Positions 1-64,000 of a DNA stretch of 64,000 bases are shown in pieces. Made by a program: the position numbers and the translations under genes. The stretch lies in contig CP066687.1 in assembly GCA_016432405.1 (NCBI GenBank), positions 515,065 to 579,064 of the forward strand. The letters are read 5' to 3'. The stretch is from Candidatus Giovannonibacteria bacterium. GTDB lineage: Bacteria > Patescibacteriota > Minisyncoccia > UBA11713 > 2-01-FULL-45-33. The notes beneath the pieces are model-generated. The model was not told the DNA's origin, searched no databases, and was given only the letters and a program-made list of their open reading frames with translations. Positions within the stretch are counted from its first letter, which is position 1. Every line of letters starts with the position of its first letter.

Positions 1-276
1 CTTTCGCCGCTTTTTTTATCTCATATGACAGATTGTAATAAATAGCCGGTTCGCGTGCAGCGCTTAGCAATGTTATCGGACAATACTTGTCATCATCGCC
101 ACCTCCAAGAATAAATCTTAGCATGCATCCTCTGTCCAATACCGTCTTGCACCTTAGCGTCCTGACCGCCGCGCGTAGCGCTTTCAAAAACTGCTTTTCG
201 TCAATCATTTGCCCGCCTCCTTCCGAAACCAAAATTTTGCTTTCTTGGCCTATGCTAGCAAGAGGAACAAATTAAA

Positions 277-1953
277 TCAATAGTCCATGTGGCCACCCAT
301 GCCGCCGCCCATTGGATGTCCGCCAGCTGGCGGATTCTTTTCCGGAATCTCTGTGACGGCGGCGCCGACGGTGAGATAATTCGCCGCTACGGAAACGGCG
401 TTTTGAAAAGCGATTTTTACGACCTTCAGCGGGTCAATAATGCCGGCTTCTTTGAGGTCGCCGATTTTATTGGTTGCGGCGTTAAATCCCAGCCATTGCG
501 CTTTGTTATCGTCTCCATTATTTGCCTTTTTTTGCTTTACCAATTCATCAATAATTTTATTTACGGATTCTCCGCTATTTTGAATGATGGCCTCTACGGG
601 GGCTCTTAGCGCTTTATTCAAAATCCCGGTAGCGGCCAGGGTAGCAGAAACGGCATGTTCAATAATTTCTCCCTGTGCCGAAACAACCAAATTAAACAGG
701 GCGATTCCTCCGCCCGGAACAATTCCTTCCTCCATCGCGGCGCGGGTTGCCGAAACAGCATCTTCCACTCTTTGTTTTAATTCTTTCTGGGCGGATTCCG
801 TGGGCGCGCCTACTTTAATCACGGCAACGCCTCCGGAAAGTTTGCCGACTCGTTCCTGCAAATTTTTCTTTTCGTATTCCGAGTCCGTCTTTTTAATTTG
901 CGCGCGGATTTGGGCAACTCTTTCTTCTATCGCCTTTTTGTTTCCCTTTCCGCCCACAATCGTGGTGTTGTCTTTGTCCGCCACAACGCGGTGCGCGTGT
1001 CCCAGCTGGCTCACCTCCGTGTTCTCCAGCTTCCTCCCCAAATCCTCCGAGATAAATTCCGCGCCGGTCACAACTGCGATGTCCTGCAGCATCTCTTTTC
1101 TCCTGTCGCCGAATCCCGGCGCTTTTACGCCCAAAACATTAAGCACGCCCCGGAGTTTGTTGACCAAAAGGGCCGCGAGCGCCTCGCCCTCAATTTCATC
1201 GGCAATCAAAACCAGTTCTTTTTTGCCGGTTGCCAAAACCTTTTCCAATAATTTTAAAATATCCTGAATAGACGAAATTTTTTTATCGGTCACCAAAATA
1301 TAAGGGTCTTCCAGTTCGGCAGTCATTTTCTCCTGATTGGAAATCATGTAAGGAGAAACGTATCCGCGGTCAAACTGCAGGCCCTCAACCATTTCGTGCG
1401 AGCTGCCGACGGTGTTGGAATCCTCAATAGTCACAACGCCGTCCCGCCCGACTTTGGACATCACTTCCGCCAAAAGTTTGCCGATCTCCGCGTCTTTTGC
1501 CGCAAGCGTCGCCACCTCCTGCAATTTTTTATTGTCGGAAACGTCTTCTTTTTGCTGCTCCAGCGCCTTCACCACGTCCTCGCTTCCTTTTTTAAGTTCC
1601 TCGGCGAGCTGAATAACATTAAAGCCCTTTTCGTGTATCGCCCGCTCGCCTTCTTCAATAATCGCGTGCGTCAAAACAACGGCGGTTGTGGTGCCGTCGC
1701 CAACGCGGTCGTTGGTTTTGTCGGCGGCTTGTTTTATAAACTCCGCTCCCAAGTTTTCCCATTTGTCCGAAAGCTCAATTTCTTTGGCAACTGTCACCCC
1801 GTCAAAAGTCACCTGCGGCGCGCCGTATCCTTTTTCAATAACCACGGCTCGGCCGCGCGGTCCCAAAGTCATCCGCACCGCCTCGGCCAATTTGTCTATG
1901 CCTTTTTTAATGGCGCTCCGCGCCTCTTCGTTAAATTTTATTTGTTTTGCCAT
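277..1953 (-). CDS. groL: Chaperonin GroEL (60 kDa chaperonin)
   Basis: 558 aa. N-term MAKQIKF..., motif GDGTTTA, C-terminal GGM repeat tail (GGMGGHMDY). Immediately downstream of groES on the same strand. Confidence 0.97.
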   Translation of the reverse strand: MAKQIKFNEEARSAIKKGIDKLAEAVRMTLGPRGRAVVIEKGYGAPQVTFDGVTVAKEIELSDKWENLGAEFIKQAADKTNDRVGDGTTTAVVLTHAIIEEGERAIHEKGFNVIQLAEELKKGSEDVVKALEQQKEDVSDNKKLQEVATLAAKDAEIGKLLAEVMSKVGRDGVVTIEDSNTVGSSHEMVEGLQFDRGYVSPYMISNQEKMTAELEDPYILVTDKKISSIQDILKLLEKVLATGKKELVLIADEIEGEALAALLVNKLRGVLNVLGVKAPGFGDRRKEMLQDIAVVTGAEFISEDLGRKLENTEVSQLGHAHRVVADKDNTTIVGGKGNKKAIEERVAQIRAQIKKTDSEYEKKNLQERVGKLSGGVAVIKVGAPTESAQKELKQRVEDAVSATRAAMEEGIVPGGGIALFNLVVSAQGEIIEHAVSATLAATGILNKALRAPVEAIIQNSGESVNKIIDELVKQKKANNGDDNKAQWLGFNAATNKIGDLKEAGIIDPLKVVKIAFQNAVSVAANYLTVGAAVTEIPEKNPPAGGHPMGGGMGGHMDY

Positions 1954-1954
1954 G

Positions 1955-2278
1955 TTATTCTATAATCGCTAGAATATCCTCTTCTTTGGCTATTAAATAT
2001 TCCTTGTCGTCCCCGCCTGCCGACGAGGCAGGAATTTTTATCTCTGTCGGCCCGTATTTGGAAAATAAAACTTTATCGCCGGCTTTTACCGAAAGCGGCT
2101 GGAGCGTTCCGTTTTCTAATCTTTTCCCTTCCCCCACGGCAATAATTTTTCCCTCCTGTGGCTTTTCCTTGTCCGCGGTGTCCGGTATTAAAATCCCTCC
2201 CTTTGACTGCTTGGCTTTTTCCTCGTCAGACAATGGCTCAATCAAAACCCTGTCGCCTAACGGCTTGATATTAAGCAT
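1955..2278 (-). CDS. groS: Co-chaperonin GroES
   Basis: 107 aa, [15 protein letters not shown]... is the typical GroES N-terminus. 1 nt from the groEL start. Confidence 0.95.
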
Positions 2279-2391
2279 GGCTTAAAATTTCTAATTTCTA
2301 ATTATTCTAATTTCTAATCAAATCCCAATTTCTAATGTTTAATTAGGTCAATTAGAAATTAGGTTAATTAGTCATTCCCGCTTTAGCGGGG

Positions 2392-2418
2392 TTGGCACTC
2401 CTGACCTCCGAGTGCTAA
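2392..2418 (-). promoter_or_regulatory. CIRCE operator (HrcA binding site) upstream of groES-groEL
   Basis: TTGGCACTC-N9-GAGTGCTAA, a near-perfect match to the CIRCE consensus TTAGCACTC-N9-GAGTGCTAA. Lies in the groES leader on the minus strand. Confidence 0.85.
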
Positions 2419-2423
2419 TGGGT

Positions 2424-2453
2424 ATATTACCAAAACGCCCATATCTTAGTCAA
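2424..2453 (-). promoter_or_regulatory. Putative sigma70-type promoter of groES-groEL (minus strand)
   Basis: Minus strand reads TTGACT (2448-2453), 18 nt spacer, TAATAT (2424-2429). This places the transcription start inside CIRCE, as in Bacillus groESL. Confidence 0.5.
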
Positions 2454-2509
2454 GGTTTCAGGCCCCGCTGTGGATTTAAAAAATGGCATTTCTGCGCATA
2501 TTTTGCTTT

Positions 2510-3070
2510 TTATTTAAAATCAAGAATTTTTAATAATTTTTCTGCTATTGCTCTCCTTTCGGGTAAAGATTTTTTAATCGAGAGTTCATATCGTGCCGCA
2601 AGGTTAATAATTTTGCTAAAGCTGATTTTGGCCACTTTTTGATTATCAACAAAGAAGATATACATTACTTTTAGAGTTTTTGAATAACATTCCCAAAATT
2701 CTAAATTTCTAGCCAAATAATCAAATAAAATTTGATAAATACGGCTCATTTTATATTTCCTCCTTTTATAACCAAAACCAATCGCCCAACAAATAACAGA
2801 GTAACGGCTTCGGTACAGATTATTCTTCATTTTTTCAGGGCGATTAGTCAAAGGTGCTATAGTCAAGCCAGCAAAAGCAGAAGCAAACGGTCCTCGTATA
2901 TACTTTGCCTCAATTAATAAAACTTGTTTTTTTCGTTCGACTTGTAAATCCCATCCGGTTTCTGACATACCTCTTGACCGATCTTTTCTCGTCCATTTTG
3001 CCCCTGAGCGTTTGGGGTCTAAAAAATATTTTTCCAAAGGATTAACGACAAATTTTTCTTCTTGCGTCAT
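2510..3070 (-). CDS. Hypothetical protein, possible PD-(D/E)XK nuclease fold
   Basis: 186 aa ORF in an AT-rich segment between groES and uvrA. Contains GWDLQVERKKQVLLIEAKY, which resembles a D...(D/E)xK nuclease core. No family recognised with confidence. Confidence 0.55.
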   Translation of the reverse strand: MTQEEKFVVNPLEKYFLDPKRSGAKWTRKDRSRGMSETGWDLQVERKKQVLLIEAKYIRGPFASAFAGLTIAPLTNRPEKMKNNLYRSRYSVICWAIGFGYKRRKYKMSRIYQILFDYLARNLEFWECYSKTLKVMYIFFVDNQKVAKISFSKIINLAARYELSIKKSLPERRAIAEKLLKILDFK

Positions 3071-3201
3071 ACTTTATTATCCCAACAATCAATAGCTCTG
3101 TTTTTGCTTATTTTGCTTAATTTATTAGGCGACACTTTTTTGCCATACACTGTTTTCTCACGATCGTGGCAAAACGATGTATGTAGGAAATCGTTATGAT
3201 T

Positions 3202-6200
3202 TTATAGTATTCTACGCAACCACTCTCCGGTGTATGATTTTTTGTGGGAGGCGATCTCTTTCGGGGCGCCTTCGGCGACCACCTCCCCGCCGTTGCCGCC
3301 GCCGTCCGGACCGAGGTCAATTATCCAGTCGGCGTTTTTTAAGACGTCCAAATTATGTTCAACAACCAAGACGCTGTTGCCTTTATCCACCAGTGCGGAG
3401 AGAATATTTAAAAGTTTTTGGATATCGTCAAAATGGAGGCCAGTTGTCGGCTCGTCTAAAATATAAAGAGTTCGCCCCGTGGCTTTTTTGGAAAGCTCAA
3501 ACGCGAGCTTCACTCTCTGCGCCTCGCCGCCCGAAAGCGTCGTCGCCGGCTGGCCCAGCTTCATGTATCCCAAGCCAACCTCAACGAGAGTTTTCAGGCG
3601 CTGGTCAATTTGCGGAATGTCTTTAAAAAACTTATGCGCCTCTTCTATTGATAAATCCAAAACATCGGCGATATTTTTATTTTGATACAAAATTTCCAGC
3701 GCTTCTTTATTGTACCGCTTGCCGTGGCATTCCTCGCATTCCACGTAAATATCCGGCAAAAAATACATCTCTATTTTTTTAACCCCCTGCCCTTCGCAAA
3801 CCTCGCATCTCCCGCCTTTGACATTGAAGGAGAAGCGTCCCGATTTGTATCCACGGGCGCGCGCCTCAATAGTCCGCGCGTAAATTTCGCGTATAAACGA
3901 AAACACTCCGGTGTAAGTCGCGGGGTTGGAGCGCGGCGTGCGTCCGATGGGTGACTGGTCCACCAACACCGCCTTATCAATATTTTCCAAACCCTCAATT
4001 TTTTTATGCTTGCCCGGCTCTTCTTTTGAGCCGTAAAAATATTTCAAAAGCGCCTTTGCCAAAATGTCGGAGATGAGCGAGGATTTCCCCGACCCCGAAA
4101 CTCCGGAGACGGCGACCAGCTTGCCCAAAGGAATCTTTACGTCAATATTTTTAAGATTGTGCTCGGAAGCGCCTTTGATGGTCAACTTATCCGCACTTGC
4201 CTTGGCGCTAGGTTTTGCAAGGACACGCATATTCGCCTGCTGGCGAATTGCTCTGCTCGCCCCGTCGGTCTGCGCAAGGTCTTGCAAAACCTGCGCCTTC
4301 GGCTCGCTTTTCACTTCTTTTCTGCCAGACAAATATTCCCCAGTCAAAGTTCTCGCGCGTAAAAGTTCTTTATAAGTTCCTTCAAAAATAACTTGGCCGC
4401 CGCGCTTGCCGGCGCCTGGACCCAAATCAATTATCCAATCGGCTTCCTTCATCGTCTCGGCATCGTGCTCCACAACTAATACGGTATTCCCCAAATCGCG
4501 CAAATCTTTCAGCGTTTTAATCAGCCGCGCATGGTCTCTTGCATGGAGCCCGATTGACGGCTCGTCTAAAACGTAAATCACTCCCGTCAAGGCCGAGCCG
4601 ATCTGAGTCGCAAGCCGCACCCTCTGCGCTTCGCCACCTGCCAGCGTCGTGGACTCGCGGTCTATGGTCAGGTAATCCAAACCCACCTCCAACAAAAATT
4701 CCAGCCGCCGCAAAATTTCTCTAAGCAACGGACGCAAAGCGCCACCTCCCCCAACCCCCTCCTTCGTAAGGAGGGGAATAAAAAAATTTCTTGCATCCGA
4801 AATAGTAAGAGCGGAAATCTCGGCAATATTTTTGTCGGCGTAGGTTACGGCCAGCGCTTCCGGCTTAAGCCGCCTGCCCTTGCAGACGGGGCATTGCTCC
4901 ACGCGCATGTATTTTTCTATTTCTTCTCTAGTCCATTCCGATTCCGTTTCTTTCCACCTGCGTTTCAAGTTTTCGATTACTCCTTCGAAACCGCCCGGCT
5001 CCTCGAAACCGGGTTTTGGGACTGCCAAAAAACCCGGTTTCTTCCCGCCGGGCGGTGTTGAGGAGCGAGGCGAATCACCATACAAAATTATTTTCTTTAT
5101 TTTCTCCGGCAATTTCGCGTAAGGCGTGTTTAGAGAAAATCCGTGCCTCTCCGCCAAATCAGATAAAATCCACCAATACCAGGATTGCCGCCCGACTTTG
5201 TGCGAAGCCGTTGCCCATGCCCTGATAGCTCCTTCCGCCAGTGTCAAATTTTTATTTGGGATAACCAAATCCGGCTCAACCTCCAAGGTGCTTCCCAAAC
5301 CGGTGCAATGCGGACAGGCGCCGTAGGGAGAATTGAAAGAAAAAAGGCGCGGTTCAATCTCCGGCAAAGAAACGCCGCAATCCGGGCAGGCAAAGTGCTC
5401 GGAAAAAAGCTGGTCATTTACCCCCACACCAAAATCTTTGGTGTGGGGGTTTATCAATACCAGCCCTTTCCCAATCTTCAGCGCCGTCTCCAAGGACTCG
5501 CGGAGTCGCGGCCTGTCAAGCTCCTTGTCAATGACTAATCTGTCCACCACCACTTCAATATTATGGGCTTGTTTAGGATTCAATCCGCCAGCCGGCGGAT
5601 TTTCCGCTTCGTCCAAGCGCATTATTTCTCCGTCCATCCTCACTCGCAAAAATCCTCCGCGGCGAACCATTTCCAAAATGCTTTTGTGCTCGCCTTTTTT
5701 GCCTCTGACCACGGGCGCGAAAATATCTATCCGCGAGCCGTTCTTTAACCCGCCTGCGCGGGCAGGTTTCAAAATGTGATTTAAAATTTCGTCCGCGCTC
5801 TGCCTGCCTATTTTTTTGCCGCATTTCGGACAGTGCGGCTCACCGGCACGCGCGAATAAAATACGGAGGTAATCGTAAACTTCCGTAATTGTGCCGACGG
5901 TTGAGCGCGGATTTTTTGCCACGCTTTTCTGGTCAATGGCGATGGCCGGCGAAAGGCCGGAGATGGAATCGGCTTCCGGCTTTTCTTTAACGCCCAAAAA
6001 TTGCCGCGCGTAGGAAGAAAGCGACTCCACAAACCGCCTTTCGGCTTCGGCGTAAATAGTGTCAAAAGCCAGAGATGATTTTCCGGAGCCGGAAAGCCCG
6101 GTGATAACCACGAGTTTATTTTTCGGAATATCCAAATCAATATTTTTAAGGTTATGCACCCTCGCTCCCCTAATCCTTATAAAATTTTTGCCGCTCTCTC

Positions 6201-6210
6201 TCGCTTCCAT
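3202..6210 (-). CDS. uvrA: Excinuclease ABC subunit A (UvrA)
   Basis: 1002 aa, N-term [14 protein letters not shown], two ABC ATPase modules ([20 protein letters not shown]), zinc-finger cysteines. Carries two in-frame palindromic insertions (see repeat features). Confidence 0.97.
4745..4780. repeat. GC-rich hairpin mini-element (family 2: CCCCTCCTT-N4-AAGGAGGGG) inserted in-frame in uvrA
   Basis: CCTCCCCCAACCCCCTCCTTCGTAAGGAGGGGA. The same 33-mer occurs as reverse complement in uvrC (7488-7520). Confidence 0.7.
4984..5065. repeat. Nested palindromic mini-element (family 1, KPGF-encoding) inserted in-frame in uvrA
   Basis: Outer IR CCGCCCGGC/GCCGGGCGG and inner IR GAAACCGGGTTTT/AAAACCCGGTTTC. 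Encodes ...[24 protein letters not shown]... within UvrA. Related copies at 33986-34062 and 57282-57382. Confidence 0.75.
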
Positions 6211-6219
6211 AAAGTTTTA

Positions 6220-6270
6220 ATTATAGGACGGATGTCAAGAGATTGCAACTTGCCCCGCAAAGAGTATAAT
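6220..6270. promoter_or_regulatory. Divergent uvrA/uvrC promoter pair sharing one palindromic -35 hexamer
   Basis: TTGCAA (6243-6248) reads the same on both strands. +strand: TTGCAA, 16 nt, TATAAT (6265-6270) for uvrC. -strand: TTGCAA, 17 nt, TATAAT (6220-6225) for uvrA, with the ATG about 10 nt after the -10 (near-leaderless). Confidence 0.5.
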
Positions 6271-6356
6271 AAGCCCAGAAGTACAGTAGCGAGGTAATCT
6301 TTATGGAAGAAAGTCTTTTACGGCTTTCTTTTTTATAGTTATGTTATTATCCATTC

Positions 6357-7727
6357 ATGCTTACCCGAAAGGGCTTTAAAAAAGCGCCGAATGCGCCCGG
6401 GATTTACTTTTTTAGAGATAAGGGCGGGAAGATTTTATATATCGGCAAGGCGGCAAATCTGCGCGCGCGGATCAGATCATATTTCGGAAAAGCTGCTAAG
6501 CCGCCACTTGGCGGCTTAGCCGCCAAGTTAAACTTAAGTTGGGAAGTTTTGGGCTCGGAAACAGAAGCGCTGATTCGCGAAGCGGAGTTAATTAAAAAAC
6601 ACCTGCCTAAATACAATGTTTTGATGCGCGACGACAAGCAGTATTTTTACGTCGGGTTTACAAAAGAAAAATTTCCGAAAATATTTATCACGCATCAACA
6701 AAACCGCGAAGCAAATTATATCGGCCCGTTCACTGAAGGCGGGGCGTTACGCTCCGTCCTCAAAACTCTCCGCCGCGCATTTCCATATTGCACATGCAAA
6801 AAATCCCATCCGCGCCCGTGCCTCAACGCGCGGATTGGGAGATGTTTAGGGTTTTGCTGTTTACCTCCCCATTCCCCTCCTTATCAAGGAGGGGACCAAG
6901 GGGAGGTCTATAAAAATAACATCCGCGCAATCAAAAAAATCCTTTCCGGCAACAACAAATCGCTTGCGTTCACGCTCAAAAAAGAAATGCATAAGCTCTC
7001 CGACGCCAGAAAATACGAAGAGGCCGGCAAAATCCGCGACCAAATCCGCGCGCTGGAAAAAATTTTTGAACACAGGGGAGTAATCAAGCAGGACTTGCCC
7101 ACAGAGTACCAAAAAGCCCTGCGGGCGCTGGAATCAATTTTAGGCGTATCCGGCATAAACCCCCACACCAAAAAGTTTGGTGTGGGGGTAAATAGAATAG
7201 AATCCTACGACATCGCCAATATTCATGGCCGATTTGCCTATGGCTCAATGGCTGTTTTCGCGAACGGCAAAATTCAAAAAAATGCCTATCGCCTGTTTAA
7301 AATTAAAACGGTCAAAGAGTCCAACGATCCCGCGATGCTTAAAGAGGTTTTGGAACGGAGATTAAAGCATCGCGAATGGCCGTATCCTGAAATTATTTTA
7401 GTGGACGGAGGAAAAAGCCAGCTTAGCGCGGCACTAAAAGCAATACCTCCCCTTGCCCCTCCTTATAAAGGAGGGGATAAAAAGAATAAGCTCCCCTCCT
7501 TACGAAGGAGGGGGTTGGGGGAGGTTATAAAATTCATTGCCCTCACCAAAAATAAAAAACATGTCGGCGACCATATTTTTATTTCCGGAAAAGCATCTCC
7601 TATCTCACTTGCCCGCCTCCCCGAACCGCTCAAAAATTTTATTTTAATGCTGGACTCCGAAGCCCATAGATTTGCGATTTCGCATTACAGAAAACTCCAT
7701 CGCAAAAGCTTGACTTTTAAAACCTAG
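6357..7727 (+). CDS. uvrC: Excinuclease ABC subunit C (UvrC), short form lacking C-terminal HhH
   Basis: 456 aa. GIY-YIG N-term (GIYFFRD...LYIGKA), Cys cluster, RNase H-like motifs (LVDGGKSQL, SEAHRFAI). Two in-frame hairpin insertions. Confidence 0.92.
   Translation: MLTRKGFKKAPNAPGIYFFRDKGGKILYIGKAANLRARIRSYFGKAAKPPLGGLAAKLNLSWEVLGSETEALIREAELIKKHLPKYNVLMRDDKQYFYVGFTKEKFPKIFITHQQNREANYIGPFTEGGALRSVLKTLRRAFPYCTCKKSHPRPCLNARIGRCLGFCCLPPHSPPYQGGDQGEVYKNNIRAIKKILSGNNKSLAFTLKKEMHKLSDARKYEEAGKIRDQIRALEKIFEHRGVIKQDLPTEYQKALRALESILGVSGINPHTKKFGVGVNRIESYDIANIHGRFAYGSMAVFANGKIQKNAYRLFKIKTVKESNDPAMLKEVLERRLKHREWPYPEIILVDGGKSQLSAALKAIPPLAPPYKGGDKKNKLPSLRRRGLGEVIKFIALTKNKKHVGDHIFISGKASPISLARLPEPLKNFILMLDSEAHRFAISHYRKLHRKSLTFKT
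6864..6906. repeat. Family 2 hairpin mini-element in-frame in uvrC (copy 1)
   Basis: CCTCCCC-ATT-CCCCTCCTT-ATCA-AGGAGGGG-ACCAA-GGGGAGG, a nested palindrome. Encodes PPHSPPYQGGDQGEV. Confidence 0.7.
7446..7524. repeat. Family 2 hairpin mini-element in-frame in uvrC (copy 2, tandem hairpins)
   Basis: CCTCCCC...CCCCTCCTTATAAAGGAGGGG...CCCCTCCTTACGAAGGAGGGGG...GGGGAGG. The 33-nt core matches the uvrA copy in reverse complement. Confidence 0.7.
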
Positions 7728-7740
7728 GTGCTAATTTAAT

Positions 7741-8020
7741 CCTAGTTTGGCATGGAAACGGGAATGGGCTTTTAGAGAAACTTGATAGTCCGGTCTGCGG
7801 GTATGCGCACTATCATACCCTATCGAGGAGTAGCTAAAAGCAACTTCTATCCAGGAGGATGGAGGGTTCGAGTCCCTCTTTTGGACCGGTCTGAAACGGG
7901 GAATTTAGGTAAGCGTAGGATAGGTGGGAGGCGATGAGGTCTTGCCTCTGGGCAAGGATTAGCCAACCTTGAAATACCACCCTTTCTAAAAATCCTAAAG
8001 TAAGATTCCATGCTGAACTC
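7741..8020 (+). ncRNA. Candidate structured non-coding RNA of unknown class (contains tRNA-like T-arm GGAGGGTTCGAGTCCCTCT)
   Basis: About 320 nt non-coding stretch between uvrC and secG with several stable helices (GGTGGG/CCACCC, CTTGCC/GGCAAG) and a canonical T-loop at 7861-7879. Followed by an intrinsic terminator. No complete tRNA or tmRNA could be folded by hand. Confidence 0.3.
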
Positions 8021-8060
8021 GGGGAGAGTGTCCTAGTACCTCTCCCCGTTTTACTTTTTT
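8021..8060 (+). terminator. Rho-independent terminator
   Basis: GGGGAGAG-TGTCCTAGTACC-CTCTCCCC hairpin followed by GTTTTACTTTTTT. Confidence 0.65.
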
Positions 8061-8237
8061 GGCTCATTGACTTCCCTATTTACACATGCTAACCTTAATA
8101 AATAATGCCAGGTAGTGAAATTTCGCATCACGGCGAAGCCGTAAGCAACTACTTTGGCAATGCTCTCAAACGTGATATTGTTTGCAAAAAATAAATATGT
8201 TTAGATTATAAAATAATGCGAAATTCTACTACCTGGA

Positions 8238-8456
8238 ATGCGTAATTTACTCCTCTGGGCTCAAATCGTGATTTCAGCGCTCTTGGTCGCGGCTATTTTG
8301 CTCCAGCAAAAAGGCGTGGGTTTAGGCGCGGCTTTCGGCGGAAGCGGCCAGATTTACAGGTCAAAACGGGGGCTGGAGAAAGGATTATTTATTGCTACGA
8401 TTGTACTCGGAGTATTATTCACCTTGACCGCTTTTATCACCCTCATTATCAAATAA
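8238..8456 (+). CDS. secG: Preprotein translocase subunit SecG
   Basis: 72 aa, two TM segments flanking LLQQKGVGLGAAFGGSG, the SecG signature region. Candidate promoter TTGCAA (8182-8187) ... TATAAA upstream. Confidence 0.8.
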   Translation: MRNLLLWAQIVISALLVAAILLQQKGVGLGAAFGGSGQIYRSKRGLEKGLFIATIVLGVLFTLTAFITLIIK

Positions 8457-8465
8457 ATTATCCCC

Positions 8466-10052
8466 ATGCGGGCTGAAATTCTTGTGCTCATTGTGCTCGC
8501 GCTCATAGCGCTGGTGTCGTTTCTGGGCATACTTACTGAAATAAATAAAAAATTCGGGGTGGAAACTCCGGCTTTCGGAGGGACGCTGCGCGAAGGCGTT
8601 GTCGGGAGCCCGCGATTTATGAATCCGCTTCTCGCGCAATCGGACGCCGACCGCGACTTGGTTTCCCTGCTATATTCTGACCTCCTGCGCCACGACGGCG
8701 AGGGTAAGCCCAAGCCGGCGCTTGCGGAAAAATACGAAGTTTCCCCGGATGGACGGGAATACACGGTGACATTGAAAGACAAACTCTACTGGTCGGACGG
8801 CGAAAAGCTCACCGCGGACGACGTAATTTTCACAATCAGCATGGCGAAGAATCCGCTTGTACAGAGCATCCGCCGCGCCAACTGGGAAGGAGTTGAAGTT
8901 GAAAAAATAGACGAGCGCAGGGTCCGCTTCCGCCTCAACAAGGCCTACGCGCCGTTTTTGGAAAATTTGACGCTTGGTATTTTGCCGAAACACGTCTGGG
9001 AAAAAATCCCGGCGTCACAGATATCTTTGGCGGAGCTCAACACAAACCCCGTGGGAGCCGGGCCATACAAAATAAAGTCAGTTGATAAGGACTCTCGCGG
9101 CTCAATAGTTTCCGCAACGCTTACCGCAAATAGATATTTCGCTTTGGGCAAACCGCACATCAAAACCGTTTTTTTGAAATTTTATCCCGACGAAGATTCC
9201 GCGCTCAAAGGCCTGGAAAGCGGCGCGATAGACGCTTACGGCGCGATATCTCCGAAAAATATAGATAAGCTGGGGAGCAGGACGAAAGTTGAGGATATTT
9301 CGCTGGAACGCGTAATCGCCGTTTTTTTAAACCAGGGGGCCAAAAAAGAGTTCGCCTCCGCAGATGTCCGCAAGGCGCTTAACGCCGCGGTGGATAAAAA
9401 GGCGCTTTTGGACAGAGGGCTTTGGGGACGCGGGAAAATAATCGACGGGCCGCTTCCGGAAGCAGCGGAAAATAATTTATACGACCCGGATGCGGCGAGG
9501 AGCATTGTTAGTAAAAGTAAAAAAGAAATCAGCTTCACGCTTACAACGGCGAGGACAGCGGAACTTCTGGAGATTGCGGAAATCTTAAAAAACATGTGGA
9601 ACGAAGCCGGCTTTAAAGTTGAAGTAAAAAATTTCCCCGTAGGCGACCTTGAGCAAAGCGTAATCGGACCCAGAAGATACGACGCTTTTCTTTACGGCGA
9701 GGAGCTTGTCGGCAAAAACCCCGACCCCTTCGCTTTTTGGCATTCCAGCCAAAGGAACCATCCGGGATACAACATTGCGCTTTACGCCAATTCCCGCGTG
9801 GATAAGCTTTTGGAAGACGTCCGTGTTGAGCAAAGCGAAGAAAAGCGCGCCGAGCTTTATAAAAACATCCAGCGCGAGATAAAACGCGACCAGCCGGCGG
9901 TATTCCTTTTCTCTCCTTCCTATCTTTACGCAGTTCCGCGCGTTCTGGGCGGGATAGAAATAAAAAGCGTGAATACCGGTTCAGACCGGTATGACACGAT
10001 TCATAATTGGTATTTAGAAAGAATGTATGTTTGGAAAATATTTATTAAATAG
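8466..10052 (+). CDS. ABC transporter substrate-binding protein, family 5 (OppA/DppA-like), N-terminal membrane anchor
   Basis: 528 aa. N-terminal TM, and a body matching solute-binding family 5 layout (EKYEVSPDGREYTVTLKDKLYWSDGEKLTADDV...). Confidence 0.85.
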   Translation: MRAEILVLIVLALIALVSFLGILTEINKKFGVETPAFGGTLREGVVGSPRFMNPLLAQSDADRDLVSLLYSDLLRHDGEGKPKPALAEKYEVSPDGREYTVTLKDKLYWSDGEKLTADDVIFTISMAKNPLVQSIRRANWEGVEVEKIDERRVRFRLNKAYAPFLENLTLGILPKHVWEKIPASQISLAELNTNPVGAGPYKIKSVDKDSRGSIVSATLTANRYFALGKPHIKTVFLKFYPDEDSALKGLESGAIDAYGAISPKNIDKLGSRTKVEDISLERVIAVFLNQGAKKEFASADVRKALNAAVDKKALLDRGLWGRGKIIDGPLPEAAENNLYDPDAARSIVSKSKKEISFTLTTARTAELLEIAEILKNMWNEAGFKVEVKNFPVGDLEQSVIGPRRYDAFLYGEELVGKNPDPFAFWHSSQRNHPGYNIALYANSRVDKLLEDVRVEQSEEKRAELYKNIQREIKRDQPAVFLFSPSYLYAVPRVLGGIEIKSVNTGSDRYDTIHNWYLERMYVWKIFIK

Positions 10053-10743
10053 CGCAAGAAGTCCCGACATTTCCAAACGCATGGTTTTTGACATGAAGCC
10101 GGTGTTTAGAAATCCGGAGGCGGTCGGGAAAAACAGCGTTTTCTACGAAGTTTATAGAAACCTTGAAATCGTCGGCGGGAAAGTCAGATACGACATTACG
10201 GAAATACCGCAGCAAAAAATTGGCGGTGAATTCGCCAAGACATTCGGGCATTACCACCGCGGACCGCAGTCCGACCTTTACGAAGTTCTAGAGGGCCGTG
10301 CTTATTTCTTAATCCAACGGTATGAAAACGACCCCGCGGCAATAACGGAGGCCTACATAATAGAGGCAAGCGCAGGAGAAAAAGTTGTGACACCGCCGAA
10401 CTTCGGCCACCTTGCCATCAATATTGGCGACGCGAATTTGGTTCTGGCTAATTGGGTCGGGCTCGTGGATTACGATTATGAAACCATAAAAAAATACCGC
10501 GGGGGATGCTACTATGTCAGAGACGTCGGTGAAGCAATAGAGTTTGAAAAAAACCAAAATTACAAATCCGTTCCGGAAATTAAAAAACTAAAATTCCGCG
10601 ACCTGCCAGAATTTGGGATTAAAAACGGTGCGGAATATCCGATCTGGAATTTGCGCGAAACTCCTGAAAAATTGGATTGGCTGATAAATCCTGGAAAATA
10701 TTTAGACCTTTTAACAATAGACAAACTTTATAGAGCAATTTAA
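10027..10743 (+). CDS. Cupin-type sugar-phosphate isomerase (archaeal-type glucose-6-phosphate isomerase-like)
   Basis: 238 aa. Cupin metal motif GHYH-x7-E (FGHYHRGPQSDLYEV) as in cupin PGI. Start overlaps the upstream gene by 26 nt; an alternative start is at 10081. Confidence 0.6.
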   Translation: MFGKYLLNSARSPDISKRMVFDMKPVFRNPEAVGKNSVFYEVYRNLEIVGGKVRYDITEIPQQKIGGEFAKTFGHYHRGPQSDLYEVLEGRAYFLIQRYENDPAAITEAYIIEASAGEKVVTPPNFGHLAINIGDANLVLANWVGLVDYDYETIKKYRGGCYYVRDVGEAIEFEKNQNYKSVPEIKKLKFRDLPEFGIKNGAEYPIWNLRETPEKLDWLINPGKYLDLLTIDKLYRAI

Positions 10744-10748
10744 GACAA

Positions 10749-10830
10749 GCCCCAGTGGCGGAACTGGAATACGCGTACGGCTCAGAACCGTATCCCGCAA
10801 GGGTTAGAGGTTCAAATCCTCTCTGGGGCA
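10749..10830 (+). tRNA. tRNA-Leu (anticodon CAG)
   Basis: Hand-folded: acceptor GCCCCAG/CTGGGGC, anticodon arm TACGG-CTCAGAA-CCGTA, long variable arm CCCGCAAGGG, T-arm AGAGG-TTCAAAT-CCTCT, discriminator A. Confidence 0.9.
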
Positions 10831-10849
10831 AAAGTAAATACGCAAAAGC

Positions 10850-11329
10850 ATGAAAAAAAACAAAAATGACTACAGCATCTCTGTGTACGCAATAATCAAA
10901 AAGGGCGGTAGGGTACTTTTAACAGAAGATCACTATCGACACGGCTGGAAATTGCCTGGCGGCGGAGTACAGCCTAAAGAATTATTGTTGGATGCGTTAG
11001 TTCGCGAAACAAAAGAAGAGGTCGGGTTCAATATAAAACCGACCAGTTTAATATATATATCAAACTGGTTCAATAAAGAAAAGGGCGAAGTAAGATTAAG
11101 AATATATTTTATAGCTAAAATTAAATCTGGTGTAATTAAATTTCACGATGGCGAAGTAAAAGAAGCAAAGTGGTTTACTAAAAGACAACTCAAGTCACTA
11201 AAAGAAAAAGATTTTTTGTTTCCACATCACTATTTCGTCGCTGTTCAATCCTATTTGAAATGCAAGGAAGCAAACATAATCGTGAAGAAAGACGCTAAAA
11301 ATCGTTATAACTTATTTATTACTAATTAA
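10850..11329 (+). CDS. NUDIX hydrolase
   Basis: 159 aa. Nudix box GGVQPKELLLDALVRETKEEVG (Gx5Ex7REUxEExGU). AT-rich relative to its neighbours. Confidence 0.85.
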   Translation: MKKNKNDYSISVYAIIKKGGRVLLTEDHYRHGWKLPGGGVQPKELLLDALVRETKEEVGFNIKPTSLIYISNWFNKEKGEVRLRIYFIAKIKSGVIKFHDGEVKEAKWFTKRQLKSLKEKDFLFPHHYFVAVQSYLKCKEANIIVKKDAKNRYNLFITN

Positions 11330-11339
11330 ATAAAAAAAT

Positions 11340-13124
11340 ATGCCGCCGAGACAATCGAGACCAAGAATCAGAACATTAAATAGAACCTCCGACCGCAAAT
11401 TTTATAAAGAGGGCTCGCTTACCGGCCATGAAGCGCGCGGCCACGCCGCGGCTCTTAAGCGCGACACGCTTTATTATGTCCCATTGGGCGGGCTGGAGGA
11501 AGTCGGACGCAACTGCTCGTTTTTTGAATACAATGACGAAATCGTAATTATTGACATGGGCATACAGTTTCCCGAGGAAGAAACCCCGGGCGTGGATTGG
11601 ATTATCCCTAACACGAGCTATCTTGAGAAAAAGAAGAAAAACATCAGGGCGCTTCTCATAACCCACGGGCATTATGACCACTACGGCGCAGTCCCTTATG
11701 TGCTGGAGCGGCTCGGAAATCCGCCGATTTATGGCACGCGGCTCATCAGAGAAATCCTCCAAAAACGCTTAAGCGAGATGCCGAATGTCCCGAAAATGCG
11801 CTTTATAGAAATAAAAAACCGCGACAAAATCAAGCTCTCCGAGCATTTGACCGCCGAGTTTTTCGGCGTAAGCCACACCGTGCCGGACACGACCGGAGTG
11901 GCGTTCCATACTCCTGCAGGCATTATGGTGCATTTCGCCGATTTCCGGCTTGACTACGACCAGGAAGACACGGTTCAAAATATCCAGGAATTTGAACGGC
12001 TCTCTAAACTCAGCGTCCATACATTGTTTTTGGACAGCACCAATGCTGACGTGGAAGGCCATTCTGTTTCGGAAAAATTGGTTGAGGCCAATCTTGAAAA
12101 AACTTTTCTGGAAGCCAAGGGTCGGATTGTCCTTTCAACATTTTCATCAATGATTACCCGCATGGCCGAAATCGTGAAAATTGCCGAAAAACTGGGCCGC
12201 AAAGTCGTAATCAATGGCAGAAGCATGAAAGACAATCTTGAAATCGCCAAACAGCTCGGCTATATCAAATACAAGCCCGGAACGCTCGTGCAGGTTGAAG
12301 AAATAAATAAATACAAAGACGATAAAATACTCATTCTCTCAACCGGGGCGCAGGGACAGGAAAACTCCGGGCTGATGCGCATAGCGAACAGCGAGCATAA
12401 GCATATTCACATCAAGCCAGGCGACACGATTATGTTTTCTTCCTCGGTAATCCCCGGCAACGAGCGCGGCGTGCAGACGCTCAAAGACAATTTCACGCGC
12501 CAAGGCGCGATTGTTATCACAAATGACGACCTTGACATCCATTCATCCGGCCACGCCCCCGGCGACGACCTGACGATAGTCGCTAAAATCTGTAAGCCGA
12601 AATTCATTGTCCCCATCCACGGCTTCTATTTCAAGCGCGCCGCCAACATCCAAAATATGAAACCGATAGGCATCGGCAAAGAGCGCATCGTTTTAATGGA
12701 CAACGGCCAGATTTTAGAACTTGGCAAAAACAGCGCGGTCATTACCGACAAAACCGTTGACGCTTTTTATGTCATGGTGGACGGCCTCGGCATCGGAGAC
12801 GTGCAGGAGGTGGTTCTGCGCGACCGCCGGATGCTCTCGCAGGACGGCATTTTCGTGGTCATCGCGGCGGTTGATTCAAAAACCGGACAGGTGAAGGGCT
12901 CGCCCGACATAATTTCGCGCGGTTTTATTTATCTAAAAGAATCGCATGAACTCCTCGCGCACACGCGCCACCTCGTAAAGCGCGTGGTGGAAGAATCCAC
13001 GAATAAAATGCATCCGATAAATTATACCCATGTCCGCGACAATGTCCGCGAGCGACTGGGCTCCTACCTTTTCCAAAAAACCAACCGCCGCCCCATGGTA
13101 TTGCCGGTGATTATTGAGGTATGA
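11340..13124 (+). CDS. rnj: Ribonuclease J (metallo-beta-lactamase / beta-CASP RNase)
   Basis: 594 aa. HxHxDH motif (LITHGHYDHYG), N-terminal and domain architecture typical of RNase J. Confidence 0.92.
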   Translation: MPPRQSRPRIRTLNRTSDRKFYKEGSLTGHEARGHAAALKRDTLYYVPLGGLEEVGRNCSFFEYNDEIVIIDMGIQFPEEETPGVDWIIPNTSYLEKKKKNIRALLITHGHYDHYGAVPYVLERLGNPPIYGTRLIREILQKRLSEMPNVPKMRFIEIKNRDKIKLSEHLTAEFFGVSHTVPDTTGVAFHTPAGIMVHFADFRLDYDQEDTVQNIQEFERLSKLSVHTLFLDSTNADVEGHSVSEKLVEANLEKTFLEAKGRIVLSTFSSMITRMAEIVKIAEKLGRKVVINGRSMKDNLEIAKQLGYIKYKPGTLVQVEEINKYKDDKILILSTGAQGQENSGLMRIANSEHKHIHIKPGDTIMFSSSVIPGNERGVQTLKDNFTRQGAIVITNDDLDIHSSGHAPGDDLTIVAKICKPKFIVPIHGFYFKRAANIQNMKPIGIGKERIVLMDNGQILELGKNSAVITDKTVDAFYVMVDGLGIGDVQEVVLRDRRMLSQDGIFVVIAAVDSKTGQVKGSPDIISRGFIYLKESHELLAHTRHLVKRVVEESTNKMHPINYTHVRDNVRERLGSYLFQKTNRRPMVLPVIIEV

Positions 13125-13132
13125 TTTAAGTT

Positions 13133-13822
13133 GTGATACCTGTCTCGACCTTAATCTACATTTTTAACGGCACAATGGCTTTGTGGTATGGGCTTAGAAA
13201 CCTCCGCGCTTACCAACAAACCAAAAATGACTACTCTTTGATGTTTTTCCGGGTAGGACTCGGGGTGGCGATTGCGGAATATTTTTACGGCATTCCGCTT
13301 TTATTCCTTCCTATCAATTCCTATTTGAATGGTTTATCTTATCTTTTAGCCATATTCCCGCTTTTTGTCGGTCTTAATTATGCGCTGCGTTTTATTTTGA
13401 AAGCGTGGGACTATCACAATACCGAGAAAGTGGTTGCAGTTCTAATTCCCTTTGTTGTGTTAATTTTCTTTTTGTTTCATCTGCACGCCGTCCCTATGCC
13501 CCTCTATTTTCTTCTAGGCTTGTTCAGATTTGTCGACTGGCGCGTACTTTATCCTTACGACCTGATTTGGGCCGCGCTGCTTTTCTTGACCACGGTACTT
13601 CCCGGCATTTATTTCCTTGCGGTGAAAGTAGAGACAAAAAAGGCGTTTCTGAAAAAAATTCTGTTTGGGATTGTGTTTGTTCTCGGCGGTTTAGGCGGGA
13701 TTGTGATTGTGGTTTTTTCGGGTTATCCCATATTGCTGGTTTGGGCATTTATAATTCAGTTTATTGGGTTTTCCGCTTTGGGAAGCATTTTCTTGGTTGA
13801 TATTTTTCTGAAAGAAACCTAA
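13133..13822 (+). CDS. Hypothetical integral membrane protein
   Basis: 229 aa, about 6 hydrophobic helices, no recognisable family. Confidence 0.55.
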   Translation: MIPVSTLIYIFNGTMALWYGLRNLRAYQQTKNDYSLMFFRVGLGVAIAEYFYGIPLLFLPINSYLNGLSYLLAIFPLFVGLNYALRFILKAWDYHNTEKVVAVLIPFVVLIFFLFHLHAVPMPLYFLLGLFRFVDWRVLYPYDLIWAALLFLTTVLPGIYFLAVKVETKKAFLKKILFGIVFVLGGLGGIVIVVFSGYPILLVWAFIIQFIGFSALGSIFLVDIFLKET

Positions 13823-13831
13823 AATTATACA

Positions 13832-14821
13832 ATGAAACAAACAGTGGTAAGCGGGGTCAGGCCAACGGGAGATTTGCACATAGGAAATTACCTCGGGGCC
13901 ATTAAGCAATTTGTGGAACTTCAAAAAAAATACAAGGCGTATTTTTTTATAGCGGACCTGCATGCCATCAACGAGCCACAGGACCCCGAAAAATTGGGGA
14001 ATCAAACACTGGAAGTCGCGGCGCTTTATTTAGCTTGCGGGCTAGAACCCGCCAACACAACGCTTTTTCTCCAATCGCATATCTCGGAGCATCTTGAGTT
14101 AGCCCATATTTTAAGCACCATCACTCCGGTCGGAGAACTTTCCCGCATGACGCAGTATAAAGACAAAGTTGCTTCCGGAAAACCGGCTAATTTGGGCTTG
14201 TTGGCGTACCCGGCGCTTATGGCCGCGGATATTTTAATCTACAACGCGGACGCCGTGCCGGTCGGCAAAGACCAGCTGCAACATTTGGAATTCGCTCGGA
14301 TGATCGCAAGAAAATTCAACGCGCGATTCGGAGAAACTTTCAAAGAGCCGAGGGCGTTAATCCAAAAAGAGGGCGCGCGCATAATGGGTTTGGATGACCC
14401 TTCAAAGAAAATGTCCAAATCGGCCGCAAGTTCAAATAATTATATCGGAATTTTGGATAGCGAAGAAGAAATTCGGAGAAAAATAAAAATCGCCGTGACG
14501 GATTCCGGAAAAGAAATAAAATTTGAGCCGAAAACAAAGCCAGCCATCTCCAATTTGCTTGCTATCTACAGCAACGTGGCGAACGTATCTATTTCGGAGC
14601 TTGAAAAAAAATATGCGGGCAAAACATATGCCGATTTTAAGTCGGATCTAGCGGACGCGCTAGTCAAAACCCTCTCCCCTATCCAAAAAAAATATAAAGC
14701 GCTGGCCAAGGACAAAGAAAGTGTTCTTAAAATCCTAAAAAACGGGGCGGATGCGGCTAAAGACGCGGCCGAGCTGAAAATGCACGAAGTGCGCCAAAAA
14801 ATCGGGTTACTTCATTATTAA
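13832..14821 (+). CDS. trpS: Tryptophan--tRNA ligase
   Basis: 329 aa, class I motifs HIGN (GDLHIGNYLG) and KMSKS. Confidence 0.95.
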   Translation: MKQTVVSGVRPTGDLHIGNYLGAIKQFVELQKKYKAYFFIADLHAINEPQDPEKLGNQTLEVAALYLACGLEPANTTLFLQSHISEHLELAHILSTITPVGELSRMTQYKDKVASGKPANLGLLAYPALMAADILIYNADAVPVGKDQLQHLEFARMIARKFNARFGETFKEPRALIQKEGARIMGLDDPSKKMSKSAASSNNYIGILDSEEEIRRKIKIAVTDSGKEIKFEPKTKPAISNLLAIYSNVANVSISELEKKYAGKTYADFKSDLADALVKTLSPIQKKYKALAKDKESVLKILKNGADAAKDAAELKMHEVRQKIGLLHY

Positions 14822-16048
14822 ATCAGCTAGAATTTTTCTTTTTTCTTCCAGAAGCTCCGAAGTGGACGCCTCAATATTTAAACGGAGCAGGTCTTCGGTG
14901 TTGGACGGGCGCAAATTGAACCACCAGTCGGGATATTCTATCTTGATTCCGTCCGAATATGACGCCTTGCCGTCAGTAAAATGCGCAGCGACTTTGTCTA
15001 TTATTTTTTCCTTATCTTTTATTTTGAAATTTATTTCTTCGGATTTAAAATAGCGCGCCAGCGGCTTGATGAGCTCGCTTAATGGCTTCTTAGTTTCTCT
15101 CAACAAATCCAACACGGCGAGAGCCGCGAAAATCCCAGAATCGGAGTAGAAAAAATCGCGGAAATAATAATGTCCGGAAAGCTCTCCGCCGAAAACCGCG
15201 TTTTCTTTTTTCATCAGCGCCTTAACAAATGAATGCCCCACCCGGCTCTCTACCGCGACTCCGCCGGCCGCCTCTATTTCTTCCCTAACCGCTCTGCTTG
15301 AAGGAATATCGTAGATGATTTTCTCGCCGGGCTTGGCGTATTTTCGCGCCAAAAGCGCCGTAATCATGTCTCCGGGCGCTGCTTTCCCGCTTTCGTCGCG
15401 GAACATCACCCTATCTCCGTCAAAATCAAAAGACTCTCCGGGTATCTTATCCGCCAGCGCAAATTTAATAATATAAGATTTTAAATGCGGGAAGCTCCCT
15501 GCCAGAAATTTGGTATATTCATCTGAAAAATCTTTTTTAACAACACTCCCGCGATTTTCAGAATTTTGGAAAATACCGCGCAGAGAATCATTTTTTATTT
15601 CTTCCATCCCCGAGCCGGCGCCGATAGAAACCGCGGATTTTTTTGAGAGCTTCATGCCATTAAATTCCGGCGGGTTATGCGAAGCAGTAATCATCGCGCC
15701 GCCGTCCGCTTCTGTTTTATTTAAGATGAAATAATGCATCGGCGTTGTCGTCAGCCCTGCGTCAATAATTTCCGCGCCCTCATCCGAAAGCCCGTCCGAG
15801 AAAGCCTCTTTAAGCGCTGGTGATGATTCGCGCGCGTCGGAGCTCACAACAATTTCCAACTTCTCATCTCTTACTTCTAACCTCAAATACCGCGCAAAAG
15901 CGCGGGCTATTTTATACGCCGCGTCTTCATTGATTTCTTCCGGATAAATCCCCCGAATATCATACGCCCTAAAAATCCCCTCGGGGGGTAGTGAAGCGCG
16001 AGCTCTACTACCCCCCTCGCTCCACGACTTTTGCGCAATTTTGTGCAT
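14807..16048 (-). CDS. Phosphomannomutase / phosphoglucomutase
   Basis: 413 aa. Active-site loop TASHNPPEFNGMK, N-terminal IFRAYDIRG. The N-terminus carries an in-frame palindrome insertion. Confidence 0.9.
   Translation of the reverse strand: MHKIAQKSWSEGGSRARASLPPEGIFRAYDIRGIYPEEINEDAAYKIARAFARYLRLEVRDEKLEIVVSSDARESSPALKEAFSDGLSDEGAEIIDAGLTTTPMHYFILNKTEADGGAMITASHNPPEFNGMKLSKKSAVSIGAGSGMEEIKNDSLRGIFQNSENRGSVVKKDFSDEYTKFLAGSFPHLKSYIIKFALADKIPGESFDFDGDRVMFRDESGKAAPGDMITALLARKYAKPGEKIIYDIPSSRAVREEIEAAGGVAVESRVGHSFVKALMKKENAVFGGELSGHYYFRDFFYSDSGIFAALAVLDLLRETKKPLSELIKPLARYFKSEEINFKIKDKEKIIDKVAAHFTDGKASYSDGIKIEYPDWWFNLRPSNTEDLLRLNIEASTSELLEEKRKILADLIMK
15983..16016. repeat. In-frame GC-rich inverted repeat in the N-terminus of the phosphomannomutase gene
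   Basis: GGGGGGTAGTG-aagcgcgagctct-ACTACCCCCC, encoding SWSEGGSRARASLPPEG ahead of the conserved IFRAYDIRG. Confidence 0.6.
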
Positions 16049-16084
16049 TACCTTATTCTATAATTTAGGCCTATTTTTAGACAC

Positions 16085-16113
16085 TTGACACAGCATTTGT
16101 TTGGGTGTATAAT
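16085..16113 (+). promoter_or_regulatory. Consensus sigma70 promoter
   Basis: TTGACA (16085-16090), 17 nt spacer, TATAAT (16108-16113). Perfect -35/-10 consensus. About 75 nt structured leader before the SD AAGGGGGTG. Confidence 0.65.
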
Positions 16114-16193
16114 AGGAGCAAGATGGCGTGACGCCGTCTGGCCTAAGGGAATAGGCCCTTAAGCCAACTTCTTTGACAAGAAGGGGGTGCTAT

Positions 16194-16655
16194 ATGTTTG
16201 GAAAAGCAAAGGTCCAGAAAATGGACGTAACTGAATGGTTCTATGCCGCCATTAAAACAACTGAGAAAGTTTTAGTATGCGCGGTAAAAGACATTTCTCC
16301 AGATTCATTTCAGAGCAACGAGCTTTATAGCATGAACATCAACATAGTTGCTAAGCCAGGAGAAAAGAGTTGTGCAGGAGACACAGCAGTAGAAAGACGA
16401 GAATTTAGACTTCATTGCAAGTTTAAACTAGCATCTTATGGTGGCCACGGAAGTGCCAATGTGATTTTATACTTCCGCAAGATCAGCACAAGCCAAGTTG
16501 ACCTTTGGGACGACGAACACAGCTACGCCCAAGTCAGATTTGGCAGTCGCGGAGATTACTTCTTTGTAATAGAGGGGTTATTTTCAGAACCTCGCATCAC
16601 TGAACGCGCCTCCTCATCTCAAGTGGGTATAGCAAAATGCTTTGAAACGGGATAA
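16194..16655 (+). CDS. Hypothetical protein (self-contained transcription unit)
   Basis: 153 aa from the ATG at 16194, preceded by the strong SD AAGGGGGTG (the track's 16173 start lacks an SD). Bracketed by a consensus promoter and an intrinsic terminator. No recognisable family. Confidence 0.6.
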   Translation: MFGKAKVQKMDVTEWFYAAIKTTEKVLVCAVKDISPDSFQSNELYSMNINIVAKPGEKSCAGDTAVERREFRLHCKFKLASYGGHGSANVILYFRKISTSQVDLWDDEHSYAQVRFGSRGDYFFVIEGLFSEPRITERASSSQVGIAKCFETG

Positions 16656-16671
16656 GGTCATCACCTGCTTT

Positions 16672-16708
16672 GCCGCCGAGGACAGTGCGCCTCGGCGGTT
16701 TTTTTATT
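16672..16708 (+). terminator. Rho-independent terminator
   Basis: GCCGCCGAGG-acagtgcg-CCTCGGCGG followed by TTTTTTTATTTT. Confidence 0.7.
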
Positions 16709-16757
16709 TTTACGACGAACGCGCGTTAAAGCCACGGTAAAACCGTAGTGCAAATTT

Positions 16758-16784
16758 CACCGCTATAGCTGTCAAACTTGCACT
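16758..16784 (+). promoter_or_regulatory. Operator-like repeat, copy 1 (GCTATAGC palindrome core)
   Basis: CACCGCTATAGCTGTCAAACTTGCACT upstream of the PaaX-like gene. Near-identical copy at 17414-17440 upstream of ychF. Confidence 0.45.
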
Positions 16785-16804
16785 AGTAATTGGCACGCGC
16801 TACT

Positions 16805-17380
16805 ATGGCATTAATGCGAAAACGTTATTCAGAACTGCGGATAGGTCCGACGGCTCAAAAAGTGGTGCTTTTGCTTTGGGGCGGTTTAGCGCTTGGGCTT
16901 ACGCATTCCCCGCGGCAATACTTTAAAATTATAAAAATGATTGGCAAAGAATGGCATAATATTAACCGGCGAGCGCTTTACAACGCCATAAAAAGTTTAT
17001 ACCGCTCTCGTCTCATAGATGCCGAAGATAATGCAAGCGGCGTCACCACACTTGTCTTAACCGAGCGCGGCAAAAAGAAAGCTCTGACCTATCAAATTGA
17101 CGAATTGAAAATACCGCCGATGAAAAAATGGGATCGCAAATGGCGCATAGTTCTTTTTGACATACCGGAGAGCATGAAAAAAGCCAGAGACGCCTTGGCA
17201 AGAACACTGAAAAACGCCGGGTTTATAAAATTTCAAAAAAGCGTATTTATTCATCCATTTGAATGTAGAAATGAAGTTGATTTTATTATAGAATTTTTTA
17301 ACGTAAGACCCCATGTCCGATTTATTACAGCGACCGAAATCGACAATGAACTTCATCTGAAGAATAAGTTTAATTTATAA
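16805..17380 (+). CDS. PaaX-family-like transcriptional regulator (winged HTH plus Cas2-like PaaX_C domain)
   Basis: Matches the PaaX C-terminal pattern W(x)RIVLFDIPE...R...L...GF...Q.SVF, with a wHTH-like N-terminus. The track start at 16790 is TTG; the first ATG is at 16805. Confidence 0.6.
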   Translation: MALMRKRYSELRIGPTAQKVVLLLWGGLALGLTHSPRQYFKIIKMIGKEWHNINRRALYNAIKSLYRSRLIDAEDNASGVTTLVLTERGKKKALTYQIDELKIPPMKKWDRKWRIVLFDIPESMKKARDALARTLKNAGFIKFQKSVFIHPFECRNEVDFIIEFFNVRPHVRFITATEIDNELHLKNKFNL

Positions 17381-17413
17381 CGATTATTGTTTACGAAATC
17401 CAATTACAAGTTT

Positions 17414-17440
17414 CAGCGCTATAGCTGTCAGATTTGCACT
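17414..17440 (+). promoter_or_regulatory. Operator-like repeat, copy 2
   Basis: CAGCGCTATAGCTGTCAGATTTGCACT, 24 of 27 identical to copy 1. Sits 35 nt upstream of the ychF ATG. Confidence 0.45.
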
Positions 17441-17475
17441 TCAGTTTTTAGTGCGGCGGTGATAAAATAGCGTGC

Positions 17476-18510
17476 ATGAAGATAGGAATTGTCGGCCTGC
17501 CAAATGTGGGAAAATCGACGCTTTTTCAGGCGCTGACGAAAAAACAGGTGGATACTTCAAATTATCCATTCGCTACCATTGACCCCAATGTAGGTGTGGT
17601 TAGTGTGCCGGACGAACGGTTGGGCCAGCTCGCTTCGCTCTGCCGTTCAAAGAAAATTGTCCCAGCAATAATTGAATTTGTTGACATCGCGGGGCTTGTG
17701 AAAGGCGCGGCCGAAGGCGGGGGTCTGGGGAATAAATTTTTATCCCACATCCGGGAAGTAGACGCAATTTGCCACATTGCGCGCGCGTTTGAAAATGAAA
17801 ATATCGCCCATGTTGCCGGCAAACCCGATCCCCTTTCCGATATTGAGACAATTAAAACCGAGCTCGCACTGAAAGATCTGGAAACTGTCGCGAAAATAAA
17901 AGCCAACGCTCAAAAAGAAGCAAGGAGCGGCAAAAAAGAGGCCGCGGAACTTACGCAAAATCTGGAAGCGCTGGAAAAGTTACTGCAAGAATCTACCCCC
18001 CCTCTCCCCCTCTTGCCAATCGCAGACCAGTATCAGCTTTTGTCTTTCAAGCCAACCCTCTACGTTTTTAATATTTCTTCAAAAGCCAATCTGCCTCTGC
18101 CGAACCTGCCGAACGCCATTTCATTGGATATCGGCCAGGAAAACGATATTTCGGCGATGTCTGATAAAGAACGGCGCGAACTCGGCGTCGAATCAGAACT
18201 GCCCAAGCTTATAAAAGCCGCTTACGAACTTTTAGGGCTTATAACTTTTTTTACCACCGGCGAGGATGAAACCCGTGCTTGGACAATCCCCTCGGGTTCA
18301 ACAGCCAAGCGCGCCGGGCGCGCGATTCACTCTGATTTTGAGGAAAAATTTATCCGCGCAGACGTGATTTTGTGGGAAAAGCTCATGGAAGCCGGCTCCC
18401 TGCCCGACGGCAAGGCGGGATGGGCAAAAGCCCGGGAACTGGGATGGCTGCGCTCCGAAGGCAAAGAATATATTGTGAAAGACGGGGATGTAATTGAATT
18501 TAAAATATAA
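17476..18510 (+). CDS. ychF: Ribosome-binding ATPase YchF (Obg-family GTPase with C-terminal TGS domain)
   Basis: 344 aa. G1 GLPNVGKST, N-term MKIGIVGLPNVGKSTLF identical in style to YchF. C-terminal TGS-like domain. Confidence 0.9.
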   Translation: MKIGIVGLPNVGKSTLFQALTKKQVDTSNYPFATIDPNVGVVSVPDERLGQLASLCRSKKIVPAIIEFVDIAGLVKGAAEGGGLGNKFLSHIREVDAICHIARAFENENIAHVAGKPDPLSDIETIKTELALKDLETVAKIKANAQKEARSGKKEAAELTQNLEALEKLLQESTPPLPLLPIADQYQLLSFKPTLYVFNISSKANLPLPNLPNAISLDIGQENDISAMSDKERRELGVESELPKLIKAAYELLGLITFFTTGEDETRAWTIPSGSTAKRAGRAIHSDFEEKFIRADVILWEKLMEAGSLPDGKAGWAKARELGWLRSEGKEYIVKDGDVIEFKI

Positions 18511-18988
18511 CTATGCTACCATAAACCCAATGGACAAAAGCCAAAATTTATACGAAATTGCCTATCTGGTAAGCCCGGCCTATTCGGCGGAAGAGGCCCA
18601 AAATTTTCAGCAGACCGTCAAAAATCACGTTCAGGCGTTGGGCGGGTTTATTGACCATGAAGGAGAACTCCTAAAGCGCCGGCTATTTTACCCGATAAAA
18701 AAAATGGCGGAGGCGTATGCGGCAGGATTTCGTTTTACTCTCGGCCCGGAAAAGATCGGCGAATTAGAATCACGCCTAAAAGCGCCGCAAGTGCTAAGAT
18801 CAATGATAGTCCACACCAAAAGACAGCCCGCTAGAACTTTCAGACCGAGAATAGAAAAAGTTTCCGACGCGGAAAGACCAAAGCTTAAACATGCTATCGC
18901 AGTGCCAAAACCGGAGCAACCAAAGCTTGAATCCGCCGCCGACATTGAGGAAATAGATAAAAAATTAGAAGAAATCTTGGGAAAATAA
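18494..18988 (+). CDS. rpsF: 30S ribosomal protein S6
   Basis: YEIAYLVSP core of S6. Gene order rpsF-ssb-rpsR. TTG start at 18494 has SD GGGGA; alternative ATG at 18530. Confidence 0.8.
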   Translation: MNLKYNYATINPMDKSQNLYEIAYLVSPAYSAEEAQNFQQTVKNHVQALGGFIDHEGELLKRRLFYPIKKMAEAYAAGFRFTLGPEKIGELESRLKAPQVLRSMIVHTKRQPARTFRPRIEKVSDAERPKLKHAIAVPKPEQPKLESAADIEEIDKKLEEILGK

Positions 18989-18991
18989 TTT

Positions 18992-19438
18992 ATGAATTTA
19001 AATAAAGTATTTTTAATAGGAAACCTTACCCGGGACCCGGAGCTCCGCACCATGCCCAACGGCAATCCGGTGACGAGCTTCGGGCTTGCCACAAACAGGA
19101 TGTGGAAAAGTAAAGACGGCTCGCAACAAAAACAGACGGAATTTCATAACATCGTAATGTTCGGGCGCCTTGCGGAAATCGCCAAGCAATATCTGCAAAA
19201 GGGAGCCATGGCAATGATAGAAGGCAGGATTCAAAACAGGTCCTGGGAAGGGCAGGACGGCCAGAAAAAATACCGTACAGAAATCATCGCCGAGGCCATG
19301 CAGATGGGGCCCAGGGGCGGAGGCGCTGGCAAGCCAACCGCCGAAAGTCCCGCTAAACAGGAAGAAGACGCCCCGGAAGTTTTAGCTACGGTCGAATACC
19401 CGGAAGACGAAATCAAACCAGATGAAATCCCCTTCTAA
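18992..19438 (+). CDS. ssb: Single-stranded DNA-binding protein
   Basis: 148 aa. OB-fold N-terminus NKVFLIGNLTRDPELR, acidic tail ending DEIPF. Confidence 0.93.
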   Translation: MNLNKVFLIGNLTRDPELRTMPNGNPVTSFGLATNRMWKSKDGSQQKQTEFHNIVMFGRLAEIAKQYLQKGAMAMIEGRIQNRSWEGQDGQKKYRTEIIAEAMQMGPRGGGAGKPTAESPAKQEEDAPEVLATVEYPEDEIKPDEIPF

Positions 19439-19634
19439 ACAGTGTTATTTTTGCGCGGCCAATATCAAAGTGGTTGATTTTAAGGACTCGCAGATGCTCC
19501 GGAAATTCATGACCCCGCAAGCGCAAATTCAAGGGCGCAAAAAGACGGGGGCCTGCTCGCTCCATCAGCGCAAGCTCTCCAAGGCCATCAAGCGCGCCCG
19601 CCAAATGGGCTTCGCGCCCTTTATCTCCCGATAA
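19422..19634 (+). CDS. rpsR: 30S ribosomal protein S18
   Basis: 70 aa, CYFC...KFMTPQAQIQGRKKTG...RKLSKAIKRAR is a typical S18. Confidence 0.9.
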   Translation: MKSPSKQCYFCAANIKVVDFKDSQMLRKFMTPQAQIQGRKKTGACSLHQRKLSKAIKRARQMGFAPFISR

Positions 19635-19638
19635 ATTA

Positions 19639-20661
19639 TTATTGCCCTTCGGCTTTAGTTTTCTCTTTTATTGCCTTAACCAGCTCCTGAGCGGTTTTTT
19701 TGTTCTCGTGGAGATGCTGCCGGGCGGCGTCGTAGCCGCGGCCTAAAGATGTGCCGGCGAAGCTGTACGAGGCGCCAGATTTGGCAACCACGCCGTGTTT
19801 TTCTCCGAGCCCCAAAAGATCACCCTCGTAGGAAATTCCTTCGTTGTACAAAATGTCAAACTCGGCGATTTTAAACGGCGGCGCGACTTTGTTTTTCACA
19901 ACCTTGGCTTTTACGCGGTTGCCTATGATGTCCTCGCCTTTTTTAATCTGGGCGAGGCGGCGCAAATCAATCCGCACCGAAGAATAAAACTTGAGCGCGT
20001 TGCCTCCGGGAGTGGTTTCGGGATTTCCGAACATAATCCCGATTTTCATGCGGATTTGGTTTAGAAAAATTACGGCAGTGCTGGACTTACCGACTACGGC
20101 AGTAAGCTTCCGGAGCGCGTGCGACATAAGCCGCGCCTGAAGCCCCACGTGCTGCTGGCCCATATCCCCTTCTATCTCCGCTTTCGGGGTAAGCGCGGCA
20201 ACCGAGTCAACAATGATAACATCAATTTTTCCTGAACGCACTAGTGACTCAATTATTTCCAGTGCCTGCTCGCCGGTATCGGGCTGTGATATTAAAAGGT
20301 CGTCTATGCGCACGCCGATTTTTTTAGCGTAATCCGGGTCCAGCGCGTGCTCAGCATCAACGAAAGCGCAGATGCCGCCCTTTTTTTGGGCTTCGGCGAC
20401 TACATGCAAAGCCAGTGTGGTTTTCCCCGATGACTCGGGGCCGAAAATCTCAATAATCCTTCCCCGCGGCATTCCGCCGACCCCTAAAGCCATATCCAAC
20501 GAGAGGGCACCGGTGGGGATGACGTCAACATCCACCTTGGACACGTCTCCCAATTTCATCAGAACTCCCTCGCCGTATTTGGACTGCAAATCCTTCACCG
20601 CCGCCTCCACATCGTGCCATTTATCCGCCCGCGAATCTTTGTCTTTTATTTGTTTTGCCAT
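19639..20661 (-). CDS. recA: Recombinase RecA
   Basis: 340 aa. Walker [13 protein letters not shown], start MAKQIKDKD...[12 protein letters not shown]. Confidence 0.97.
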
Positions 20662-20668
20662 AATAAAA

Positions 20669-20998
20669 CTATTTTACCACCACCCTCAAAACTTTGCGAG
20701 TTTCGTTACCGAAGCGGTCGCGCGCTGAAACGCCGATTTGGTTGAGCCCCGGCCAAACCGGCAAATCATCTTCAAAAATCCCCCGCTCGTCGGCTTGCTT
20801 CTCACGGCCGGAAATCCAGACCTTCAGCATCGGCGCCGTGCGCCCAGCGATGTGAATCAGGCCGCCGGAAACAGCTGCCCCGTCTTGGGGCTCAAAAATT
20901 TCAAGTTTCGGCGCGAAAAGCACCCCCTTTGCTTCATAAAAAAAATATCCCCCAGCCAAAATTATTATCCCCAAAAAAATCCAACGCCGAATGTGCAT
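20669..20998 (-). CDS. Hypothetical membrane-anchored protein upstream of recA
   Basis: 109 aa, N-terminal TM helix, co-oriented with recA 8 nt upstream. Confidence 0.5.
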
Positions 20999-21083
20999 AG
21001 AGATATTTTACAACTTTATAATTCGGTTTTACTACTTGACAATAATCAACACCGGTGCTAAACTCGCATAAGAAACATAAAGG

Positions 21084-21605
21084 GGGTGTAATGTGATCAA
21101 TATATACTCACTCGGTATTGAAGAAATTAACAAAATAATCTCGGCAGCAGCTTTTGCTGTTAGGGAGGCCAATTTCTTATTTTCTAACACTAGCAACTGG
21201 ACAGATCGCAAGGGCGGATATTTCTGTCTCGCTGGGCCAGGGAGCGGATTGCCGCAACTTATAGTGCCTATTGGGAACATCTCCGAGGAAAAAGCAGAAA
21301 AGTATCTTTCTTTCTGCCAAGAAAAAGCTAAGCGCCTAGCACAGCATGCCGAACACCTAAGTAGTTGGGAAAGCCGGTGCCCAGACCAAAACCGATGGGG
21401 CGGGGCAGTCCGTGTCGGCGATTTTATCTTCTCAATGTCTGGTTTCCCAGAACTGGGCGATGAGGCGATTATGCTTGCCACAGCGGGGATATACTATAAA
21501 GGGTGGCAATCGCCAAAAGCAATTGACACTATAAACATCATCGCAGAGCGTAGCCAAAACCCCTATTGGTCAAATCTGCTTGCGTTTTTGAGCCGATGGA
21601 TATAA
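21084..21605 (+). CDS. Hypothetical protein
   Basis: About 173 aa. Reading the track protein MINIYSLG... against the sequence places a GTG start at 21084, preceded by SD AAGGGGGTG; the track coordinate 21093 seems offset. No family recognised. Confidence 0.5.
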   Translation, partial: GCNVINIYSLGIEEINKIISAAAFAVREANFLFSNTSNWTDRKGGYFCLAGPGSGLPQLIVPIGNISEEKAEKYLSFCQEKAKRLAQHAEHLSSWESRCPDQNRWGGAVRVGDFIFSMSGFPELGDEAIMLATAGIYYKGWQSPKAIDTINIIAERSQNPYWSNLLAFLSRWI

Positions 21606-21622
21606 TCACTAGCCCTGACCAA

Positions 21623-21658
21623 TCAAAAATCAAAGTTAGTGTAGGGCACATTCTCATC
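21623..21658. repeat. Direct repeat: partial duplicate of the ftsK 3' end
   Basis: TCAAAAATCAAAGTTAGTGTAGGGCACATTCTCATC is almost identical to 21786-21823, the last codons of ftsK (...VPYTNFDF*) read on the other strand. Confidence 0.6.
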
Positions 21659-21720
21659 GCCGCTTGACTAATCTCTAGCCAGCGGTTTTTTTATTCCGAA
21701 GCGCATCGGAGTTTACTAAG

Positions 21721-21762
21721 TTTACTAAAATTATAGAGCGATCGTTTTATAATTTTAGTAAA
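21721..21762. repeat. Perfect 15-bp inverted repeat between convergent genes
   Basis: TTTACTAAAATTATA-gagcgatcgttt-TATAATTTTAGTAAA, preceded by tandem GTTTACTAA GTTTACTAA. Confidence 0.7.
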
Positions 21763-21785
21763 AGAATATTCACTAATTAGCGGGT

Positions 21786-24026
21786 CTAAAAATCAAAGTT
21801 AGTGTAGGGGACATCTCCATCATCACCAGTTGCTTTTTTAGCGGCGGATTTTTTATTTTCAAATTCTTCGGCTTCTTCTTCGCCAACAACATCCTCATTC
21901 CGCTTGGCAGTTTCACCGTTAAGCGGCTCTCCAGCCGGCCTTTTAACCAAAACCTCTCTCGGCTTCGCTCCTTCGCCGGGGCCGATGACGCCGCGCTCCT
22001 CCAGCATATCCAAAAGCCGCGCGGCGCGGGCATAGCCCACGCGAAGCCGACGCTGGAGGTAAGACGCCGACGCTTTTTGCGCTTCCACCACCAATTTTTT
22101 CGCTCCCTCGTAAAGCTCATCGTCAACATCGTCTTCGTCCCATTCGCTAGCTGGCGGGCCGTTTCCTCCGGCGGGCAATTTTATGTCCAAATCAATCTGC
22201 TCCGCCTCAAACTTATCCCCCGCTTCGGCGGCATAGCTCGCCACTTTTTTCACTTCACGCTCCGAAATAAACGCTCCCTGGATTCTTTTCGGCTTTGACG
22301 TATCGCCGGCCAGATAAAGCATGTCTCCGTTGCCCAAAAGCTTCTCCGCGCCGGACATATCCAAAATCGTCCGTGAGTCCACGCCGGAAGCAACCTGCAA
22401 GGCGATTCTGAAGGTAATGTTCGCTTTTATAAGCCCGGTAATCACCTCCACAGACGGGCGCTGGGTGGAAACCACTAAATGAATCCCCACGGCTCTGGAC
22501 ATTTGCGCCAAGCGCACGATTGATGCTTCCATCTCGCGCGGATATGTGGCCATAAGGTCGGCCAACTCGTCTATAATGATTACGATATTCGGCAAAACCT
22601 CCTCGCGATTTTTCTCTCTAACCATCTCCGCGTTGTAAGAATTTATGTCGCGCGCGCCGGTTTCCGAAAGTCGTTCGTATCTTCTTTCCATCTCTCTCGC
22701 CGCCCAGCGCAGGGAAATAATGGCTTTTTTCGCGTCGGTTATAACTGGCGCGAGAAGGTGAGGAGCGGCATTGTAAATCGTAAGCTCAACCCTTTTTGGG
22801 TCAACCATCAAAAAACGGAGAAACTCCGGAGAATTTTTATAAAGCAAGCTGACAATTAAAGTGTGAATGGCAATTGACTTGCCCGAACCGGTCGCGCCGG
22901 CAATTAAAAGGTGCGGCATTCTGGCAATGTCGGCAAATATCGCCCGCCCGGAAACGTCTCTGCCCAAAGAAAAAGTCAGAGGTGCCGCGTTTTTAAATTC
23001 ATCCAAAGAAAGTAAGCTCCGGAGTCCCACGAGAGCGATTGACCTGTTGGGAACCTCTATGCCAACCAAAGATTTTCCGGGAATCGGCGCCTCAATCCTC
23101 AAAGGGTGCGCCGCCAAAGCCAGCGCCAAATCGTTATGAAGGGCTGTGATGCGGGAAAGTTTAACTCCCTCCGCCGGCTTCAGGGTGTACTGCGTAACCG
23201 AAGGACCGATGTTCACCTCGGACATCTCCACATCAATGCCGAAGTTCTGCAATGTTCTCTTTATAATGTTTGCATTCGCTTTTATGTCGCCAGACGAGGG
23301 CGTTCCCTTATCGTCTTCCAAAAGGTCAATAGGCGGGACGGTGTATTCAAACGACTTGCTTATGTCCAAACGCTGCTGTTTATAAGATTTTTTTCCGCCA
23401 AAGGCGGAAAAAATATTTTCTTCTTCATCCTTTTTTTCTTCAATCTTCGCGGGGGGTAAGGGGGACACGGAAGGAGCAGGCAGCGGCGCGAAAACTCTCT
23501 CTTCAGCCCTTTTTTCTTCTTTTTCTCCCTTTTCTTTTCTTTTCGGCTTTAAAGAAACATTTAGAGCGATTAAAAAGGACACCAAAAGAAATGCGGAGAA
23601 AATAAGAAGCGAGGCCCAAAAATCAAAAAGCCGGAGAAATGGGTAAGAAACCAAAAAGCCGGCGTATCCCCCAGTATATTCCCCGAAAACGATGTCCGCG
23701 AGCCCCAGCGAGCTTAATAGAAACAAAGTCCCGCCGACGGCAGTGGCGGCGACGAAATGCTCGCCTAAGGCGAGCAGAAAAGAAACGCCTGATAGAAAAA
23801 ACGCCAGAGGCGCAAGAAAAAAACCTTTGCCGAAAACAAAAAAAAGCGACCGGCGGGCGGCGTTGCCCACCATCCCCGCCCCGCCAAAATAAGCCATTGC
23901 CAAAATAGCGGAAACCGCGAAAGATAAAACCGCCCACAAAGAATGCTTCGTCTCCGGCTTTAAATTATGGTGCCAAGCCCCAATCCCCGCTCCGCTTTTC
24001 CCGTTATTCCGTTTCTTTTTGGCCAT
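21786..24026 (-). CDS. ftsK: DNA translocase FtsK/SpoIIIE
   Basis: 746 aa. N-terminal TM helices, motor domain with Walker A LIAGATGSGKS, C-terminal winged-helix gamma domain. Confidence 0.93.
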   Translation of the reverse strand: MAKKKRNNGKSGAGIGAWHHNLKPETKHSLWAVLSFAVSAILAMAYFGGAGMVGNAARRSLFFVFGKGFFLAPLAFFLSGVSFLLALGEHFVAATAVGGTLFLLSSLGLADIVFGEYTGGYAGFLVSYPFLRLFDFWASLLIFSAFLLVSFLIALNVSLKPKRKEKGEKEEKRAEERVFAPLPAPSVSPLPPAKIEEKKDEEENIFSAFGGKKSYKQQRLDISKSFEYTVPPIDLLEDDKGTPSSGDIKANANIIKRTLQNFGIDVEMSEVNIGPSVTQYTLKPAEGVKLSRITALHNDLALALAAHPLRIEAPIPGKSLVGIEVPNRSIALVGLRSLLSLDEFKNAAPLTFSLGRDVSGRAIFADIARMPHLLIAGATGSGKSIAIHTLIVSLLYKNSPEFLRFLMVDPKRVELTIYNAAPHLLAPVITDAKKAIISLRWAAREMERRYERLSETGARDINSYNAEMVREKNREEVLPNIVIIIDELADLMATYPREMEASIVRLAQMSRAVGIHLVVSTQRPSVEVITGLIKANITFRIALQVASGVDSRTILDMSGAEKLLGNGDMLYLAGDTSKPKRIQGAFISEREVKKVASYAAEAGDKFEAEQIDLDIKLPAGGNGPPASEWDEDDVDDELYEGAKKLVVEAQKASASYLQRRLRVGYARAARLLDMLEERGVIGPGEGAKPREVLVKRPAGEPLNGETAKRNEDVVGEEEAEEFENKKSAAKKATGDDGDVPYTNFDF

Positions 24027-24053
24027 TTACTTATTATAGCAAATGGACAGCGA

Positions 24054-27000
24054 TTATTCCTCCTCTTCTTTTGCCGCCGCTTCCAGCTTTTTGAGGTATT
24101 CTTTTCGGTAGCCGGTGCCGGCGGGGATAAGCCGGCCGATGATTACGTTTTCTTTAAGCCCGCGCAGCTTGTCTTCCTTCCCTTCAATAGCCGCGTTGGT
24201 CAAAACGCGCATTGTCTGCATAAATGACGCGGCCGAAAGAAAGCTCTCGGTGGTCAGAGCAACATTGGTTATGCCCATCATCAGCTGCACCGCCTTCGCC
24301 GGCAGGACTCCGGCACCGCCTTCTTTTCTTGCTTTTATGTTTTCCTCGCGAAGTTTTGATTTTTCAATAATTTCCCCGACTGCCAGTTTTGTTGACCCCG
24401 GGTCTTTGACTCTTACGCGGGAGAACATCTGTCTGACTATCGCCTCAATGTGCTTGTCGTTTATTGAAGCGCCCTGGAAAGTGTAAAGCTGCTGGATTTC
24501 CGACAAAATGTAGTTTTGCGCCGCTTTCGCGCCCGCCACGCTCAAAAGTTCTTTTATATCAACGGAGCCCTCCGTGATGCGCGAGCCCGGTTCAACTTTT
24601 TCGCCCGGGGAAACAAGTATTGTCCTGCCGAACGGCACCAAAAACTCAAACTCGCCCCCTGCTGCGTCCCCCAGAATTTTTACCATTTTATCCCTGCTGC
24701 CGCCGTTAGTGTCTCCGGCATCCGCGACAGAAAGCACCGTGCCGGACGCGTTGGAGATAATCGCCGGCGCTCGCGGCGTGCGGAGCTCAAAAATTTCCTC
24801 CACTCTCGGAAGGCCCATGGTAATGTCCGCCGCTCCGGCGATACCCCCCACGTGGAAAGTTCTCATTGTAAGCTGCGTGCCGGGCTCGCCGATGGCCTGC
24901 GCGGCGACTATCCCTACTGCTTCCCCCAACTTAACAGGGGTGTTGGAGCCGAGATCATATCCGTAGCAAAGCTGGCAGATGCCGCGCACGGCCCTGCACG
25001 AAATCGGGGACCGCAAAAGCACGCTCTGAATGTCCAAAGAAGCAATTTTCTCGGCATCGGCCATGGTAAGCAGATGTCCGCGCTTAAAGAGCGGCTTTTT
25101 GGACTCCGGGTCGGCGATATCCGCCGCCAAAACCCTGCCGAACACGCGCGTCGCGAAGCTTTTGCCAAGCCGCTCGTAATCTGCTTTTCTGACCTCAAAA
25201 CCGACTTCGTCTTTGCAATCCGGCTCGCTTATTATGATGTCCTGCACAACGTCCACCAAGCGGCGCGTCAGATATCCCGCCGCCGCGGTTTTAAGCGCGG
25301 TGTCGGCCGTGCCTTTTCTGGAAGCGTGGGTGGATATAAAATACTCCAAAACCGCCAGCCCTTCCTTGAAGCTCGCAAGTATTGGGAGCTCAATCGTGCG
25401 CCCGGAGGGATTAACCACCAAGCCCTTCATTGAGGCCAGCTGATTTATCTGCGCCCAGTTGCCTCTCGCGCCGGAGGAAACCATATACTGAACCGGCCCG
25501 AAAGGATCCAGCGCCCCCGGCGCGAGCTTATCCACCTCCGTTTTAACGTTCGTCCACACCTCTATTATTTTTTCATAGCGCTCGCGGTCGGTGAGCAGGC
25601 CCTGTTCGTATTGTTTTTCTATGACGCGCGCTTCCTCTTTCGCTTTTTCAATAAACGCCTGCTTTTCCTGGGGCACCTGTATGTCATCCATCCCCCAGCT
25701 AATGCCGGATTCCGTGGAATGCTTAAAGCCCAAGGATTTGATGCGGTCTAAAATGCCGGGCGTCTCGTCAATTCCGTATCTTTGTATCAGATTAGAAACC
25801 AGCCGATCCAAGTCCTTCTTTTTCATCTCCTGGTTCAAAAACGCAAAATCCCTTGGCAGGACGCTGTTGAAAAGCAGCCGCCCGACGGAGGTTTCCAGTA
25901 TTTCTTTGCCGGCACTCTGGTATTTCGGCGTTTTGGTGACTTTGACGAAAATTTTCGCGTGGATGTCCACACGCTCAAAATCATGCGCCAGGATTGCCTC
26001 GTTTGGCGAAGCGAAATACTTGCCCTCGCCCTTGGCGCCCGGCCTGATTCTGGTGAGATACGCAATGCCCATTACTATATCCTGCCTCGGTGTTGCCACC
26101 GGTTCGCCATTGCCGGGCTTGAGCAGATTTCTGACAGAGGCGATGATGTCGCGCGCCTCTTTTTGCGCTTCATCCGTCAATGGAACATGCACAGCCATCT
26201 GGTCGCCGTCAAAATCCGCGTTAAATGCCTCGCAAACCAAAGGATGAAGCTGTATGGCGCTGCCCTCAACAAGTATCGGCTGAAACGCCTGTATGCCCAA
26301 GCGATGCAGGGTCGGCGCGCGGTTTAAAAGCACGTATTTGTCTTTAATGGCATTTTCCAAGCTTTCCCATATCTCCTCTTTCAAATCGTCAATAAGCCGC
26401 CCCGCGCCTTTTATCGTGTGCGCCAGGCCGCGGCTTATCAAATCGTGTATGACTAGGGGCCTGAAAAGCTCAAGCGCCATATGTTTTGGAAGTCCGCATT
26501 GGTGGAGCTTTAACTCCGGCCCTACCACTATGACAGACCTGCCGGAGTAATCCACGCGCTTGCCCAAAAGATTCTGCCTGAATCTCCCCTGCTTGCCTTT
26601 CAACATATCCGCCAAAGAGCGCAGCGGCCTTTTTTGGGCTTGCGAGGTGGCCGCCGGACCCTGCGTGCGCTTGATGGAATTATCAATCAGGGCGTCCACG
26701 GACTCCTGAAGCATTCTTTTTTCGTTTCTAACAATCACTTCCGGCGCTTTTATCTCCAGAAGTTTTTTTAAGCGGTTGTTTCTGTTTATCACGCGGCGAT
26801 AAAGGTCGTTTATGTCGGAGGTCGCGTGCCTGCCCCCCTCCAACTGCACCATCGGGCGCAAAGCCGGCGGAATGACGGGTATCACCGTAAGGAACATCCA
26901 TTCCGGCCGGACGCCGGACCTCAACATGGACTGCGCGAGACGCAATCTGCGCAAAATCTTTTTTTTCTGAAGAGGCGAGGCGCTCTCCGCTTCTGCAGAA

Positions 27001-27698
27001 AGCTGGGGGACAAGCCGGCTTAAATTAATCTCTGACGCGAGCTTACGGAGAGCTTCCGAGCCGATGCCCGCCTCAAAAATGTGCGCGTATTTTAAGCTGA
27101 AGCGGTGATATTCCACTTCGGAGATAACCGCCTTCTCGCAGAGCCCCTTGATTTCGCCGACGGTGGCGTCGTAGACGGATTTAAGTGCCTCCGCTTCGGC
27201 CGGGGCGGCCGACTTCATCTTGGATTTAAATTCTTTCTCAACCGCGGCCAAGACCTCTTTCCTTGCTTTTTCGTCAATCTTGGTAATAACGTATCCACCG
27301 AAATAAATCACTTTTTCCAAATCCGGCACGGACATGTCCAAAATCAAGCCGATTCTTGAAGGCACCCCCCTTAAAAACCAGATATGCGAAACGGGGGAAG
27401 CAAGCTCAATGTGCCCCATTCTTTCCCTGCGGACGATTGACCTGGTCACTTCCACTCCGCATTTGTCGCAGACGATTCCCTTGTACCTGACGCGCTTGTA
27501 TTTTCCGCAATAGCATTCGTAATCTTTCTCCGGCCCGAAGATGCGCTCGTCAAAGAGCCCGTCTTTTTCCGGGCGCTGGGTCCTGTAATTTATGGTTTCC
27601 GGTTTTGTGATTTCGCCTCTGGACCAGCTCAAAACCTTCTCGCGCGAAGCGAGGCGGATTGCCAACGATTTAAAATCAGCTATTTTTTGCGACTCCAT
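24054..27698 (-). CDS. rpoC: DNA-directed RNA polymerase subunit beta'
   Basis: 1214 aa. Zn-binding CxxC N-terminus, catalytic NADFDGDQM. Confidence 0.97.
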
Positions 27699-37972: not shown

Positions 37973-38297
37973 GGTTTTCCGCTGATAATCAATTTATCGA
38001 CCTTGTTAACTATTCTGAAATTTACAAACTAAACTTTTTATAATTCCGAAACCCATATTCATTTTTCAAGGTTCTCTTTTCCAGAAGTAAGTCGTTTAGC
38101 TTCTGGCACCCTGCCGCCAAATCTTAACGTGGTAGCAAGATGCCATAAGCCAAGAAACTCTCCGCCACGGAGCGGGTTTTTTAGCCCTATTTTAACCTAA
38201 TCCCTTATTGCGGTTTTATTCGTATTCATCCCGCGTAATTTAAGTATAACATAGCCGATAATCACCGATGCAAGCGCCCGTTGTGGATAACCCTTTT

Positions 38298-38840
38298 TCA
38301 GATAAAATACCTCCTCCAGCGCTTCTCTCCATCTTGCTTTATTGCCCCGGAAGCCACAAGCGAAGAAAGCTCCCTCTGCACTGTTTTCTCGCTGATTTGG
38401 CCTCCCAGCATTTTAGCCAGTTCGCCTGCGCTTCTGCGCCCATTTTCTCTAAGCTTGGCCAAAAGCAACTCATGTCTGTCCGATACGCGGCTTATTGGCT
38501 TACCTATCTGCTTAGAATCAATGCCAGCGATGCTGTCCAATAGATTCCTATAGCTGTCCGATAGAAACACGGCTTCGCGCATGAGTTCTGAATACGCCTT
38601 GGTCAGAACCTCAAAATTTGCTTTTGAGATAAACGTGCCCGAGGAAGCAAGCTCCAGCTTCAAAAGCATGCTCTTGGCCATCCTTTCCATTCTGGCAATA
38701 TCCCCCGCGTCTGCACCCATAATCTCCAGCGCGTTTTCGCGCAAAGCCCATTTTAATGGCTCGGCGTCGGAAAAAAGGTCGGTAGTCCGGTATAACGCTT
38801 CGGTTATTTTAAGCGCCTTTTCTTTAAGATTTTCCGACAT
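38298..38840 (-). CDS. Hypothetical protein with C-terminal winged-helix DNA-binding domain
   Basis: 180 aa. C-terminal SAGELAKMLGGQISEKTVQRELSSLVASGAIKQDGEKRWRRY resembles a wHTH. Confidence 0.6.
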   Translation of the reverse strand: MSENLKEKALKITEALYRTTDLFSDAEPLKWALRENALEIMGADAGDIARMERMAKSMLLKLELASSGTFISKANFEVLTKAYSELMREAVFLSDSYRNLLDSIAGIDSKQIGKPISRVSDRHELLLAKLRENGRRSAGELAKMLGGQISEKTVQRELSSLVASGAIKQDGEKRWRRYFI

Positions 38841-38936
38841 ACCAATAGTTTATCCGCGCGCGATTTCCCGTCAACTTCACAAATACGGAAAAAATGGTGC
38901 AATAAAAAAGGGCTGAAAGCCCCATTGCTTGATGTC

Positions 38937-39080
38937 TTACGGTCTGACACTGAAACTAGTGGTTAAAAGGTGTCTGATTATTAAGCCGCTGATGGCAAAC
39001 ATCGCGACGATAAACGCAATCAGCCAGCCGCTCATTTTTTCTTGGGCTTTTCCGCCCCCATTCTTTGTTAGTTCAGTCAT
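38937..39080 (-). CDS. Small membrane protein (47 aa), not in the ORF track
   Basis: MTELTKNGGGKAQEKMSGWLIAFIVAMFAISGLIIRHLLTTSFSVRP. SD GGAGG 6 nt upstream. Minus-strand terminator GGGGCTTTCAGCCC plus T-run at 38900-38926. Confidence 0.35.
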   Translation of the reverse strand: MTELTKNGGGKAQEKMSGWLIAFIVAMFAISGLIIRHLLTTSFSVRP

Positions 39081-39161
39081 AGTTCACCTCCATCCTCCAA
39101 TCTAATATAGAAGGCGGGTTTTATCAAATCCGAAATTCTGCTAATATGGCTTCATTATTAT

Positions 39162-39235
39162 TGCGGGGTCGGCTAATGGTAGGCCATGCGGCTCTGAACC
39201 GCAGAATCTAGGTTCGAATCCTAGCCCCGCAGCCA
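39162..39235 (+). tRNA. tRNA-Gln (anticodon CUG), CCA encoded
   Basis: Acceptor TGCGGGG/CCCCGCA (U1-A72 as in E. coli tRNA-Gln), anticodon arm TGCGG-CTCTGAA-CCGCA, T-arm CTAGG-TTCGAAT-CCTAG, 3' GCCA. Confidence 0.88.
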
Positions 39236-39307
39236 ATTAAATACGATAAAAACAACAACAAACTTTTGACATTATTTTACCAAATCTGATACACAAAACA
39301 AAATCCG

Positions 39308-39332
39308 GAGTATCCCGGATTTTGTTTGTTGA
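39308..39332. terminator. Bidirectional terminator hairpin
   Basis: ATCCGG-agtatc-CCGGAT flanked by T-runs on both strands. Terminates tRNA-Gln (+) and the zinc-ribbon minigene (-). Confidence 0.5.
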
Positions 39333-39485
39333 CTACTTTTGTTTCTCTGAACCTGGAGGTGCTTGCGGTTGAGGGGTTTCGGGGGTTTTTTCTTCAGATG
39401 TTTCTTCGCTCATCGGAACGTTACAGGTCGGACAATTTCCCGCCTGTTCCGACTCGTGGCCACACTTTGGACATTTGTATTTCAT
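39333..39485 (-). CDS. Small zinc-ribbon protein (about 50 aa), not in the ORF track
   Basis: MKYKCPKCGHESEQAGNCPTCNVPMSEE..., two CxxC pairs. Confidence 0.4.
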   Translation of the reverse strand: MKYKCPKCGHESEQAGNCPTCNVPMSEETSEEKTPETPQPQAPPGSEKQK

Positions 39486-39567
39486 AATCTTATTTCAAAC
39501 TAATTATGTCTTTTTTGTGCCGCAACTTACGACTATCGCCACGACCTTTTTATGATAGCAGTTTATT

Positions 39568-40857
39568 TTACTTTAAACAAGATTGGTAAAGTTTGAGATG
39601 ATCTAAAACGAGACGGGGGAACAAAAACTTCTTCAAAACAGTTTTCCGCGCATATTCTCCCAACATTTTTCTTTTCTCGGGATGAGATAAAAGAAAAACT
39701 ATTTTTTCAGCCAAGTCCTCGGGGGTTTTCGCCACAAAGCCGTTTTTCCCGTCCCGAATCTGTTTGCGGATACCGGACGCCGTACCGCCGATCACCGGTT
39801 TCCGTTTCCACATAGCTTCCGTAACCACCAGGCCGAATCCCTCCTTGATAGAATTTTGAATAATCACATCGGCGGCGTTTTGCGCCATAACGGTAAATTT
39901 CAGAACGTCTTTGCCCTTCGCGTTAAAAAATAAAAAAATATCGCGGGATCTGCCGGCGACAGCGGCAATATCTTTGTAAATTGTAGAAGAAGCCGGGTTA
40001 TCATTTGCCGTATTGAAACCAACCAAAGCCAGCCGAGCTTCGGGATGCGTTTGTTGCACTATACGGAATGCCTGAATGACTCCGAGCGGATTTTTCCAAA
40101 TATCAAAACGCGAAACTTGTACGATAAGCGGGCAATCTACCGGTATGCCGCCGTGCTTTTTGAGATACAATCGCGCCTCGTTTAGAGCAACGATTTTCTG
40201 TTTTGGCGAGAGGGGGTCAATGGCCGGGGTGAAAATTTTCACTTTACGGCGAGGCAAATCGCCGTTGACAAAATCGCGGTTTGAAAAAACAATGCGGCGG
40301 TAAGACGCAATGCAGGGAAATAACTTTTTCCAAACGGGTCCGAAGACTGCGGATGTATCAATGTGACTGAAGTATATTTTGTGTTTATTGAGATGTGAAC
40401 GGCACCCTGCGAGAAGCGGCTGGGGATCGTTGATAACCAAAACGTCGCAATCGATTTTATCAAGTTCTCCGGCGATAAGTTTACTCGTTCGTTCGTACTC
40501 TTTCCATTCCTTGCCAGTTATTTTAACTGCCGCTCCTTGCATTGCGTCATGAATCTTATTGGTTACGGAGAAAAAACTATTGCCTATTTTTGGATTAATA
40601 ACATACCAGTCGCCTTCTATGCCCAAAGCACGCAGATAAGTGATCAAGCTTTGCAAAATCTCGGCCACTCCGCCGCCCTCTGCCGTCGCGTTTATATGCA
40701 CCACCCTTTTGCCCCGCATATAGGCGGCTTGCCTTACCAACTTTTTTTTCTGGGGCGCGGGAGGATATTTTAAAAAATCAGCCGGACGGATCTGTTTTGA
40801 AATGGAAATTTTTTCTAAAAATAGGGGCTTCATGTTTTTTATTATATCTCCAAACAA
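39568..40857 (-). CDS. Glycosyltransferase family 4 (GT-B fold, retaining)
   Basis: 429 aa. C-terminal EGFGLVVTEAMWKRKPVIGGTASGIRKQIRDGKNGF matches the GT4 E-x7-E donor-binding motif. Confidence 0.9.
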   Translation of the reverse strand: MFGDIIKNMKPLFLEKISISKQIRPADFLKYPPAPQKKKLVRQAAYMRGKRVVHINATAEGGGVAEILQSLITYLRALGIEGDWYVINPKIGNSFFSVTNKIHDAMQGAAVKITGKEWKEYERTSKLIAGELDKIDCDVLVINDPQPLLAGCRSHLNKHKIYFSHIDTSAVFGPVWKKLFPCIASYRRIVFSNRDFVNGDLPRRKVKIFTPAIDPLSPKQKIVALNEARLYLKKHGGIPVDCPLIVQVSRFDIWKNPLGVIQAFRIVQQTHPEARLALVGFNTANDNPASSTIYKDIAAVAGRSRDIFLFFNAKGKDVLKFTVMAQNAADVIIQNSIKEGFGLVVTEAMWKRKPVIGGTASGIRKQIRDGKNGFVAKTPEDLAEKIVFLLSHPEKRKMLGEYARKTVLKKFLFPRLVLDHLKLYQSCLK

Positions 40858-40888
40858 TTTAAACGTGAAGAGGTGCTATAATAAACCT

Positions 40889-41029
40889 ATGATGGGATAT
40901 GGGTATGGGTTCGGGTCTATGATGGGAGGGGGCGGCCTTTTCGGGTTTTTCGGCGTGCTGACCTGGCTGGTCTGGCTCGCCGTGGGAATCCTCCTCGCCG
41001 TCTGGCTCTGGAAAAAAATCAACCAATAG
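40889..41029 (+). CDS. Small Gly/Tyr-rich membrane protein (46 aa)
   Basis: MMGYGYGFGSMMGGGGLFGFFGVLTWLVWLAVGILLAVWLWKKINQ. SD GAAGAGGTG upstream of the ATG at 40889 (the track's longer start is unsupported). Confidence 0.35.
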   Translation: MMGYGYGFGSMMGGGGLFGFFGVLTWLVWLAVGILLAVWLWKKINQ

Positions 41030-41084
41030 TCGGGTAATCGCAAAAACCATTGCTTTTTGGGGCGTTTTCTGCTATCATAAGAGT

Positions 41085-41333
41085 GTGGTTAAACGTAAAG
41101 ACCCGGTATTGGAACAAAACAAAGCAGTCGTAACTCTTGCTGATTTTCTCGCCGCCTACAATAAGAGCGCGCCCGATGGTTTTCCGCGCGCGACTCCGGA
41201 GATTTTGCGGAGATTTCAAGCGGCGCACGCTTCGCTTTTTTCCGCCGGAGGCGGAAAAAACGCCAGAAATTGGTCAATAGAAAAACACAGAAAAAAACTG
41301 ATGGACTGGCTCCCCTCTTATCACGATGCTTAA
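41085..41333 (+). CDS. Hypothetical small protein
   Basis: 82 aa, GTG start, immediately upstream of and overlapping the DEAD-box helicase gene. Confidence 0.35.
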   Translation: MVKRKDPVLEQNKAVVTLADFLAAYNKSAPDGFPRATPEILRRFQAAHASLFSAGGGKNARNWSIEKHRKKLMDWLPSYHDA

Positions 41334-42564
41334 TAGAAACAACCCTGCGTCTTTCTACGGCTTGGGCATCGCCCCGGCGCTTTTGGAAATTCTTGGGCGC
41401 CTCCATTTTAAAATTCCCACCCCGATTCAGGAGCGGGCGATTCCCGTCGCCAACGAAGGGAAGGATTTAATCGGCATCGCCCAAACCGGCACCGGCAAAA
41501 CCTTGGCCTTCGGCATTCCCATGATTCAGCGTATCGCCCAGACAAAAGCCAAGGGGCTGATTCTTTTGCCGACAAGGGAGCTGGCGCTGCAGGTTGATGA
41601 AGCCATCCGAAAAATCGGGCGCACTCTGGGTCTCAAAACCGCCGTGCTCATAGGCGGCGCGGCCATGCGGCCCCAAATAGACGCCCTCCGCCGCCAGCCG
41701 CACATTATAATAGGAACGCCCGGGCGGATTATTGACCACCTGGAACAAAAAACTCTTTCTTTGGAAAAAATCGCCATACTTGTTTTAGACGAAGCGGACA
41801 GAATGCTGGATATGGGTTTCGCGCCGCAAATCAGGATAATTTTAAACAAAGTGCCGAAAGCGCGGCAGACAATGCTTTTTTCGGCAACCATGCCGGACGA
41901 TATCGTGCGCATTGCCACCCAGCACATGAAGCTTCCCTTCCGCGTGGAGATCGCGCGGCCGGGAACGGCGCCTGAAAAAGTGGCGCAGGAATTATTTATC
42001 GTAAAAAAAGAAGACAAAAATAAATTGCTGGCGAAATTGCTTTCCGAATACCGCGGTTCGGTTTTGATTTTTTCGCGCACAAAATACGGCGCGCAGAAAA
42101 TCTGCCACGCGCTGCGGAACATGGGCCACCGCGCCGCTGAAATTCATTCCAACCGTTCGCTTGGCCAGCGCCGGGAAGCGCTGGAAGGGTTTAAGTCCGG
42201 CAGATACCGCGTGCTTGTGGCAACGGACATCGCCTCGCGCGGAATTGATGTCGTGGGGATTGAAGTGGTTATCAATTACGATTTACCTGATGACCCCGGA
42301 GATTATGTCCATAGGATTGGAAGAACCGGCAGAGCTGGCGCGCCCGGGCGGGCGATTTCTTTCGCCACACCCGACCAAAAAAGCGCCGTCCGCGATATTG
42401 AAAAACTTCTCCGCACGGCGATTGCCATATCAAAGCACCCGGAATTTTCGGAAGAGAAATTTATAGAATACAAAATTATCCCGCGTCATTTTTCACATAA
42501 GCGCTTCGGCCGGGGCTTTTCGCGCCCGTCCTACGGCGGCAGAGGCGGATTTTTCAGGAAATAA
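41326..42564 (+). CDS. ATP-dependent DEAD-box RNA helicase
   Basis: 412 aa. Motifs AQTGTGKT, DEAD, SAT, HRIGRTGRAG. Short basic C-tail. Confidence 0.95.
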   Translation: MLNRNNPASFYGLGIAPALLEILGRLHFKIPTPIQERAIPVANEGKDLIGIAQTGTGKTLAFGIPMIQRIAQTKAKGLILLPTRELALQVDEAIRKIGRTLGLKTAVLIGGAAMRPQIDALRRQPHIIIGTPGRIIDHLEQKTLSLEKIAILVLDEADRMLDMGFAPQIRIILNKVPKARQTMLFSATMPDDIVRIATQHMKLPFRVEIARPGTAPEKVAQELFIVKKEDKNKLLAKLLSEYRGSVLIFSRTKYGAQKICHALRNMGHRAAEIHSNRSLGQRREALEGFKSGRYRVLVATDIASRGIDVVGIEVVINYDLPDDPGDYVHRIGRTGRAGAPGRAISFATPDQKSAVRDIEKLLRTAIAISKHPEFSEEKFIEYKIIPRHFSHKRFGRGFSRPSYGGRGGFFRK

Positions 42565-42651
42565 AATAAAAGCCATTAAATAAATAAAAGTGTATAGGTT
42601 GACTCAAAAGTAAATAAACGCTAAGTTTTGGATAGAAACGGAGGTGCAGCC

Positions 42652-43023
42652 ATGTCAGTAAGAGGAATGATACGAAAGGAGCTTGAGAAAAAATTAAAGG
42701 AGCATCGGAAAGAGGCCTCCCGCTTGGCAAAAGACCTTGGCTACCTAAAACGCGCAAGATACCTCGCTTTCTACGTGTTCATCGGAACCGGATGGGAAGA
42801 ACGAGCCCCAAAAATTCACTTTAAGGCCCGCGGCGAATTGAAAAACGTAATGTGCGCCGCTCTTGAAGAATTCAAGCGCAAAAACGGCAATGGCGCCGCG
42901 CAGGGCAAATATGTATGCGTGGTAACGGCGCTACTGCCAAACGGCAATCCGGTTTTTATCCATGACAAATTTTTCAAGTCCTATCTTGAGAAATACGGCA
43001 AACCCTCCCAGCCCGGCGCCTAG
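42652..43023 (+). CDS. Hypothetical protein
   Basis: 123 aa from the ATG at 42652 with SD GGAGGTG. Intrinsic terminator GCCCG...CGGGC plus T7 at 43012-43038. Confidence 0.55.
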   Translation: MSVRGMIRKELEKKLKEHRKEASRLAKDLGYLKRARYLAFYVFIGTGWEERAPKIHFKARGELKNVMCAALEEFKRKNGNGAAQGKYVCVVTALLPNGNPVFIHDKFFKSYLEKYGKPSQPGA

Positions 43024-43076
43024 CTCGGGCTTTTTTTAATATGATAAAATAAGGAGATAATGTTAAAAACGTAATT

Positions 43077-43154
43077 ATGGACATAGTATCGCACAAGCTT
43101 TGGGGAAGCGCGGTGTTCGGAAGAAAAATTAAAAAACGCAAAAACGCGCTTTAA
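43077..43154 (+). pseudogene. Remnant mini-ORF: N-terminus plus C-terminus of the downstream hydrolase gene
   Basis: MDIVSHKLWGSAVFGRKIKKRKNAL*. Compare MDIISHGLW...VIKKRKNAL* of the 43254-43799 gene. Followed by the same 78-bp downstream repeat. Confidence 0.5.
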
Positions 43155-43208
43155 AATCTATACTACGCAAGTTGGACGATAGGCTAGAATACGTAGTATG
43201 CGTATTAA
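43131..43208. repeat. 78-bp direct repeat, copy 1 (contains internal 8-bp IR ATACTACG/CGTAGTAT)
   Basis: AAAAAACGCAAAAACGCGCTTTAAAATCTATACTACGCAAGTTGGACGATAGGCTAGAATACGTAGTATGCGTATTAA. Copy 2 at 43776-43853 has 4 mismatches. Confidence 0.8.
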
Positions 43209-43253
43209 AAATAGAGAGGTGTAAAAAAAATAAAAAAGCAGTATCATTACCCA

Positions 43254-43799
43254 ATGGACATCATATCGCACGGGCTGTGGACGGGGGCGATTGCCAAAGC
43301 CGCCAACGAAAAAATAAAAAAGCCGCTCAATTTCTGGGCGGCGGTTTGGTGGGGCGTTTCCCCGGATTTGTTCGCTTTTACTATCCCGTTTTTGGGGCTT
43401 TTGTGGAATTTTACTTTCCGCGGCGTGAATCTCGCGGACATCCCAGGACCGTCCGCAACCGAGCCGCCGTCCTCCGGCACTTTATGGATTTTCCAGCTCG
43501 CGACCGTACTTTATAACATCAGCCACAGCGCCATTATTTTTTTGATTGTTTTCGGACTGGTCTGGCTGGTTCTGAAGCGCCCGGTTTGGGAGATGGGGGG
43601 ATGGATTTTCCACGTTTTTCTGGACGTGCTGACCCATTCTTTTCGTTTCTTTCCGACACCGGTCTTCTGGCCGCTTTTCGGCTGGAAATTTAACGGCATT
43701 TCCTGGGCCAATCCTCAGTTTCTTGCCATAAATTATGCTGCCCTGATTTTGCTTTATCTCTGGTTTTTTGTAATTAAAAAACGCAAAAACGCGCTTTAA
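43254..43799 (+). CDS. Membrane-bound metal-dependent hydrolase (DUF457/YdjM-like)
   Basis: 181 aa. MDIISHGLWTGAI N-terminus and His-rich TM segments typical of the family. The C-terminal codons lie inside repeat copy 2. Confidence 0.7.
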   Translation: MDIISHGLWTGAIAKAANEKIKKPLNFWAAVWWGVSPDLFAFTIPFLGLLWNFTFRGVNLADIPGPSATEPPSSGTLWIFQLATVLYNISHSAIIFLIVFGLVWLVLKRPVWEMGGWIFHVFLDVLTHSFRFFPTPVFWPLFGWKFNGISWANPQFLAINYAALILLYLWFFVIKKRKNAL

Positions 43800-43853
43800 A
43801 ATCTATACTACGCAAATTGGACGATAGGTTAAAATACGTAGTATGCGTACTAA
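43776..43853. repeat. 78-bp direct repeat, copy 2
   Basis: See copy 1. Overlaps the 3' end of the hydrolase gene. Confidence 0.8.
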
Positions 43854-43867
43854 TGAGTTAAAAAAAG

Positions 43868-44806
43868 CTAAACCTTAAGGTGGCGCTTCACCGCGAAGTA
43901 GGCCGAAAGCACGCCTAAAAGGACTCCCGAGATTAGCAAGATAAAGAAAATCTGGAAAATGTTTTCGGAAAAATACGTAAAAATATTGAATCCGCCGAAA
44001 AGCGCGGAGGTTCTTGCACCGGCAAACCAAAAAACCGGATAGAAAACCGCCAAAGTAAACGCCGCCGCTATCACCCCGTGTATCACCCCCTCAACCAAAA
44101 ACGGCCCGCGGATGAATTGGCGCGAAGCGCCGACCAATTGCATCACGGAAATCTCGTCGCGGGAATTGTAAATCGCAAGCCGCACGGTGCTGTAGGCGAC
44201 CATTAAGGATATTACCGACAAAATCAAGCTGACTGCAAGCCCGGCGCGGCGGGATGCGGCGAGGAGCGCCGAGAGCTTGTCAATCACAAACTGGTTTTGG
44301 CGGTAAGTTATTTTCTTCTCTCCCGAGTCGTCCGTATCCAAAATATTGTCGTACCGCCCGCTCTCCAAAAACTTGCTTATTGAGCCGTATTTTGCCGGGT
44401 CTTTCGCTTTTATCTCAATGCTCGGAGAAAACGGATTCTCGCCTACAACCTCCAAGGATTGCAAAATGATTTCGTCGCCCTTGTGCCGTTCCTTAAAAAC
44501 AACAAGCGCCTCCTCCGCCGAAACATATTTTACCGAGCGGACTTCCGGCAGCGCCTCCAAGTCCTTTTTGAGCGCCAAAATCTGCTCCTCTTTGGCGGAC
44601 GGCTTGAAATAAGCGCTGATGTCCACTTTTTCTTCCAAAGAAGAAATCACGCCGGAAAGAAATGAGCTCCCGACGACGACCGAACCGATCACAAAAATTG
44701 AAAGCGACATAACCAGCACCGTGGCCAAACTGACCACGCCGTTCCTGAAAAAATTAATCACCCCCCACTTCAGAATCCTTCTGAAAGTTATCTTATCCAT
44801 CGCCAT
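43868..44806 (-). CDS. ftsX: Cell division ABC transporter permease FtsX
   Basis: 312 aa. N-terminal TM, large extracellular loop, three C-terminal TMs. Follows ftsE. Confidence 0.88.
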   Translation of the reverse strand: MAMDKITFRRILKWGVINFFRNGVVSLATVLVMSLSIFVIGSVVVGSSFLSGVISSLEEKVDISAYFKPSAKEEQILALKKDLEALPEVRSVKYVSAEEALVVFKERHKGDEIILQSLEVVGENPFSPSIEIKAKDPAKYGSISKFLESGRYDNILDTDDSGEKKITYRQNQFVIDKLSALLAASRRAGLAVSLILSVISLMVAYSTVRLAIYNSRDEISVMQLVGASRQFIRGPFLVEGVIHGVIAAAFTLAVFYPVFWFAGARTSALFGGFNIFTYFSENIFQIFFILLISGVLLGVLSAYFAVKRHLKV

Positions 44807-44813
44807 TATTCAA

Positions 44814-45494
44814 TTATAGCACATATCTCCCGCGCTGTTCGTCTCGGACGACTTTGCCTTTTTCCAGCGTCACCACCCGGCGCTCCAGAGAATTGATGAT
44901 TTCCTTGTCGTGGGTGGCCAAAATAACCGTCGTGCCCAAGTCGTTTATTTTTTCCAGAAGGCGGATTATATCCCAGGTATTTAAAGGGTCCAAATTCCCC
45001 GTCGGCTCATCGGCGATAACGACGTCCGGGCGGGTCACAATGGCGCGGGCGATGGCGACGCGCTGTTTTTCGCCGCCGGAAAGTTCGTGCGGGAAATGCC
45101 AGGCCTTGTCCATAAGTCCCACAAGCTCCAAAACCTGCGGAGCGTCCTGTTTTATGTCGTCATCGCCTTTTCCGGCCGCCTCAAGCGCGAACGAAACGTT
45201 TTCGTAAGCGGTTTTTTGCGGCAGGAGCCGGTAGTCCTGAAACACAACGCCCATTCGCCTGCGCAGCGCCGGGAGCTCTCCCGGAGGGACGGCGTGCACG
45301 TCGCTGGATTCAAAAAAGACCTTGCCCGATGTGGGCCGGTCTTCGGCCAAAAGCAGCTTCAAAAGCGTGGATTTGCCGGCGCCGGACTGCCCGACTATTG
45401 AAACAAACTCGTTCGGCGAAATCGCAAACGAAACATCCTCAAGGGCAATTGAGGTCGGAGAATAAACTTTTGAGACCTTATCAAAATAAATCAT
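44814..45494 (-). CDS. ftsE: Cell division ATP-binding protein FtsE
   Basis: 226 aa. Walker [16 protein letters not shown] signature [14 protein letters not shown], Walker [13 protein letters not shown]. Confidence 0.95.
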
Positions 45495-46558
45495 TTAATT
45501 CTGATTCTATAAAATTATCCAGCTCGCCCGCAAGTACCCCCTCAACATCGGCGGTTTCGGCGCCGGTGCGGTGGTCTTTCACCAATTTATACGGGTGAAA
45601 AACATAGGAACGGATTTGGTGGCCCCACTCGGCCTGCGGAATCTGCCCACCCCTCACCAACTTTTTCTCCGCTTCGGTTTTGGCAATTTCCAATTCATAG
45701 AGCTTCGCGCGCAAAATATCAAGCGCGGCCTTGCGATTTTGGGCCTGCGAGCGCTCGGCGCTCGCGTGCGCCGAGATGCCCGTGGGTTTGTGCAAAATCC
45801 GGACAGCAGTTTCCCTTTTATTCACGTTCTGCCCTCCGGGGCCGCCGGCCCTCGCGAAGCTTACCTCCAAATCTTCTTCTTTGAGCGGAGCTTCCGCTGG
45901 GTCGGTTATCTCCGGCAAAATCTCAACCAAAGCGAAGGAGGTGTGCCGTCTTTTATTCGCGTCATAGGGCGAAATCCGCACCAGGCGGTGCACGCCGTAT
46001 TCTTTCTTCAAATAGCCGTAGGAAAATTTTCCCGCAATCCTTGCGGCGGAGTTTTTTATGCCCCCGAATTCGTTCGGATGCGTGTGCAAAACCTTAAAGC
46101 TCCATCCTTTTCGGGCGGCGAATTTCTCGTACATTTTAAACAAAATGCCCGCCCAATCCTCGGCGTCGTCGCCTCCCGCACCCGCGAAAATCCGGAGGAG
46201 CGCGCTTCCTTTGTCATATTTGCCGGAGAAAAGTTCCGCGCGCTCCAAGGCCAGAAGACGGCTTTCCAGTTTTTTCGCTTCATCCAAAATCTCCGCCTTC
46301 GCGTCAAGCTGCGCCAGTTCCCAAAGCTCCTCGGCTTCTCCTATGATATCCTCCCAGGCCTTTACGTCAGCTTTGACCTCCGAAATTTCAGAGGAAATTT
46401 TCTGCGCCCTCGCCGAATTCTTCCAAAACTCGGGGTTTGACGCCTCCGCCTCCAATTTTAAAAGGTCTTCCCTTTTTTGGCGCAAGTCAAAGACGGCCCG
46501 CCGCGCGGCGGACCTTTTCTGTCAATTCCTGAATATACTTCCTGTCTTTCGCTTCCAT
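45481..46558 (-). CDS. prfB: Peptide chain release factor 2, with programmed +1 ribosomal frameshift
   Basis: ORF1 (ATG 46558) [23 protein letters not shown] ends at the shifty CTT TGA C site (46486-46492). The +1 frame continues DLRQKRED...GGQ...RHTSF to 45481. N-terminal peptide parallels E. coli RF2. Confidence 0.9.
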
Positions 46559-46607
46559 ATTCAAAGCATATCATAAATCCCAAAAAAATGCTAGAAAAGA
46601 AGAGCGG

Positions 46608-46680
46608 GCCACCTTAGCTCAGTTGGCAGAGCAATGCTTTCGTAAAGCAGAGGTCCCCGGTTCGAATCCGGGAGGTGGCT
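46608..46680 (+). tRNA. tRNA-Thr (anticodon CGU)
   Basis: Acceptor GCCACCT/AGGTGGC, D-arm GCTC-AGTTGGCA-GAGC, anticodon loop TTCGTAA, T-arm CCCGG-TTCGAAT-CCGGG. Confidence 0.9.
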
Positions 46681-46688
46681 AAAAAAGC

Positions 46689-46759
46689 GCGGGTATAGTT
46701 TAGTGGCAGAATGATTGCTTCCCAAGCAATAGATCGGGGTTCGATTCCCCGTACCCGCA
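46689..46759 (+). tRNA. tRNA-Gly (anticodon CCC)
   Basis: Acceptor GCGGGTA/TACCCGC, anticodon arm ATTGC-TTCCCAA-GCAAT, T-arm CGGGG-TTCGATT-CCCCG. 8 nt after tRNA-Thr. Confidence 0.85.
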
Positions 46760-46763
46760 TAAA

Positions 46764-47336
46764 TTATTTAATTTTCACATCCCCATCTTGCCAGTAAAAT
46801 CCCGGGTAGTAAATTTTCACTGCCGTGTTTTTTTTGAGCGCCAGCCAAGTCCCGGAGAGCTTTTCTTCGTCGCCTTTATAATAATCGGTAAGGGCGTCGC
46901 GCTTTGCTTGCGGCAACAAAACGAATTTTTTAAAATCCTCCAGTTTCAAGCCGTAAAGCTCTTCGGATGCTCTGCCCAAAGAGCTATTCTTGCCGTCTTT
47001 TAAAACCGTCTCCGCTATCTCCTCCGCTTTTTTAAAAATCCCCGGGTCGGTTTTTGAAATCATCTCGTCCAAAAAAAGATTATCCGCCAGCTCCGCCAAC
47101 GCCAGACGTTTTAATTCCCGCACTTGCGTCGCGGGCGCATCGCGCGCCTTGCTCCGGGGAGAAGCGCGCTCCTCAAAAGTTTTGAGCGCCCCGTAAACGC
47201 TCAAAAACTCGGCGTAGCTTGCCGCCCGCCCGCCCACTTTCAAAACCGGCAAAAAACTAAACCCCATTATTGCCGCGCCGCCCAACAAGAGCAAAACAAC
47301 CGCCAAAACAAAATATCCCTTTCTAAAAATATTCAT
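46764..47336 (-). CDS. Hypothetical membrane-anchored protein
   Basis: 190 aa, N-terminal TM helix, no family recognised. Confidence 0.55.
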   Translation of the reverse strand: MNIFRKGYFVLAVVLLLLGGAAIMGFSFLPVLKVGGRAASYAEFLSVYGALKTFEERASPRSKARDAPATQVRELKRLALAELADNLFLDEMISKTDPGIFKKAEEIAETVLKDGKNSSLGRASEELYGLKLEDFKKFVLLPQAKRDALTDYYKGDEEKLSGTWLALKKNTAVKIYYPGFYWQDGDVKIK

Positions 47337-47343
47337 GCTCGCC

Positions 47344-47733
47344 TTAGAAAATTTTATCTTTCAACGCTTGCCATAAAACCCCGAACCATTTCCTTACCGA
47401 ACCTTCCGGCGACGACGCCTCCGCCTCGCCGAGAAAAATAACCACCGCTTCGCCGGGTTTTTTCAAATTAAACCGGCCCCTGGCGTCGCGGTCCGCGCCC
47501 TCTGGCGTTTCCAGCTCCGCGAGGCGCTCTTCATAATTTTTTCTGGATGCCTCCGCTTCGGCGATTTTTTTCTCCAAATCCTTGATTTCCCGCTTTAGCG
47601 CCAGCTCAACGTTGAATGTCTTCCAGGCGCCCGCCAAAGCCACAAACATCAACGTCCCCACGATTAATATTACCGGCCAGGAGAAAATTGACCGCTCAAT
47701 CTCTTTTTCTTCTTGAAAATCGCGCAACGCCAT
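47344..47733 (-). CDS. Septum-formation initiator-like protein (FtsB/DivIC-like: TM plus coiled coil)
   Basis: 129 aa. Single TM followed by a coiled coil (LKREIKDLEKKIAEAEASRKNYEERLAELE). Confidence 0.5.
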   Translation of the reverse strand: MALRDFQEEKEIERSIFSWPVILIVGTLMFVALAGAWKTFNVELALKREIKDLEKKIAEAEASRKNYEERLAELETPEGADRDARGRFNLKKPGEAVVIFLGEAEASSPEGSVRKWFGVLWQALKDKIF

Positions 47734-47750
47734 GATACTCTATTTTTATC

Positions 47751-47852
47751 ATGAAATTCGGCTCAAAAAAAGCAAAAATGGTGTGGAATACGATAACGGT
47801 AATCGCCGTCATCGCCATGCTGGCGTTTTTGATAGTGCCCTACTACATCTAA
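47751..47852 (+). CDS. Possible small membrane protein (33 aa)
   Basis: MKFGSKKAKMVWNTITVIAVIAMLAFLIVPYYI. Not in the ORF track. Speculative. Confidence 0.2.
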   Translation: MKFGSKKAKMVWNTITVIAVIAMLAFLIVPYYI

Positions 47853-49700
47853 TCATCTCTTGATTGCTTTGAGATAAACCTCCGCGGGGATTTGGTAATC
47901 AGCGCGCTCTTTCAGACGTTTTTTGCCTTCTTTTTGCTTTTTCCAAAGCTTCATTTTCCGGCTTCTGTCGCCCCCGTAAAGATGCCCCGTGACATTTTTG
48001 GAAAGCGCCGGAAGCGAACGCGAAGCCAAAATCCTCCCGCCGGCGCGCGCCTGTATTTTGAGTGCGAAAACCGCCCGCGGCAGAATTTTGCGGAGTTTTT
48101 CCACCGCCTCTCTGGCTTCCTGCTCCGCGCGCCGGCGGGGAATTATTTTTGAAAACGCCGGCTGGATTTCCTCGGCTATAAGCACGTCCAGCCGCAGCAA
48201 ATCCGCCGGCCGCGTATCCAAAAATTCGTAATTGAGTGAAGCGTATCCGGCAGAGACGCTTTTTAATTCGTCAAAAAAATCGCGCATCAGCTCCCGAAGC
48301 GGCATTTGGGCGCCCAGCTTAACTCTGGACTCCGAAAATTTATGCGTGTCTCCGACTCTCGCCTCGTGCGCTTCCAGCAGTTTCAAGACCTTCGGCAGGC
48401 GCTCCGGCGGAGTAAGTATTTCAATCTTGAGCCACGGCTCCAAAACTTCCAAAATCTCCTGCCCGCCTGCCTGCCGGCTAGGCAGGTCCGGAAATTTGCT
48501 CGGCGCGTATATTTCCATCGTCCCCCGCCTTGTTTTTACGGCGTATTTTACCGTCGGCGAAGCGGCGATCGTTTTTATTTTAAAATCGCGCGCAAGCTTT
48601 TCCACGACAATCTCCAGATGCAGCTGCCCCAAAAATCCGCACCTAAAGCCCCGTCCCAACCCCGCCGCGGCGGGGCCGCCGGATTCCTCCTCAAAAAAAA
48701 GCGCGCTGTCCAGAAGCTTCAGCCGCTCAAGCGCCTTTTTCAAATCCTCAAAGGCGTTCTGATCCTCCGGATACAAACTTGAAAAAACCACCGGCCTTGG
48801 CTCGCGGTAACCCGGCAAAGCATTAAGCGAGCTGCCATCTTCCAATATTGTGTCACCAACGCGCACCGCTCTCGCTTCTTTTATCCCAGTGACGACGTAG
48901 CCAATCTCGCCCGCGGACAGGATTTCCATAGGCGAAAGCTCCGGCCTGAACACCCCGACCTCGCTTGCGGCAAATTTAATATTGGAATGAACCAACTTTA
49001 ATCTACTGCCTTTCCCAATCTCTCCGCCAAAAACCCGCACATGCGCGACTATCCCTTTATGCAAAGAGTATTCAAAATCAAAAATTAATGCCCGTGTTCC
49101 GCCGCCCGGGAAAACACTCGGTGTTTGAAGCCCGCCAACACCGAGTGTTGAGGAGGGCGGCGGAATTTTTTCAACAACTTTCTCAAGCAATTTTTCCACC
49201 CCCTCGCCGGTTTTCGCGGAAAGTTCCAGAATCTCCCCGGCGGACTCACCCAAAAGATTTTTGATTTCTTCTTTTGTCTCCGCGATTCTTGCCTGCGGCA
49301 GGTCAATTTTATTTACCGCCGGAATTATTTTCAAATTAAGCGATTTCGCCAGCTCCACGTTGGAGAGCGTCTGCGCCTCCACTCCCTGGGTCGCGTCCAC
49401 AAGCAAAACCGCGCCCTCCGCGGCGGCCAGCGCCCTAGAGACCTCGTAGTTAAAATCAATATGCCCGGGCGTGTCAATTAAATTCAAAATATACGGCTTA
49501 TGGCTTACGGCATATAGCATTCTAACCGGCTGCATCTTGATTGTTATCCCCCGCTCGCGCTCAAGCGGATGCATATCCAAAAATTGCGCGCGCATTTTGC
49601 GGGCTTCAACTGTCTTGGTAATCTCCAGCATCCTGTCGGCCAAGGTGGATTTTCCGTGGTCAATATGCGCGATTATGCAGAAGTTCCTGATATTCGGCAT
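47853..49700 (-). CDS. lepA: Elongation factor 4 (LepA)
   Basis: 615 aa. N-term NIRNFCIIAHIDHGKSTLADR, LepA-specific C-terminal domain. Contains an in-frame palindromic insertion. Confidence 0.95.
   Translation of the reverse strand: MPNIRNFCIIAHIDHGKSTLADRMLEITKTVEARKMRAQFLDMHPLERERGITIKMQPVRMLYAVSHKPYILNLIDTPGHIDFNYEVSRALAAAEGAVLLVDATQGVEAQTLSNVELAKSLNLKIIPAVNKIDLPQARIAETKEEIKNLLGESAGEILELSAKTGEGVEKLLEKVVEKIPPPSSTLGVGGLQTPSVFPGGGTRALIFDFEYSLHKGIVAHVRVFGGEIGKGSRLKLVHSNIKFAASEVGVFRPELSPMEILSAGEIGYVVTGIKEARAVRVGDTILEDGSSLNALPGYREPRPVVFSSLYPEDQNAFEDLKKALERLKLLDSALFFEEESGGPAAAGLGRGFRCGFLGQLHLEIVVEKLARDFKIKTIAASPTVKYAVKTRRGTMEIYAPSKFPDLPSRQAGGQEILEVLEPWLKIEILTPPERLPKVLKLLEAHEARVGDTHKFSESRVKLGAQMPLRELMRDFFDELKSVSAGYASLNYEFLDTRPADLLRLDVLIAEEIQPAFSKIIPRRRAEQEAREAVEKLRKILPRAVFALKIQARAGGRILASRSLPALSKNVTGHLYGGDRSRKMKLWKKQKEGKKRLKERADYQIPAEVYLKAIKR
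49101..49161. repeat. In-frame nested palindrome in lepA
   Basis: GCCGCCCGGG...AACACTCGGTGTT-tgaagcccgcc-AACACCGAGTGTT...GGGCGGCGG. Encodes STLGVGGLQTPSVFPGGGTRA in domain II of EF4. Confidence 0.65.
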
Positions 49701-49781
49701 AAATAGAGTTTATAGAAAATTTTAAAAATAAAAAAGAGGAGAAGAATTTTTTCCTCCCCTCTTGTTTCTGACCATCCTTTA

Positions 49782-50342
49782 TTAAAGCGGCGCTTTAGAC
49801 AATGTCGGCCCCGGACGCTCGTAAACTTTCTCGAGTCTCCGTCTTATCTCCGCAATCCGAGAGTCCTTAAACCACGACCTTGTAGCTTTTAGATCTGCGA
49901 TCGCTTTCCCGACAATCTCCCGGTATTCGATAAGCAACAGCCCAATGTCGTTATCGTCGACCTGCCTTAAGCAAAAAAATTCAAAACTCTTGAAAACGAT
50001 TTTTTGGAGTTGCTCGCTAAGGATAACGGCGATCCGGAAATCATCGCAATCTATATACACCTCGTTAAAATCCCGTACCGTCCGATAAAGAACGGACTGA
50101 CCGAATTGGTCAGAGATGTATGGGGAAATTCTATCAGCTACCACTCGCGGCTCTAAGCCACCTTTCCATTGCACTCCAGCTCGATGCATATATCCTCCAT
50201 TGCCGTTTTTTGACCTAAGCAGGCAAACGGCCGCCGTTATTCTTCCAATTTCTTGGAATACAGCTAGGCATAAAAGACCAAGCATTCTAGAACCCATAAT
50301 ACACCCAAAACAATATTTTGTCAAGTGCCTGTCGTGGCTCAA
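49782..50342 (-). CDS. Hypothetical protein
   Basis: 186 aa, 4-nt overlap with the murJ stop, no family recognised. Confidence 0.45.
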   Translation of the reverse strand: MSHDRHLTKYCFGCIMGSRMLGLLCLAVFQEIGRITAAVCLLRSKNGNGGYMHRAGVQWKGGLEPRVVADRISPYISDQFGQSVLYRTVRDFNEVYIDCDDFRIAVILSEQLQKIVFKSFEFFCLRQVDDNDIGLLLIEYREIVGKAIADLKATRSWFKDSRIAEIRRRLEKVYERPGPTLSKAPL

Positions 50343-52030
50343 AGCAATCTTTCCGGTTCGGGGGCGGGGACCATGTCTGCTTTGCTTTTTTCTCTCTCCA
50401 AAAAAATATCCAGCAAGCTTCCGGAAAATTCTTTCAGTTCTTTGCTACCCAGCGCCCAAAGCGACGCCGCCGTCGCCAAAATCCCCAAAACACCGGCCAA
50501 AAACCCTTGCCCGAAAACCCCAAAAAATGTGTGCAGGTCAAAAACGCGCGAAAAAATATCCAGCCCCAAGTAAGCCGCGAGTCCGCCCACGGCGCTCGCG
50601 GAAAGAACCTGCAAAAACGCCCGCCCAATCCCGCGCCAGCTAAACCCCACGAAAACATTTTTAAAAACAAACGCCAGAAAAATGAAATTAAAAACACTGC
50701 CCGCCAAAATCCCCAAAGGCAAAGACACGGCGCGTATGTCGGAGATGTCTTCTATCCGGAGCAGGGAGCCAAAAACATCTTTTAAAAATCCTCCCTCCCC
50801 GAGCGCAGCCGAAAACCAAAAGACGGCGCCCACGGAAAGAACCGACGACACGGCATTGATGATAAGCGGCCTCCACGATTCCCCCTCCGCGTAAAAAGCG
50901 CGAGTTAAGAGCATAAATACACTTTGAAAAACTATGGCTAAACTCAATATTGAAAGCGCCGCGGCTGTAAGCCGCGTATCGGTCCAGCTGAAAGCCCCGC
51001 TCCCCAAAACAACCCTGACTATCTGCGCCCGCAGCACCAAAATCAAAACCGCCATCGGCAGAGTCCAGAAAATTATATGCCGCATGGCCGCGGAGAAATG
51101 TTTTTCAAACTCCTCTTTTGATTTTTTGAGAGACGAAGCAACCAAATCCGGAAAAGCGGCCACGCTGTAAGAAAGCCCAATGATCGTCACCGGAATAAAT
51201 TCCAGGTTGAGCGCCAGATTAAACACGGCGATGCTCCCCTGCGAAAAAGTTGAGGCAATGCCGGTTAAAATAAAAGTGGTGATTTGTGTAATCTGGAGCC
51301 CCAGGGTTCTGGGCAAAGAAAGCCGGGCGATTTTTTTTATATCTTCGCTCCATATTTTTCCAAACCGGAGAGAAATTCCAAGCCCCCGAAGCGACGGCGC
51401 CTGCGCGCCGAGGTGCAAAAACGCCCCAAAAGCAACCCCCCAGGCAAGGCCCGAGATGCCAAAAAAATCATAGAAAACCAGTATGCCCAAAAGTATCCCG
51501 ACGTTGTAAAAAACAGGCGCGAGGCCGTAAGCAAAAAATCTCCTCACGGCCTGCGTCGCGCTGGACAAGATGTTTGAAAGGCCCAAAAAAAACGGCGAGA
51601 GGAGTAAAATGCGGGAAAGCAAGACGGTGCGGCCGATCTCGCCTTCTGAAAATCCCGGCAGAGAGCGGTCGGTTATCCACGGCATCAAAAAAAACGCCGC
51701 GGCGCTCAAAATAACCACAAAAAAAGAAAAAAAGGCGAAGATTGAACCCAAAAGCTCTTCTGCGCCTTTCTTCTCCTCGCCGAATTTTTTTAAAAAAATC
51801 GGGATAATCGCGGTTGAGGCGGTAAAAAGCAGCATAAAAGTGTAAAGAAAGTCCGGCACGCGGAAAGCCGCGTAGTAAATGTCAAGTTCGCGGGATGCGC
51901 CGAAAGTCCCGGCGAGCGCCCTGTCTCTTAAAAGCCCGAGGGCATCGGCCAAAATGCCGAAAAATCCGAGCCAAAAAGCCGCGTGGTGGACATTTCCTAA
52001 ATCGGCGTGGAAGAGTTTTACGAACCTCAT
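50339..52030 (-). CDS. murJ: Lipid II flippase MurJ (MviN)
   Basis: 563 aa polytopic protein. N-terminal GTFGASRELDIYYAAFRVPDFLY is characteristic of MurJ. Confidence 0.9.
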   Translation of the reverse strand: MRFVKLFHADLGNVHHAAFWLGFFGILADALGLLRDRALAGTFGASRELDIYYAAFRVPDFLYTFMLLFTASTAIIPIFLKKFGEEKKGAEELLGSIFAFFSFFVVILSAAAFFLMPWITDRSLPGFSEGEIGRTVLLSRILLLSPFFLGLSNILSSATQAVRRFFAYGLAPVFYNVGILLGILVFYDFFGISGLAWGVAFGAFLHLGAQAPSLRGLGISLRFGKIWSEDIKKIARLSLPRTLGLQITQITTFILTGIASTFSQGSIAVFNLALNLEFIPVTIIGLSYSVAAFPDLVASSLKKSKEEFEKHFSAAMRHIIFWTLPMAVLILVLRAQIVRVVLGSGAFSWTDTRLTAAALSILSLAIVFQSVFMLLTRAFYAEGESWRPLIINAVSSVLSVGAVFWFSAALGEGGFLKDVFGSLLRIEDISDIRAVSLPLGILAGSVFNFIFLAFVFKNVFVGFSWRGIGRAFLQVLSASAVGGLAAYLGLDIFSRVFDLHTFFGVFGQGFLAGVLGILATAASLWALGSKELKEFSGSLLDIFLEREKSKADMVPAPEPERLL

Positions 52031-54339
52031 CGCCCTTTCACTGGCGGCTCGCTTCTTTTCTCCGGAGCGGGGCCTGCTATGCCGGCGAGCGCAGCTTTTT
52101 TGGCGCGTAGGTTGGACAAAATCTGCTTAACCTCGCCGTTGTCCGGGTTGAGCGCCAGAATTTTTTCAAATTCTGAAACCGCCTCCGCCCTCCTCCCGCC
52201 GCGGTCGTAAATCAGCCCCAAAAAGTACCGGGCGTTGGAATAATTCGCGTTAATTTCAACCGCGCGCCCGAAAACTATCTCCGCGTCGCTTAAGCGATTG
52301 GCTCGGTAATACAAAAGCCCGAGCTGAAAAAGCGTTCCGATATCGTTGGGCGCCAAAAGCGCCGCCGCCTCTCCTCTTTTTATGGCCTCCGCGGCCTGGC
52401 CTTCCGCGTCGTAAACCTGCGCCAAAAGGAAATGGCCTTCAACATAGTCGGGTTTTAAAGAAACCGCCTTCAGCAAATTCTCTTCGGCTTTTTTCAAAGA
52501 GTCGCGATTGTTACGCATAGCGGCGTCGCTAAGATAGACCACGGCTTTGTCTCTCCAAAGAAGCGGATTTGAGGGCGCGCGCTTCAGCGCCTCGTCGTAT
52601 TGCGCCTGGGCCGCCTCCATTCCGCCGGCGGCGCCCAACTGGACCAAAAAGGAGTAAATCTGCCCAAGCGCGCGGTAATTCAAAAAGTCCTGCGGCTCCG
52701 CCTTTTCGGCGGCTTGCGCCGCCGAAACCGCGCGGTCAAGAAAATCTTTAAAGCGCGACCCAAGAATGTCCGGGGGCGTTGCCCTGTCCTGCAGCAAAAG
52801 CTGGCCCTTAGACATATAGACCTGCGAGAGCGTGCGGAGGTAAAGATCATTGGCGCCGTCGGTTTGCGCCGCAATCAATATTTTTCTCTCCGCTTCGTCC
52901 AAATTTCCGGCGTTTATCGCCTCCAGCCCCTTGGCGTAAGCAAGCTGGCCGACATAGCGGACCGAAACCAAGTAAAGCCCTAATGCGCCCAGGATTATAA
53001 AAAAGACGACAACAAGCGCCGAAATAAATCCTCTCGGCCCTTCTTCTTTAACCAAAGAAAATTCGTAAATTTTAAACGCCCCGGAGATGCGCAGCGCCGC
53101 CAAAAGAAGCCCCATGGCAAAGAATCCCAAGGCCGCCAAAACATACCCCGCAGAGTAAAACATAAACATCAAAATCGCCAAGGAAAAAAGCAGGAACGCC
53201 GCGAAAACCAAGGTCTCCGCGCGCGAATCATGCGCGGAAGCAAGCGCCTTCAAACCCAGATACCAAAGCCAGCCAAAAAACGCGAGCAGCAAAGCCCATC
53301 CCAAAACGCCCGTCTCTCCAAGCGCGCTCAAAATATAAGAGGACCCGAGAGTAAAGCGCAGCCCCCAAAACAAAGTGTTATTGACTTCGGCCGGCTTGTA
53401 TTTATCCCAAAGGTAGCCGAAGGACGCCGGGCCGGTTCCAAAAACGGTGTTTTCTTTAAGCGCTTTCCCCGCAACCTGCAAAGTGGCGCTGTGGGAAACT
53501 CCGACTTCCAAGGGCGCCGGGAAAGCAATTGAGGAAGCGATGAGCGCCGTAAATAAAAAAGCAAAAAGCGCGACCAAAAGAAGCGCCAAAGGAAACCCGA
53601 CTCCGGCGAGCGAAGTATTTTTGCGCCAGATGCCGTAGCTCAAAAGCAAAATCGCAAAAAATCCGATAATGCCCCAAAGCACCGGGAAATTAACCACCAG
53701 TACCAAAAGCAAAGAAAGTAAAAACAGCGCCGCCATAACCCACCTCGCCGCGCCGGACGAAACAGATAAAAAAGGATAAAGCAGCATAAGAAAAAACGCC
53801 GCCGTAAATCCAACGCTGTTCCATGAGCCAACGGGATTAAAAGCGCGCGCCGCGAAAAGACCGCCTAAGGATTGGCCGAGCCCGAAAACGGAAAATATCC
53901 ATACCATTGCCAAAAAGACAGTGAGCCCCAAGCCCAGAGCGACCATGAGCCGCGAGAAATGAGCCGGCTCGGAAAAAAGCGTCATTATCATAAAACTCAT
54001 CAAAGAAAAAGTAAGCAGCGCCAAAAAACTGGAGGGCTCGGCGGCAATTCCCCAAAGCGAAGCGCCCGAGCGGGAAATAACCGCCGAAGCCAAAACGGAA
54101 AGCAAAAACGCGCCCCATATTATAAAAACATGATGGTACGGCAGAGAAACGCTGCCCGCTCTTATGGAATGCGCGAGGTATAAAACGAAAGACAAAAACA
54201 CCAAAACCGAGACCATGAGCAGTTTGTTGAATTCAACCGGAGCTATGGTTACGGGCAAAAACCATACCGGCAGTAAAAAAGCGAGCGCCAAGAGGCACCA
54301 CTCTGCCGCTTTGTGTAGAGAATCGCTTGATATAGTCAT
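52027..54339 (-). CDS. O-antigen ligase-like (Wzy_C) membrane protein with C-terminal TPR repeats
   Basis: True start is most likely the ATG at 54339 (MTISSDSLHKAAEW...). The track's longer N-terminal extension (to 54600) overlaps the RNase P RNA and is spurious. Multiple TM helices, then TPR repeats (SDAAMRNNRDSLKKAEENLLKAV...). Confidence 0.8.
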   Translation of the reverse strand: MTISSDSLHKAAEWCLLALAFLLPVWFLPVTIAPVEFNKLLMVSVLVFLSFVLYLAHSIRAGSVSLPYHHVFIIWGAFLLSVLASAVISRSGASLWGIAAEPSSFLALLTFSLMSFMIMTLFSEPAHFSRLMVALGLGLTVFLAMVWIFSVFGLGQSLGGLFAARAFNPVGSWNSVGFTAAFFLMLLYPFLSVSSGAARWVMAALFLLSLLLVLVVNFPVLWGIIGFFAILLLSYGIWRKNTSLAGVGFPLALLLVALFAFLFTALIASSIAFPAPLEVGVSHSATLQVAGKALKENTVFGTGPASFGYLWDKYKPAEVNNTLFWGLRFTLGSSYILSALGETGVLGWALLLAFFGWLWYLGLKALASAHDSRAETLVFAAFLLFSLAILMFMFYSAGYVLAALGFFAMGLLLAALRISGAFKIYEFSLVKEEGPRGFISALVVVFFIILGALGLYLVSVRYVGQLAYAKGLEAINAGNLDEAERKILIAAQTDGANDLYLRTLSQVYMSKGQLLLQDRATPPDILGSRFKDFLDRAVSAAQAAEKAEPQDFLNYRALGQIYSFLVQLGAAGGMEAAQAQYDEALKRAPSNPLLWRDKAVVYLSDAAMRNNRDSLKKAEENLLKAVSLKPDYVEGHFLLAQVYDAEGQAAEAIKRGEAAALLAPNDIGTLFQLGLLYYRANRLSDAEIVFGRAVEINANYSNARYFLGLIYDRGGRRAEAVSEFEKILALNPDNGEVKQILSNLRAKKAALAGIAGPAPEKRSEPPVKGR

Positions 54340-54341
54340 AT

Positions 54342-54378
54342 AGAAGATTATAAAAATAACCCAGCCCCGACGCAAGGT
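54342..54378 (-). terminator. Rho-independent terminator of rnpB
   Basis: Minus strand reads CCCAGCCCCGAC-cttgc-GTCGGGGCTGGG followed by TTATTTTTAT. Confidence 0.7.
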
Positions 54379-54381
54379 CGG

Positions 54382-54882
54382 GGCTGGGGATTTGGATTCT
54401 CCGCTCATAAGCCGAGTTCTGTTTAAATAGCCATCTGTCTGGTCCCGCGATTGCTCTGCGGGATCTAGCGTCCGACTACCGAGGTTAACTCGACGTCGGA
54501 CTTGCACCGGGCCCCGACGTAAAGCCGGGGTCCCGACTTCGCTATCAAAAATTTTAATAGTGCGTCGGGACAAGTGTTTTTCACCGCGCGCTGTCACCAA
54601 CGCGCGCTGTGAGCTTTTACCTCACCTCTTTTCACCCTTGCGCTATCAACGCTTCCGGCTTTAGACCGAAAATGATGACGTCCGCGGTATTGTCTCTGTG
54701 ACACTCTCTCGTCCCGCCGTTGGCGGGAGGTGGCCGTTAGCCACTGCCTCTGCCAAAGTTGCCCGAAGCGCAGCGAGGCCGCAACTTTGAGCATCCCGAC
54801 TTTACGTCGGGATTACCTTAGCGGTGCTCGGACTTTCCTCCCTTCCCAAAGCTTGCGCATTGTGGCGGGCGGCTATCCGGCG
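54382..54882 (-). ncRNA. rnpB: RNase P RNA, bacterial type A (M1 RNA)
   Basis: Minus strand contains GGAGGAAAGTCCGAGC (P4 5' strand/CR-I), AGGGTGAAAAGAGGTGAGGTAAAAGCTCAC (CR-II/III), ACAGAACTCGGCTTA (CR-V, P4 3' strand), and P1 pairing GATTCTTCGC/GCGGAGAATC. Consensus promoter upstream and terminator downstream. Length about 500 nt suggests lineage-specific insertions. Confidence 0.8.
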
Positions 54883-54886
54883 AAGA

Positions 54887-54914
54887 ATCTTCCTACATTA
54901 TAGCAGCGTCCCAA
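54887..54914 (-). promoter_or_regulatory. rnpB promoter
   Basis: Minus strand reads TTGCAA (54909-54914), 16 nt, TATAAT (54887-54892). The transcription start coincides with the P1 5' strand. Confidence 0.65.
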
Positions 54915-54928
54915 AAAATTGCAAGCAT

Positions 54929-57900
54929 CTAAAAAGCGTCTGCCGGGGACTTGTCGGTTGTGTTTCCGCTGAAAGTCGCGCCAGTCGCCTGAATCGTTGA
55001 GTTGGAAGAAGAAACCCCCAGGAAGTTATCGGAAAACGAAACTGTGTTCAAAACCACTCCGGCGTTGGCGGCAACCAGCGCCGTTGAATTGCTCGCGGGC
55101 GAGGCGTGGTTATTAAATTCAAAATTGGTGAGCGTTGAGGTCGCGTGGTCGTAAAGCCGCATTCCGGCCTTGTAATTATTCTCAATCCGCCCGTCCGACA
55201 AACTGACGCTCCCGCCAAAAACTCCGATGCCCGCTATGGCGTTAGGGTTGCCTCCCGCGCCATATCCGCCGTAGCGCAAAGTGAACCCGCCGCCATACAT
55301 ATATCCGCCGGAATTTACCACAATGCCGTACCACTCGCCGGGCGCCGTGTCCGCCAAAGAAGTGAAAACGATACTGCTTTTGCTCGCGCCTTCAAGTTTT
55401 AACGCGCCGTTTACGGTGAGCCGCGAAGAGCTGTCCTCGCCGGCAAACCGCGCGCCCGCTTCCAAAACCAAACCCGCTCCGGCGGAAATTTCGGCATTTG
55501 ACGAAGAAATTGTTAGGTAAGCCAGAGAATTAGAAGCGAGCGTCGTCGTCCCGCCCGCTGCAGAAATCGTCCCCAAAAGCGCTATGCCGTTTTTGCCGTT
55601 GCCCGCGCCGGAATTCCCAGAAAAAGTGCTGGAGCCGTTTGATGAATACAAAGCGTAAGAAATATTATTGTTAAAAATATTATTCGCGTAAGACGCGGCC
55701 GCCCCTTCCGCCTTTGCTCCAAAATAATTTTCCGAAAACGTGTTTCCGGAAACGGTCGGCGCTCCGCCCACGACGTAAAACCCGACGTTATCCGCCGTCG
55801 TCGTGCCCACAGAGAAGGTATTGTTCTGAATTGTGGAGTTAGAAGTCGTCAATCTTGCTCCCGCCGAAAAAGAATTTTCAAAAATTGAATTGGAAATGGT
55901 TATGGAGTTGTCAATAACGCTCAAAAGCGCTCTGCGTTCCTGCGGGATATTGCTGGCAAACCCGCCGCCGTATTTAAAACGGGTATGGCTTACGCTGGAA
56001 TTCTGGCTGCTGGAGGTAATCCGCACGTTTCTCCAGCTGCCCGCCGCGGGAGAGCCCGACAAAGCGGTAAATAAAATATTGTTTGCCGCAGTGCCGTCTG
56101 ATTTTAGAGTGCCGTCCACAATCAAATCAGCCGAGTCGCCCATCTTCACCGTAACTCCCGGCTCAATCGTCAAAGTTTTGCCGCTCGCGATTGTCAGAGT
56201 TTCGTTGTCTTTTATAATGTAGGTTCCGAAAGATTGTTTTAACGTTTTGTCGGAAGATAAAGTCGCGCCCTGCGAAATTAAATAATGAAGTGAGTTGCGC
56301 GCCCGCGGAGTCGCAGTAAGCGCCGCGCCCGCCGAATCCAAGCCGTTTTTCACAACGCCGTTTGATGTCCCCCAGTTCCCCGTGTCCGTCCCCACGGCTT
56401 CCATATCAATTCTTTCCATTGATGAATAAGTCGGCGAGGCAAGTCCTCCGCACCAAGCGTTGGAGCAAAGAACAGTTTGGTCAATCGTCGTTGATGCGCG
56501 GGATAAAACCAAAGTTTCTCCGCCGTTCCCAAGACCGGAGCCCGCACCCGAGCCGGAAAAAGGCGCAGTGAGGTCGGCGGTCACGTCGCTTACGGTGTCA
56601 TTATCCGTCCTTTCTATTAAATAATATCCTCCGGCGGAAATTGTTCCCGAAAGATTAATATACGGAACGCCGTCGCCCGCGTATAAAACCCAATTCGCGA
56701 TACTCACGCTTTTTGAACTTCTATTATAAAGCTCAATCCACTCGTCGGCGCTGTTCGCAGAAGTTCCCGCCCAGGCGATTTCATTTATGACAACAGGGCG
56801 AGTGAAAAACACGACCGTCTTAGTCGTTTGCGCGCTCTCGTTGCCGGCATTGTCCACCGCTTTTGCTTTGAAAATATAAGTGGAATCGTCCGCGGGCAAA
56901 GAATAAATTGTGGAAGTCGCCGTGGTGCTCGCAAAATTAAATCCGTCGCAACTTACACCTCCCACTTCACACCTCACATCGTAATGATTCAGGTCGCCCG
57001 CGGCGCTGGACCAGGAAACAGTGGCGGTTGAGCTTGCCACAAGGCATTCGCCGGCAACGGAAGCCAGCCCGGGGCATTCCGAAACGTCCAAAGAAATATC
57101 CGGAGCGGTTGTGTCGGAAGCCGGAGTTTCCGCAGGCGGCGTCGGCGTGCCTCCGCCAAAGCCGGGAGAACCGCCTCCGCCCGCCGCCTGCAACTGCAAA
57201 AAAGGCGGTAAATCCTCATTCGGGGACTTAGTTTCCAAGTTGGCTGCTTCACTTGGTTGTTGGACAACCAAATTGGTTACGCCGCCCGGCGAGAGAACAC
57301 TGCCCGACTCCTCGAAACCTGGTTTTGAGACTTCCAAAAAACCAGGTTTCTTCCCGTCGGGCAGTTTTAAGAAGTCGGGCGGCTCACTTGGCGGTGAAAC
57401 CGCCAAGTGGGGCTCAAATGCGCTTTGAGGAATCTCTTCAACCAACGGCTTCGGCTCTTCTTTATTATTTAAACCGACCGCGCCGCTAACTTGCGACGGA
57501 AGCAAACTCGCCACCCTGTCAAAAATCGTTTTATTTTTCGCCAACAATCTTTTGTTCTCTCTCTCCTCCTCAACCGCCTCAAAAAACAATCTCACCACCC
57601 CAACCCCATGCAAAACCGCTTGTTTGGAAAGATGAGACCAGTAGTCATTCATTACATAAGTATTATCGTCAAATTTAGTTATAAATTTTGAGTTATCTCC
57701 TTTCAGAGTCTCTAATTTAACCAAACGCAATTTCTTGCTATCAAGTTCTCCGTATGCAAAGTAATATTGAACCCCATCAATATGTTCTACACTGATACTC
57801 TTGATAATTGGATTAAAATACTCTTTTGATTTTTCTGGCGTTGTATCCTTGCTAAAAAAATTATTATTAGAATAAGTCGCCATTGAATCAAAATATTCCC

Positions 57901-58540
57901 CAAGAGAAGAAAAACGCGCCGGTTGCGAACCACTATGATATATCATAGTGGATAAACCGGCCATGGTTTCCGCATTCCATTTACTCGCCCAGTGTTCATA
58001 GGGGCTTGCCTGATGAAAAAGCTTATCGGCATAAGGCGGGTGCGCATCGTTTCTGGTATGGTCGGGCACGGACATATCTTCAATCAAATGCAAAATGTGC
58101 CCCAAGCCGTCCAGCCCGCGCGATTTGTCCACCCAGACATAATCATAAACCGCGCGGTCCCAAGAATAATCTGTAGGCGCTCCGAAAACCCCGGTGATTG
58201 CCCCGGCCAATGGCCGGAAAACGCTCGCCTGCGCCAAAGTGTTCTGGGCCCAGTCCTTCGCGGAAAGCTGTCCAAACAAACCGCGGTTATAAACAGGGTC
58301 ATAAAAATGATGCAGCGCCCTTGCTCCGTTGTCTTCTCCGACGCTCCCTATCTCCACCGCGCTTCCATCAACCTCGCCCATTTTAAGATTCGGATAATAA
58401 GAGTTAAATGCTTTGACAATTTCTTGCGTCAGCGCCCTATGTGTTGTTTCCGGCGAGTATGCCAGTGTAAAAAATGGGGACAGCGCCAGCGTCCCCATGA
58501 TTAGAATTTTCCAAATTTTCAGAGTTCTAAAATTTTCCAT
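54929..58540 (-). CDS. Giant secreted protein: zinc-dependent phospholipase C / S1-P1 nuclease-like domain, lamin-tail domain (LTD), right-handed parallel beta-helix repeats
   Basis: 1203 aa. Signal peptide, then HHFYDP and HLIEDMSVPDH motifs (PLC/P1-nuclease zinc ligands), LTD signature INEIAWAGT...DEWIELYN, PbH1-like NNTFS/GNTFSEN repeats. Contains an in-frame family 1 element. Confidence 0.85.
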   Translation of the reverse strand: MENFRTLKIWKILIMGTLALSPFFTLAYSPETTHRALTQEIVKAFNSYYPNLKMGEVDGSAVEIGSVGEDNGARALHHFYDPVYNRGLFGQLSAKDWAQNTLAQASVFRPLAGAITGVFGAPTDYSWDRAVYDYVWVDKSRGLDGLGHILHLIEDMSVPDHTRNDAHPPYADKLFHQASPYEHWASKWNAETMAGLSTMIYHSGSQPARFSSLGEYFDSMATYSNNNFFSKDTTPEKSKEYFNPIIKSISVEHIDGVQYYFAYGELDSKKLRLVKLETLKGDNSKFITKFDDNTYVMNDYWSHLSKQAVLHGVGVVRLFFEAVEEERENKRLLAKNKTIFDRVASLLPSQVSGAVGLNNKEEPKPLVEEIPQSAFEPHLAVSPPSEPPDFLKLPDGKKPGFLEVSKPGFEESGSVLSPGGVTNLVVQQPSEAANLETKSPNEDLPPFLQLQAAGGGGSPGFGGGTPTPPAETPASDTTAPDISLDVSECPGLASVAGECLVASSTATVSWSSAAGDLNHYDVRCEVGGVSCDGFNFASTTATSTIYSLPADDSTYIFKAKAVDNAGNESAQTTKTVVFFTRPVVINEIAWAGTSANSADEWIELYNRSSKSVSIANWVLYAGDGVPYINLSGTISAGGYYLIERTDNDTVSDVTADLTAPFSGSGAGSGLGNGGETLVLSRASTTIDQTVLCSNAWCGGLASPTYSSMERIDMEAVGTDTGNWGTSNGVVKNGLDSAGAALTATPRARNSLHYLISQGATLSSDKTLKQSFGTYIIKDNETLTIASGKTLTIEPGVTVKMGDSADLIVDGTLKSDGTAANNILFTALSGSPAAGSWRNVRITSSSQNSSVSHTRFKYGGGFASNIPQERRALLSVIDNSITISNSIFENSFSAGARLTTSNSTIQNNTFSVGTTTADNVGFYVVGGAPTVSGNTFSENYFGAKAEGAAASYANNIFNNNISYALYSSNGSSTFSGNSGAGNGKNGIALLGTISAAGGTTTLASNSLAYLTISSSNAEISAGAGLVLEAGARFAGEDSSSRLTVNGALKLEGASKSSIVFTSLADTAPGEWYGIVVNSGGYMYGGGFTLRYGGYGAGGNPNAIAGIGVFGGSVSLSDGRIENNYKAGMRLYDHATSTLTNFEFNNHASPASNSTALVAANAGVVLNTVSFSDNFLGVSSSNSTIQATGATFSGNTTDKSPADAF
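57282..57382. repeat. Family 1 nested palindromic mini-element in-frame in the giant secreted-protein gene
   Basis: CCGCCCGGC...CTCGAAACCTGGTTTTGAGACTTCCAAAAAACCAGGTTTC...GTCGGGCGG. Encodes LPDGKKPGFLEVSKPGFEESGSV. Confidence 0.75.
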
Positions 58541-59061
58541 AAACCAGTGGGAAAATGCCCTAACCTGATAGTGTTGGTAATATTACCAGCCGGGACATTA
58601 AATTTTTGTCCTTGTAATTCTACAATACCACCATCGGAATAAATTGTGTACTCAAAAATCGCTATTTTATCACTAGATTCTTTTAGATTTTGTTGTGCAT
58701 TCTCAAAATCTTTTAGAAAATTTGATGTCCTATTATTTATTTGCATTTCTTTTAGATCTATAGTGGCTTTTTCTTGTTCCTCAATCACAAAATACTTCGC
58801 CGCCAAATCTGTGTCCCCCTTTTTCAGAGCGTCAATAAAAAGCGCCAGTGTTTCTTCCGGCGTTTTGCCGCCGTAGGTATCCTCTTCATAAAGTTTTTTC
58901 AGCGCCTCGTATTCGTTTTGCGCTTTCTTCGCGTTCCACCAATCGCGGAGCGCCCCTGAATTATCGTAAATCCCGGCGCCATAAACCGCCAAAAATCCCA
59001 GCGCCAAAATCCCCAGCATCCCCGCGAAAAATTTCCAAAAATGCTTGTTTAATGAACTCAT
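58519..59061 (-). CDS. Hypothetical membrane-anchored protein
   Basis: 180 aa, N-terminal TM, no family recognised. Confidence 0.55.
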   Translation of the reverse strand: MSSLNKHFWKFFAGMLGILALGFLAVYGAGIYDNSGALRDWWNAKKAQNEYEALKKLYEEDTYGGKTPEETLALFIDALKKGDTDLAAKYFVIEEQEKATIDLKEMQINNRTSNFLKDFENAQQNLKESSDKIAIFEYTIYSDGGIVELQGQKFNVPAGNITNTIRLGHFPTGLWKILEL

Positions 59062-59183
59062 AACTCAAAAATAACTCACAAAGCCTAGCCAGTCAACATT
59101 AGTTTTCATCTACTAATTTTAGCATAAAACCCTGCCCCGTTAATTTTCTCGCCTCTCCGCCGAACACCGCAATTTCACTTTTT

Positions 59184-59999
59184 TTATTTCTTTTTACTCT
59201 TTTTTAATCTTTTTTCTATTTTCCTTAATCTTGCTTCAAGTTTTTTAAAATTTTCGTTAATTAATATTCTAGAATCTCTTATTAAATCTGTTGCTTTAAT
59301 TTCTTTAATCATACTTTCTTTAGACAAATTAGCTATATTTTTCATTGTAGTTTCAAGATTATTAATAATTTTTTCTCCAAGTATAGTAACTTTTTTAGAA
59401 TCATTATGCAGTTCATTAAATTTCCGATACTTATGAAGGGCTTTATGAGTTATGTCGTTGCGCATAGAATTAAAGTTTTCTAAATCGCTCACCAACATGC
59501 TGTCATTTAAAAAAACGCTTAAAAAATGTATAAGTTTGCCCAGTGTCTCTTTTTGTAATTTTTTACTGGAAAGTTTTATCCAAATCTTTGTTTCAAATAA
59601 ATGGCTGTTGGAAATACAATCGAGATTTATGATGGACTGTATAAATATCAATAAAGATATTACGTTATATGAGATTAAATTTTCTTGTAATACCAGTCTT
59701 GCATAATTCGATTTCTCCTCTCTGAGATACTTTAGAAAATCTTCACGGAATCTCTCCCTCTCATCTAGATCACTAACAATCTTTTTAACTAAATGTTCTC
59801 TTTCTTTTTGCCAAAATAGGCCGTTTTCTATTTTGTTGCCATCCTCATCTTTGATAAGGCCGCCTAGTTTATCATAATGAGCCAAAATCTTTTCTGGCGT
59901 AGCATTTTCTCCAGCATCCTTTTTAGCCCTATCGTATTTATCGCTATTATTATTGAGCGTGTATTCTCGTCCCCGAACTTTGATTTTTATTTCTTGCAT
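59184..59999 (-). CDS. Abi_2-family (AbiD/AbiF-like) abortive-infection protein with HEPN R-x4-H motif
   Basis: From the ATG at 59999 with SD AGGAG (the track start 60023 lacks an SD). AT-rich. LRNDITH fits the R-x4-6-H HEPN motif conserved in AbiD/AbiF. Driven by promoter module copy B. Confidence 0.6.
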   Translation of the reverse strand: MQEIKIKVRGREYTLNNNSDKYDRAKKDAGENATPEKILAHYDKLGGLIKDEDGNKIENGLFWQKEREHLVKKIVSDLDERERFREDFLKYLREEKSNYARLVLQENLISYNVISLLIFIQSIINLDCISNSHLFETKIWIKLSSKKLQKETLGKLIHFLSVFLNDSMLVSDLENFNSMRNDITHKALHKYRKFNELHNDSKKVTILGEKIINNLETTMKNIANLSKESMIKEIKATDLIRDSRILINENFKKLEARLRKIEKRLKKSKKK

Positions 60000-60025
60000 A
60001 ATGTCTCCTAGTTTTTTGAACAAAC

Positions 60026-60086
60026 TTATTAATCCCCTAAATCTTAGCGGATTTTGGGTTTTTATTCAAGCAGTTTTCGGTTTTTT
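60026..60086 (-). promoter_or_regulatory. Conserved promoter module, copy B
   Basis: Minus strand reads TTGAAT (60064-60069), 17 nt, TAAGAT (60041-60046), then TTAGGGGATTAATAA. Paralogous to 31657-31717. Confidence 0.55.
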
Positions 60087-60284
60087 GCGCGGCACGCCGC
60101 AATGCTCGGCAATAATTGGAGCGTCAATCCAAAAAATGATTTCTAAATAAGCATCCGCCATCTTAGAGGCGATTTGTTCCATTGTGCCGTCGTCAACCTC
60201 CGAAACGTCAAAACCTATCCCTTCTAAATCTTCCCGGCAAATAGATGTAATAGGAAACTGTTTAAATTTTTTATTATTGGCCAT
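60066..60284 (-). CDS. Hypothetical small protein (island gene)
   Basis: 72 aa. Its 3' end overlaps promoter module B. Confidence 0.4.
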   Translation of the reverse strand: MANNKKFKQFPITSICREDLEGIGFDVSEVDDGTMEQIASKMADAYLEIIFWIDAPIIAEHCGVPRKKPKTA

Positions 60285-60298
60285 ACTAATAAAATTTA

Positions 60299-60508
60299 TT
60301 ATTTAAGCGCATTTTTGATTTTAGCGAGGATTTCCGTACCACATCGGAAGCAAAAATTTTTAAGTTTTAGGCCTATTACATTAACCTTTTCGACGCGTTC
60401 TGGATAATATATTTCACCTTTTCGAATTTCACCGCCGCATGTATTACAAAAATGAGAAACCCTTGCTTTTGTTTCCTTTAGAATTTTTAAATTATTATAT
60501 TTGCTCAC
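60299..60508 (-). CDS. Small zinc-ribbon protein
   Basis: 69 aa, CNTCGG...CFRCG (two CxxC pairs). Confidence 0.45.
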   Translation of the reverse strand: MSKYNNLKILKETKARVSHFCNTCGGEIRKGEIYYPERVEKVNVIGLKLKNFCFRCGTEILAKIKNALK

Positions 60509-60517
60509 GCTATCAAA

Positions 60518-60751
60518 CTAGCTTAAGTATTTTCGCGGATCATTTTTATATGTCCACTCATTCTGGATTTCGCCATTCAAGCCGTGAATTTTCACTTGGC
60601 TTGGTTGCATAGACTTAGCCAATGCTACAGCCGTTCTAACAGCGTCTGCTTTTTTAGGAGTAGAGATGACGGGGAAGCTGACGCCAGCTTGCTTCACGAG
60701 CCAGTTTTCAGAAGTATTGTTGTGCACAACATGTAAAACTTTTCTTGCCAT
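60518..60751 (-). CDS. DUF2188-family small protein
   Basis: 77 aa. VHVVHN...W.VKQ.G...P.S.TKKADAV.TA.ALAK...I.HG.NG.I..E.TY..DP pattern typical of DUF2188. Confidence 0.55.
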   Translation of the reverse strand: MARKVLHVVHNNTSENWLVKQAGVSFPVISTPKKADAVRTAVALAKSMQPSQVKIHGLNGEIQNEWTYKNDPRKYLS

Positions 60752-60868
60752 GGTATTAGGATTTTAGATTAATAATCTCGACCATTTTCAATTATAATAC
60801 CAAACTACCGAAAATAAACCGAAAGTTATCCACAGGCCAATAGCAACCGCTTGGTATAAAATAAATAT

Positions 60869-62392
60869 ATGCTCACCCCTCGTCAAAAACAGGTACTGGA
60901 TTTTGTAAGCTCCTACACCAAAAAGCGGGGTTTTGCGCCCTCCATTAAAGAAATGGGGCAAAGGATTGGCTTGGCCATATCTACAATTCATCAGCATTTA
61001 ACGGCGCTGCAAAATAAGGGTTATCTGCAACGACAAAAAAATCAAAAAAGAGGCATTGAAGTATCTTCATCAGAGAAGCTAGTAAAAATTCCTTTATGGG
61101 GAACAATAGCCGCAGGCGAACCAATCCATGTATTTGAAGCACATAAAGAAGCCATTGCTGTCCCAAAAAGTAAAATCCCCTCTTCATCGGAGGTCTACGC
61201 CCTCCGCGTTGTGGGCAACAGCATGATTGATGAAAATATAAACGACGGAGACGTCGTTTTGGTGCGCCAGCAAGAAACTGCCGAGAATGGAGAAAGGGTA
61301 GTGGCTCTCATTGATAATCACGAAGCAACCTTAAAGAAATTTTATAAAGAGCGCGGACATATTCGCTTACAACCGGCAAACAAAAACATGGAGCCGCTTA
61401 TTTTCAGAAATGGGAGGGATGTTTCAATACAAGGAATTGTACTTGATGTTATCCGTGAAGAAACACCAATATCTATTGTCTTTCCAGAAATTAAGACGGA
61501 AATCAAACAATATAAAAAACTTCCTATTAACAAAATAATTTTAGGAGATGCGATGCAAGAATTAAAGAAACTTCCTGATGAAAGTTGTGATGTTATCGTT
61601 ATTGATCCCCCATACAATATCGGGAAAGATTTTGGAAATAATCTTGATAAGCGAGAACTGAGCGAATATGTTGCGTGGTGTAAAAAATGGATAAATGAAT
61701 GCGTTAGAGCAATGAAACCAACTGGAACAATGTTTATTTATGGTTTTAGCGAAATTTTAGCCCATCTTTCTGTTGAAATTCCTATAAATAAACGCTGGCT
61801 TATTTGGCATTATACAAACAAAAACGTTGCCTCACTCAATTTTTGGCAGAGAAGTCATGAAGCAATTATCTGTGCATGGAAAAACAAACCAATTTTCAAT
61901 AGAGACGAAGTTAGAGAGCCCTACACGGAGGGGTTTTTGAATGGGGCCGCAGGAAAAATAAGAAAGGGCACATTAGGGAGATTTAGTGGGAGCGGTGTAG
62001 AAACTGTTTACAAAGCCCATGAGGGCGGCGCGTTGCCGCGAGATGTCATCAAAGCTCCTGCCCTGGCTGGAGGAGCCGGAATGGTAGAAAGATGGTTTTT
62101 GTGCAAAACGTGCGATGATGTTTTTGAACCGCGACAATTGAAAAAACACAATGGACACAAAATAATTAAACATCCCACGCAAAAGCCCCTTGAATTATCA
62201 AAAAAATTGATCGCATCAGCTATGCCTAAAAAGGATGGCGTTGTCTTAGTGCCATTTGTCGGTACTGGTTCGGAGTGCGTAGCGGCAAAAGAGTTAGGCC
62301 AATCGTATATTGGATTTGAAATCAATCAAGATTATATAAAAATTGCTGAAAAATTTTTGAGCTCCACTAACTTTGCGCCAAAATTATTTTAA
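60869..62392 (+). CDS. LexA-like repressor (wHTH plus S24 peptidase) translationally fused to a beta-class N6-adenine (DPPY) DNA methyltransferase
   Basis: Continuous 507 aa ORF. Residues 1 to about 200 form a complete LexA: LTPRQKQVLDF wHTH, Ala-Gly cleavage site IAAGEPI, catalytic Ser in VVGNSM and Lys in ATLKKF. Residues about 225-507 form an MTase with motif IV DPPY then motif I FVGTGS (beta-class order). Confidence 0.8.
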   Translation: MLTPRQKQVLDFVSSYTKKRGFAPSIKEMGQRIGLAISTIHQHLTALQNKGYLQRQKNQKRGIEVSSSEKLVKIPLWGTIAAGEPIHVFEAHKEAIAVPKSKIPSSSEVYALRVVGNSMIDENINDGDVVLVRQQETAENGERVVALIDNHEATLKKFYKERGHIRLQPANKNMEPLIFRNGRDVSIQGIVLDVIREETPISIVFPEIKTEIKQYKKLPINKIILGDAMQELKKLPDESCDVIVIDPPYNIGKDFGNNLDKRELSEYVAWCKKWINECVRAMKPTGTMFIYGFSEILAHLSVEIPINKRWLIWHYTNKNVASLNFWQRSHEAIICAWKNKPIFNRDEVREPYTEGFLNGAAGKIRKGTLGRFSGSGVETVYKAHEGGALPRDVIKAPALAGGAGMVERWFLCKTCDDVFEPRQLKKHNGHKIIKHPTQKPLELSKKLIASAMPKKDGVVLVPFVGTGSECVAAKELGQSYIGFEINQDYIKIAEKFLSSTNFAPKLF

Positions 62393-62408
62393 ATAATTTT
62401 ATATAAAA

Positions 62409-63077
62409 TCAGCTATCGCTTTTTAAATAATTAATAAGTCCTTTCCCCAATTCTTTAATAGATATAGAAATATTAATTAATTTTTCATCCTTAGAAAAAT
62501 AATTGAGTGGGATTAAATACCATAATTGATCAGACATTTTAAATACTATTTTAGCAGCAAGGCCCAAACCTTGTTTTAACTCATAGCCTGTTTTTGTTTT
62601 TTTCCAGTTGTTTTTGTTAAGCATTTTAGTTGGAGCCAGTTTGATGGCTGGGGTTTTAATAACATTATAGATTATGCGTTGATGCTCTTTATCTAATTCT
62701 CGCGCGCATATTAAATAAAAGTCGAAATTATTGTGTTGAGCTTTTATAAAAGCTAGTTTCTTTTCTAATGAGCTAAATGTGGTTAAACGATAAGACGATA
62801 GCGTAAGAAAATTATTTTTTATAACGCTACCCTTGGCAGAAATTTTTAGAATAGAACCATTAATTTTTGCCTTAATATCAACACTTTTTTCATGCGATTG
62901 AGAATTCCATACAACTTTATCGTCTCCATAGAGAAAGACAAGGGCAGCCCATATAAGTTCTTCCCAACTTGTATCTTTAATTGGAAGTGTTGTTGTACTA
63001 GATTTAAATTTTATTAGTTTCTCAATAGTACTTGAGAATTTTGTCTCATTAAAACTCATATAATCAAATTCTCCCAC
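62409..63077 (-). CDS. Putative type II restriction endonuclease (partner of the methyltransferase)
   Basis: 222 aa AT-rich ORF convergent with, and 16 nt from, the MTase gene. Possible D...D-x-K core (GDD...VDIK). Alternative ATG start at 63059 with SD GGGAG. Function inferred from context only. Confidence 0.45.
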   Translation of the reverse strand: MGEFDYMSFNETKFSSTIEKLIKFKSSTTTLPIKDTSWEELIWAALVFLYGDDKVVWNSQSHEKSVDIKAKINGSILKISAKGSVIKNNFLTLSSYRLTTFSSLEKKLAFIKAQHNNFDFYLICARELDKEHQRIIYNVIKTPAIKLAPTKMLNKNNWKKTKTGYELKQGLGLAAKIVFKMSDQLWYLIPLNYFSKDEKLINISISIKELGKGLINYLKSDS

Positions 63078-63116
63078 AAAATCATTTATTTATCAAACCA
63101 AACCCCGCCTCCCTAT

Positions 63117-63144
63117 CTATTCTCTTATTCTCACGAATTAGCCG
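63117..63144. promoter_or_regulatory. Operator-like repeat upstream of the putative REase gene
   Basis: CTATTCTCTTATTCTCACGAATTAGCCG. 27 of 28 identical to 63444-63471 upstream of the ArsR-family gene. Confidence 0.5.
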
Positions 63145-63153
63145 GAGTATAAT

Positions 63154-63426
63154 TTATAAAATAGACAAAATATATTTTGCCGCGTGCCGAAGCGCGCCGA
63201 GGCGGTAAAAAACCTGAAGGCTTCTTTGGTCACGTTCCAAAATATCAGCTGCAGCGAGCACCGACAAGTGCCGGGAAGTTGATTTAAACGACAAACGAAT
63301 TTCTTCGGCAATGTCCCCAACCGGCGCCTCCTTAACCTTTTTTAAATACCGCAAAATTTGCAGCCGTCTTTTATTGGCCAGCGCTTTTAACGCCTTTTCC
63401 AGCTCTTTTTCATTCATAGTAAACAT
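63154..63426 (-). CDS. ArsR/SmtB-family transcriptional regulator (candidate controller of the R-M system)
   Basis: 90 aa. HTH VGDIAEEIRLSFKSTSRHLSVLAAADIL, typical ArsR length. Confidence 0.75.
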   Translation of the reverse strand: MFTMNEKELEKALKALANKRRLQILRYLKKVKEAPVGDIAEEIRLSFKSTSRHLSVLAAADILERDQRSLQVFYRLGALRHAAKYILSIL

Positions 63427-63443
63427 ACTAGCATATCCCCCAA

Positions 63444-63488
63444 CTATTCTCTAATTCTCACGAATTAGCCGATAGAGAATAGAGAATT
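63444..63488. promoter_or_regulatory. Operator-like repeat plus inverted partner upstream of the ArsR-family gene
   Basis: CTATTCTCTAATTCTCACGAATTAGCCG followed by ATAGAGAATAGAGAAT (inverted partner of ATTCTCTAATTCTC). Confidence 0.5.

Positions 63489-64000: not shown

Follow-up and report, generated by a model that had tools for sequence, protein, structure and literature searches.

GC-rich palindromes inserted in frame in genes of a Candidatus Giovannonibacteria genome are probably non-autonomous mobile DNA of several families

Palindromes within the genes of the window

The 64-kb stretch of DNA analyzed here (the window) originates from Ca. Giovannonibacteria (CPR), a groundwater bacterium with a tiny genome. 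We found about 20 GC-rich palindromes within ORFs of the window, i.e., in uvrA, uvrC, lepA, the phosphomannomutase (PMM) gene, ftsK and genes for TPR and giant proteins. Every element was in frame with its host ORF and free of stop codons. The window contained 23 hairpins in which a perfect stem of 10 bp or more closes a loop no longer than 15 nt, compared with 1.2 ± 1.2 expected from thirty dinucleotide shuffles, and DNA-fold z-scores of the elements described below were mostly −5 to −7. The window is about 92% coding, hence the location of elements within ORFs is expected from gene density; it is the tolerance of the insertions that calls for an explanation.

The original prediction had named at least eight frame-preserving insertions, grouped as two families plus singletons. 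The hairpins are present where it placed them and break no frame, but its list was short, as the approximately 20 elements include a 29-bp family (family 3), a family 4 and small palindromes. The set is heterogeneous and comprises several unrelated families, at least five, which probably have different mobilizers. None of the hairpins matched an Rfam family.

Comparison with 30 UvrA orthologs, about 40 LepA orthologs and syntenic DNA of the relative L002 identified the encoded peptides as lineage-specific, frame-preserving insertions, as had been anticipated. Close orthologs either lacked the element or had another palindrome in that loop, and the insertion sites are variable loops. Net indels measured 9, 18, 33, 36, 66 and 75 nt, each divisible by three, and close relatives showed at least 10 differences over 16 syntenic kb. 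When the insertions were mapped on UvrA, the segments were absent from solved structures, with the peptides falling in alignment gaps. In the AlphaFold model, pLDDT values are below 50 for the segments of Family 1, the 29-bp family and the linker (residues 626–668), and the Family 2 segment is coil with a pLDDT of about 59.

Artefacts of assembling or binning metagenome-assembled genomes, a danger that the original prediction had itself raised, are hardly conceivable as the source of these elements. The window sequence recurs identically in independent assemblies: a Logan contig is 100% identical to positions 1–4773, and 11 contigs from NCBI and Logan encode an identical LepA protein that includes the element. 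Moreover, orthologous copies occur in several genomes from different assembling groups and related copies in many independent assemblies, the 29-bp family was found in more than 110 contexts from many metagenomes, and reading frames are always kept. Against this stand one Logan contig that ends within a Family 2 hairpin, a repeat of the kind at which assemblers struggle, and two 'Saccharibacteria' contigs with Family 1 that might be mis-binned.

The Family 1 superfamily of two-tier hairpins

Family 1 occurs in the three genes where it had been predicted, with hairpins at 4980–5065, 33986–34062 and 57281–57383. The copies are 82–93% alike and fold into two- or three-tier hairpins. The uvrA copy (4980–5078, + strand) encodes a 34-residue peptide, matched the covariance model at 4984–5062(+) with 93 bits and folds as DNA with −31.8 kcal/mol (z −6.8). 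What is left of an earlier lepA-type element (SPRSST) lies on its 5066–5078 side; here L003 has a complete lepA-type element and L002 a 66-nt gap. In the linker past the N-terminal helix of a small TPR protein, the second copy (33986–34064, − strand; 94 bits, z −6.5) encodes ETPPDSSKPGFETSQKPGFFPSGGFE and has an orthologous copy in L015. The third (57281–57383, + strand; match at 57293–57371(+), 95 bits) encodes EPPDFLKLPDGKKPGFLEVSKPGFEESGSVLSPGG in a giant protein with an LTD domain identified from Pfam and is nested within an outer stem GCCGCCCGGC...GTCGGGCGGC, which results in a three-tier fold of −34.5 kcal/mol (z −7.3).

The lepA hairpin (49097–49165, within an element at 49092–49170, − strand; 75 bits, z −7.2), encoding IPPPSSTLGVGGLQTPSVFPGGGT after the IPPP motif, had been regarded as a singleton. 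It is real, but it aligns with Family 1 without gaps and shares its architecture. Baseline LepA orthologs lack the element and others carry different palindromes at the same position. Together with the lepA element, Family 1 makes up a single superfamily of REPIN-like, 69-nt two-tier hairpins. Each has an outer stem of 9 bp and an inner stem of 13 bp, separated by a 5×5 internal loop (TCCTC/TTCCC), and an apical loop of 11 nt. The superfamily alignment is gapless, with 97.5% of pairs formed, and stem changes were double in 118 cases versus four one-sided ones, i.e., covariation acts at the DNA level, with strict Watson–Crick complementarity on both strands.

The orientation of Family 1 is defined (93–95 bits versus 35–40 bits on the opposite strand), and relative to the host gene the copies lie either way round (13 against 16). 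As predicted, KPGF-containing peptides arise in either orientation; the KPGF frame is read in 29 of 31 copies, with three to six frames open. Positive selection for the peptide, and not tolerance alone, could be the cause of this bias.

A scan for further copies found about 30 in unrelated genes of four Giovannonibacteria genomes. Copies nest within one another; at one orthologous site the element lies in opposite orientations in L026 and L030, Family 1 and Family 2 are swapped at two orthologous sites, and P0005/L003 carry Family 1 at a different UvrA site. The flanks showed neither a target duplication nor a conserved tetranucleotide, and a search for a longer coding version of Family 1 found none; the mechanism is therefore only a guess. 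The superfamily is probably kept as DNA palindromes that insert without target duplication, preferentially into existing palindromes or in replacement of them, a preference that would account for nesting, orientation flips and hot spots. A hairpin-recognizing enzyme might mobilize it, with a RAYT/IS200-type HUH transposase as the leading guess.

Could the hairpins instead be structures selected by the host, such as mRNA stabilizers, sites of translational pausing at domain boundaries, protein-binding sites or DNA-uptake signals? They do lie at domain boundaries and linkers, their stems are strongly maintained and Family 1 is conserved in the sequence of both its internal and its apical loop. 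We consider this improbable nevertheless, since both orientations relative to the host gene occur, the strict Watson–Crick covariation with almost no G–U pairs does not fit selection on RNA only, and elements come and go or change family at the same site among close relatives. Nor would host function explain the target duplications and cassette partners of the 29-bp family, and the lack of an Rfam match speaks against it as well.

Families with cassette partners and single-copy palindromes

The 29-bp family, missed in the original prediction, has two copies in the window. In uvrA, the palindrome CCCCCACACCAAA-NNN-TTTGGTGTGGGGG (5416–5454; z −6.3) encodes a 13-residue peptide and is flanked by a 4-bp direct repeat, TTTA on the + strand; it is a net 33-nt insertion compared with the L002 empty site, which has a single TAAA, and pLDDT is below 50 at residues 258–263. 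The uvrC copy (7155–7193) is 95% complementary to it, encodes INPHTKKFGVGVN and is flanked by TAAA/TAAA, again as a net 33-nt insertion, where the L002 empty site reads GCAATAAATAG with a single TAAA. Both peptides follow the pattern INPHTKxFGVGVN. Among 112 unique contexts, an exact 4-nt direct repeat lay immediately outside the palindrome in 60 (permutation mean 20, maximum 29), at least three of four flank positions matched in 83, and inverted-repeat flanks were depleted. The 29-bp family is a miniature element that consists of terminal repeats only and is flanked by 4-bp target duplications.

The same terminal repeats bound cassettes of about 290 bp encoding an 84-aa GIY-YIG nuclease. This ORF (Pfam PF01541; nearest solved structures UPF0213 1zg2 and 1ywl) was exactly bounded by 14–19-bp terminal repeats in at least 10 loci, among them all six homologs fetched blind. 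Intermediate derivatives of 100–170 bp exist between the cassette and the 29-bp form; flanks of the cassettes mostly matched at only three of four positions. The 29-bp elements would be derivatives of these cassettes, whose nuclease is SLX1-like, reduced to the terminal repeats, and their insertion would duplicate 4 bp of target, most often TAAA. The nuclease could also be, instead of a transposase of the palindrome, a homing gene that entered it.

Family 2 consists of an outer arm ACCTCCCC and a hairpin CCCCTCCTT-NNN-AAGGAGGGG, with a loop of 3 nt and not 4 nt as first described. Its single end in uvrA (4744–4777; 12-residue peptide) is 100% complementary to uvrC 7492–7525, so the predicted stretch common to both genes exists but spans 34 nt instead of 33. 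The corresponding uvrA site is occupied by a remnant of Family 1 in L002 and by a double, nested Family 1 in L003. The uvrC gene holds three copies (6862–6908, 7444–7477 and 7492–7525) rather than two. The first is a collapsed form, outer arm–hairpin–outer arm (peptide LPPHSPPYQGGDQGEV; −18.4 kcal/mol, z −5.4), in a part unalignable with L002. The others make up a double-end form (7444–7525; 28-residue peptide, z −6.0) with both structured terminal repeats in inverted orientation and a 16-nt spacer; L002 shows a 75-nt gap there and carries a family 4 palindrome instead. At a single locus, in L159 (9320–9780), a DUF559 ORF lies between inverted units of outer arm and hairpin arranged as in window 7444–7525. 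From this one example, Family 2 units appear to be structured terminal repeats belonging to a DUF559-endonuclease cassette.

Family 4 comprises a REP-like palindrome in uvrC (6492–6527; CACTTGGCGG-N5-CCGCCAAGTG in a three-arm form, peptide AAKPPLGGLAAK, z −4.9), common to L002, and a copy in the giant protein (57383–57411; peptide PHLAVSPPSE, z −7.0) that directly adjoins the Family 1 copy and is 88% complementary to 6504–6528. A RAYT-like gene (Y1_Tnp) in L030 is flanked by REPs that share the stem CACTTGG..CCAAGTG with family 4. Judged by this one Giovannonibacteria locus and the stem similarity, family 4 is probably a REP of the RAYT-flanking kind present in that related genome. No mobilizer ORF (GIY-YIG, DUF559 or Y1) was found in the 64-kb window, and the pairing of a mobilizing enzyme with each family is one that we infer.

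Further palindromes include a long nested hairpin in the linker between the UvrA halves (4209–4334; arms GCGCAGGTTTTGCAAGAC / GTCCTTGCAAAACCTAGCGC, inner ATTCGCC-AGCA-GGCGAAT hairpin; weak z −2.4), with pLDDT below 50 at residues 639–672. L002 has a 75-nt gap there with only one arm left, and P0010 has a similar peptide. In uvrA, the small palindrome AATCCGCCAGCCGGCGGATT (5582–5601; peptide NPPAGGL, 8-bp stem) adds net 9 nt compared with L002 and L003, and an 18-nt GC-rich palindromic insertion (5746–5763; peptide ARAGGL) is common to P0004, faces an 18-nt gap in L002 and is replaced by a different palindrome in L003. The PMM N-terminus carries the hairpin GGGGGGTAGT-N14-ACTACCCCCC (15983–16016; peptide EGGSRARASLPP, z −5.2), single-copy as predicted and a 36-nt insertion compared with L002. 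A palindrome in the FtsK linker, TTTTTTCCGCCAAAGGCGGAAAAAA (23389–23413; peptide IFSAFGGKK), has a near-identical copy at 41236–41260, upstream of a DEAD helicase gene, and the hairpin scan located a GC-rich hairpin in a large TPR protein (52694–52737).

Many single-copy palindromes of unique sequence (PMM, uvrA 5582 and 5746) would be expected if palindromes arose de novo on the spot, through template switching or the 'correction' of hairpins in replication, and did not move between sites. The lepA-type outer stems, which differ in each copy yet are complementary, the dominance of both-arm changes and the LepA arms, of which the left equals native PPP codons and the right their complement, point the same way. 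Local origin is, however, unlikely, because it leaves unexplained the identical 34–39-nt copies in different genes, the asymmetric loops conserved among about 30 copies of Family 1 in unrelated genes and the occurrence of the 29-bp family, target duplications included, in 112 contexts. Template switching or hairpin 'correction' may still play a part in maintaining stems and in producing the single-copy palindromes.

Mobility, translation and comparison with known systems

The same families occupy different sites and genes in related genomes, which demonstrates mobility. The palindromes probably represent several unrelated families of non-autonomous selfish mobile DNA colonizing a very gene-dense CPR genome. 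Insertion would occur at the DNA level, and the survivors would be copies that keep the frame, are stop-free and lie in permissive surface loops or linkers. They would be translated as short, Pro/Gly-rich disordered segments, as are Rickettsia RPEs and intragenic REPs. Frame conservation is the basis on which we infer that the peptides are translated, and they are presumably neutral. Stable hairpins also resemble bypass or processing signals, and the elements might be excised from the mRNA or skipped by the ribosome, as in the case of mitochondrial byp elements or the T4 gene 60 hop. This is very improbable because each measured insertion is a multiple of three and stop-free in the host frame, and Family 1 is read in one frame almost throughout; a skipped sequence would need neither frame nor stop constraint.

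The parallel to Rickettsia palindromic elements holds as a functional analogy, not as family membership. As lineage-specific, mobile in-frame insertions at variable loops, the Giovannonibacteria elements work in the same way, but they are shorter (29–115 nt), occur in another phylum and differ in sequence. Their insertion in DNA-repair genes, which had been called striking, is not unprecedented, since intragenic REPs were published for uvrA, uvrB, UvrD and recBCD of other phyla (Di Nocera et al. 2013, PMC3733652). New here are the CPR setting and the nuclease cassettes: a Rickettsia-type phenomenon is repeated in a new lineage, and candidate enzymes for moving the elements are indicated.

Palindromic insertions in the coding sequence of the window

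The window, CPR (Patescibacteria) DNA from Ca. Giovannonibacteria, has a G+C content of about 48% and a coding share of roughly 92%. Counting perfect stems of at least 10 bp with loops of up to 15 nt, we found 23 hairpins compared with 1.2 ± 1.2 in 30 block-wise dinucleotide shuffles. Folded as single-stranded DNA, the listed elements reached z-scores of -4.9 to -7.3, with weaker values for the single Family 2 end at 4744–4777 (-3.0) and the long hairpin in the UvrA linker (-2.4). Every element lay in a long ORF, had a net length that was a multiple of three and left the host frame without a stop codon. The host proteins, assigned with Pfam, were UvrA (3202–6210, minus strand), UvrC, phosphomannomutase (PMM), LepA, FtsK, two TPR proteins and the giant LTD-domain protein. 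All sequences quoted in the original prediction were recovered where it had placed them, and its core claim, i.e., stable hairpins repeated several times per genome in the manner of Rickettsia palindromic elements (RPEs), was supported by repeat comparison, hairpin census and DNA folds.

Assembly artefacts, named in advance as a possible source of the copies, could be excluded because LepA including its element was identical on 11 contigs (NCBI and Logan), a Logan assembly of SRR12113426 (L187) was 100% identical to window positions 1–4773, and related element copies were present in many independent assemblies. The Logan assembly breaks within the Family 2 hairpin, precisely at position 4773, an indication that the repeat caused the break; elements of this kind may break up CPR genomes in short-read assembly.

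We aligned the DNA with that of a syntenic relative, L002 (GCA_001780675.1), and of L003 (GCA_001778635.1). Clean gaps of 18, 9, 33, 66 and 75 nt appeared in uvrA, of 33 and 75 nt in uvrC and of 36 nt in PMM. L002 had palindromic insertions of its own elsewhere (48 nt in GPI, 21 nt in PMM, 24 nt in uvrC), and at least ten gains, losses or replacements were counted over 16 kb between genomes with 82–90% identical proteins. Among 30 aligned UvrA orthologs (67–88% identity), lengths ranged from 917 to 1028 aa, and the differences gathered in about eight hot spots filled by palindrome-type peptides that differed between species. One ortholog (P0005) carried a Family 1 peptide at another site than the window and a lepA-type peptide at the window's Family 1 site. 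Baseline LepA orthologs read IP(P/S)P, 6–8 residues and RALIFD, and at exactly this loop the Giovannonibacteria orthologs contained at least eight different palindrome peptides. The peptides are lineage-specific in-frame insertions absent from orthologs, as had been predicted from the window alone. Mapping on UvrA, likewise proposed beforehand, placed the element-coded segments in gaps or unalignable loops of the solved structures. An AlphaFold2 model of UvrA (mean pLDDT 72, built on a shallow alignment) fell below a pLDDT of 50 at residues 258–263, 381–405 and 639–672, i.e., at three element sites, and the Family 2 site (residues 478–489) was coil with a pLDDT of about 59.

Together, uvrA and uvrC (3202–7727) hold about 10 of roughly 20 in-frame palindromes within 4.4 kb; the 7 kb of rpoB and rpoC (24054–30979) are free of hairpins with stems of 10 bp or more. 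UvrA orthologs of other Giovannonibacteria were colonised to the same extent. Insertion into repair genes had been called striking. We view it as a recurrence, because Di Nocera et al. (2013, PMC3733652) already noted intragenic repetitive extragenic palindromes (REPs) clustering in uvrA, uvrB, UvrD and recBCD of Opitutus, Thioalkalivibrio, Xanthomonas and R. conorii.

Several other repeats were observed. Near-identical palindromes, TTTTTTCCGCC(A/G)(A/G)AGGCGGAAAAAA, occur at 23389–23413, in frame in the FtsK linker, and at 41236–41260, directly upstream of the DEAD-box helicase start; the pair could represent one more small family, or else a terminator motif that works in both directions. An 82-nt direct repeat (43127–43208 and 43772–43853, 95% identical, 645 nt apart) brackets short ORFs (43172–43799). 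Intergenic repeats with two copies each were a terminator-like AATCCCCTAAATC...GATTTTGGGG hairpin (31657–31702, 60026–60071), a 45-nt repeat (16740–16784, 17396–17440) and a promoter-like TTGACA...TATAAT 52-mer in inverted copies (16079–16130, 50279–50330). The widespread palindrome CCTGCCTGCCGGCAGGCAGG, in frame in many CPR proteins as LPAGRQ or GLPAGRH, had no copy within the window. It was located in PMM of L002 (a gap at window 14951–14992), at 3512–3913 of locus L080, in loci L094, L122 and L185, in the LepA orthologs P0133 and P0158 and in the UvrA ortholog P0006. An Rfam scan of the window returned only RNase P RNA and tRNAs, with no match at the elements. The RNase P RNA (RF00010, 111.6 bits; 54392–54888, minus strand) measures 497 nt against a 367-position model and carries three large extra GC-rich hairpin segments, e.g., around 54793–54813, which could represent palindromes inserted in a structural RNA. 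Directly 3' of it lies a GC-rich hairpin at 54360–54388.

The Family 1 superfamily

Thirty oriented Family 1 copies aligned without gaps, and the alignment remained gapless when seven lepA-type copies were added. With their common architecture, Family 1 and the lepA element, formerly listed as a singleton, are by alignment one superfamily. It is built of a 9-bp outer stem, a 5×5 internal loop (TCCTC/TTCCC), a 13-bp inner stem and an 11-nt loop. Standard pairs made up 97.5% of the pair cells, and 118 double-sided changes stood against 4 one-sided ones in the stems, with shuffle and slid controls nowhere near. Because this Watson–Crick covariation was strict in both orientations, it points to a constraint acting on the palindrome as DNA, not on RNA alone. 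A covariance model found exactly four members in the window, i.e., in the gene of the giant LTD protein (57293–57371, plus strand), in the small TPR gene (33986–34064, minus), in uvrA (4984–5062, plus) and in lepA (49092–49170, minus). Scores were 75–95 bits on one strand and 32–40 bits on the other, so the element has a defined orientation. Hardly any more divergent members emerged when the model was run on the window and on 220 kb of related loci: the latter gave one new copy, the former a weak extra match at 21981–22034.

A scan for the inner hairpin in one genome per GTDB species yielded 56 loci, with about 20 copies in the MFHO genome. The full Family 1 architecture was confined to four Giovannonibacteria genomes plus two contigs from Saccharibacteria bins; one of these contigs may be mis-binned, as in a neighbouring gene it is 80% identical to a Giovannonibacteria contig. 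Non-CPR matches to the inner stem, mainly cyanobacterial with single contigs from Planctomycetales, Anaerolineae, Omnitrophota and Syntrophomonadaceae, and a Peribacteria contig were set aside as unrelated hairpins without the outer architecture. The cyanobacterial loci (L008–L059, e.g., L010, L012, L038), from Microcoleus, Oscillatoria and some others, have dispersed AGAAACCCGGTTTTT...AAAAACCGGGTTTCT hairpins of their own, several per locus, which share the inner-stem motif but not the outer architecture.

All 31 Family 1 copies examined lay inside long ORFs, with both orientations relative to the host gene in use (13 versus 16). Three to six frames are open, and the KPGF frame was read in 29 of the 31. 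We take this single-frame use as selection on the encoded peptide; it would hence be indirect evidence that Family 1 is translated.

Many copies were nested like Russian dolls, with a second unit placed midway in the GAAAC–GTTTC stem of the first and pointing either way relative to it. At one orthologous site, two loci (L026 and L030) held the element in opposite orientations, and Family 1 and Family 2 had replaced each other at two independent orthologous sites (UvrA site E; L036 versus L007). Neither a target duplication nor a conserved flank was detected for Family 1, even when the comparison was extended to the outermost stems. Longer, ORF-carrying or half-site versions were not found, and viral contigs scanned for Family 1 and the 29-bp family as phage-borne elements yielded nothing.

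Terminal repeats, nuclease cassettes and RAYT loci

The original list of two families plus singletons had missed a 29-bp family, ACCCCCACACCAAA-NNN-TTTGGTGTGGGGGT, which encodes the peptide INPHTKxFGVGVN and is common to uvrA (5416–5454) and uvrC (7155–7193). Both copies are net 33-nt insertions, and the empty sites in L002 hold a single TAAA each. The terminal inverted repeats are perfect over 13–14 bp. A metagenome scan gave at least 120 loci in at least 112 unique contexts, on contigs of 30–66% G+C. Among the matches listed, an exact 4-nt direct repeat stood directly outside the palindrome in 60 of 112 copies (permutation control: mean 20, maximum 29 in 500 trials), at least three of the four flank positions matched in 83 of 112, inverted (palindromic) flanks were depleted, and no repeat occurred at other offsets. 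The repeats were mostly TAAA, and also TGAA, TTGA, TATA, TTAA, TGTA, CAGG, CTTG and CCCG. We read these flanks as a target-site duplication with sequence preference. None of the six frames of the element contains a stop; within ORFs of at least 100 aa, the matches listed used PHTKxFGVGV 46 times, PPHQxFWCGG 24 times and TPTPKxLVWG 13 times.

Locus L073 has a 288-bp element with the same 14-bp repeats at its ends and a single 84-aa ORF, a bare GIY-YIG domain (PF01541), that exactly fills it. Among solved structures this domain is nearest to UPF0213 proteins 1zg2 and 1ywl; UPF0213 is the bacterial SLX1-like group (Dunin-Horkawicz et al. 2006, PMC1564403). With phmmer we detected nine GIY-YIG ORFs across all fetched loci, six with flanking inverted repeats: four had 29-bp-family ends or close variants, L002 a CCCCGCACC variant and L080 a different end sequence. 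When homolog loci were fetched blind, the ORF was bounded by the same repeats in six of six, in elements of 285–339 bp. Flanking 4-mers of the cassettes mostly matched at three of four positions, i.e., the duplication was less clear than in the miniature copies. Elements of intermediate length (100–170 bp) share these ends, and a Giovannonibacteria genome contains two of them. Such a size series with common ends (29 bp, 100–170 bp, about 290 bp) is what a transposon family and its deletion derivatives classically show, and the 29-bp family is MITE-like in all but one respect: the ORF of its full-length partner is a GIY-YIG nuclease gene in place of a known transposase. At E ≤ 1e-10 the GIY-YIG protein family comprises more than 1,100 members, and its named sources include Patescibacteria, Shapirobacteria, Elusimicrobia and Endomicrobiia; identities of 75–90% across phyla suggest horizontal spread.

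Within Giovannonibacteria, GIY-YIG ORFs were present in L011 and L002. The L002 cassette (13277–13616) lies beside uvrA, between uvrA and groES, with ends ACCCCGCACCTTTTG (15 of 15 matched) and TTGA/TTGA flanks. At the corresponding position the window has an unrelated 186-aa ORF (2510–3070) without a Pfam match. The L011 ORF (1105–1359) lacks the usual terminal repeats and is apparently inserted in a tRNA gene, with a 23-nt tRNA 3' stretch (CCCGCAAGGGTATCGGAGGTTCG) duplicated on both sides. No GIY-YIG, DUF559 or RAYT gene was found in the window with phmmer, and a short Logan contig reaching past the window edge contained no cassette.

We tentatively put forward the GIY-YIG nuclease, and by analogy DUF559, as a candidate that itself mobilises the ~290-bp element with its inverted repeats and target duplication; we hold this possible rather than probable. 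The nuclease could instead be a homing gene that colonised the middle of a mobile palindrome. Its ORF does lie exactly midway in a palindrome that might serve as the nuclease's recognition site, but the 29-bp palindrome is dispersed, with duplications, at over 100 unrelated sites. Were the nuclease indeed the mobiliser, it would be a new transposase type, the ~290-bp element the smallest autonomous DNA transposon and the 29-bp derivative, consisting of terminal repeats only, the smallest MITE; nuclease elements and REPIN-like hairpins (inverted REP dimers) would then continually rewrite surface loops of core CPR proteins.

The Family 2 unit is asymmetric, with an outer arm ACCTCCCC, 3 nt and a hairpin CCCCTCCTT-NNN-AAGGAGGGG; its ends are structured, inverted and about 33 nt long. 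In locus L159, two inverted units enclose a 126-aa DUF559 endonuclease ORF (PF04480). The same ends only 13–16 nt apart form a double-end version in uvrC (7444–7525) and in L003 (2770–2843); a collapsed form lies in uvrC (6862–6908) and a single end in uvrA (4744–4777). No target duplication was seen. These forms fit Family 2 units as structured terminal repeats of a nuclease cassette, of which L159 gave the one example.

Family 4, CACTTGGCGG-N5-CCGCCAAGTG, has window copies at 6492–6527 and 57383–57411, without target duplication. It shares a 7-bp stem and the geometry of a 10-bp stem with a 5-nt loop with REPs (GCACTTGGAAGCCGGACTTCCAAGTGC) that lie on both sides of a 214-aa Y1_Tnp/RAYT-like gene in the Giovannonibacteria locus L030. 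A second RAYT (L120) sits amid a different REP, whose peptides DVGRP/GRPTS recur in the LepA orthologs P0127–P0132. Both RAYT-like genes (L030, 5089–5733; L120, 8279–8977) contain in-frame copies of the REP that belongs to each, and the two REPs differ. These copies lie at similar places in the two proteins (DQLGSSASKQ and PADSDVGRPNP, respectively) and again near the C-terminal part.

Interpretation and comparison with known systems

The in-frame palindromes of the window are in all likelihood a mixed population of non-autonomous selfish elements. Their mechanisms of movement we infer, with candidate mobilisers from related loci and none from the window. In a genome that is more than 90% coding, most insertions would strike genes; the survivors would be those that keep the frame in permissive loops, adding short, Pro/Gly-rich and probably disordered segments to proteins. 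Hot spots probably combine permissive protein positions with a preference of the elements for existing palindromes, because of the nesting, replacement and flips. CPR genomes are regarded as streamlined, yet this one tolerates a heavy, fast-turning-over load of selfish palindromes in core genes of NER, translation and cell division. This load may explain part of the length variation among UvrA (912–1028 aa) and LepA orthologs of the lineage, and for annotation and phylogenetics, element segments should be masked as non-homologous insertions. The tiny GIY-YIG and DUF559 nuclease genes tied exactly to repeat ends offer a testable route to RPE- or REP-like intragenic movement and could reveal a new minimal class of DNA transposon.

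As summarised in PMC10969869 and PMC3733652, RPEs (Ogata et al. 2000) are palindromes in frame in many unrelated, often essential genes. The window elements are likewise in-frame repeats in such genes, with peptides in fold-compatible loops, several families per genome, a reduced-genome host and no transposase identified for the main family. In contrast to RPEs, they belong to another phylum, probably have unrelated sequences, measure 29–115 nt instead of about 100–150 nt, nest, flip and replace each other extensively at hot spots, and include families with candidate mobilising genes and target duplications. Of the predicted resemblance, the in-frame behaviour in genes hence stands, whereas we claim no membership in the RPE families, given phylum, size and the probable difference in sequence.

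With REPs and REPINs (PMC3733652; Bertels and Rainey, PMC3337134) the elements share short GC-rich imperfect palindromes, often inverted dimers that form long hairpins, the lack of target duplications in Family 1, Family 2 and family 4, and intragenic insertion as already reported for uvrA, uvrB, UvrD and recBCD (PMC3733652). As in REPIN–RAYT systems, the related L030 genome has a RAYT-like gene flanked by its own, family-4-like REPs. Elsewhere REPs are mainly extragenic, with a known intragenic minority; nearly all copies here lie within genes. A Family 1 monomer does not form a stem-loop by itself, and no RAYT has been linked to this family (none in the window). The GTAG/CGTC tag at the stem foot was absent from the flanks of Family 1, Family 2, the 29-bp family and family 4.

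Bacterial MITEs such as Correia, ERIC and the Coxiella QMITE usually measure 70–300 bp and occasionally form in-frame fusions (review PMC10969869). The 29-bp family resembles them in its perfect terminal inverted repeats, 4-bp target duplication, many dispersed copies and size series. However, its 29 bp (13-bp repeats and a 3-nt spacer) are far below the usual size, and where a DDE, HUH, serine or tyrosine transposase might be expected, the full-length form has the 84-aa GIY-YIG nuclease as its only ORF. This minimal domain, closest to UPF0213 1zg2 and 1ywl, is of the kind seen in GIY-YIG homing and SLX1-like genes (PMC1564403). Homing genes occupy one conserved site without inverted repeats or target duplication, in contrast to the more than 100 unrelated repeat sites with duplications found here. 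UPF0213 proteins are regarded as vertically inherited repair proteins (PMC1564403), whereas the cassette genes suggest horizontal spread. Full-text literature searches brought up no earlier account of palindromes lying in frame in CPR, or of terminal repeats enclosing GIY-YIG or DUF559 cassettes.

Yeast mitochondrial GC clusters and fungal double-hairpin elements are mobile GC-rich palindromes of organelles. To our knowledge, no nuclease cassettes share the ends of organelle palindromes. Sponge RHE (PMC2800124) and nematomorph coding palindromes (PMC6649704) are further organellar examples. The likeness lies in small GC-rich hairpins that invade coding or rRNA regions of compact genomes, sometimes in frame, nested and with hot spots; unlike the window elements, they are organellar, and their mechanisms are different or obscure. 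In function, the window elements resemble RPEs and intragenic REPs.

Follow-up and report, generated by a model that had tools for sequence, protein, structure and literature searches.

Background

The head of the ribosomal L1 stalk binds protein uL1. The same head also stacks on the E-site tRNA, at the elbow formed by the T-loop and the D-loop (PMC4810234, PMC4919913), and docking of the tRNA elbow is common to the L1 stalk and to the double T-loop modules of RNase P and the T-box (PMC4810234, PMC4919913). Among the Parcubacteria, those without an anti-Shine-Dalgarno (anti-SD) motif largely overlap the group that lacks uL1 (PMC9297842; PMC5220378).

We have analysed a stretch of 64,000 nucleotides from a Candidatus Giovannonibacteria genome, which is referred to as the window and to which all coordinates apply. 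A 510-nt intergenic region separates uvrC (6357-7727, +) from secG (8238-8456, +), and the RNA gene treated here lies within it. To judge from Rfam 15 and the searchable literature, no functional rRNA domain has yet been described that is copied at the sequence level, has its own gene and is fused to a tRNA mimic, as appears to be the case here.

Locus and transcription unit

Our results identify positions 7744 to approximately 8060 on the plus strand as the free-standing gene of a structured non-coding RNA, and we consider it very likely that this is a real, conserved RNA gene. An earlier sequence-only reading had proposed a structured non-coding region between uvrC and secG, with long-range helices, a perfect T-arm and a GC hairpin terminator followed by a U-run, and this description holds in all four respects. 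The region is intergenic and its plus strand has a minimum free energy (MFE) of -116.7 kcal/mol with z = -3.44, none of 100 shuffled sequences folding equally well. The ends of the RNA are closed by a helix of 14 bp, here called P1, the T-arm GGAGGG/TTCGAGT/CCCTCT is found at 7861-7879, and the terminator is present at 8020-8060. The same reading was unable to complete a tRNA or tmRNA fold, in agreement with ARAGORN, which finds neither a tRNA nor a tmRNA here. The boundaries of the transcription unit are as follows.

7710-7715, +, promoter -35 box TTGACT, read from the sequence; overlaps the final uvrC codons
7725-7727, +, uvrC stop codon
7729-7737, +, extended -10 box TGCTAATTT, read from the sequence; spacer to the -35 box 16 nt
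8020-8060, +, intrinsic terminator; 9-bp GC-rich stem, 11-nt loop, then UUUUACUUUUUU

Transcription is predicted to start near A7744, the first base of P1. The promoter was not called by a consensus scanner because TAATTT agrees with TATAAT at just three of six positions. Likewise, the terminator, with its stem strands CGGGGAGAG (8020-8028) and CTCTCCCCG (8040-8048) followed by TTTTACTTTTTT as far as 8060, was missed because the scanner used has a loop limit of 8 nt. From P1 to P1 the RNA spans 276 nt in the window, and approximately 310-315 nt when the terminator is included. It is present as a single copy within the 64-kb stretch. None of the ORFs that overlap the region matches a Pfam family significantly, Tachystatin_A being the nearest with E = 0.11. 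A MITE-like insert is located at 8108-8236, between the RNA gene and secG. Elsewhere in the window, a separate RNase P RNA is found by Rfam at 54392-54888.

Three elements meet in a three-way junction: P1, a tRNA-like module and the replica of the L1 stalk. Their parts are located in the window as listed here.

7744-7757, +, P1 5' strand AGUUUGGCAUGGAA; 14 bp with 8006-8019
7758-7789, +, insert separating P1 from the acceptor-like stem, lineage-specific; from segment lengths
7790-7796, +, acceptor-like stem 5' strand CCGGUCU; pairs with 7883-7889
7799-7820, 7826-7848 and 7849-7860, +, three extra hairpins, from the MFE fold of 7785-7900
7861-7866 (GGAGGG), 7867-7873 (UUCGAGU) and 7874-7879 (CCCUCU), +, T-arm with canonical T-loop
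7883-7889, +, acceptor-like stem 3' strand GGACCGG; pairs with 7790-7796
7890-7912, +, H76-like stalk stem 5' strand; irregular pairing with 7982-8005
7913-7981, +, L1-stalk head replica, from BLASTN, colinear alignment, RNAalifold on relatives and covariance model
within 7913-7981, +, first T-loop region of the head, GCGUAGGAUA; G7915 aligned to E. coli G2112
7923-7927 (GGUGG) and 7977-7981 (CCACC), +, H77
7930-7964, +, H78; GGC 7930-7932 and GCC 7962-7964
7941-7946 (CUUGCC) and 7951-7956 (GGCAAG), +, H78 distal hairpin
within 7913-7981, +, second T-loop region of the head, CCUUGAAAUA; A7972 aligned to A2169
7982-8005, +, H76-like stalk stem 3' return strand; irregular pairing with 7890-7912
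8006-8019, +, P1 3' strand UUCCAUGCUGAACU; 14 bp with 7744-7757

The tRNA-like module consists of an acceptor-like stem of 5-7 bp stacked on the canonical T-arm, together with a G-rich, D-loop-like linker or extra hairpins. In the window it is the extra hairpins of 7799-7860 that give the module the look of a cloverleaf. The part of the acceptor-like 5' strand that forms the family core is CGGUC (7791-7795), and the final G of the 3' strand opens a GUC (7889-7891) that is conserved in the family.

Copy of the 23S rRNA L1 stalk

Judged by sequence comparison, window 7913-7981 is a replica of the head of the 23S rRNA L1 stalk, i.e. helices H77-H78. With the stem of H76 length added, the stalk as a whole is reproduced nearly completely. 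The replica is the most informative feature of the RNA and had been overlooked in the sequence-only reading. When 5,426 E. coli genomes were searched by BLASTN, window 7915-7985 aligned with 23S positions 2112-2182 at 74-78% identity, and the blocks GUAGGAUAGGUGGGAGGC and ACCUUGAAAUACCACCCUUU are identical between the RNA and the E. coli L1 stalk. All members of the family described below are colinear with E. coli H76-H78, and in one of the metagenomic members (L085; L numbers denote loci) the Rfam LSU model, positions 2126-2215, gives a match of 61.6 bits. The head keeps nearly all universally conserved stalk nucleotides, including H78 and the flanks UGAAG/GGAGCC. The window nucleotides G7915 and A7972 are the equivalents of G2112/A2169, and in the ribosome these two form a tertiary pair onto which the E-site tRNA stacks with its elbow.

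When the element was considered as a fragment of an rRNA gene or pseudogene, homology to 23S rRNA was indeed found, but the similarity is confined to the stalk. Locus L095 allows the small RNA to be compared with the 23S rRNA of its own host. The 23S stalk of L095 has GGGAGAC...GAGAUACCAC, versus the universal GGGAGGC...GAAAUACCAC in its small RNA. The covariance model scores the L095 element at 102.3 bits (E = 4.8e-23) and the 23S stalk of L095 at 63.8 bits (E = 2.1e-13). Because the two stalks of L095 differ, the small RNA is not a copy of host rRNA.

Family members and shared architecture

JGI metagenome contigs were scanned with the pattern GTTCRANTCC-N30-60-GGGAGG-N25-55-GAAATACCAC, i.e. 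a T-loop followed by two L1 blocks. Of the 19 loci that resulted, 13 represent separate members of a single family. Among the family loci, the pairs L086/L094 and L089/L093 each consist of duplicates, while L087 (with its duplicate L098), L097 and L102 are chance matches, the covariance model rejecting L087, L097 and L102. Together with the window, the family thus has at least 14 members, of which the 13 metagenomic loci come from one scan. As GGGAGG and GAAATACCAC are required by the search pattern, the invariance of these two blocks is partly by construction.

From the 5' end, the members carry a consensus promoter, P1, one unpaired A (in most members), a 5-bp acceptor-like stem, a linker or hairpins, the T-arm, the acceptor-like 3' strand, GUC, the stalk strand, the H77/H78 head, the return strand, the P1 3' strand and finally a terminator hairpin or U-run. 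Both modules, tRNA-like and L1 stalk, are present in every member. The promoter arrangement TTGACT-N-TGCTAA/TAnnnT, as in the window, precedes the element in L089, L091, L096, L099, L100 and L101. The T-arm directly abuts the acceptor-like 3' strand, as in tRNA, and the junction nucleotides are conserved, with 'A-C' before and 'GUC' after the acceptor-like stem.

The insert between P1 and the acceptor-like stem is 1 nt in most members, 5 nt in L103 and 53 nt in L092, and between the acceptor-like stem and the T-loop there are 17 to 123 nt. The minimal members (L086, L088 and L101) have a G-rich, D-loop-like linker of 12-14 nt and no anticodon arm, and other members have up to approximately 120 nt of extra hairpins in place of this short linker. 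L101 is the smallest member with 207 nt. The return strand, measured from CCAC to P1, is short in the window (25 nt), ranges from 15 to 74 nt in the family and in some members bears an extra hairpin and a GACCCCGA motif. In contrast to the non-stalk segments, which range from 15 to 123 nt, the stalk strand from the acceptor-like stem to GGGAGG is near-constant: 33-37 nt in 12 of 13 members, 40 nt in L092 and 37 nt in the window.

Covariation and covariance models

For the tRNA-like module and P1, an alignment comprising P1, the acceptor-like stem and the T-arm was extracted by hand from 12 members (gapless, 47 columns), because inserts of 17-123 nt shifted the 5' parts against each other when the members were aligned at full length with MAFFT. 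Standard pairs occupy 93.5% of the cells in this alignment compared to 38-50% when the partners are slid by 1-3 columns; the strands were selected for their complementarity, by eye or with a script, so that the percentage of pairing is inflated, and the slid-partner control is only a partial remedy for this. Double-sided changes are found in 15 of 18 pairs, the mean after shuffling being 10.2, and the observed values were reached in none of 500 shuffles.

Covariation is seen in all of the following: P1, acceptor-like stem, T-arm and H78. In P1 every one of the eight pairs analysed changes on both sides among the 12 members, and the acceptor-like stem shows for instance a change from G-C to A-U at position 2. 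The T-arm stem covaries as well, with invariant G-C pairs next to the loop.

Additionally, an independent check was carried out on natural sequences from the T-arm to the head in the 13 non-window members. RNAalifold recovers exactly the T-arm, H77 and H78 from these sequences, and 12 of 20 pairs are compensatory. A covariance model (R1), built without the window, finds 7860-7992 at full model length with 100 bits and E = 2e-23, and a covariance-model search over 545 kb of other loci gave nothing else below E = 0.01. The window thus shows both defining features of the proposed new family: the arrangement described by this model, namely a T-arm followed by a strand of 33-40 nt and then by the H77/H78 head, and P1 together with an acceptor-like stem that encloses the T-arm, both of which covary across the 12 members.

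Genomic distribution and neighbouring genes

The RNA family belongs to the Patescibacteria, class Paceibacteria; for L099 the best named relatives of the IF2 protein are Paceibacterota and Jorgensenbacteria. The locus of the window occurs in exactly this form in samples SRR12113385-SRR12113426. BLASTN, nhmmer, a motif search and the covariance model revealed no homologue among 80 uvrC loci of GTDB genomes, and two scans of viral contigs gave no matches. In the closest relatives, with UvrC proteins 67-73% identical, the gap between uvrC and secG is just 29 nt and the RNA gene is absent, which makes the gene a lineage-specific insertion at the uvrC-secG site.

Across the loci the neighbours are housekeeping genes and, often, tRNA genes (uvrC/secG, infB, dnaK/grpE, smpB, argS, glyA and tRNAs), none of which is common to the whole family. 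In L099 the RNA is located between tRNA-Ser and tRNA-Glu, and the related infB loci L105-L107 have the same two tRNA genes with no RNA between them. The infB neighbourhood was considered as a conserved location and is ruled out by these RNA-less loci. The absence from the same site in relatives thus points to an RNA gene that is patchy and accessory rather than universal and, together with the variable neighbours, to a free-standing, patchily distributed one.

The position of the RNA upstream of secG, on the same strand and ending in a terminator, is what would be expected of a cis-regulatory leader, T-box-like or of the ribosomal-protein type, controlling secG and the downstream genes; a module of the tRNA-elbow-binding type, as in T-box Stem I, fits this as well. 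However, secG has its own promoter 3' of the RNA terminator, and this promoter is homologous to the secG promoter of the RNA-less relatives. The downstream genes differ between members, and in L088 and L090 they are on the opposite strand, convergent on the element. Rfam gives no T-box or leader match and an antiterminator pairing is not evident. A leader is already contradicted by the genomic contexts and we regard it as highly improbable.

An element of such scattered occurrence might also be a selfish or mobile small RNA gene, or the cargo of one, with a structure that serves its own spread or maintenance. Its presence at the uvrC-secG site in just the present lineage, and its absence from L105-L107 at the position of the L099 copy, can be read in this way, as can the MITE-like insert next door and an IS30-like element in L100. 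Against this, terminal inverted repeats are lacking, neither an integrase nor a reverse transcriptase lies nearby, just one copy is present in the window, and the viral contigs lack matches. We consider a mobile gene quite improbable. A flanking direct repeat, TTGACTT, was evaluated as a target-site duplication and rejected, as it is instead the -35 consensus of the clade: TTGACT(T)-N12-13-TGCTAA is the clade promoter consensus and recurs at unrelated promoters. The IS30-like element in L100 interrupts that family member.

Evaluation against known RNA classes

Rfam 15 was searched with cmscan over 7300-8400, both at the gathering threshold and at E <= 10, and nothing was found on the element. 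Five relatives, compared with Rfam at E <= 1, gave no SRP, 6S, Y RNA, T-box or other family assignment. The Rfam tmRNA model gives 12-bit matches in L101 and L086, which cover the T-arm alone.

A tmRNA was examined in several ways and rejected. The acceptor-like stem (7790-7796/7883-7889) lies inside the molecule, with UCUGAAAC rather than CCA after it, and the RNA has no equivalent of G3-U70, no tag ORF and no pseudoknots. Furthermore, L090 carries a separate, normal tmRNA (139.5 bits) and smpB beside its copy of the RNA. A tRNA was rejected likewise, since neither ARAGORN nor RF00005 makes a call at the locus and just the T-arm is canonical. As for an L1 leader, no locus lies in the 5' UTR of rplK, rplA or an L1 operon. 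In tblastn searches with approximate E. coli queries, no L1, L11 or L10 was found in the window and the family loci, and nusG, searched with a query of the same kind, was not found in them either.

The sequence-only reading had left the choice between a novel and a divergent non-coding RNA, naming 6S, SRP, a tRNA-like leader and a degenerate tmRNA as candidates. Its general part stands, in that the RNA is non-coding, structured, independently terminated and neither a canonical tRNA nor a canonical tmRNA, but none of the candidates fits. The cmscan check it had suggested, with tmRNA, SRP and 6S in mind, returned nothing on the element. A tRNA-like leader conflicts with the RNA's own promoter and terminator and with the varying, sometimes convergent, downstream genes. 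A degenerate tmRNA does not agree with the lack of a match at E <= 10 or with the bona fide tmRNA adjoining the element in L090. At the intergenic site for which it had called for a comparative alignment, close relatives have no RNA gene, and the covariation was found across the metagenomic members.

Degenerate debris, i.e. a chimeric pseudogene of 23S rRNA and tRNA or a divergent tmRNA, SRP, 6S or Y RNA, would account for the similarity to 23S rRNA, for a T-arm of the tRNA type and for the 12-bit tmRNA-model matches in L101 and L086. Decay is contradicted already by a family that is conserved with compensatory changes and has its own promoter and terminator. Moreover, the similarity to rRNA stops exactly at the stalk and the sequence differs from the host's own 23S rRNA (L095), and a divergent tmRNA is opposed by its coexistence with tmRNA in L090 and by the lack of a CCA end, a tag ORF, an ARAGORN call and an Rfam match. 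We therefore regard debris as extremely improbable.

A free-standing RNA in which a tRNA-like arm is combined with a replica of the L1 stalk is not described by any paper in the searchable literature, and neither there nor in Rfam 15 could we find a described family that the RNA matches.

Proposed function

The explanation that best covers the RNA as a whole is a free-standing RNA of a new family, a probable L1-stalk mimic that grips a tRNA-type elbow, possibly together with uL1. We assign this reading a probability of roughly 0.5. The mechanism we infer from the mimicry, with low to moderate confidence. By analogy, the RNA would do off the ribosome what the L1 stalk does on it, namely grip a tRNA-type elbow. 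The elbow might belong to a tRNA of the cell, probably in deacylated form, which would lie along the stalk and have its acceptor end close to the conserved junction, or it might be that of the tRNA-like module in a second copy of the RNA. Should the host possess uL1, the RNA would probably carry this protein as well. In effect, the RNA would serve as a decoy, sensor or scaffold imitating the corner of the ribosomal E site. Candidate protein partners are E-site factors such as EF-P and ABCF ATPases, to which the L1 stalk and a tRNA are normally presented side by side.

The conserved nucleotides of the head, taken with the narrow range of stalk lengths, suggest that a ligand is held between the head and the junction. 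By rough estimates, the stalk measures about 60-70 Å versus about 35 Å for the 11-bp acceptor/T arm, which makes docking of the head on the molecule's own elbow unlikely. On these estimates, a full-size tRNA along the stalk, or the arm of a second copy, fits better than the RNA's own elbow.

The same architecture could be a purely structural device, in which the L1 copy and the elbow are tertiary contacts that hold a single molecule, or a symmetric homodimer or an oligomer, in a rigid shape, the actual activity being elsewhere, e.g. at the junction, with no cellular tRNA or uL1 involved. That both modules occur in every member with a near-constant stalk length, and that junction nucleotides ('A-C', 'GUC') are conserved, is consistent with such a role, and double T-loop modules do serve as structural docks in other large RNAs (PMC4810234). 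Nevertheless, the head conserves more than the elbow dock of RNase P or the T-box needs, and the arm lengths oppose docking within a single molecule. An architectural device of this kind is in our opinion rather unlikely.

If instead uL1 were the main ligand, the RNA could be a trans-acting sponge or carrier that titrates or stores free uL1, with the tRNA-like arm as an accessory. It would then be the free-standing counterpart to the L1-binding leader that acts in cis in the L11/L1 operon. H77/H78 and the nucleotides between the helices agree with the 23S consensus, fragments of 23S rRNA (approximately 2105-2184) suffice for specific L1 binding in crystal structures, and the promoter fits the clade consensus. 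This reading, however, leaves the universally conserved tRNA-like module and the fixed stalk length unexplained, and neither rplK nor rplA is found near any locus with the approximate queries. The host itself also speaks against it. Shine-Dalgarno motifs precede 6 of 44 window genes against a background of 11.7%, i.e. there is no enrichment, and many window genes carry a -10-like box shortly before the ATG and appear leaderless. As the host probably belongs to the SD-less Parcubacteria, which largely lack uL1 (PMC9297842, PMC5220378), binding of uL1 is doubtful in the present host, plausible as it would be from an rRNA-type site. We regard a uL1 sponge as decidedly unlikely.

A more specific version of the preferred reading, an L1-stalk mimic that grips a tRNA-type elbow, may be put as an 'E site in a bottle'. 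Here the stalk replica would act in trans and capture cellular (deacylated) tRNAs by the elbow, the fixed-length stalk would be a ruler, and the junction and tRNA-like arm would touch the other end of the tRNA; such an RNA may have evolved in uL1-less Parcubacteria. In its entirety we hold this version to be tentative and doubtful. If true, RNase P and the T-box would be joined by a third natural class of RNAs that measure tRNA, and for the first time an rRNA domain would be known to have been put to new use as a gene of its own. More generally, if the RNA binds tRNA it would be a new kind of tRNA-recognising RNA, and if it binds uL1 a new kind of ribosomal-protein-binding RNA. The RNA could also bear on tRNA release and ribosome regulation in CPR bacteria, many of which have incomplete L1 stalks or lack uL1. 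The object is testable, as it consists of a defined transcript of a predicted 280-315 nt or so, 14 sequences, a consensus fold and a covariance model.

Comparison with described systems

The bacterial Y RNA-like YrlA, which Chen et al. reportedly described in the journal RNA in 2014, is also free-standing, with a terminal helix and a tRNA-like module that has a T-arm, as in the present RNA. Unlike the latter, YrlA is not known to have an rRNA-stalk module, and the Rfam Y RNA gives no match to the present RNA. No rsr (Ro) gene was noticed among the neighbouring ORFs when these were looked through by inspection.

With the tRNA-like domain of tmRNA the RNA shares an acceptor-like stem stacked on a canonical T-arm, a G-rich D-loop-like linker and, in L086, L088 and L101, the lack of an anticodon arm. 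The acceptor-like stem of the present RNA is internal, whereas that of tmRNA is built from the RNA termini.

The L1-binding mRNA leaders of the L11/L1 operon resemble the RNA in their mimicry of the L1-binding region of 23S rRNA. The leader sites, however, are small partial mimics acting in cis upstream of rplK or rplA, whereas the present RNA is by its sequence a full stalk replica, free-standing and far from ribosomal-protein genes. The present host may lack uL1 altogether.

The double T-loop modules of T-box Stem I and of the RNase P specificity domain follow the elbow-stacking structural principle of the L1 stalk, and the fixed-length helix of the present RNA, which could serve as a ruler, is reminiscent of T-box Stem I (PMC4919913, PMC4810234). 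The T-box and RNase P modules resemble the L1 stalk in fold only, while the present RNA carries a sequence-level copy including H78. In contrast to the T-box, it is without a specifier loop, a T-box sequence or an antiterminator.

Closest of all in sequence is the L1 stalk of 23S rRNA itself (H76-H78, E. coli approximately 2093-2196). H77 and H78 are both present, the latter covarying, the equivalents of G2112/A2169 are kept and the stalk stem has about the length of the native H76. The present RNA differs in lying outside any rRNA gene, as a transcription unit of approximately 300 nt with its own promoter and terminator, and in the base of its stalk, which joins P1 and the tRNA-like arm where the ribosomal stalk joins H75 and H79.

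Family members in metagenome loci

One member of the small RNA family was found on a metagenome locus (L095) that also carries ribosomal RNA genes:

L095, 1-1165 and 2091-2225, opposite strands: small RNA and 23S-5S operon, separated by about 400 nt

In the 23S of this locus a basal pair of H78 is A-U where G-C is usual, with GAGAUACC in place of GAAAUACC. The small RNA copy, unlike this changed 23S, retains the universal stalk sequence.

In a second locus, L100, an ORF at 312-1361 takes the place of the 3' part of the small RNA, i.e. the return strand and the terminal helix P1. The N-terminus of this ORF, judged by eye from its sequence, looks like that of an IS30-type transposase, and the small RNA copy has apparently been broken by an insertion sequence.

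In L099 the RNA gene occupies the site between tRNA-Ser and tRNA-Glu. At this same site in L107, which does not have the RNA gene, the 3' end of tRNA-Ser is repeated (GGAATCCCACCCTCTCCGC, about 3600-3650, minus strand). The extra tRNA-Ser end resembles a scar left by an element integrated at the tRNA.

Repeats and inserts around the window gene

The small RNA of the window contains a direct repeat, with GGAAACGGGAAU at 7755-7766 and UGAAACGGGGAAU at 7893-7905; the first comes after P1 and the second after the acceptor-like stem. Downstream, a MITE-like insert covers 8108-8236, having 21-bp terminal inverted repeats (CCAGGTAGTGAAATTTCGCAT) with arms differing at 2 positions. It lies exactly at the start codon of secG, and the ATG is duplicated with one on each side. 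The insert is absent from a relative (L005), and the rest of the window contains no second copy.

RNase P RNA and translation starts

54392-54888, minus strand: RNase P RNA, class A, scoring just 111.6 bits (threshold 100)

This gene is about 497 nt long against the 367 positions of the model, and carries several large insertions.

Shine-Dalgarno sites are not enriched upstream of the 44 long ORFs of the window: 6 of 44 have one, and the background rate is 11.7%. In many of these ORFs a TATAAT-like box stands about 4-10 nt 5' of the ATG, a sign that the mRNAs are largely leaderless.

Palindromes in coding regions

4757-4775, 6875-6893, 7457-7475 and 7494-7512: palindrome CCCTCCTT-NNN-AAGGAGGG, 4 copies against 0 expected

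All four copies are located within ORFs, three of them in uvrC. Spurious Rfam matches to miRNA and engA at 7446-7585 arise from the palindrome hairpins. The three uvrC copies form in-frame inserts of the PPY[KQ]GGD type, which relatives do not have. The palindromes are similar to the in-frame palindromic elements of the Rickettsia type.

Follow-up and report, generated by a model that had tools for sequence, protein, structure and literature searches.

Two palindromes around a small gene

The DNA analysed here is a stretch of 64 kb (the window), in which a small regulator gene on the forward strand (16814..17380, ATG start at 16814) encodes a two-domain protein of 188 aa. Its neighbours in the window are trpS, phosphomannomutase, a hypothetical gene, ychF, rpsF, ssb, rpsR and recA, and no paa catabolic genes are found among its called neighbours. 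An earlier note had placed near-identical 27-mers on either side of this gene, at 16758-16784 and 17414-17440. Both are located exactly there and are the same at 24 of 27 positions, and a search of the window allowing up to 3 mismatches returns these two flanking copies as the sole matches, with 0 expected by chance (100 dinucleotide shuffles of the window). The repeat extends beyond 27 nt, reaching 45–53 nt at 75–80% identity, and each 27-mer is the right-hand portion of one of two imperfect palindromes of about 40 bp centred on GCTA|TAGC. The dimer symmetry previously read from a palindromic core is retained, while the unit is not a 27-mer with an 8-bp core but the palindrome of about 40 bp.

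The upstream palindrome, U, is a predicted operator (16746-16785, no strand) with arms of 20+20 nt around a dyad between 16765 and 16766, and its core GCTATAGC lies at 16762-16769. Its arms are complementary at 17/20 positions (85%), or at 13 of 16 arm pairs by a second measure. The downstream palindrome, D (17402-17441, no strand), is conserved in four orthologs; its dyad falls between 17421 and 17422, centred 41.5 nt past the regulator stop codon, with the core GCTATAGC at 17418-17425. Arm complementarity in D is about 13/20 (9 of 16 arm pairs by the second measure), the core and right arm being well preserved and the outer left arm degenerate. In orthologs with 85–91% protein identity both palindromes are strongly conserved and the nearby intergenic DNA is variable; for U, 33 of 38 columns are invariant in five orthologs, in which the adjoining intergenic DNA is unalignable. 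The half-site nGTCARAYTTGCA persists in relatives at 69–70% identity, where it is located in other genomic contexts.

Searching the 64-kb window with the 12-nt half-site gives nothing beyond U and D except one isolated, mismatched half-site at 54495, which is within chance, and a strict 34-nt consensus has no match among the fetched loci. Scanning metagenomes with the 21-mer GCKATAGCNGTCARAYTTGCA recovers 19 stretches, 7 of which are true sites (5 beside orthologs of the gene, 2 solo). The other 12 were discarded as chance matches, being non-palindromic, on unrelated contigs and mostly inside coding regions; these coding regions include short-chain dehydrogenase- and gamma-glutamyltranspeptidase-like ORFs.

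On its left the module is bounded by a hairpin resembling an intrinsic terminator (16672..16709, + strand), which closes the upstream ORF (16173-16655), is conserved in orthologs and has a stem of 10 pairs, 8 of them GC, ahead of TTTTTTTATTT. The predicted promoter of the regulator (16778..16806, + strand) is read from the sequence as a -35 hexamer TTGCAC (16778-16783) that falls within U's right arm, a 17-bp spacer and a -10 hexamer TACTAT (16801-16806), the latter conserved as TAYYAT in orthologs. As the ATG stands 7 nt past the predicted -10, the regulator mRNA looks leaderless. This promoter is not listed by a generic promoter scan because it falls below the 9/12 threshold of that scan; the promoters and leaderless starts given here are all predictions absent from it. 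The same geometry is seen in relatives, as -10-like hexamers peak 33–36 nt from the dyad in 22 of 47 U sites of the family.

Beyond D lies ychF (17476..18510, + strand, 344 aa), the identity of which is upheld by matches to YchF-GTPase_C (2.7e-29) and MMR_HSR1 (7.8e-22). A predicted extended -10, TGATAAAAT (17460..17468, + strand), is followed 7 nt further by the ychF ATG, and TG(A/C)TAA(A/T/G)AT is conserved upstream of ychF in four orthologs. The hexamer begins 42 nt from the D dyad, and D would span about -74 to -34 relative to this predicted ychF promoter. Linkage to ychF is retained in five other loci (L014, L081, L082, L093 and L105); in the ychF-linked orthologs D stays +39 to +42 from the regulator stop, and the offset from the D dyad to the ychF -10 varies (42 in the window, 34 in L014, 46 in L105). 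The proposal that the second copy marks ychF as part of a regulon is not borne out, in that the gene family has a downstream palindrome irrespective of which gene follows, and no regulon is visible since the 64-kb window holds no sites other than U and D. Because such palindromes also occur before convergent genes and the distance to the ychF -10 is variable, regulation of ychF is a possibility; D may affect the gene, or ychF may share a transcript with the regulator.

The encoded protein and its likeness to PaaX and Cas2

The 188-aa protein has an N-terminal winged helix (residues about 10–100, recognition helix about 50–64) and a Cas2-like PaaX_M domain at about residues 105–188, the latter matched by PF20803 with 78.3 bits (cutoff 24, E = 4.8e-22, residues 107–180). 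It had been described as a winged helix plus a Cas2-like PaaX_C domain; the winged helix and the Cas2 likeness hold, and the domain in question is PaaX_M and not PaaX_C. The effector domain PaaX_C gives no Pfam match at E <= 0.1, the protein ending 8 residues past PaaX_M, and the Pfam model of the PaaX N-terminus is likewise unmatched, leaving PaaX_M as the one PaaX domain above cutoff in the domain searches suggested earlier. With the full-length PaaX equivalog TIGR02277 the score is 32.1 bits, below the cutoff of 264.55, and the match covers only model positions 62–151 of 279. An AF2 model (pLDDT 80.7) has as its top PDB fold matches PaaX 8A39, with 141 aligned columns, and Rv0674 3KFW, followed by Cas2 proteins. 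The protein profile matches the MarR/SlyA recognition helix weakly, and sequence searches of the PDB return just weak MarR and Cas2 matches along with a spurious IGFBP match. Relatives are all about 180–200 aa in length.

PaaX from E. coli and Pseudomonas (PDB 8A39, 3L09), the repressor of the phenylacetate catabolon, has a winged helix followed by PaaX_M, an order that the window protein appears to share. It is an autoregulated repressor that competes with RNA polymerase at the promoter, and the E. coli operator, TGATTC-N27-GAATCA, is 39 bp long (PMC9493321). Its two inverted half-sites, about 27 bp apart and 39 bp in total, cover a span comparable to that of the 40-bp palindromes described here. 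The 8A39 chain has 305 residues including a phenylacetyl-CoA effector domain, whereas the window protein lacks an effector domain in its 188 aa. In further comparing the two, the predicted operator in the window is a palindrome over its full length, and its conserved 8-bp core covaries with one residue of the Cas2-like domain, a domain described in PaaX only as a dimerisation motif. Unlike PaaX, the window gene has a second predicted operator past its own stop codon, and genomes carry several paralogs of it, the arms being particular to each.

The protein is identical to an NCBI protein of a Candidatus Giovannonibacteria MAG annotated as 'CRISPR-associated endonuclease Cas2', an annotation which arises because the protein passes the NCBIfam cas2 cutoff. 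TIGR01573 scores 28.0 against 24.5 and PF09827 25.5 against 23.8, matching only model positions 2–43 of 96 and 2–36 of 74, respectively; several Cas2 models of PADLOC also match, and no other defence models do. The ferredoxin-like fold and the beta1 'hhhhD' and 'Q.SVF' motifs are common to the window protein and the Cas2 and VapD nucleases. The window protein differs from Cas2 in its fused DNA-binding domain, and the Cas2 models match it in their N-terminal half only; no CRISPR repeat array is present in the window, and no cas1 is found among the called neighbours in the window and the orthologous loci, which are housekeeping genes. On these grounds the window protein is almost certainly not a CRISPR adaptation protein.

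The likeness to Cas2 does bear on another reading, in which the pairing of protein and site is the same and the protein is an enzyme that nicks, cleaves or recombines the palindrome, possibly as a cruciform. A Cas2-like dimer would then place its retained beta1 aspartate above the central ApT, and the unit would be, or once have been, a recombination switch or a cassette of a selfish or mobile kind, for which solo palindromes would serve as targets or remain as scars. This reading is unlikely, as is its stronger form: that the Cas2-like domain, placed on the dyad by the winged helices, reads the 8-bp core and may cut the central ApT, which would make these proteins a new class of sequence-programmable Cas2-derived nucleases or recombination modules bracketed by their own targets. 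The match above the TIGR01573 cutoff and those to PADLOC Cas2 models favour it, as does residue D116, which aligns with the Asp of the beta1 'VVYD' of Cas2 SSO8090; the beta1 Asp of Cas2 has a catalytic role. Across 36 sequences D116, E119 and R125 do not vary; they adjoin residue 122, the putative reader of the core, and the invariance of D116 and E119 beside a DNA-reading residue is unusual for a plain repressor. Against an enzyme, PaaX, the closest fold, is a repressor.

Sites and proteins across Patescibacteria

The site-gene-site module recurs in hundreds of Patescibacteria genomes and is apparently undescribed so far; a literature search found nothing joining PaaX with Cas2 or with Patescibacteria/CPR. 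The family comprises 432 clusters (50% identity, E <= 1e-30), or 2,687 at E <= 1e-10, with several copies per genome. Its palindromes combine the core RCKAT|MGY with locus-specific arms. Over 77 loci, the density of core-type palindromes is 2.7 per kb on the upstream side of the gene, 2.0 per kb on its downstream side and 0.018 per kb elsewhere, a more than 100-fold excess beside the gene. At least one of the seven palindromes counted as elsewhere precedes another paralog. With significance set at the 99th percentile of shuffles, 45–47 of 78 loci have a palindrome upstream, 49–51 downstream and 31–35 on both sides. Within a locus, U and D share 77% identity over +/-20 bp, and the arms of different loci, same-genome paralogs included, are unrelated (about 33% identity).

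The same data bear on whether the repeats could be sites of another factor, or a duplicated promoter segment unrelated to the enclosed protein. A -35-like TTGCAC is present in the right arm of both U and D, and the core motif by itself is no more frequent in the window than expected (15 observed, 15 expected), as such a reading would allow. The flank enrichment at this one gene family counts against it, and so do arms that differ by paralog and yet match between U and D within a locus; with covariation between the site and residues of the encoded protein in addition (see below), it is the least probable of the readings considered.

No functional theme is found among the family's neighbours, the co-directional ones being assorted housekeeping genes. 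A downstream palindrome is present in 29 of 37 loci with a co-directional next gene and in 11 of 20 with a convergent one, and since the latter also carry D, a promoter-operator role is not general for it. Where U and D differ, compensated arm changes number 85 against about 13 expected, and the self-complementarity of the arms exceeds what the specificity of one protein requires. Globally, arm similarity correlates weakly with identity in the winged helix or the Cas2-like domain (rho 0.05–0.10), and below about 60% protein identity it is at background. Same-genome paralogs are 46–76% identical and have unrelated arms.

Single residues of the protein covary with single positions of the site. 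Residue 122, in the Cas2-like domain, is Lys with C at core position 4 and Arg with T or G (K-C 37, R-T 15, H-T 1, exceptions 5), with a mutual information of 0.75 bit and z = 20.5, where the next protein column reaches z = 4.9. The residue has switched 9–10 times independently on the protein tree. In closest pairs differing at 122, position 4 differs in 17/17, compared with 5/28 of the pairs that are the same at 122, and in four R122 proteins outside the earlier set position 4 is always T or G and in no case C. In one of these four, the ychF-linked ortholog L105, which has window-like arms, the core changes from GCTATAGC to CCGATCGG together with K122R. A modest covariation links residue 57 of the recognition helix with arm position 13 (R-G 22, N or K-T 12, Q-A 3, E/D/S/T-C 5; z = 8.2): position 13 differs in 20/25 pairs that differ at 57 and in 14/27 that are the same. 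At least one residue-to-base rule thus holds in these alignments, in which Lys122 goes with G:C at +/-4 and Arg122 with another base pair; it predicts that K122R, paired with GCTATAGC altered to ACTATAGT or CCTATAGG, would reverse the preference.

Readout of a hairpin stem is a further way to explain the residue 122 covariation, and the palindromes could be RNA hairpins, whether terminators, processing sites or mRNA-stabilising stem-loops at transcript ends, and not DNA sites. In favour of this, the arms show strong self-complementarity and little sequence conservation, many palindromes have left A-runs and right T-runs at positions 19–21, and D and the solo copies lie directly past stop codons. 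On the sense strand, however, G.U and A.C mismatches number 12 and 14 upstream and 22 and 13 downstream, with no G.U excess, and half of all mismatches are non-wobble. T-tracts are not enriched after D sites (2.67 T per 8 nt, background 2.57), TTTT follows only 16% of them and the mean GC is 0.34. U, moreover, is mostly outside its own transcript because its arm contains the -35 hexamer. Folding of the window's U is modest (z = -2.65), its D is unfolded (z = -0.05), and no Rfam match is found between 15500 and 19500 at E <= 1. An intrinsic terminator was rejected for U and D on account of the low GC and missing T-tract, neither being listed in the promoter/terminator scan. Covariation of the protein with DNA positions is itself unexpected for RNA hairpins, which on balance are very improbable.

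Proposed paired operators and their meaning

We consider it probable, at roughly 0.6, that the two repeats are cognate duplex-DNA sites, or operators, of the protein encoded between them, which would be a minimal transcription factor of the PaaX type. The interpretation in the earlier note is partly supported overall: the repeats as binding sites of the enclosed protein are favoured by the enrichment at the flanks and by the covarying residues, and autoregulation is suggested, being the natural reading because the upstream copy overlaps the predicted promoter in a geometry that recurs in relatives.

By this model, a homodimer would sit on the dyad of each palindrome of about 40 bp, with the Cas2-like dimer contacting the conserved 8-bp core RCKAT|MGY and the two recognition helices reading locus-specific bases about 12–15 bp out along each arm. 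Since U holds the -35 hexamer of the gene itself, protein bound to U would be expected to exclude RNA polymerase, resulting in negative autoregulation. D would be a second copy of the same operator, about 40 bp past the stop codon and part of the module itself, and may anchor a loop with U, serve at the 3' end as an insulator or roadblock, and/or control the gene that follows, so that in this window an action on ychF is possible. The arrangement is analogous to that of lambda-type repressors, which have operators on both sides of the gene (OL/OR looping) and operator triplets: cognate operators flank the repressor gene at a spacing of a few hundred bp to a few kb from each other, and one overlaps its own promoter. 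The window protein differs in its unrelated fold and in having a single long palindrome per side instead of triplets, and no sign of higher-order oligomers or looping as in lambda is seen here.

Several features of the sites belong to the case for a nuclease or recombinase. The palindromes, with their compensated changes, are far more perfect than the specificity of one protein needs, and the gene is bracketed under any orientation of its neighbours. Solo palindromes are present past the uvrA and ftsK stop codons, and on the flank of the one at ftsK the 3' end of that gene is duplicated over 33 nt. A pair of metagenome contigs have the same sequence to the right of the palindrome and begin to differ a few nucleotides left of the core, and one of them also has a local duplication. 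REP/RAYT systems offer an analogy, having a transposase gene flanked by family-specific palindromes, an HUH/Y1 domain and many dispersed copies; here too a single gene lies between its own palindromes, and now and then a solo palindrome is present in another intergenic region. The window module, however, has no HUH/Y1 transposase domain, and only the two flanking site copies occur in 64 kb. A mobile element of the IS or REP/RAYT type was rejected on these two counts of domains (only PaaX_M and Cas2) and copies, and on the differing arms of paralogs at 46–76% identity. A phage context was set aside as well, as a PHROG search gives no match and viral contigs hold no relatives, both of which also speak against a selfish cassette. 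So do the lack of near-identical copies among the paralogs seen in one genome, the mixture of direct and inverted orientations of the asymmetric core in U and D, and the absence of a stable hairpin in the window's D. Linkage to ychF is retained from 58% to 100% protein identity, and vertical inheritance is thereby indicated. If the nuclease reading were nevertheless true, it would bear on the relationship of Cas2 and PaaX.

Patescibacteria (the candidate phyla radiation) have tiny genomes; to our knowledge, only a handful of transcription factors can be recognised in them, and hardly any of their regulation has been characterised by experiment. With the family currently labelled 'CRISPR-associated endonuclease Cas2', the present assignment corrects a systematic annotation error, through which CRISPR components could be overcounted in these lineages. 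As each member is paired with two copies of its predicted 40-bp target, the family is a ready-made, testable system, suited to the study of regulation in uncultivated bacteria, of DNA recognition by the Cas2 fold and of how operator specificity diversifies among paralogs.

The mini-PaaX gene and its flanking palindromes

The ORF starting with the ATG at 16814 encodes a 188-aa protein identical to an NCBI protein from a Candidatus Giovannonibacteria MAG (651-kb contig), where it is annotated as 'CRISPR-associated endonuclease Cas2'. Analysis with Pfam placed PaaX_M, the Cas2-like central domain of PaaX, well above its cutoff of 24 at 78.3 bits and gave Cas2 as a marginal match, and neither PaaX_C nor the PaaX N-terminal model matched; the earlier note's description of a wHTH plus PaaX_C (Cas2-like) protein is therefore right about the Cas2-like part and wrong about the label. 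Agreement with PaaX profiles extends to PaaX_M and not to the full NCBIfam PaaX equivalog, for which the score was far below cutoff (32 vs 264), and the NCBIfam Cas2 model scored just above its own (28.0 vs 24.5). The AlphaFold2 model (pLDDT 80.7) has a helical N-terminal half with a β-wing and a ferredoxin-like C-terminal half, the best PDB matches being E. coli PaaX (8A39), Rv0674 (3KFW) and then many Cas2 proteins. The protein is a 'mini-PaaX', a predicted winged helix joined to a Cas2-like domain without the effector-binding domain. It is not the PaaX equivalog, from which it differs in the missing effector domain, the low score and the absence of paa context, nor, almost certainly, is it a CRISPR Cas2, as no repeat array was found in the window and the gene lacks cas neighbours. 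Many family members carry the Cas2 name at NCBI though they lack CRISPR context, and some are named 'DNA-binding transcriptional regulator PaaX' or 'phenylacetic acid degradation operon negative regulatory protein' at JGI; both sets of names are misleading for this two-domain family.

The gene is bracketed by an upstream (U) and a downstream (D) palindrome. The two 27-bp repeats reported earlier are present at 16758-16784 and 17414-17440, are the only copies in the window with up to 3 mismatches allowed, and had no match in 100 dinucleotide-preserving shuffles of control. Their extent had been drawn too short, the repeat spanning 45-53 nt at 75-80% identity, and the palindromic centre belongs in each copy to a whole imperfect palindrome of ~40 bp centred on the dyad of GCTATAGC. 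In U (16746-16785; TAGTGCAAATTTCACCGCTA and TAGCTGTCAAACTTGCACTA on either side of the dyad), 17/20 arm positions are complementary, and in D (17402-17441) ~13/20, the core and right arm being intact and the left outer arm degenerate. Searches with the 27-mer and the half-site found no other site with arms like these in the 64-kb window. Five orthologs (85-91% protein identity) keep 33/38 columns of U next to unalignable intergenic DNA, and D is likewise kept in orthologs of this clade; in the window's clade the sequence itself is conserved, beyond pairing alone. The half-site nGTCARAYTTGCA is kept in relatives at 69-70% identity in different genomic contexts. Further upstream, a hypothetical ORF (16173-16655) is closed by a hairpin and T-run that resemble a terminator (16672-16709). 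This ORF has no Pfam, NCBIfam, PADLOC or PHROG match, and its called length varies among close orthologous loci (160, 81 and 117 aa among the window, L081 and L082); it is either fast-evolving or no real gene.

A site-gene-site layout across the family

The mini-PaaX family has 732 matches in a database clustered at 90% identity, and among 50%-identity representatives a limit of E <= 1e-30 yields 432 clusters and one of E <= 1e-10 yields 2,687, nearly all of 180-200 aa. Scanning one genome per species gave at least 585 loci, the best 80 of which are spread over many lineages of Patescibacteria, an assembly often having 2-4 paralogs. On reading of the upstream regions, almost all homologs proved to have a long palindrome before the gene, its centre conserved and its arms variable. 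At 78 loci, with the 99th percentile of shuffled upstream regions as threshold (part of the counts taken at score >= 8, with the window's D added by hand), a significant palindrome lies within 160 nt upstream of the start at 45-47, within ~220 nt past the stop at 49-51, and on both sides at 31-35. Palindromes that score >= 10 and have the strict core RCKATMGY reach a density of 2.7 per kb in upstream and 2.0 per kb in downstream flanks. In the other 381 kb of these loci the density is 0.018 per kb, from seven palindromes, and at least one of these is the U site of a further, more distant paralog. At L078, a second, more divergent paralog (854-1420, 188 aa, containing WDGWWRIIVFDIPETKRFGRD) lies 1.6 kb upstream of the one defining the locus, has its own ACGATCGT palindrome at 833-870 and pairs R122 with T at core position 4. 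The spacing from U to D is 612-787 bp across the family (median 660).

From the dyad outward, the bases are T at position 1 (0.90), C (0.66) or A (0.32) at position 2, G at position 3 (0.97) and C (0.62) or T (0.32) at position 4, while positions 7-15 hold 0.1-0.5 bit of sequence information yet are 91-97% self-complementary; complementarity falls off past position 20, giving a unit of ~40 bp. U and D of one locus are 77% identical over +/-20 bp and their differences are often mirrored in the opposite arm, with 85 compensated double changes against ~13 expected for independent arms, a count that is biased by the selection of good palindromes, though the effect is large. Between loci the arms are unrelated, including those of paralogs in one genome at 46-76% identity. 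The 21-nt operator pattern also occurs by chance in unrelated coding sequences on metagenome contigs (L088, L091, L092, L095, L099, L101), such as those for GKAIAVKLA in short-chain dehydrogenases and AAIAVKFAL in gamma-glutamyltranspeptidase-like genes, and pattern-only searches return mostly false positives unless left-arm symmetry is also demanded.

A reading as RNA hairpin or terminator is unsupported, as sense-strand arm mismatches have no excess of G.U over A.C (12 vs 14 at U, 22 vs 13 at D) and half of all are non-wobble, no T-tract follows D sites (2.67 T per 8 nt vs 2.57 background), the stems are AT-rich (GC 0.34), the window's D folds no better than shuffles (z = -0.05) with U folding modestly (z = -2.65), and an Rfam search found nothing.

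Probable recognition by the protein and possible roles of the two sites

Screening all variable protein columns against all DNA positions over ~58-60 loci gave a single extreme outlier, residue 122 (in 'DIPExxK', first turn of helix α1 of the Cas2-like domain) with core position 4: K-C in 37 loci, R-T in 15, H-T in 1 and 5 exceptions (MI 0.75 bit, z = 20.5). The next-best protein column for position 4 reached z = 4.9, and the other columns serve as an internal control because phylogeny is common to all. On the protein tree the residue and the base change 9 and 10 times, with 52/53 loci concordant; position 4 differs in 17/17 closest disjoint pairs that differ at residue 122 and in 5/28 that do not. 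Four previously unused R122 proteins, looked up prospectively, have the cores ACGATCGT (L108) and CCGATCGG (L105, L106, L107), so that position 4 is never C and R pairs with T or G. L105 is a ychF-linked ortholog of the window's gene (68% identity) with similar arms, in which the core GCTATAGC has become CCGATCGG together with K122R. A second signal links residue 57, in the predicted recognition helix (NRRALY-N-AIKS), to arm position 13 (z = 8.2) and more weakly to positions 12 and 15, the pairs being R-G 22, N or K-T 12, Q-A 3 and E/D/S/T-C 5, which fits the familiar Arg-G, Gln/Asn-A and Asp/Glu-C preferences. Position 13 differs in 20/25 pairs differing at residue 57 vs 14/27 with the same residue, and neighbouring helix residues have no comparable effect. 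A dimer would sit on the dyad, its Cas2-like core in contact with the conserved central 8 bp while both winged helices read bases ~12-15 bp out. That U and D are cognate protein-binding sites is given a probability of roughly 0.85.

The right arm of U contains TTGCAC (16778-16783), followed after exactly 17 bp by TACTAT (16801-16806), kept as TAYYAT in orthologs, and 7 nt further by the ATG, forming a predicted promoter. Family-wide, -10-like hexamers are most frequent at 33-36 nt from the U dyad (22/47 sites) and start codons typically lie 45-52 nt from it, a leaderless-like geometry; a second class of U sites has the hexamer within the arm, at positions 15-20. As promoter elements lie in or near U, binding there should occlude the promoter, and negative autoregulation is the probable outcome. 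In both the regulator gene (16801-16816) and ychF (17460-17478) the hexamer ends exactly 7 nt before the ATG without a Shine-Dalgarno-like sequence, as also in L014 (3590-3612), L031, L009 and L005, which suggests that leaderless mRNAs are common in these Giovannonibacteria.

The gene after D is ychF, as stated earlier and confirmed by Pfam, with a conserved predicted extended -10, TG(A/C)TAA(A/T/G)AT (17460-17468), 7 nt before its ATG. The D dyad lies 42 nt upstream of this hexamer, so that D would span about -74 to -34; the offset is 46 in L105 and 34 in L014, also ychF-linked, where the geometry is that of U sites. The D centre is at +39 to +42 from the regulator stop codon in the window, L081, L082, L085 and L105, and D occurs at 29/37 loci whose next gene is co-directional and at 11/20 where it is convergent, the co-directional neighbours being mixed (L21 four times, YchF twice, helicases, TsaD, KsgA, TruB, RNase HII and others). 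The nearly constant distance to the stop, the variable offset to the -10 and the assorted neighbours indicate that D belongs to the regulator module, and the proposal that a copy before ychF marks a regulon is not established, there being no further site in the 64 kb. D may influence the next gene at some loci, L014 being the best case; for ychF itself a direct effect is possible but somewhat less likely than not. D may control the next promoter as its operator, act as an insulator or protein roadblock where the regulator gene ends (3'), or, by analogy with the operators flanking the lambda repressor gene, serve as a loop anchor together with U.

Solo palindromes and relation to known systems

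Two more palindromes of this type in the window have arms different from U/D, and neither is at a promoter. The first (3144-3183, catacactgttttctcACGATCGTggcaaaacgatgtatg, 12/16 arm pairs) has its centre ~39 nt past the stop codon of uvrA (3202, - strand) and ~93 nt upstream of an ORF (2510-3070, -, no Pfam match) whose own -10-like ATAATA right before its ATG places the palindrome away from the promoter. The second (21721-21762, context 21620-21825; tttactaaaattatagaGCGATCGTtttataattttagtaaa, arm 21 with 2 mismatches, same core type) is centred ~45 nt after the ftsK stop, between the convergent ORF 21093-21605 (+) and ftsK (21786-24026, -). These sites hint that such palindromes may act at 3' ends or may be scars left by cassettes since lost.

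An alternative holds that the family is an enzyme or mobile element acting on its palindromes. The Cas2-like domain retains the β1 Asp (D116, which aligns with the Asp in VVYD of SSO8090), and D116, E119 and R125 are invariant directly beside core-reading residue 122; the arm symmetry also exceeds what the specificity of one protein needs. A 33-nt direct repeat (21626-21658 and 21789-21821) brackets the ftsK palindrome and duplicates the last ftsK codons, the first copy still reading VPYTNFDF*, so that the region looks like an insertion or att-like scar. Two metagenome contigs, L096 (1-1188) and L103 (300-1210), are identical from TTTCAGC rightwards, several hundred bp into a RelE/ParE-like gene, and unrelated further left; a solo palindrome (TTTCAGCGCTATAGCTGTCAAACTTGCA) has its core a few nt to the right of the point where the identity begins, which puts a rearrangement boundary at the palindrome. 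L096 further contains another copy of the palindrome (core at 229) and a duplicate, 41 aa long, from the C-terminal part of the toxin gene, and neither short contig carries a family gene. Against mobility, however, no near-identical paralogs were seen, ychF linkage is stable from 58% to 100% protein identity, and no viral relatives were found; the alternative is considered improbable, and the cognate-operator reading is preferred.

As proposed binding sites of mini-PaaX, the palindromes would resemble the PaaX system in the winged helix with a Cas2-like dimer, the two-half-site operator of ~39-40 bp and promoter occlusion; their ~40-bp span is the same as in the operator of E. coli PaaX, TGATTC-N27-GAATCA (PMC9493321). 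A literature search turned up no work that connects PaaX with Cas2 or Patescibacteria. New in this family are the pair of putative operators bracketing their own gene, a conserved core that the Cas2-like domain apparently recognises, and a lineage-specific expansion into paralogs with private arms.

Follow-up and report, generated by a model that had tools for sequence, protein, structure and literature searches.

A probable decaying tandem array of two divergent YdjM-like hydrolase paralogs beside ftsX in a Candidatus Giovannonibacteria genome

Introduction

Pseudogenes that arise by short-homology deletion in reductive bacterial genomes keep both ends of the gene, lose the middle and carry an A-rich repeat at the junction, and the same gene can be lost independently in several relatives. 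Tandem paralog arrays that are remodelled by unequal crossing-over or gene conversion leave a different signature, in which a leader and its gene lie between direct repeats, chimeric genes stand at the repeat boundary, and gene tails are homogenised while the bodies have diverged. The YdjM/DUF457 proteins are LexA-regulated inner-membrane putative metal-dependent hydrolases with MDxxSH and THS histidine motifs and a hydrophobic multi-helix layout; enterobacterial members of the YdjM-like family are SOS-regulated, and Salmonella ydjM has two LexA boxes (PMC8072944). Hairpin-forming sequences that follow a stop codon or recur as direct repeats are found among Rho-independent terminators, REP and MITE elements and attC sites.

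The locus described here lies in a stretch of 64,000 nucleotides from a Candidatus Giovannonibacteria bacterium (CP066687.1:515065-579064; hereafter the window) and shares features with each of these systems. Like the pseudogenes of reductive genomes, it contains a gene stub with both ends kept, the middle lost and an A-rich repeat at the junction, from a gene that was also lost independently in four relatives (L012, L014, L008 and L006); unlike the usual cases, the stub is in frame and lies inside what is probably a tandem paralog array. Like remodelled arrays, it has direct repeats that bound a leader and gene unit and, at the repeat boundary, a chimeric gene whose body and tail belong to two different clades (TGA-type and GRK-type, respectively), the tails being homogenised and the bodies diverged. 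Unlike such arrays, the window keeps a single intact gene, and an intact array was found in no genome examined. The protein has the histidine motifs and hydrophobic multi-helix layout of YdjM/DUF457 members but scores under the Pfam cut-off. Finally, a sequence able to form a hairpin stands after the stop codon and is repeated directly; unlike a Rho-independent terminator, it has neither a T-run nor a G+C-rich stem, and unlike REP, MITE or attC elements it is present in two copies in 64 kb and, in public metagenomes, at the orthologous locus only.

We consider it likely that the locus represents a tandem array, now in decay, of two divergent YdjM-like hydrolase paralogs, situated in a hypervariable and deletion-prone slot between the helicase gene or bipA on one side and ftsX on the other. 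The case is one of known processes, namely pseudogene decay by short-homology deletion together with remodelling of a tandem paralog array, and is ordinary reductive evolution; it leaves current understanding unchanged.

Results

An intact hydrolase gene and the stub of a second one

The intact gene of the locus (43254-43799, + strand) encodes a 181-aa membrane hydrolase, with which a hypothetical protein from a metagenome-assembled Candidatus Giovannonibacteria genome agrees at 100% identity. The alignment of the window protein to the Pfam family YdjM (PF04307) is full-length (residues 1-168 on profile positions 1-166 of 176) but weak, at 19.7 bits against a cut-off (gathering threshold) of 29. 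A related protein from locus L007 reaches 23.6 bits, likewise under the cut-off, and many homologs at 45-58% identity have a precomputed PF04307 match. The window protein is a divergent relative of YdjM/DUF457 rather than a certified member of PF04307.

The hydrolase family divides into two clades, between which amino acid identity is 36-52%; the motifs MDIxSH, N[IV][ST]HS and D[IV]xTHS are kept in both. TGA-type proteins, which include the intact window protein, begin MDIISHGLWTGAIAKA and share 57-85% identity within the clade. GRK-type proteins, among them that of L007, begin MDIxSHGLWGxxAFGRK, are about 15 aa shorter and share 51-75% identity.

Upstream of the intact gene there is, as the original prediction stated, a mini-ORF of 25 codons (43077-43154, + strand) with the product MDIVSHKLWGSAVFGRKIKKRKNAL. 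It had been described as a fusion of the first nine and the last nine residues of the full gene. The shared C-terminus comprises eight residues (IKKRKNAL, stub residues 18-25) and not nine, the N-terminal nine agree at 7/9 positions, and residues 10-17 (GSAVFGRK) show no relation to the neighbouring gene and are assigned to the GRK-type clade. The likeness of the first nine stub residues to the neighbour is due solely to MDIxSHxLW, the N-terminal motif of the whole hydrolase family.

The affiliation of the stub is clear at the nucleotide level. Its codons 1-17 (51 nt, 43077-43127, of which the last base doubles as the first base of the direct repeat described below) match the GRK-type genes of L012, L007 and L005 at 41/51, 38/51 and 37/51 positions, respectively, compared to 29/51 for the adjacent TGA-type gene. 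Within codons 10-17 the same comparisons give 19/24, 17/24 and 16/24 for the GRK-type genes and 7/24, which is chance level, for the adjacent gene (Fisher p = 0.001, L012 versus the adjacent gene). At the protein level, the 17 N-terminal residues agree with those of P0119 at 13/17 positions and with those of the neighbour at 8/17.

The stub consists of a 5′ remnant of a GRK-type YdjM-like hydrolase paralog (codons 1-17; 43077-43126, + strand), fused in frame to the last eight codons, its 3′ 28 nt being the tail of the hydrolase family. The junction (AGAAAAA joined to TTAAAAAAC) falls between A-rich stretches that are found near both ends of intact GRK-type genes, AAAAAATAAAAAA in codons 17-20 and AATTAAAAAAC in the tail (L005/L012). 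As in other internally deleted pseudogenes, the stub has homology to full-length relatives at its two ends, lacks the middle and shows short homology at the junction. The stub is the dead remnant of a second, divergent (GRK-type) hydrolase gene that probably once stood in tandem with the intact one. An internal deletion of ~420 nt in this upstream paralog would have joined codon 17 to the last eight codons, and the A-rich junction is of the kind typical of short-homology deletion.

These results bear directly on the history that had been proposed for the locus, in which the intact gene and its downstream region were duplicated in tandem and the first copy then suffered an internal deletion. 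Taken as a recent duplication, with stub and full gene derived from one and the same gene, such a history would account for the 95% identity of the repeat copies and for a stub that starts MDIVSH and ends IKKRKNAL like the full gene. It is contradicted by codons 10-17, which match the GRK-type genes and not the neighbour, by the sequence upstream of the stub (43032-43076), which is unlike the spacer upstream of the full gene, and by the age of the duplication, which is older than the split from L006 (see below). We regard a recent duplication as very unlikely. What stands of the proposal is that the stub is an internally deleted hydrolase gene and that the repeat goes back to duplication or recombination long ago rather than to chance; a copy of the adjacent gene the stub is not. 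It mimics a fresh duplication because its 3′ end was duplicated with that of its neighbour. The case therefore carries a caution, since an apparent fresh duplication with a deletion proved to be the remains of two old paralogs with homogenised ends.

A direct repeat composed of a gene tail and an upstream region

The stub and the intact gene are each followed by the same sequence, as had been noted; the direct repeat (43127-43208 and 43772-43853, both + strand) is not 78 bp long, however, but 82 nt, of which 78 are identical (95%; BLAST E 9e-35). Its first 28 nt are the coding 3′ end of the hydrolase genes (KKRKNAL plus the stop codon) and are identical at 28/28 positions, while the 54 nt after the stop agree at 50/54; all four mismatches (43171, 43184, 43187 and 43205) are non-coding. 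Copy 1 is made up of the 28-nt gene tail, a relic of the start of a gene that we call MRWVKI after its first residues (ACGCGCTTTAAAATC), and a 54-nt core. The 3′ 30 nt of copy 2 are kept beside ftsX in L006. The core has two copies only in the 64-kb window, and none of 100 shuffles yielded any match.

The 8-bp inverted repeat that had been reported within the repeat (ATACTACG/CGTAGTAT) was found in both copies, at 43160-67/43192-99 and at 43805-12/43837-44, and the arrangement ATACTACG-N24-CGTAGTAT is absent from the rest of the window. In its 24-nt spacing, this inverted repeat is unlike known LexA boxes. The core is predicted to fold into a weak, AU-rich stem of 9-11 bp with a 24-nt loop (z-scores -0.9 to -2.8), and no T-run follows. 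Among four core sequences there were no compensatory pairs, although three stem substitutions retain G-U pairing on the + strand (p ~0.125). Searches of Rfam returned no relevant family, either for window positions 42000-45000 at E up to 10 or for L007, L012 and L014 at the gathering score.

Several familiar identities for the repeat were considered and rejected. The suggestion that it is a terminator fails on the missing T-run and the weak AU-rich stem, which in the repeat has 9 bp and fold z-scores of -0.9 to -2.0; a scan of the + strand finds no intrinsic terminator in the repeat. Nor is it primarily a downstream element, since in L007 and L014 the same sequence lies upstream of a hydrolase gene and adjoins the same spacer and promoter. 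A dispersed repeat of the MITE, REP or attC kind was set aside on the two copies in the window and the occurrence elsewhere at orthologous loci only. The repeat does contain GTTGGAC (ATTGGAC in copy 2), but in the middle of the element, whereas attC core sites are expected at the ends. A pattern scan of public metagenomes recovered the core solely at the orthologous locus, in three lineages, and a scan of viral contigs recovered none. Comparison of the core with the bodies of the PCMT and MRWVKI genes showed no similarity beyond AAAATC(TA).

The composition of the repeat is explained by its relatives. In L007 and L014 the 54-nt core and a 45-nt spacer are contiguous, present in single copy and placed directly upstream of the hydrolase ATG (L007/L015 versus window 43133-43260, 86% over 128 nt; L014, 88-93%). 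In both loci A[CT]G[CT]G[CT][CT]TTAAA[AG]TC comes before the core; it is a decayed form of AAAAATGCGCTGGGTTAAAATC, the junction at which a hydrolase stop codon overlaps the MRWVKI start and which is intact in L012, L001 and L008. Because of this arrangement and the decayed junction, the repeat is to be read as a gene tail, a relic of the MRWVKI start and the upstream region of the next hydrolase gene. A comparison with related genomes for single-copy and duplicated states had been suggested; it shows the core as a single copy in L007 and L014 and a gene of the GRK type beside ftsX in L005 and L007.

The MRWVKI product is a conserved multi-pass membrane protein of 471-493 aa with no Pfam family (L012 2802-4217, L008 3740-5221, L001 717-1868), and its start codon overlaps the hydrolase stop. 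The gene has been lost from the window, L007 and L014, where its start relic alone remains.

A conserved leader with a predicted promoter

The spacer of the window (43209-43253, + strand) contains a candidate promoter of the intact gene, in which TGTAAA (43220-25) and TATCAT (43242-47) are separated by 16 nt and the latter is followed after 6 nt by the ATG. The spacer is conserved upstream of hydrolase genes in L007, L014, L002/L003 and L016, and its 3′ part is kept upstream of the TGA-type genes of L002, L003 and L016. A -10 hexamer TATAAT, to which the TATCAT of the window corresponds, lies exactly 6 nt before the ATG in L007, L014, L002 and L016, with a TGTAAA or TAGAAA hexamer 16 nt farther upstream; the L007 match, TAGAAA-16-TATAAT, scores 10/12. 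From this conservation, the spacer probably holds a promoter that would give a leaderless hydrolase mRNA. A leader in which the -10 box abuts the ATG offers a usable example for work on promoters and leaderless transcripts in uncultivated bacteria of the Candidate Phyla Radiation (CPR). A second, sigma-70-like pair within the repeat (TTAAAA-17-TAAAAT, 43129-43157 and 43774-43802) is not conserved in L007 or L014 and was rejected as a promoter.

Between the window and L014, identity is 91-93% in the core, compared to 75% at the nucleotide level in ftsX (binomial p ~9e-4), and the nucleotide conservation of the core exceeds that of neighbouring essential genes. The core is probably under constraint. 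In L007 it sits between an upstream terminator and the promoter, which would speak for a site at the DNA level (an operator, an activator site or an UP element, for example) rather than an RNA element. The same intergenic region of L007, between bipA and the leader (5572-5740, minus strand), contains two strong hairpins, including a terminator-like CCCGC..GCGGG with a T-run; no Rfam family was found there, and the region could encode a small RNA or act as a compound terminator.

A further reading joins the leader to the gene tails. According to it, core and spacer would form an undescribed cis-regulatory module for YdjM-like genes, perhaps lineage-specific to Giovannonibacteria, in which a site of the operator or activator kind, or else an RNA hairpin, would precede a leaderless promoter, and the near-identical gene tails of ~50 nt would serve as recombination handles that may let divergent paralogs be swapped or duplicated at the locus. 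We offer this joint reading tentatively, and as a whole it is rather unlikely. The conserved leader is the only residue of the case that is of interest and novel, and only mildly so.

The order of short ORF, hairpin and gene also resembles an attenuator, in which the mini-ORF would be a functional leader peptide or uORF that acts with the hairpin to attenuate hydrolase expression; the deletion in the stub is in frame. In L007 and L014, however, core and spacer occur without an equivalent ORF, and the deletion relics in L012, L014 and L008 differ in frame and junction. The hairpin has no T-run, and an AAGGAG is 20 nt from the ATG, too distant for a Shine-Dalgarno site. A function of the mini-ORF as a leader peptide is scarcely credible.

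Shared gene tails and an old duplication

The proteins P0001 and P0002 end in LYLWFFVIKKRKNAL, as GRK-type proteins do, while the remaining TGA-type proteins end differently; the GRK-type tail is carried by the intact TGA-type gene of the window and by its closest relative, P0002. The last 47 nt of the window gene (43744-43790) are identical at 46/47 positions to the GRK-type gene of L005 (2091-2137), across the boundary between the paralog clades. Since ftsX is only 71.5% identical at the nucleotide level between the window and L005 (p ~3e-6 for the contrast), the tails have been exchanged or homogenised. These shared tails point to tail exchange or to constraint at the nucleotide level.

To date the duplication, the differences between the two repeat copies were polarised with L007, L014 and L006. 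Two of the four are derived in copy 1 and two in copy 2, and both of the bases derived in copy 2 are also present in the fragment kept in L006. Because it shares these bases, L006, a deletion derivative, holds the ortholog of copy 2, and the duplication is therefore an old one, from before L006 and the window genome separated.

The shared bases also argue against an assembly artefact, in which the repeat would have been mis-joined or expanded in a metagenome-assembled genome. The source is indeed such a genome, and the collections contain no second assembly of the same strain, an exact look-up of the window protein having returned no record. Against an artefact, the copies differ at four sites and in their flanks and lie on a contig of 651 kb with the locus tag HYW15_03350; L006 independently has the 3′ half of copy 2 beside ftsX, and L007/L015 and L014 independently have the order core, spacer, ATG. 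An artefact is extremely unlikely.

The second repeat copy would most likely have arisen by unequal homologous recombination in the near-identical 3′ tails of adjacent paralogs. The crossover would have produced gene 1 followed by core and spacer, then chimeric gene 2, again followed by core and spacer, and at the end gene 3; gene 1 would afterwards have been gutted and gene 3, the unit downstream of copy 2, deleted, giving the state seen in the window. A crossover in the tails would also account for the GRK-type tail on the intact TGA-type gene. The direct repeats and the chimeric tail are present, and the later deletion fixes the left edge of the repeat. For the third unit there are only hints, from relics at 43854-43867 and in L006 that agree with a lost gene 3 and are weak. 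Between copy 2 and the ftsX stop there is an A-rich residue (43854-43867, + strand) in which AAAAAAGC matches the spacer, and L006 retains TTAAAAATGGG and GGGTTAAAAT at the equivalent position; judging from these A-rich matches of 9-11 nt, the residue could be what is left of a second spacer and of the lost third gene.

No intact tandem of GRK-type gene, core, spacer and TGA-type gene was found among the genomes examined, and for this reason the ancestral array is one that we infer. L001, the closest TGA-type relative, has the chimeric tail and an intact MRWVKI gene and lacks the core. A single crossover is therefore insufficient; more than one event would be needed, and their order is not uniquely reconstructible.

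The same structure could have been produced by lateral acquisition in place of an exchange between sister chromatids, if circular or linear DNA carrying tail, core, spacer and TGA-type gene had integrated into the tail of a resident GRK-type gene, by a Campbell-type or a homology-facilitated event. TGA-type genes do occur in unrelated contexts (L001, L002, L016 and L017), sometimes with the same spacer promoter, GRK-type genes are the residents beside ftsX in L005 and L007, and the near-identical tails across genomes would supply the homology. Yet the ORFs of 41.5-45.5 kb include no mobile-element genes and the flanks are housekeeping genes; a search among the ORFs within ~1.5 kb on either side likewise found no recombinase gene. 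The core was recovered in three lineages, each time at this locus only, and was absent from the viral contigs scanned, and the product of integration would be structurally the same as that of an unequal crossover. We judge lateral acquisition to be decidedly unlikely and retain the crossover between adjacent paralogs as the proposed mechanism.

A hot spot of gene loss beside ftsX

Loci of relatives were compared by synteny, using ftsX-anchored contigs, protein-anchored contigs and a metagenome pattern scan. In the window, ftsX (43868-44806, - strand), which is convergent with the hydrolase gene, serves as the synteny anchor; ftsE and prfB are, with it, on the opposite strand. On the other side lie a DEAD-box helicase gene (41326-42564) and an ORF of 131 aa with no Pfam family (42628-43023, + strand), whose homolog (60% amino acid identity) stands upstream of bipA in L009. 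The ORF ends in an intrinsic terminator (43010-43038, + strand; AGCCCGG..CGGGCT followed by T7), and the same terminator hairpin follows the homologous ORF in L009. Neither the window nor L006 has bipA itself at this locus. At the position that it occupies in L009, L005, L012 and L017, the window has a 15-nt sequence (43038-43052, + strand; AATATGATAAAATAA) that matches the end of L008 bipA (AATCTGATAAAATAA) at 14/15 positions; going by this short match, the sequence may be what remains of the final 15 nt of bipA and a scar of its deletion.

Among the loci that still hold a hydrolase gene beside ftsX, the GRK-type gene is the usual neighbour. Full-length GRK-type genes abut convergent ftsX in L005, which has bipA, the full gene and ftsX, and in L007 (= L015), which has the DEAD-box helicase gene, bipA, a terminator, core and spacer, the full gene and ftsX. 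L012 has bipA, a broken GRK-type gene, the 471-aa MRWVKI membrane gene and ftsX; the broken gene (4216-4453, minus strand) is without residues 44-125 and has a frameshift at the junction, and this deletion is independent of that in the window. In L008 the hydrolase gene is cut to its ATG, joined to AATGAAAAAATGCGC, and its fusion with the MRWVKI gene, which is in frame, reads MNEKMRWVKI (5195-5225, minus strand). L014 has bipA, a GDSL-like lipase pseudogene, a tail relic, core and spacer, ATGGACATTGTTTCGCATG joined to AAAAAATGCGCCGGGTTAA, and ftsX, so that MDIVSH is fused to the relic of tail and MRWVKI start (2118-2160) directly beside ftsX. L012, L014 and L008 raise to at least three the other genomes with independent deletion relics of the same gene. 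L009 contains the homolog of the 131-aa ORF, bipA and ftsX. In L006, the closest relative (87-90% nucleotide identity and collinear with the window), the helicase stop is followed by ~71 nt and the ftsX stop; the whole 1.29-kb block to which the 131-aa ORF belongs has been deleted, and the equivalent of window 42565-43824 is missing. TGA-type genes are found in the orders bipA-TGA-PCMT (L017), NYN/TGA-PCMT (L002 and L016) and TGA-MRWVKI (L001).

Given these assorted states, the slot is a hot spot of gene loss. In Giovannonibacteria, at least four independent losses of the same gene have occurred in the slot between bipA or the DEAD-box helicase gene and ftsX, each of which left a readable deletion scar, and the slot illustrates how the very small genomes of the CPR shed redundant genes.

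Some further features of these loci were recorded. Downstream of bipA, L012 (4510-4578) and L014 (1906-1974) share a non-coding block of 69 nt (GGGCTACACTTTCTTACGATCGTGATAAAGTGTATACAC...) at 93% identity. The lipase gene of L014 (1254-1865), which is GDSL/SGNH-like (PF13472), has an in-frame TGA between conserved blocks, and is either a pseudogene or affected by a sequencing error. Elsewhere in the window, tRNA-Thr(CGT) and tRNA-Gly(CCC) lie at 46607-46759; the tRNA-Gly segment is 97% identical to L006 and L009 and is in the opposite orientation relative to the flanking collinear blocks, which suggests a local inversion or a second copy of the tRNA.

Follow-up and report, generated by a model that had tools for sequence, protein, structure and literature searches.

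An RNase P RNA gene of Candidatus Giovannonibacteria with hairpin modules, one of them probably a copy of a dispersed palindromic element

We analysed a 64,000-nucleotide stretch of DNA (the window) and confirmed that it contains a genuine RNase P RNA gene of a Candidatus Giovannonibacteria (Parcubacteria, candidate phyla radiation (CPR)) genome. The reading that we consider probable is that this rnpB encodes a type A RNA with added hairpin modules at the hinge between its catalytic and specificity domains and at P15, and that the 59-nt module is a copy of a dispersed palindromic element. Such an element would insert, in either orientation, into stable-RNA genes and spacers of Parcubacteria.

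Results

Identity and boundaries of the rnpB gene

The gene and its flanking signals are as follows.

54392..54888, minus strand: rnpB, bacterial type A RNase P RNA, 497 nt, identified by a full-model RF00010 match and by clade covariation
54897..54924, minus strand: rnpB promoter, with a -35 box TTGCAA at 54924-54919, a 16-nt spacer ending in TG and a -10 box TATAAT at 54902-54897
54351..54388, minus strand: intrinsic terminator, a 12-bp GC-rich stem at 54388-54360 (inner CCCCGAC...GUCGGGG) followed by the T-run TTATTTTTAT

A cmscan search at the gathering threshold, which is 100 bits for RF00010 (RNaseP_bact_a), matched the complete model (positions 1-367) with 111.6 bits (E=2.7e-33), narrowly above that threshold, on the minus strand, where the original prediction had placed rnpB. 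The CR-I, CR-II/III and CR-V motifs that it had quoted were all found in place: GGAGGAAAGTCCGAGC at RNA positions 48-63, AGGGTGAAA at 251-259, GGTAAAAGCTCAC at 268-280 and ACAGAACTCGGCTTA at 467-481. The conserved blocks GGAGGAAAGUCCGAGC, AGGGUGAAA, GGUAAAAGCUCAC and ACAGAACUCGGCUUA within these regions were unchanged across 11 members of the clade. The P1 pairing that had been proposed joins RNA 1-9 with 485-493.

The consensus promoter that had been anticipated is a TG-extended TTGCAA-16-TATAAT, matching 10 of 12 consensus positions; it was the sole promoter-like site within 54200-55100, and its sequence is kept in three relatives (L001, L002 and L004). The interval originally delimited, 54342-54914, takes in the -10 box but leaves the -35 box outside. 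The terminator stem and T-run were likewise recovered as predicted, and equivalent terminator hairpins occur in relatives. The rnpB gene would be of the single-copy type, with a sigma-70-type promoter of its own to start the transcript and the intrinsic terminator to end it.

A covarying type A core

To define the fold, we used a clade alignment of 11 rnpB RNAs, that of the window and those of ten relatives. In the type A core, 91.4% of cells were paired and 42 pairs showed compensatory changes; none of 500 shuffles reached the observed values, and slid controls gave 38-48% paired. Helices P1-P5, P7, P8, P11-P15 and P18 were supported by covariation across the 11 members. The long-range P4 pseudoknot between CR-I and CR-V, with its bulged U, has eight pairs that were 100% paired in the 11 sequences, and one pair covaries between GC and AU. 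P13 was 98% paired and P14 96% paired, the latter with six covarying pairs, and P18, closed by a GCAA loop, was paired in 79 of 88 cells. The presence of P13, P14 and P18, rather than the P10.1 and P15.1 of type B, identifies the RNA as type A. P7 is intact in the window RNA (GC, GU, CG, AU). One helix of the specificity domain is longer than the Rfam consensus:

54635..54687, minus strand: P12, RNA 202-254, of a length usual for the clade

Nine of the 11 clade RNAs have a P12 of 51-55 nt; its sub-helices were 95-100% paired and 11 pairs carried a compensatory change.

With type A RNase P RNAs (RF00010), such as E. coli M1 RNA and the Thermotoga maritima P RNA, the window RNA shares CR-I to CR-V, the P4 pseudoknot, P1-P5, P7-P14, P15 and P18. 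It is without P17 and without the P6 pseudoknot with P16/P17, which many but not all type A RNAs possess; on inspection of the sequence, the P5-P7 linker had no stretch complementary to the P16 loop. Such helices are frequently lost in the CPR (PMC8172020). In type A RNAs, the 3'-CCA of the tRNA is bound by a GGU motif of the P15/P16 internal loop. At P15/P16, the window RNA has CUCGGUAGUC and a GUA 3' internal loop, which resembles the GGGUAGG of E. coli with one G predicted to be paired, and CCA is encoded by one of the four tRNA genes within the window.

Type A RNase P RNA acts with the RnpA protein to trim the 5' leaders of pre-tRNAs. The conserved core (P1-P5 with the P4 pseudoknot, the specificity domain P7-P14, P15 and P18) should act as in other type A enzymes and, judged by its sequence, the window RNA is probably active.

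Hairpin modules account for the extra length

In a genome-collection scan with a 3' rnpB pattern, the matches listed were mostly from Melainabacteria and included at least five CPR loci, the rest serving as comparators or controls. Eighteen type A RNAs from unrelated genomes, scanned in the same manner as the window RNA, measured 340-471 nt and scored 197-307 bits, and the ten relatives within the clade measured 388-488 nt. At 497 nt, the window RNA is the longest among them all, and its 111.6 bits lie below all 18 unrelated type A RNAs; the rnpB of L004 scored 77.9 bits, under the gathering score. Most RF00010 type A RNAs are about 340-420 nt. The length of about 500 nt noted originally, with an excess of about 100 nt, agrees well with the 100-140 nt by which the RNA surpasses a typical type A RNA.

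Structural alignment traced the excess to an insert between P5 and P7, a double hairpin in J7/5 and an extended P15-P16; the first and the last of these are listed here.

54754..54822, minus strand: P5-P7 insert of two hairpins on the 5' side, RNA 67-135, about 69-74 nt
54813-54793, minus strand: hairpin A1, RNA 76-96, stem CCGAC/GUCGG, loop GUAAA
54789-54754, minus strand: hairpin A2, RNA 100-135
54470..54501, minus strand: extended P15-P16, RNA 388-419, with a 7-bp GUCCGAC/GUCGGAC stem, a GU/GUA internal loop, a distal stem of 4-5 bp and a UUAAC loop

The length had been attributed to lineage-specific helices. This holds for the P5-P7 hairpin and the long P12, as a hairpin of some kind in the P5-P7 linker and a long P12 are present throughout the clade, but not for the largest piece, whose 59 nt are absent at that site in all ten relatives. 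The lengths per site reveal gained and lost inserts at P3, J5/7, P9, the P10 site, P12, P13, J7/5, P15-16 and J18/2, and the clade lengths spread from 388 to 497 nt because hairpins appear and vanish at about eight peripheral sites. The P5-P7 insert (-32.6 kcal/mol, z=-5.2) is 95.7% identical to its counterpart in L004, whereas the other relatives have no insert or a different one. The extended P15-P16 (-16.7 kcal/mol, z=-3.9) belongs to a region of 33 nt in the window and 34 nt in L001, which in the nine remaining relatives spans 13-19 nt. The extra length of about 110 nt consists of hairpin modules at the catalytic/specificity hinge and P15, with no new conserved domain. In our structural model, the modules would project from the junctions and leave the core undisturbed.

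A 59-nt double hairpin at the domain hinge

Compared with RF00010 type A RNAs, the window RNA thus carries hairpins in the P5-P7 linker and, where the 3' strand of P7 leads to that of P5, a double hairpin of 59 nt.

54512..54570, minus strand: double-hairpin element in J7/5, RNA 319-377, 59 nt
54570-54531, minus strand: LH, the long AU-looped hairpin of the element
54530-54512, minus strand: SH, the short hairpin of the element

Among the 11 aligned rnpB genes, the J7/5 site is filled in the window only. The element folds with -29.9 kcal/mol (z=-5.3) and matches covariance model R1 with 74 bits (E=2.4e-16). Read in reverse orientation, it shows 85.7% identity over 56 nt with the P10-site insert of L004. 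Within this rnpB, hairpin A1 and SH are reverse complements, and the core of A1 shares an identical 15-nt stretch with the short hairpin of the element. A 17-bp A1:SH duplex is isoenergetic with the two separate hairpins (-206.3 versus -204.1 kcal/mol), and insertion beside P7, at the hinge of the S and C domains, might impair folding. The unconstrained minimum free energy fold of the whole RNA was dropped as a structural model because P4 cannot appear in it and the A1:SH duplex is favoured. The cmscan alignment was set aside in two places, where hairpin A1 had been taken for P8 and the first part of the element for the 3' strands of P7 and P5; both placements are contradicted by the clade alignment and covariation, by which P8 is GUGGCUAACGGCCAC and P7 is intact.

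A permissive Rfam scan of 54340-54930 gave only chance-level matches over the element (best E=0.65). A group I or group II intron or a known self-cleaving ribozyme was rejected, as Rfam models matched at chance level only and 59 nt are too few for an intron.

Could the insertions have disabled the gene and left a pseudogene, or could the 59-nt insert be an assembly artefact of a metagenome-assembled genome? The Rfam score under those of all 18 unrelated comparators would fit the former; moreover, the window copy is backed by a single contig, and palindromic repeats can mislead assemblers. However, the universally conserved core nucleotides, the core helices, the promoter and the terminator are all intact, the rnpB sequence is colinear on both sides of the insert, and the element is cleanly inserted in other rnpB genes from independent assemblies. 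We therefore regard a pseudogene or artefact as extremely improbable.

Copies of the element at other stable-RNA loci

A metagenome scan with a sequence pattern recovered 15 element loci. In rnpB, the element occupied the P10 site in three lineages (L003, L004 and L137), the site being empty in the 8 others; it was further found in 23S rRNA at two sites, near E. coli positions 1010 and 1143, in the 23S-5S spacer and the 16S 3' spacer, and upstream of tRNA-Arg and tRNA-Ala. This amounts to at least nine distinct contexts at non-homologous loci, with copies scoring 43-84 bits against model R1. The same model had no match in 746 kb of non-CPR control loci, and a scan of viral contigs for the element was likewise without matches. 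The full copies found, of about 57-60 nt, all lie within or beside stable-RNA genes. Because the copies were found via a sequence pattern, their high conservation and the list of contexts represent a biased sample. A weak variant of the element was also seen inside an rplL-like coding region. We considered whether the copy of L142/L144 is a tRNA D-loop insertion, but neither ARAGORN nor Rfam called a tRNA and the flanks, viewed by eye, are without a proper anticodon arm or T-arm; this copy is recorded as upstream of tRNA-Ala.

The element stands in opposite orientations at the J7/5 site of the window and at the P10 site. In principle, the window copy need not have been transposed, as a local replication template switch or another intragenic rearrangement could have copied a nearby hairpin in inverted form. 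The closest relative, L004, indeed has the element ~190 nt upstream in the opposite orientation, SH mirrors A1 within one gene, and template switching is reportedly a documented source of RNA hairpins. On the other hand, the P10 site of the window is now without a copy, so a local origin needs a second event, a deletion, and long-range movement is required anyway to explain why 23S rRNA, spacers and tRNA leaders, all unlinked to rnpB, have copies too. A purely local origin is therefore distinctly improbable, and we return to a dispersed element as the preferred reading.

All hairpins tested folded well beyond shuffled sequence (z=-3.9 to -7.3). The outer stem of the element covaries from C-G to U-A in 11 cells, which was equalled in 0 of 500 shuffles. 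Of 10 copies, 8 folded better as the transcribed than as the antisense strand, among them all six that lie inside mature RNAs, and in the window copy the sign of this difference reverses with the orientation. LH is >90% identical between L004 and L137, whereas their host RNAs are ~61% identical.

These features raise the question of whether the element is a selected functional module rather than a selfish one, namely a site recognised by a protein specific to the CPR, or a unit that several stable RNAs share for folding or tertiary contacts. The restriction of the full copies found to stable-RNA genes and their vicinity, the covarying stems, the folding bias towards the transcript strand and the conservation of LH despite the divergence of its hosts all agree with a selected module. 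Nonetheless, the two orientations yield different loops (GUAAA versus UUUAC), which is hard to reconcile with a single RNA-level ligand, most orthologues are without the element at each site, indicating that it is dispensable, and the conservation estimate is biased by the search pattern. A selected module is thus quite unlikely in our view.

The flanks of the element, compared by eye, showed no consistent terminal inverted repeats or fixed target-site duplication: CATA/CATA borders the copy at 23S ~1143 and CC/CC that of the window, and none is seen at the rnpB P10 site. Classification as a MITE was rejected, as terminal inverted repeats and a fixed target-site duplication are lacking and each hairpin is itself a palindrome, not a terminal-repeat arm. 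With neither a consistent target-site duplication nor terminal inverted repeats found, and no linked transposase seen, it is from its distribution that we call the element mobile: it behaves like a mobile palindromic element residing in stable-RNA genes. It would spread at the DNA level and is probably retained in the mature RNA as a neutral expansion.

Might the element be removed from the transcript?

A different fate would follow if the double hairpin, and perhaps other modules, were an intervening sequence that RNase III or another nuclease excises with no re-ligation, leaving RNase P RNA in two or three base-paired pieces. The element also occurs in 23S rRNA and rRNA operon spacers, the classic territory of RNase III processing; the LH helix spans ~17-19 bp and the alternative A1:SH duplex 17 bp, and the transcript strand is the better-folding one. 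Short non-intron insertions in CPR 23S rRNA have been suspected to be RNase III intervening sequences (Tsurumaki et al., PMC11270868). Like the element, 23S rRNA intervening sequences are extra stem-loops, patchy in occurrence and thought to be horizontally spread. However, the classic ones measure about 90-430 nt and lie in helices 25 and 45, whereas neither 23S site of the element (~1010, ~1143) falls exactly in a classic helix 25 or helix 45 loop, the 23S positions being near, not in, the latter. A canonical RNase III substrate would, moreover, have longer and less interrupted stems than the element. To our knowledge, intervening sequences have not been found in RNase P RNA, and we know of no naturally fragmented bacterial RNase P RNA, which also counts against excision. 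We judge excision of this kind unlikely; if it did occur, the window RNA would be, as far as is known, the first bacterial RNase P RNA to be split in nature. A broader version, for which we see similarly little likelihood, is that the element represents a class specialised for CPR stable RNAs and recognised as RNA, being either excised, which would leave RNase P RNA and rRNA in fragments, or bound by a factor dedicated to it; in that case, rnpB, 23S rRNA, rRNA spacers and tRNA leaders would have one processing or assembly signal in common. Our preferred reading remains a dispersed element that probably stays in the RNA.

Discussion

In the parts of Lui et al. (2021, PLoS Comput Biol, PMC8172020) drawn on here, CPR RNase P RNAs are described in which helices are greatly extended or absent, the absent ones often being P13, P14, P16 and P17; Infernal thresholds had to be reduced for them and their folds redone by hand, and the tRNA CCA-end binding motif was missing in 23 of 35. 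The clade of the window is likewise diverged, as the sub-threshold score of L004 illustrates. In those same parts of PMC8172020, the extensions are not traced to a shared dispersed element, to several sites or orientations, or to rRNA genes. Diverged CPR RNase P RNAs have already been published, whereas the double-hairpin element appears not to have been.

Rickettsia palindromic elements, of about 100-150 bp, are comparable in being short palindromic repeats, spread in their case through a reduced genome and tolerated inside genes. Unlike these, which lie mostly in protein-coding and intergenic DNA, the element described here is about 57-60 nt long, and stable-RNA genes or their immediate surroundings are where all its full copies were found. 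A Rickettsia palindromic element has also been found inside the tmRNA gene of R. bellii (PMC1458961). REP and REPIN sequences, which RAYT transposases mobilise, are extragenic and associated with a RAYT (IS200/IS605-like) gene, whereas copies of the element lie inside RNA genes or their spacers. Within rnpB, Vioque (1997, Nucleic Acids Res) is said to have described STRR repeats in helix P12 of cyanobacterial RNase P RNA that do not destroy function. This is likewise a repeat family at a peripheral rnpB helix, but STRR are tandem heptamers in one helix and not a multi-site double hairpin. Similar in form are the potentially mobile double-hairpin elements of chytrid and Schizosaccharomyces mitochondria, two adjacent GC-stemmed hairpins that, in the portion of PMC10085805 used here (citing Paquin et al. 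2000), sit in intergenic regions and the large rRNA gene. They belong to another host compartment and are unrelated in sequence, and that portion of PMC10085805 describes none in rnpB.

Some of the structural oddity of CPR RNase P RNAs hence reflects gain and loss of small hairpin modules, not slow lineage-specific remodelling. At least one module is common to rnpB, rRNA genes and spacers, so that one element family would link the diverged RNase P RNAs of the CPR with their insertion-rich rRNA genes. The modules also amount to naturally occurring insertion mutants at the hinge where both ribozyme domains meet. For annotation, hairpin insertions lower the scores of genuine RNase P RNA genes to the curated threshold or under it, with 111.6 bits in the window and 77.9 in L004 against a cutoff of 100.

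An over-extended reading frame across rnpB

Directly downstream of rnpB lies a membrane protein gene whose listed open reading frame runs into the RNA gene.

52027..54339, minus strand: TPR membrane protein, true CDS of 770 aa with ATG at 54339
54340..54600, minus strand: spurious N-terminal extension of 87 codons from a TTG start, crossing the terminator and the 3' 209 nt of rnpB

The listed frame, 52027-54600 on the minus strand, encodes 857 aa from the TTG, which adds 261 nt upstream of the ATG and produces the 209-nt overlap with rnpB. The 770-aa form is 100% identical, at 100% coverage, to an NCBI 770-aa protein of Candidatus Giovannonibacteria, and the N-termini of most homologues align at the ATG with the motif M[T/S]ISS. 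As judged by these comparisons, the 857-aa frame is an artefact, and the suspicion in the original prediction that a membrane-protein frame had been over-extended proved well founded. Elsewhere in the window, an ORF-free stretch (30900-31900) was scanned for a missed RNA gene, and none was found. The insertions let gene callers extend protein frames across rnpB, and a similar over-extension is present in three public gene calls: P0003 (794 aa), P0006 (832 aa) and P0012.

An RNase P RNA gene underlies a falsely extended ORF

An Rfam scan of the whole window at the gathering threshold found a single RNase P RNA, a match to RF00010 (bacterial type A) covering model positions 1-367 and 497 nt (111.6 bits against a gathering score of 100, E=2.7e-33). 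This bears out the original prediction of an rnpB gene on the minus strand, and the motifs, promoter and terminator it had named were all found in the sequence. On identity alone, we are practically certain that this is the RNase P RNA gene. The host belongs to the Parcubacteria group within the candidate phyla radiation (CPR).

Features of the rnpB locus
54924-54897, minus strand: rnpB promoter, TG-extended, TTGCAA-16-TATAAT
54392-54888, minus strand: rnpB, RF00010 match
54388-54360, minus strand: terminator directly downstream of rnpB, 12-bp GC-rich stem followed by a T-run
52027-54600, minus strand: mechanical ORF with TTG start, 857 aa

The 857-aa ORF translates across the terminator and the 3'-terminal 209 nt of rnpB. 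Starting instead at ATG 54339 gives a 770-aa protein with full-length 100% identity to the NCBI entry 'tetratricopeptide repeat protein [Candidatus Giovannonibacteria bacterium]', and most of its homologues begin with the same M[T/S]ISS motif, confirming that the membrane-protein ORF had been over-extended through rnpB. The same false N-terminal extension, a translation of the conserved rnpB 3' end, occurs in three public gene calls (794, 832 and 719 aa); the JGI call downstream of rnpB in L004, the locus with the closest relative of the window RNA, reads through the rnpB 3' end (832 aa). At L005/L006 3501-3927, rnpB and the TPR membrane-protein gene are on opposite strands, which implies a local inversion of the RNA gene with the adjacency kept.

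A long, low-scoring RNA with an intact type A core

To place length and score, we compared the window RNA with 18 type A RNAs from unrelated genomes (340-471 nt, 197-307 bits) and 10 RNase P RNAs of the same clade (388-488 nt), the latter found by pattern scans or in loci that also encode a homologue of the adjacent protein. At 497 nt the window RNA was the longest of this sample, as expected from the predicted length of about 500 nt, and its score was below those of all 18 unrelated RNAs. The L004 rnpB (3665-4134, 470 nt; identical in L145) reached only 77.9 bits; it is clearly homologous, and its inserts are what bring it below the Rfam gathering score. Lui et al. 2021 describe CPR genomes with diverged RNase P RNAs that have large helix extensions or missing helices, needed lowered thresholds and mostly lack the CCA-binding motif (PMC8172020); the long, low-scoring RNA of the window is thus a further example of a type already described.

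We projected a homology-based type A structure on an alignment of 11 clade RNAs. Pairing was possible in 91.4% of cells, with both-side changes in 42 of 84 pairs, values reached by none of 500 shuffles, and sliding the partners by 1-3 columns reduced pairing to 38-48%. P1, P2, the P3 base, P4, P5, P7, P8, P11, P12, P13, P14 and P15 were each 90-100% paired, and P18, which is capped by a GCAA loop, was paired in 79 of 88 cells and showed several compensatory changes. This pairing and covariation indicate that the type A ribozyme core is intact. The internal cmscan alignment was wrong at two places, setting P8 on an inserted hairpin and the P7/P5 3' strands on the start of another insert, which partly explains the low RF00010 score. 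P17 and the P6 pseudoknot are absent from the window RNA, and most relatives have only the P15 hairpin (13-19 nt). Among the window tRNA genes (10749, 39162, 46607, 46689), 3'-CCA is encoded in tRNA-Gln only and not in those for Leu, Thr and Gly, in agreement with a CCA-binding motif that is weak or missing in the P15 loop of most RNase P RNAs of the clade.

The extra nucleotides are modular hairpins

The alignment and a per-site length table located the extra helices. Hairpins have been gained or lost in the clade at about eight peripheral sites, with variation at P3, the P5-P7 linker, P9, just 5' of P10/P11, P12, P13, the P7-P5 3' junction, P15-16 and the segment before CR-V.

Length of selected sites in the window RNA and in relatives
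P5-P7 linker: 74 nt, relatives 18-79 nt; hairpins A1 and A2, 95.7% identity to L004
P7-P5 3' junction: 62 nt, 3 nt in 10/10 relatives; 59-nt insert at RNA 319-377, window 54570-54512
P15-P16: 33 nt, relatives 13-19 nt; a long form (34 nt) also in L001
P12: 53 nt, relatives mostly 51-55 nt; clade-typical

The inserts are stable hairpins (z-scores -3.9 to -5.3 against shuffled sequence), and P7 can still form beside the 59-nt insert. Lineage-specific helices had been proposed as the source of the length; this holds for part of the excess, as a long P12 and a hairpin of some kind between P5 and P7 occur throughout the clade, and fails for the 59-nt insert, whose site has 3 nt in all 10 relatives and which is a copy of a dispersed element. 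The extra length is thus modular hairpin gain that includes one copy of a dispersed double-hairpin element.

A second, unrelated insert family (GCAGCAACCAGC..., L007 3474-3528 and L005 3534-3588, 92% identity over 26 nt) is found in the P5-P7 linker of one rnpB and in the segment preceding CR-V in a different one, so more than one element has been exchanged between sites. L001 (3550-3947) has the closest neighbouring protein (85% identity), and its rnpB ends are nearly identical to the window's at both 5' and 3' sides. Its specificity domain is very different, and its identity over gap-free core columns (73.5%) is the lowest among Giovannonibacteria-like relatives, L068 and L137 set aside. Either this rnpB is a recombinant, or the assembly, made from a public read set, is chimeric here.

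The 59-nt insert belongs to a dispersed double-hairpin element

The insert reads TCCCGACGCACTATTAAAATTTTTGATAGCGAAGTCGGGA then CCCCGGCTTTACGTCGGGG. It shares 85.7% identity over 56 nt, in reverse orientation, with the L004 rnpB insert just 5' of P10/P11; the element occurs at that P10 site and in that orientation also in L003/L056 and in the far more distant L137. Scanning the metagenome collection with the long-hairpin pattern gave 15 loci, which were placed by Rfam, ARAGORN and BLAST against E. coli 23S rRNA.

Context of the element at 15 loci
rnpB, P10 site: 4/15
23S rRNA near E. coli position 1010: 2/15
23S rRNA near position 1143, two long hairpins head to head: 4/15
23S-5S spacer, 7 nt past the 23S 3' end: 1/15
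About 100 nt past the 16S 3' end: 1/15
Upstream of tRNA genes: 3/15

A covariance model built from eight copies scored these contexts at 43-84 bits, gave one strong match in the 64-kb window (the rnpB copy) and had no match in 746 kb of non-CPR control loci. The outermost two pairs of each hairpin covary (C-G, U-A, A-U, G-C) in 11 cells, which 0/500 shuffles matched. Strikingly, all full copies recovered sit within or next to genes for stable RNAs, although the sample is small and was drawn by a sequence pattern. That the element is a selected functional module appears improbable. The double hairpin shows what usually marks small mobile palindromic elements: orthologous sites that are either filled or empty, two insertion sites and two orientations within one gene family, copies in unlinked genes and covarying stems. 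No fixed target-site duplication, terminal inverted repeats or linked transposase were found.

Hairpins of the CCGAC...GTCGG type are enriched in the window, where 7 occur and 1.08 would be expected; rnpB with its terminator accounts for four of them. Two adjacent ones at 31159-31202, a weak element variant (25.6 bits, E ~1e-3), lie in the ~330-nt gap upstream of rpoB (27680-30979, minus strand), with no Rfam family match in 1 kb around them. A single one at 2020-2050, between a Cpn60 chaperonin ORF (277-1953, minus strand) and an ORF at 2510-3070 (minus strand), is a candidate terminator built on the same type of hairpin. An in-frame double CTCCGAC...GTCGGAG hairpin at L146 4486-4536, scoring 34 bits against the element model, falls within an rplL-like (ribosomal protein L7/L12) ORF where the Ala/Pro-rich hinge is encoded, and resembles in this the Rickettsia palindromic elements found inside protein genes. 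In L142 (60-310) and L144, the element stands upstream of tRNA-Ala(CGC) among tRNA-like fragments, including a partial duplicate of the tRNA 5' half; no intact tRNA was called in this stretch.

Folding and fate of the insert in the RNA

In 8 of 10 copies, among them all six inside mature RNAs, folding favours the transcribed over the antisense strand by 1.1-5.3 kcal/mol, and in the window copy the preference flips with orientation. This suggests a role for the fold in the RNA itself, either keeping the insert aside or forming a processing site. Excision of the element as an intervening sequence, which would leave the RNase P RNA split, is unlikely in our estimate; it would be of much greater interest if transcript data bore it out.

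The short hairpin (SH) of the window element is the reverse complement of A1, across the hinge. A purely local origin of this copy by template switch, compatible with the other alternatives, has a low probability, similar to that of a selected module. In core-constrained folding, a 17-bp A1:SH duplex (-206.3 kcal/mol) has nearly the same energy as the two hairpins kept separate (-204.1 kcal/mol). The active form probably uses the separate hairpins, since the duplex would force the catalytic and specificity domains apart.

In enzymes of type A, the leader of the pre-tRNA is bound by RnpA and cut by the catalytic domain (P1-P5, P15, P18) together with the P4 metal-binding core; recognition of the T-arm falls to the specificity domain (P7-P14). 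Judged from its sequence, the window gene would yield a working type A RNase P RNA, because core, promoter and terminator are intact and there is no sign of decay; a pseudogene or assembly artefact is very improbable. The added hairpins would project from the P5/P7 hinge and from P15. As a whole, we favour as probable an active RNA with a mobile-element passenger retained as an expansion.

Comparison with known elements

Among the closest analogues are the STRR repeats within helix P12 of RNase P RNA in cyanobacteria. Others are Rickettsia palindromic elements, one within a tmRNA gene (PMC1458961), and mitochondrial double-hairpin elements, one within a large rRNA gene (PMC10085805). Tsurumaki et al. 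2024 catalogued CPR rRNA-gene insertions of at least 100 bp, a cut-off above the ~59-nt element, and left short non-intron insertions uncharacterised, suggesting RNase III intervening sequences for some (PMC11270868). Full-text literature searches of incomplete coverage gave no description of such an element in rnpB or Parcubacteria, which does not prove novelty. The present analysis adds an explanation of the extra length and the occurrence of the same element in relatives, within 23S rRNA and at a different position in rnpB as well as in rRNA spacers and close to tRNA genes.

Elsewhere in the window, a single 507-aa ORF (60869-62392, plus strand) joins LexA DNA-binding, Peptidase_S24 (LexA autocleavage) and N6/N4 DNA methylase domains, and is an unusual SOS-type repressor-methyltransferase fusion.
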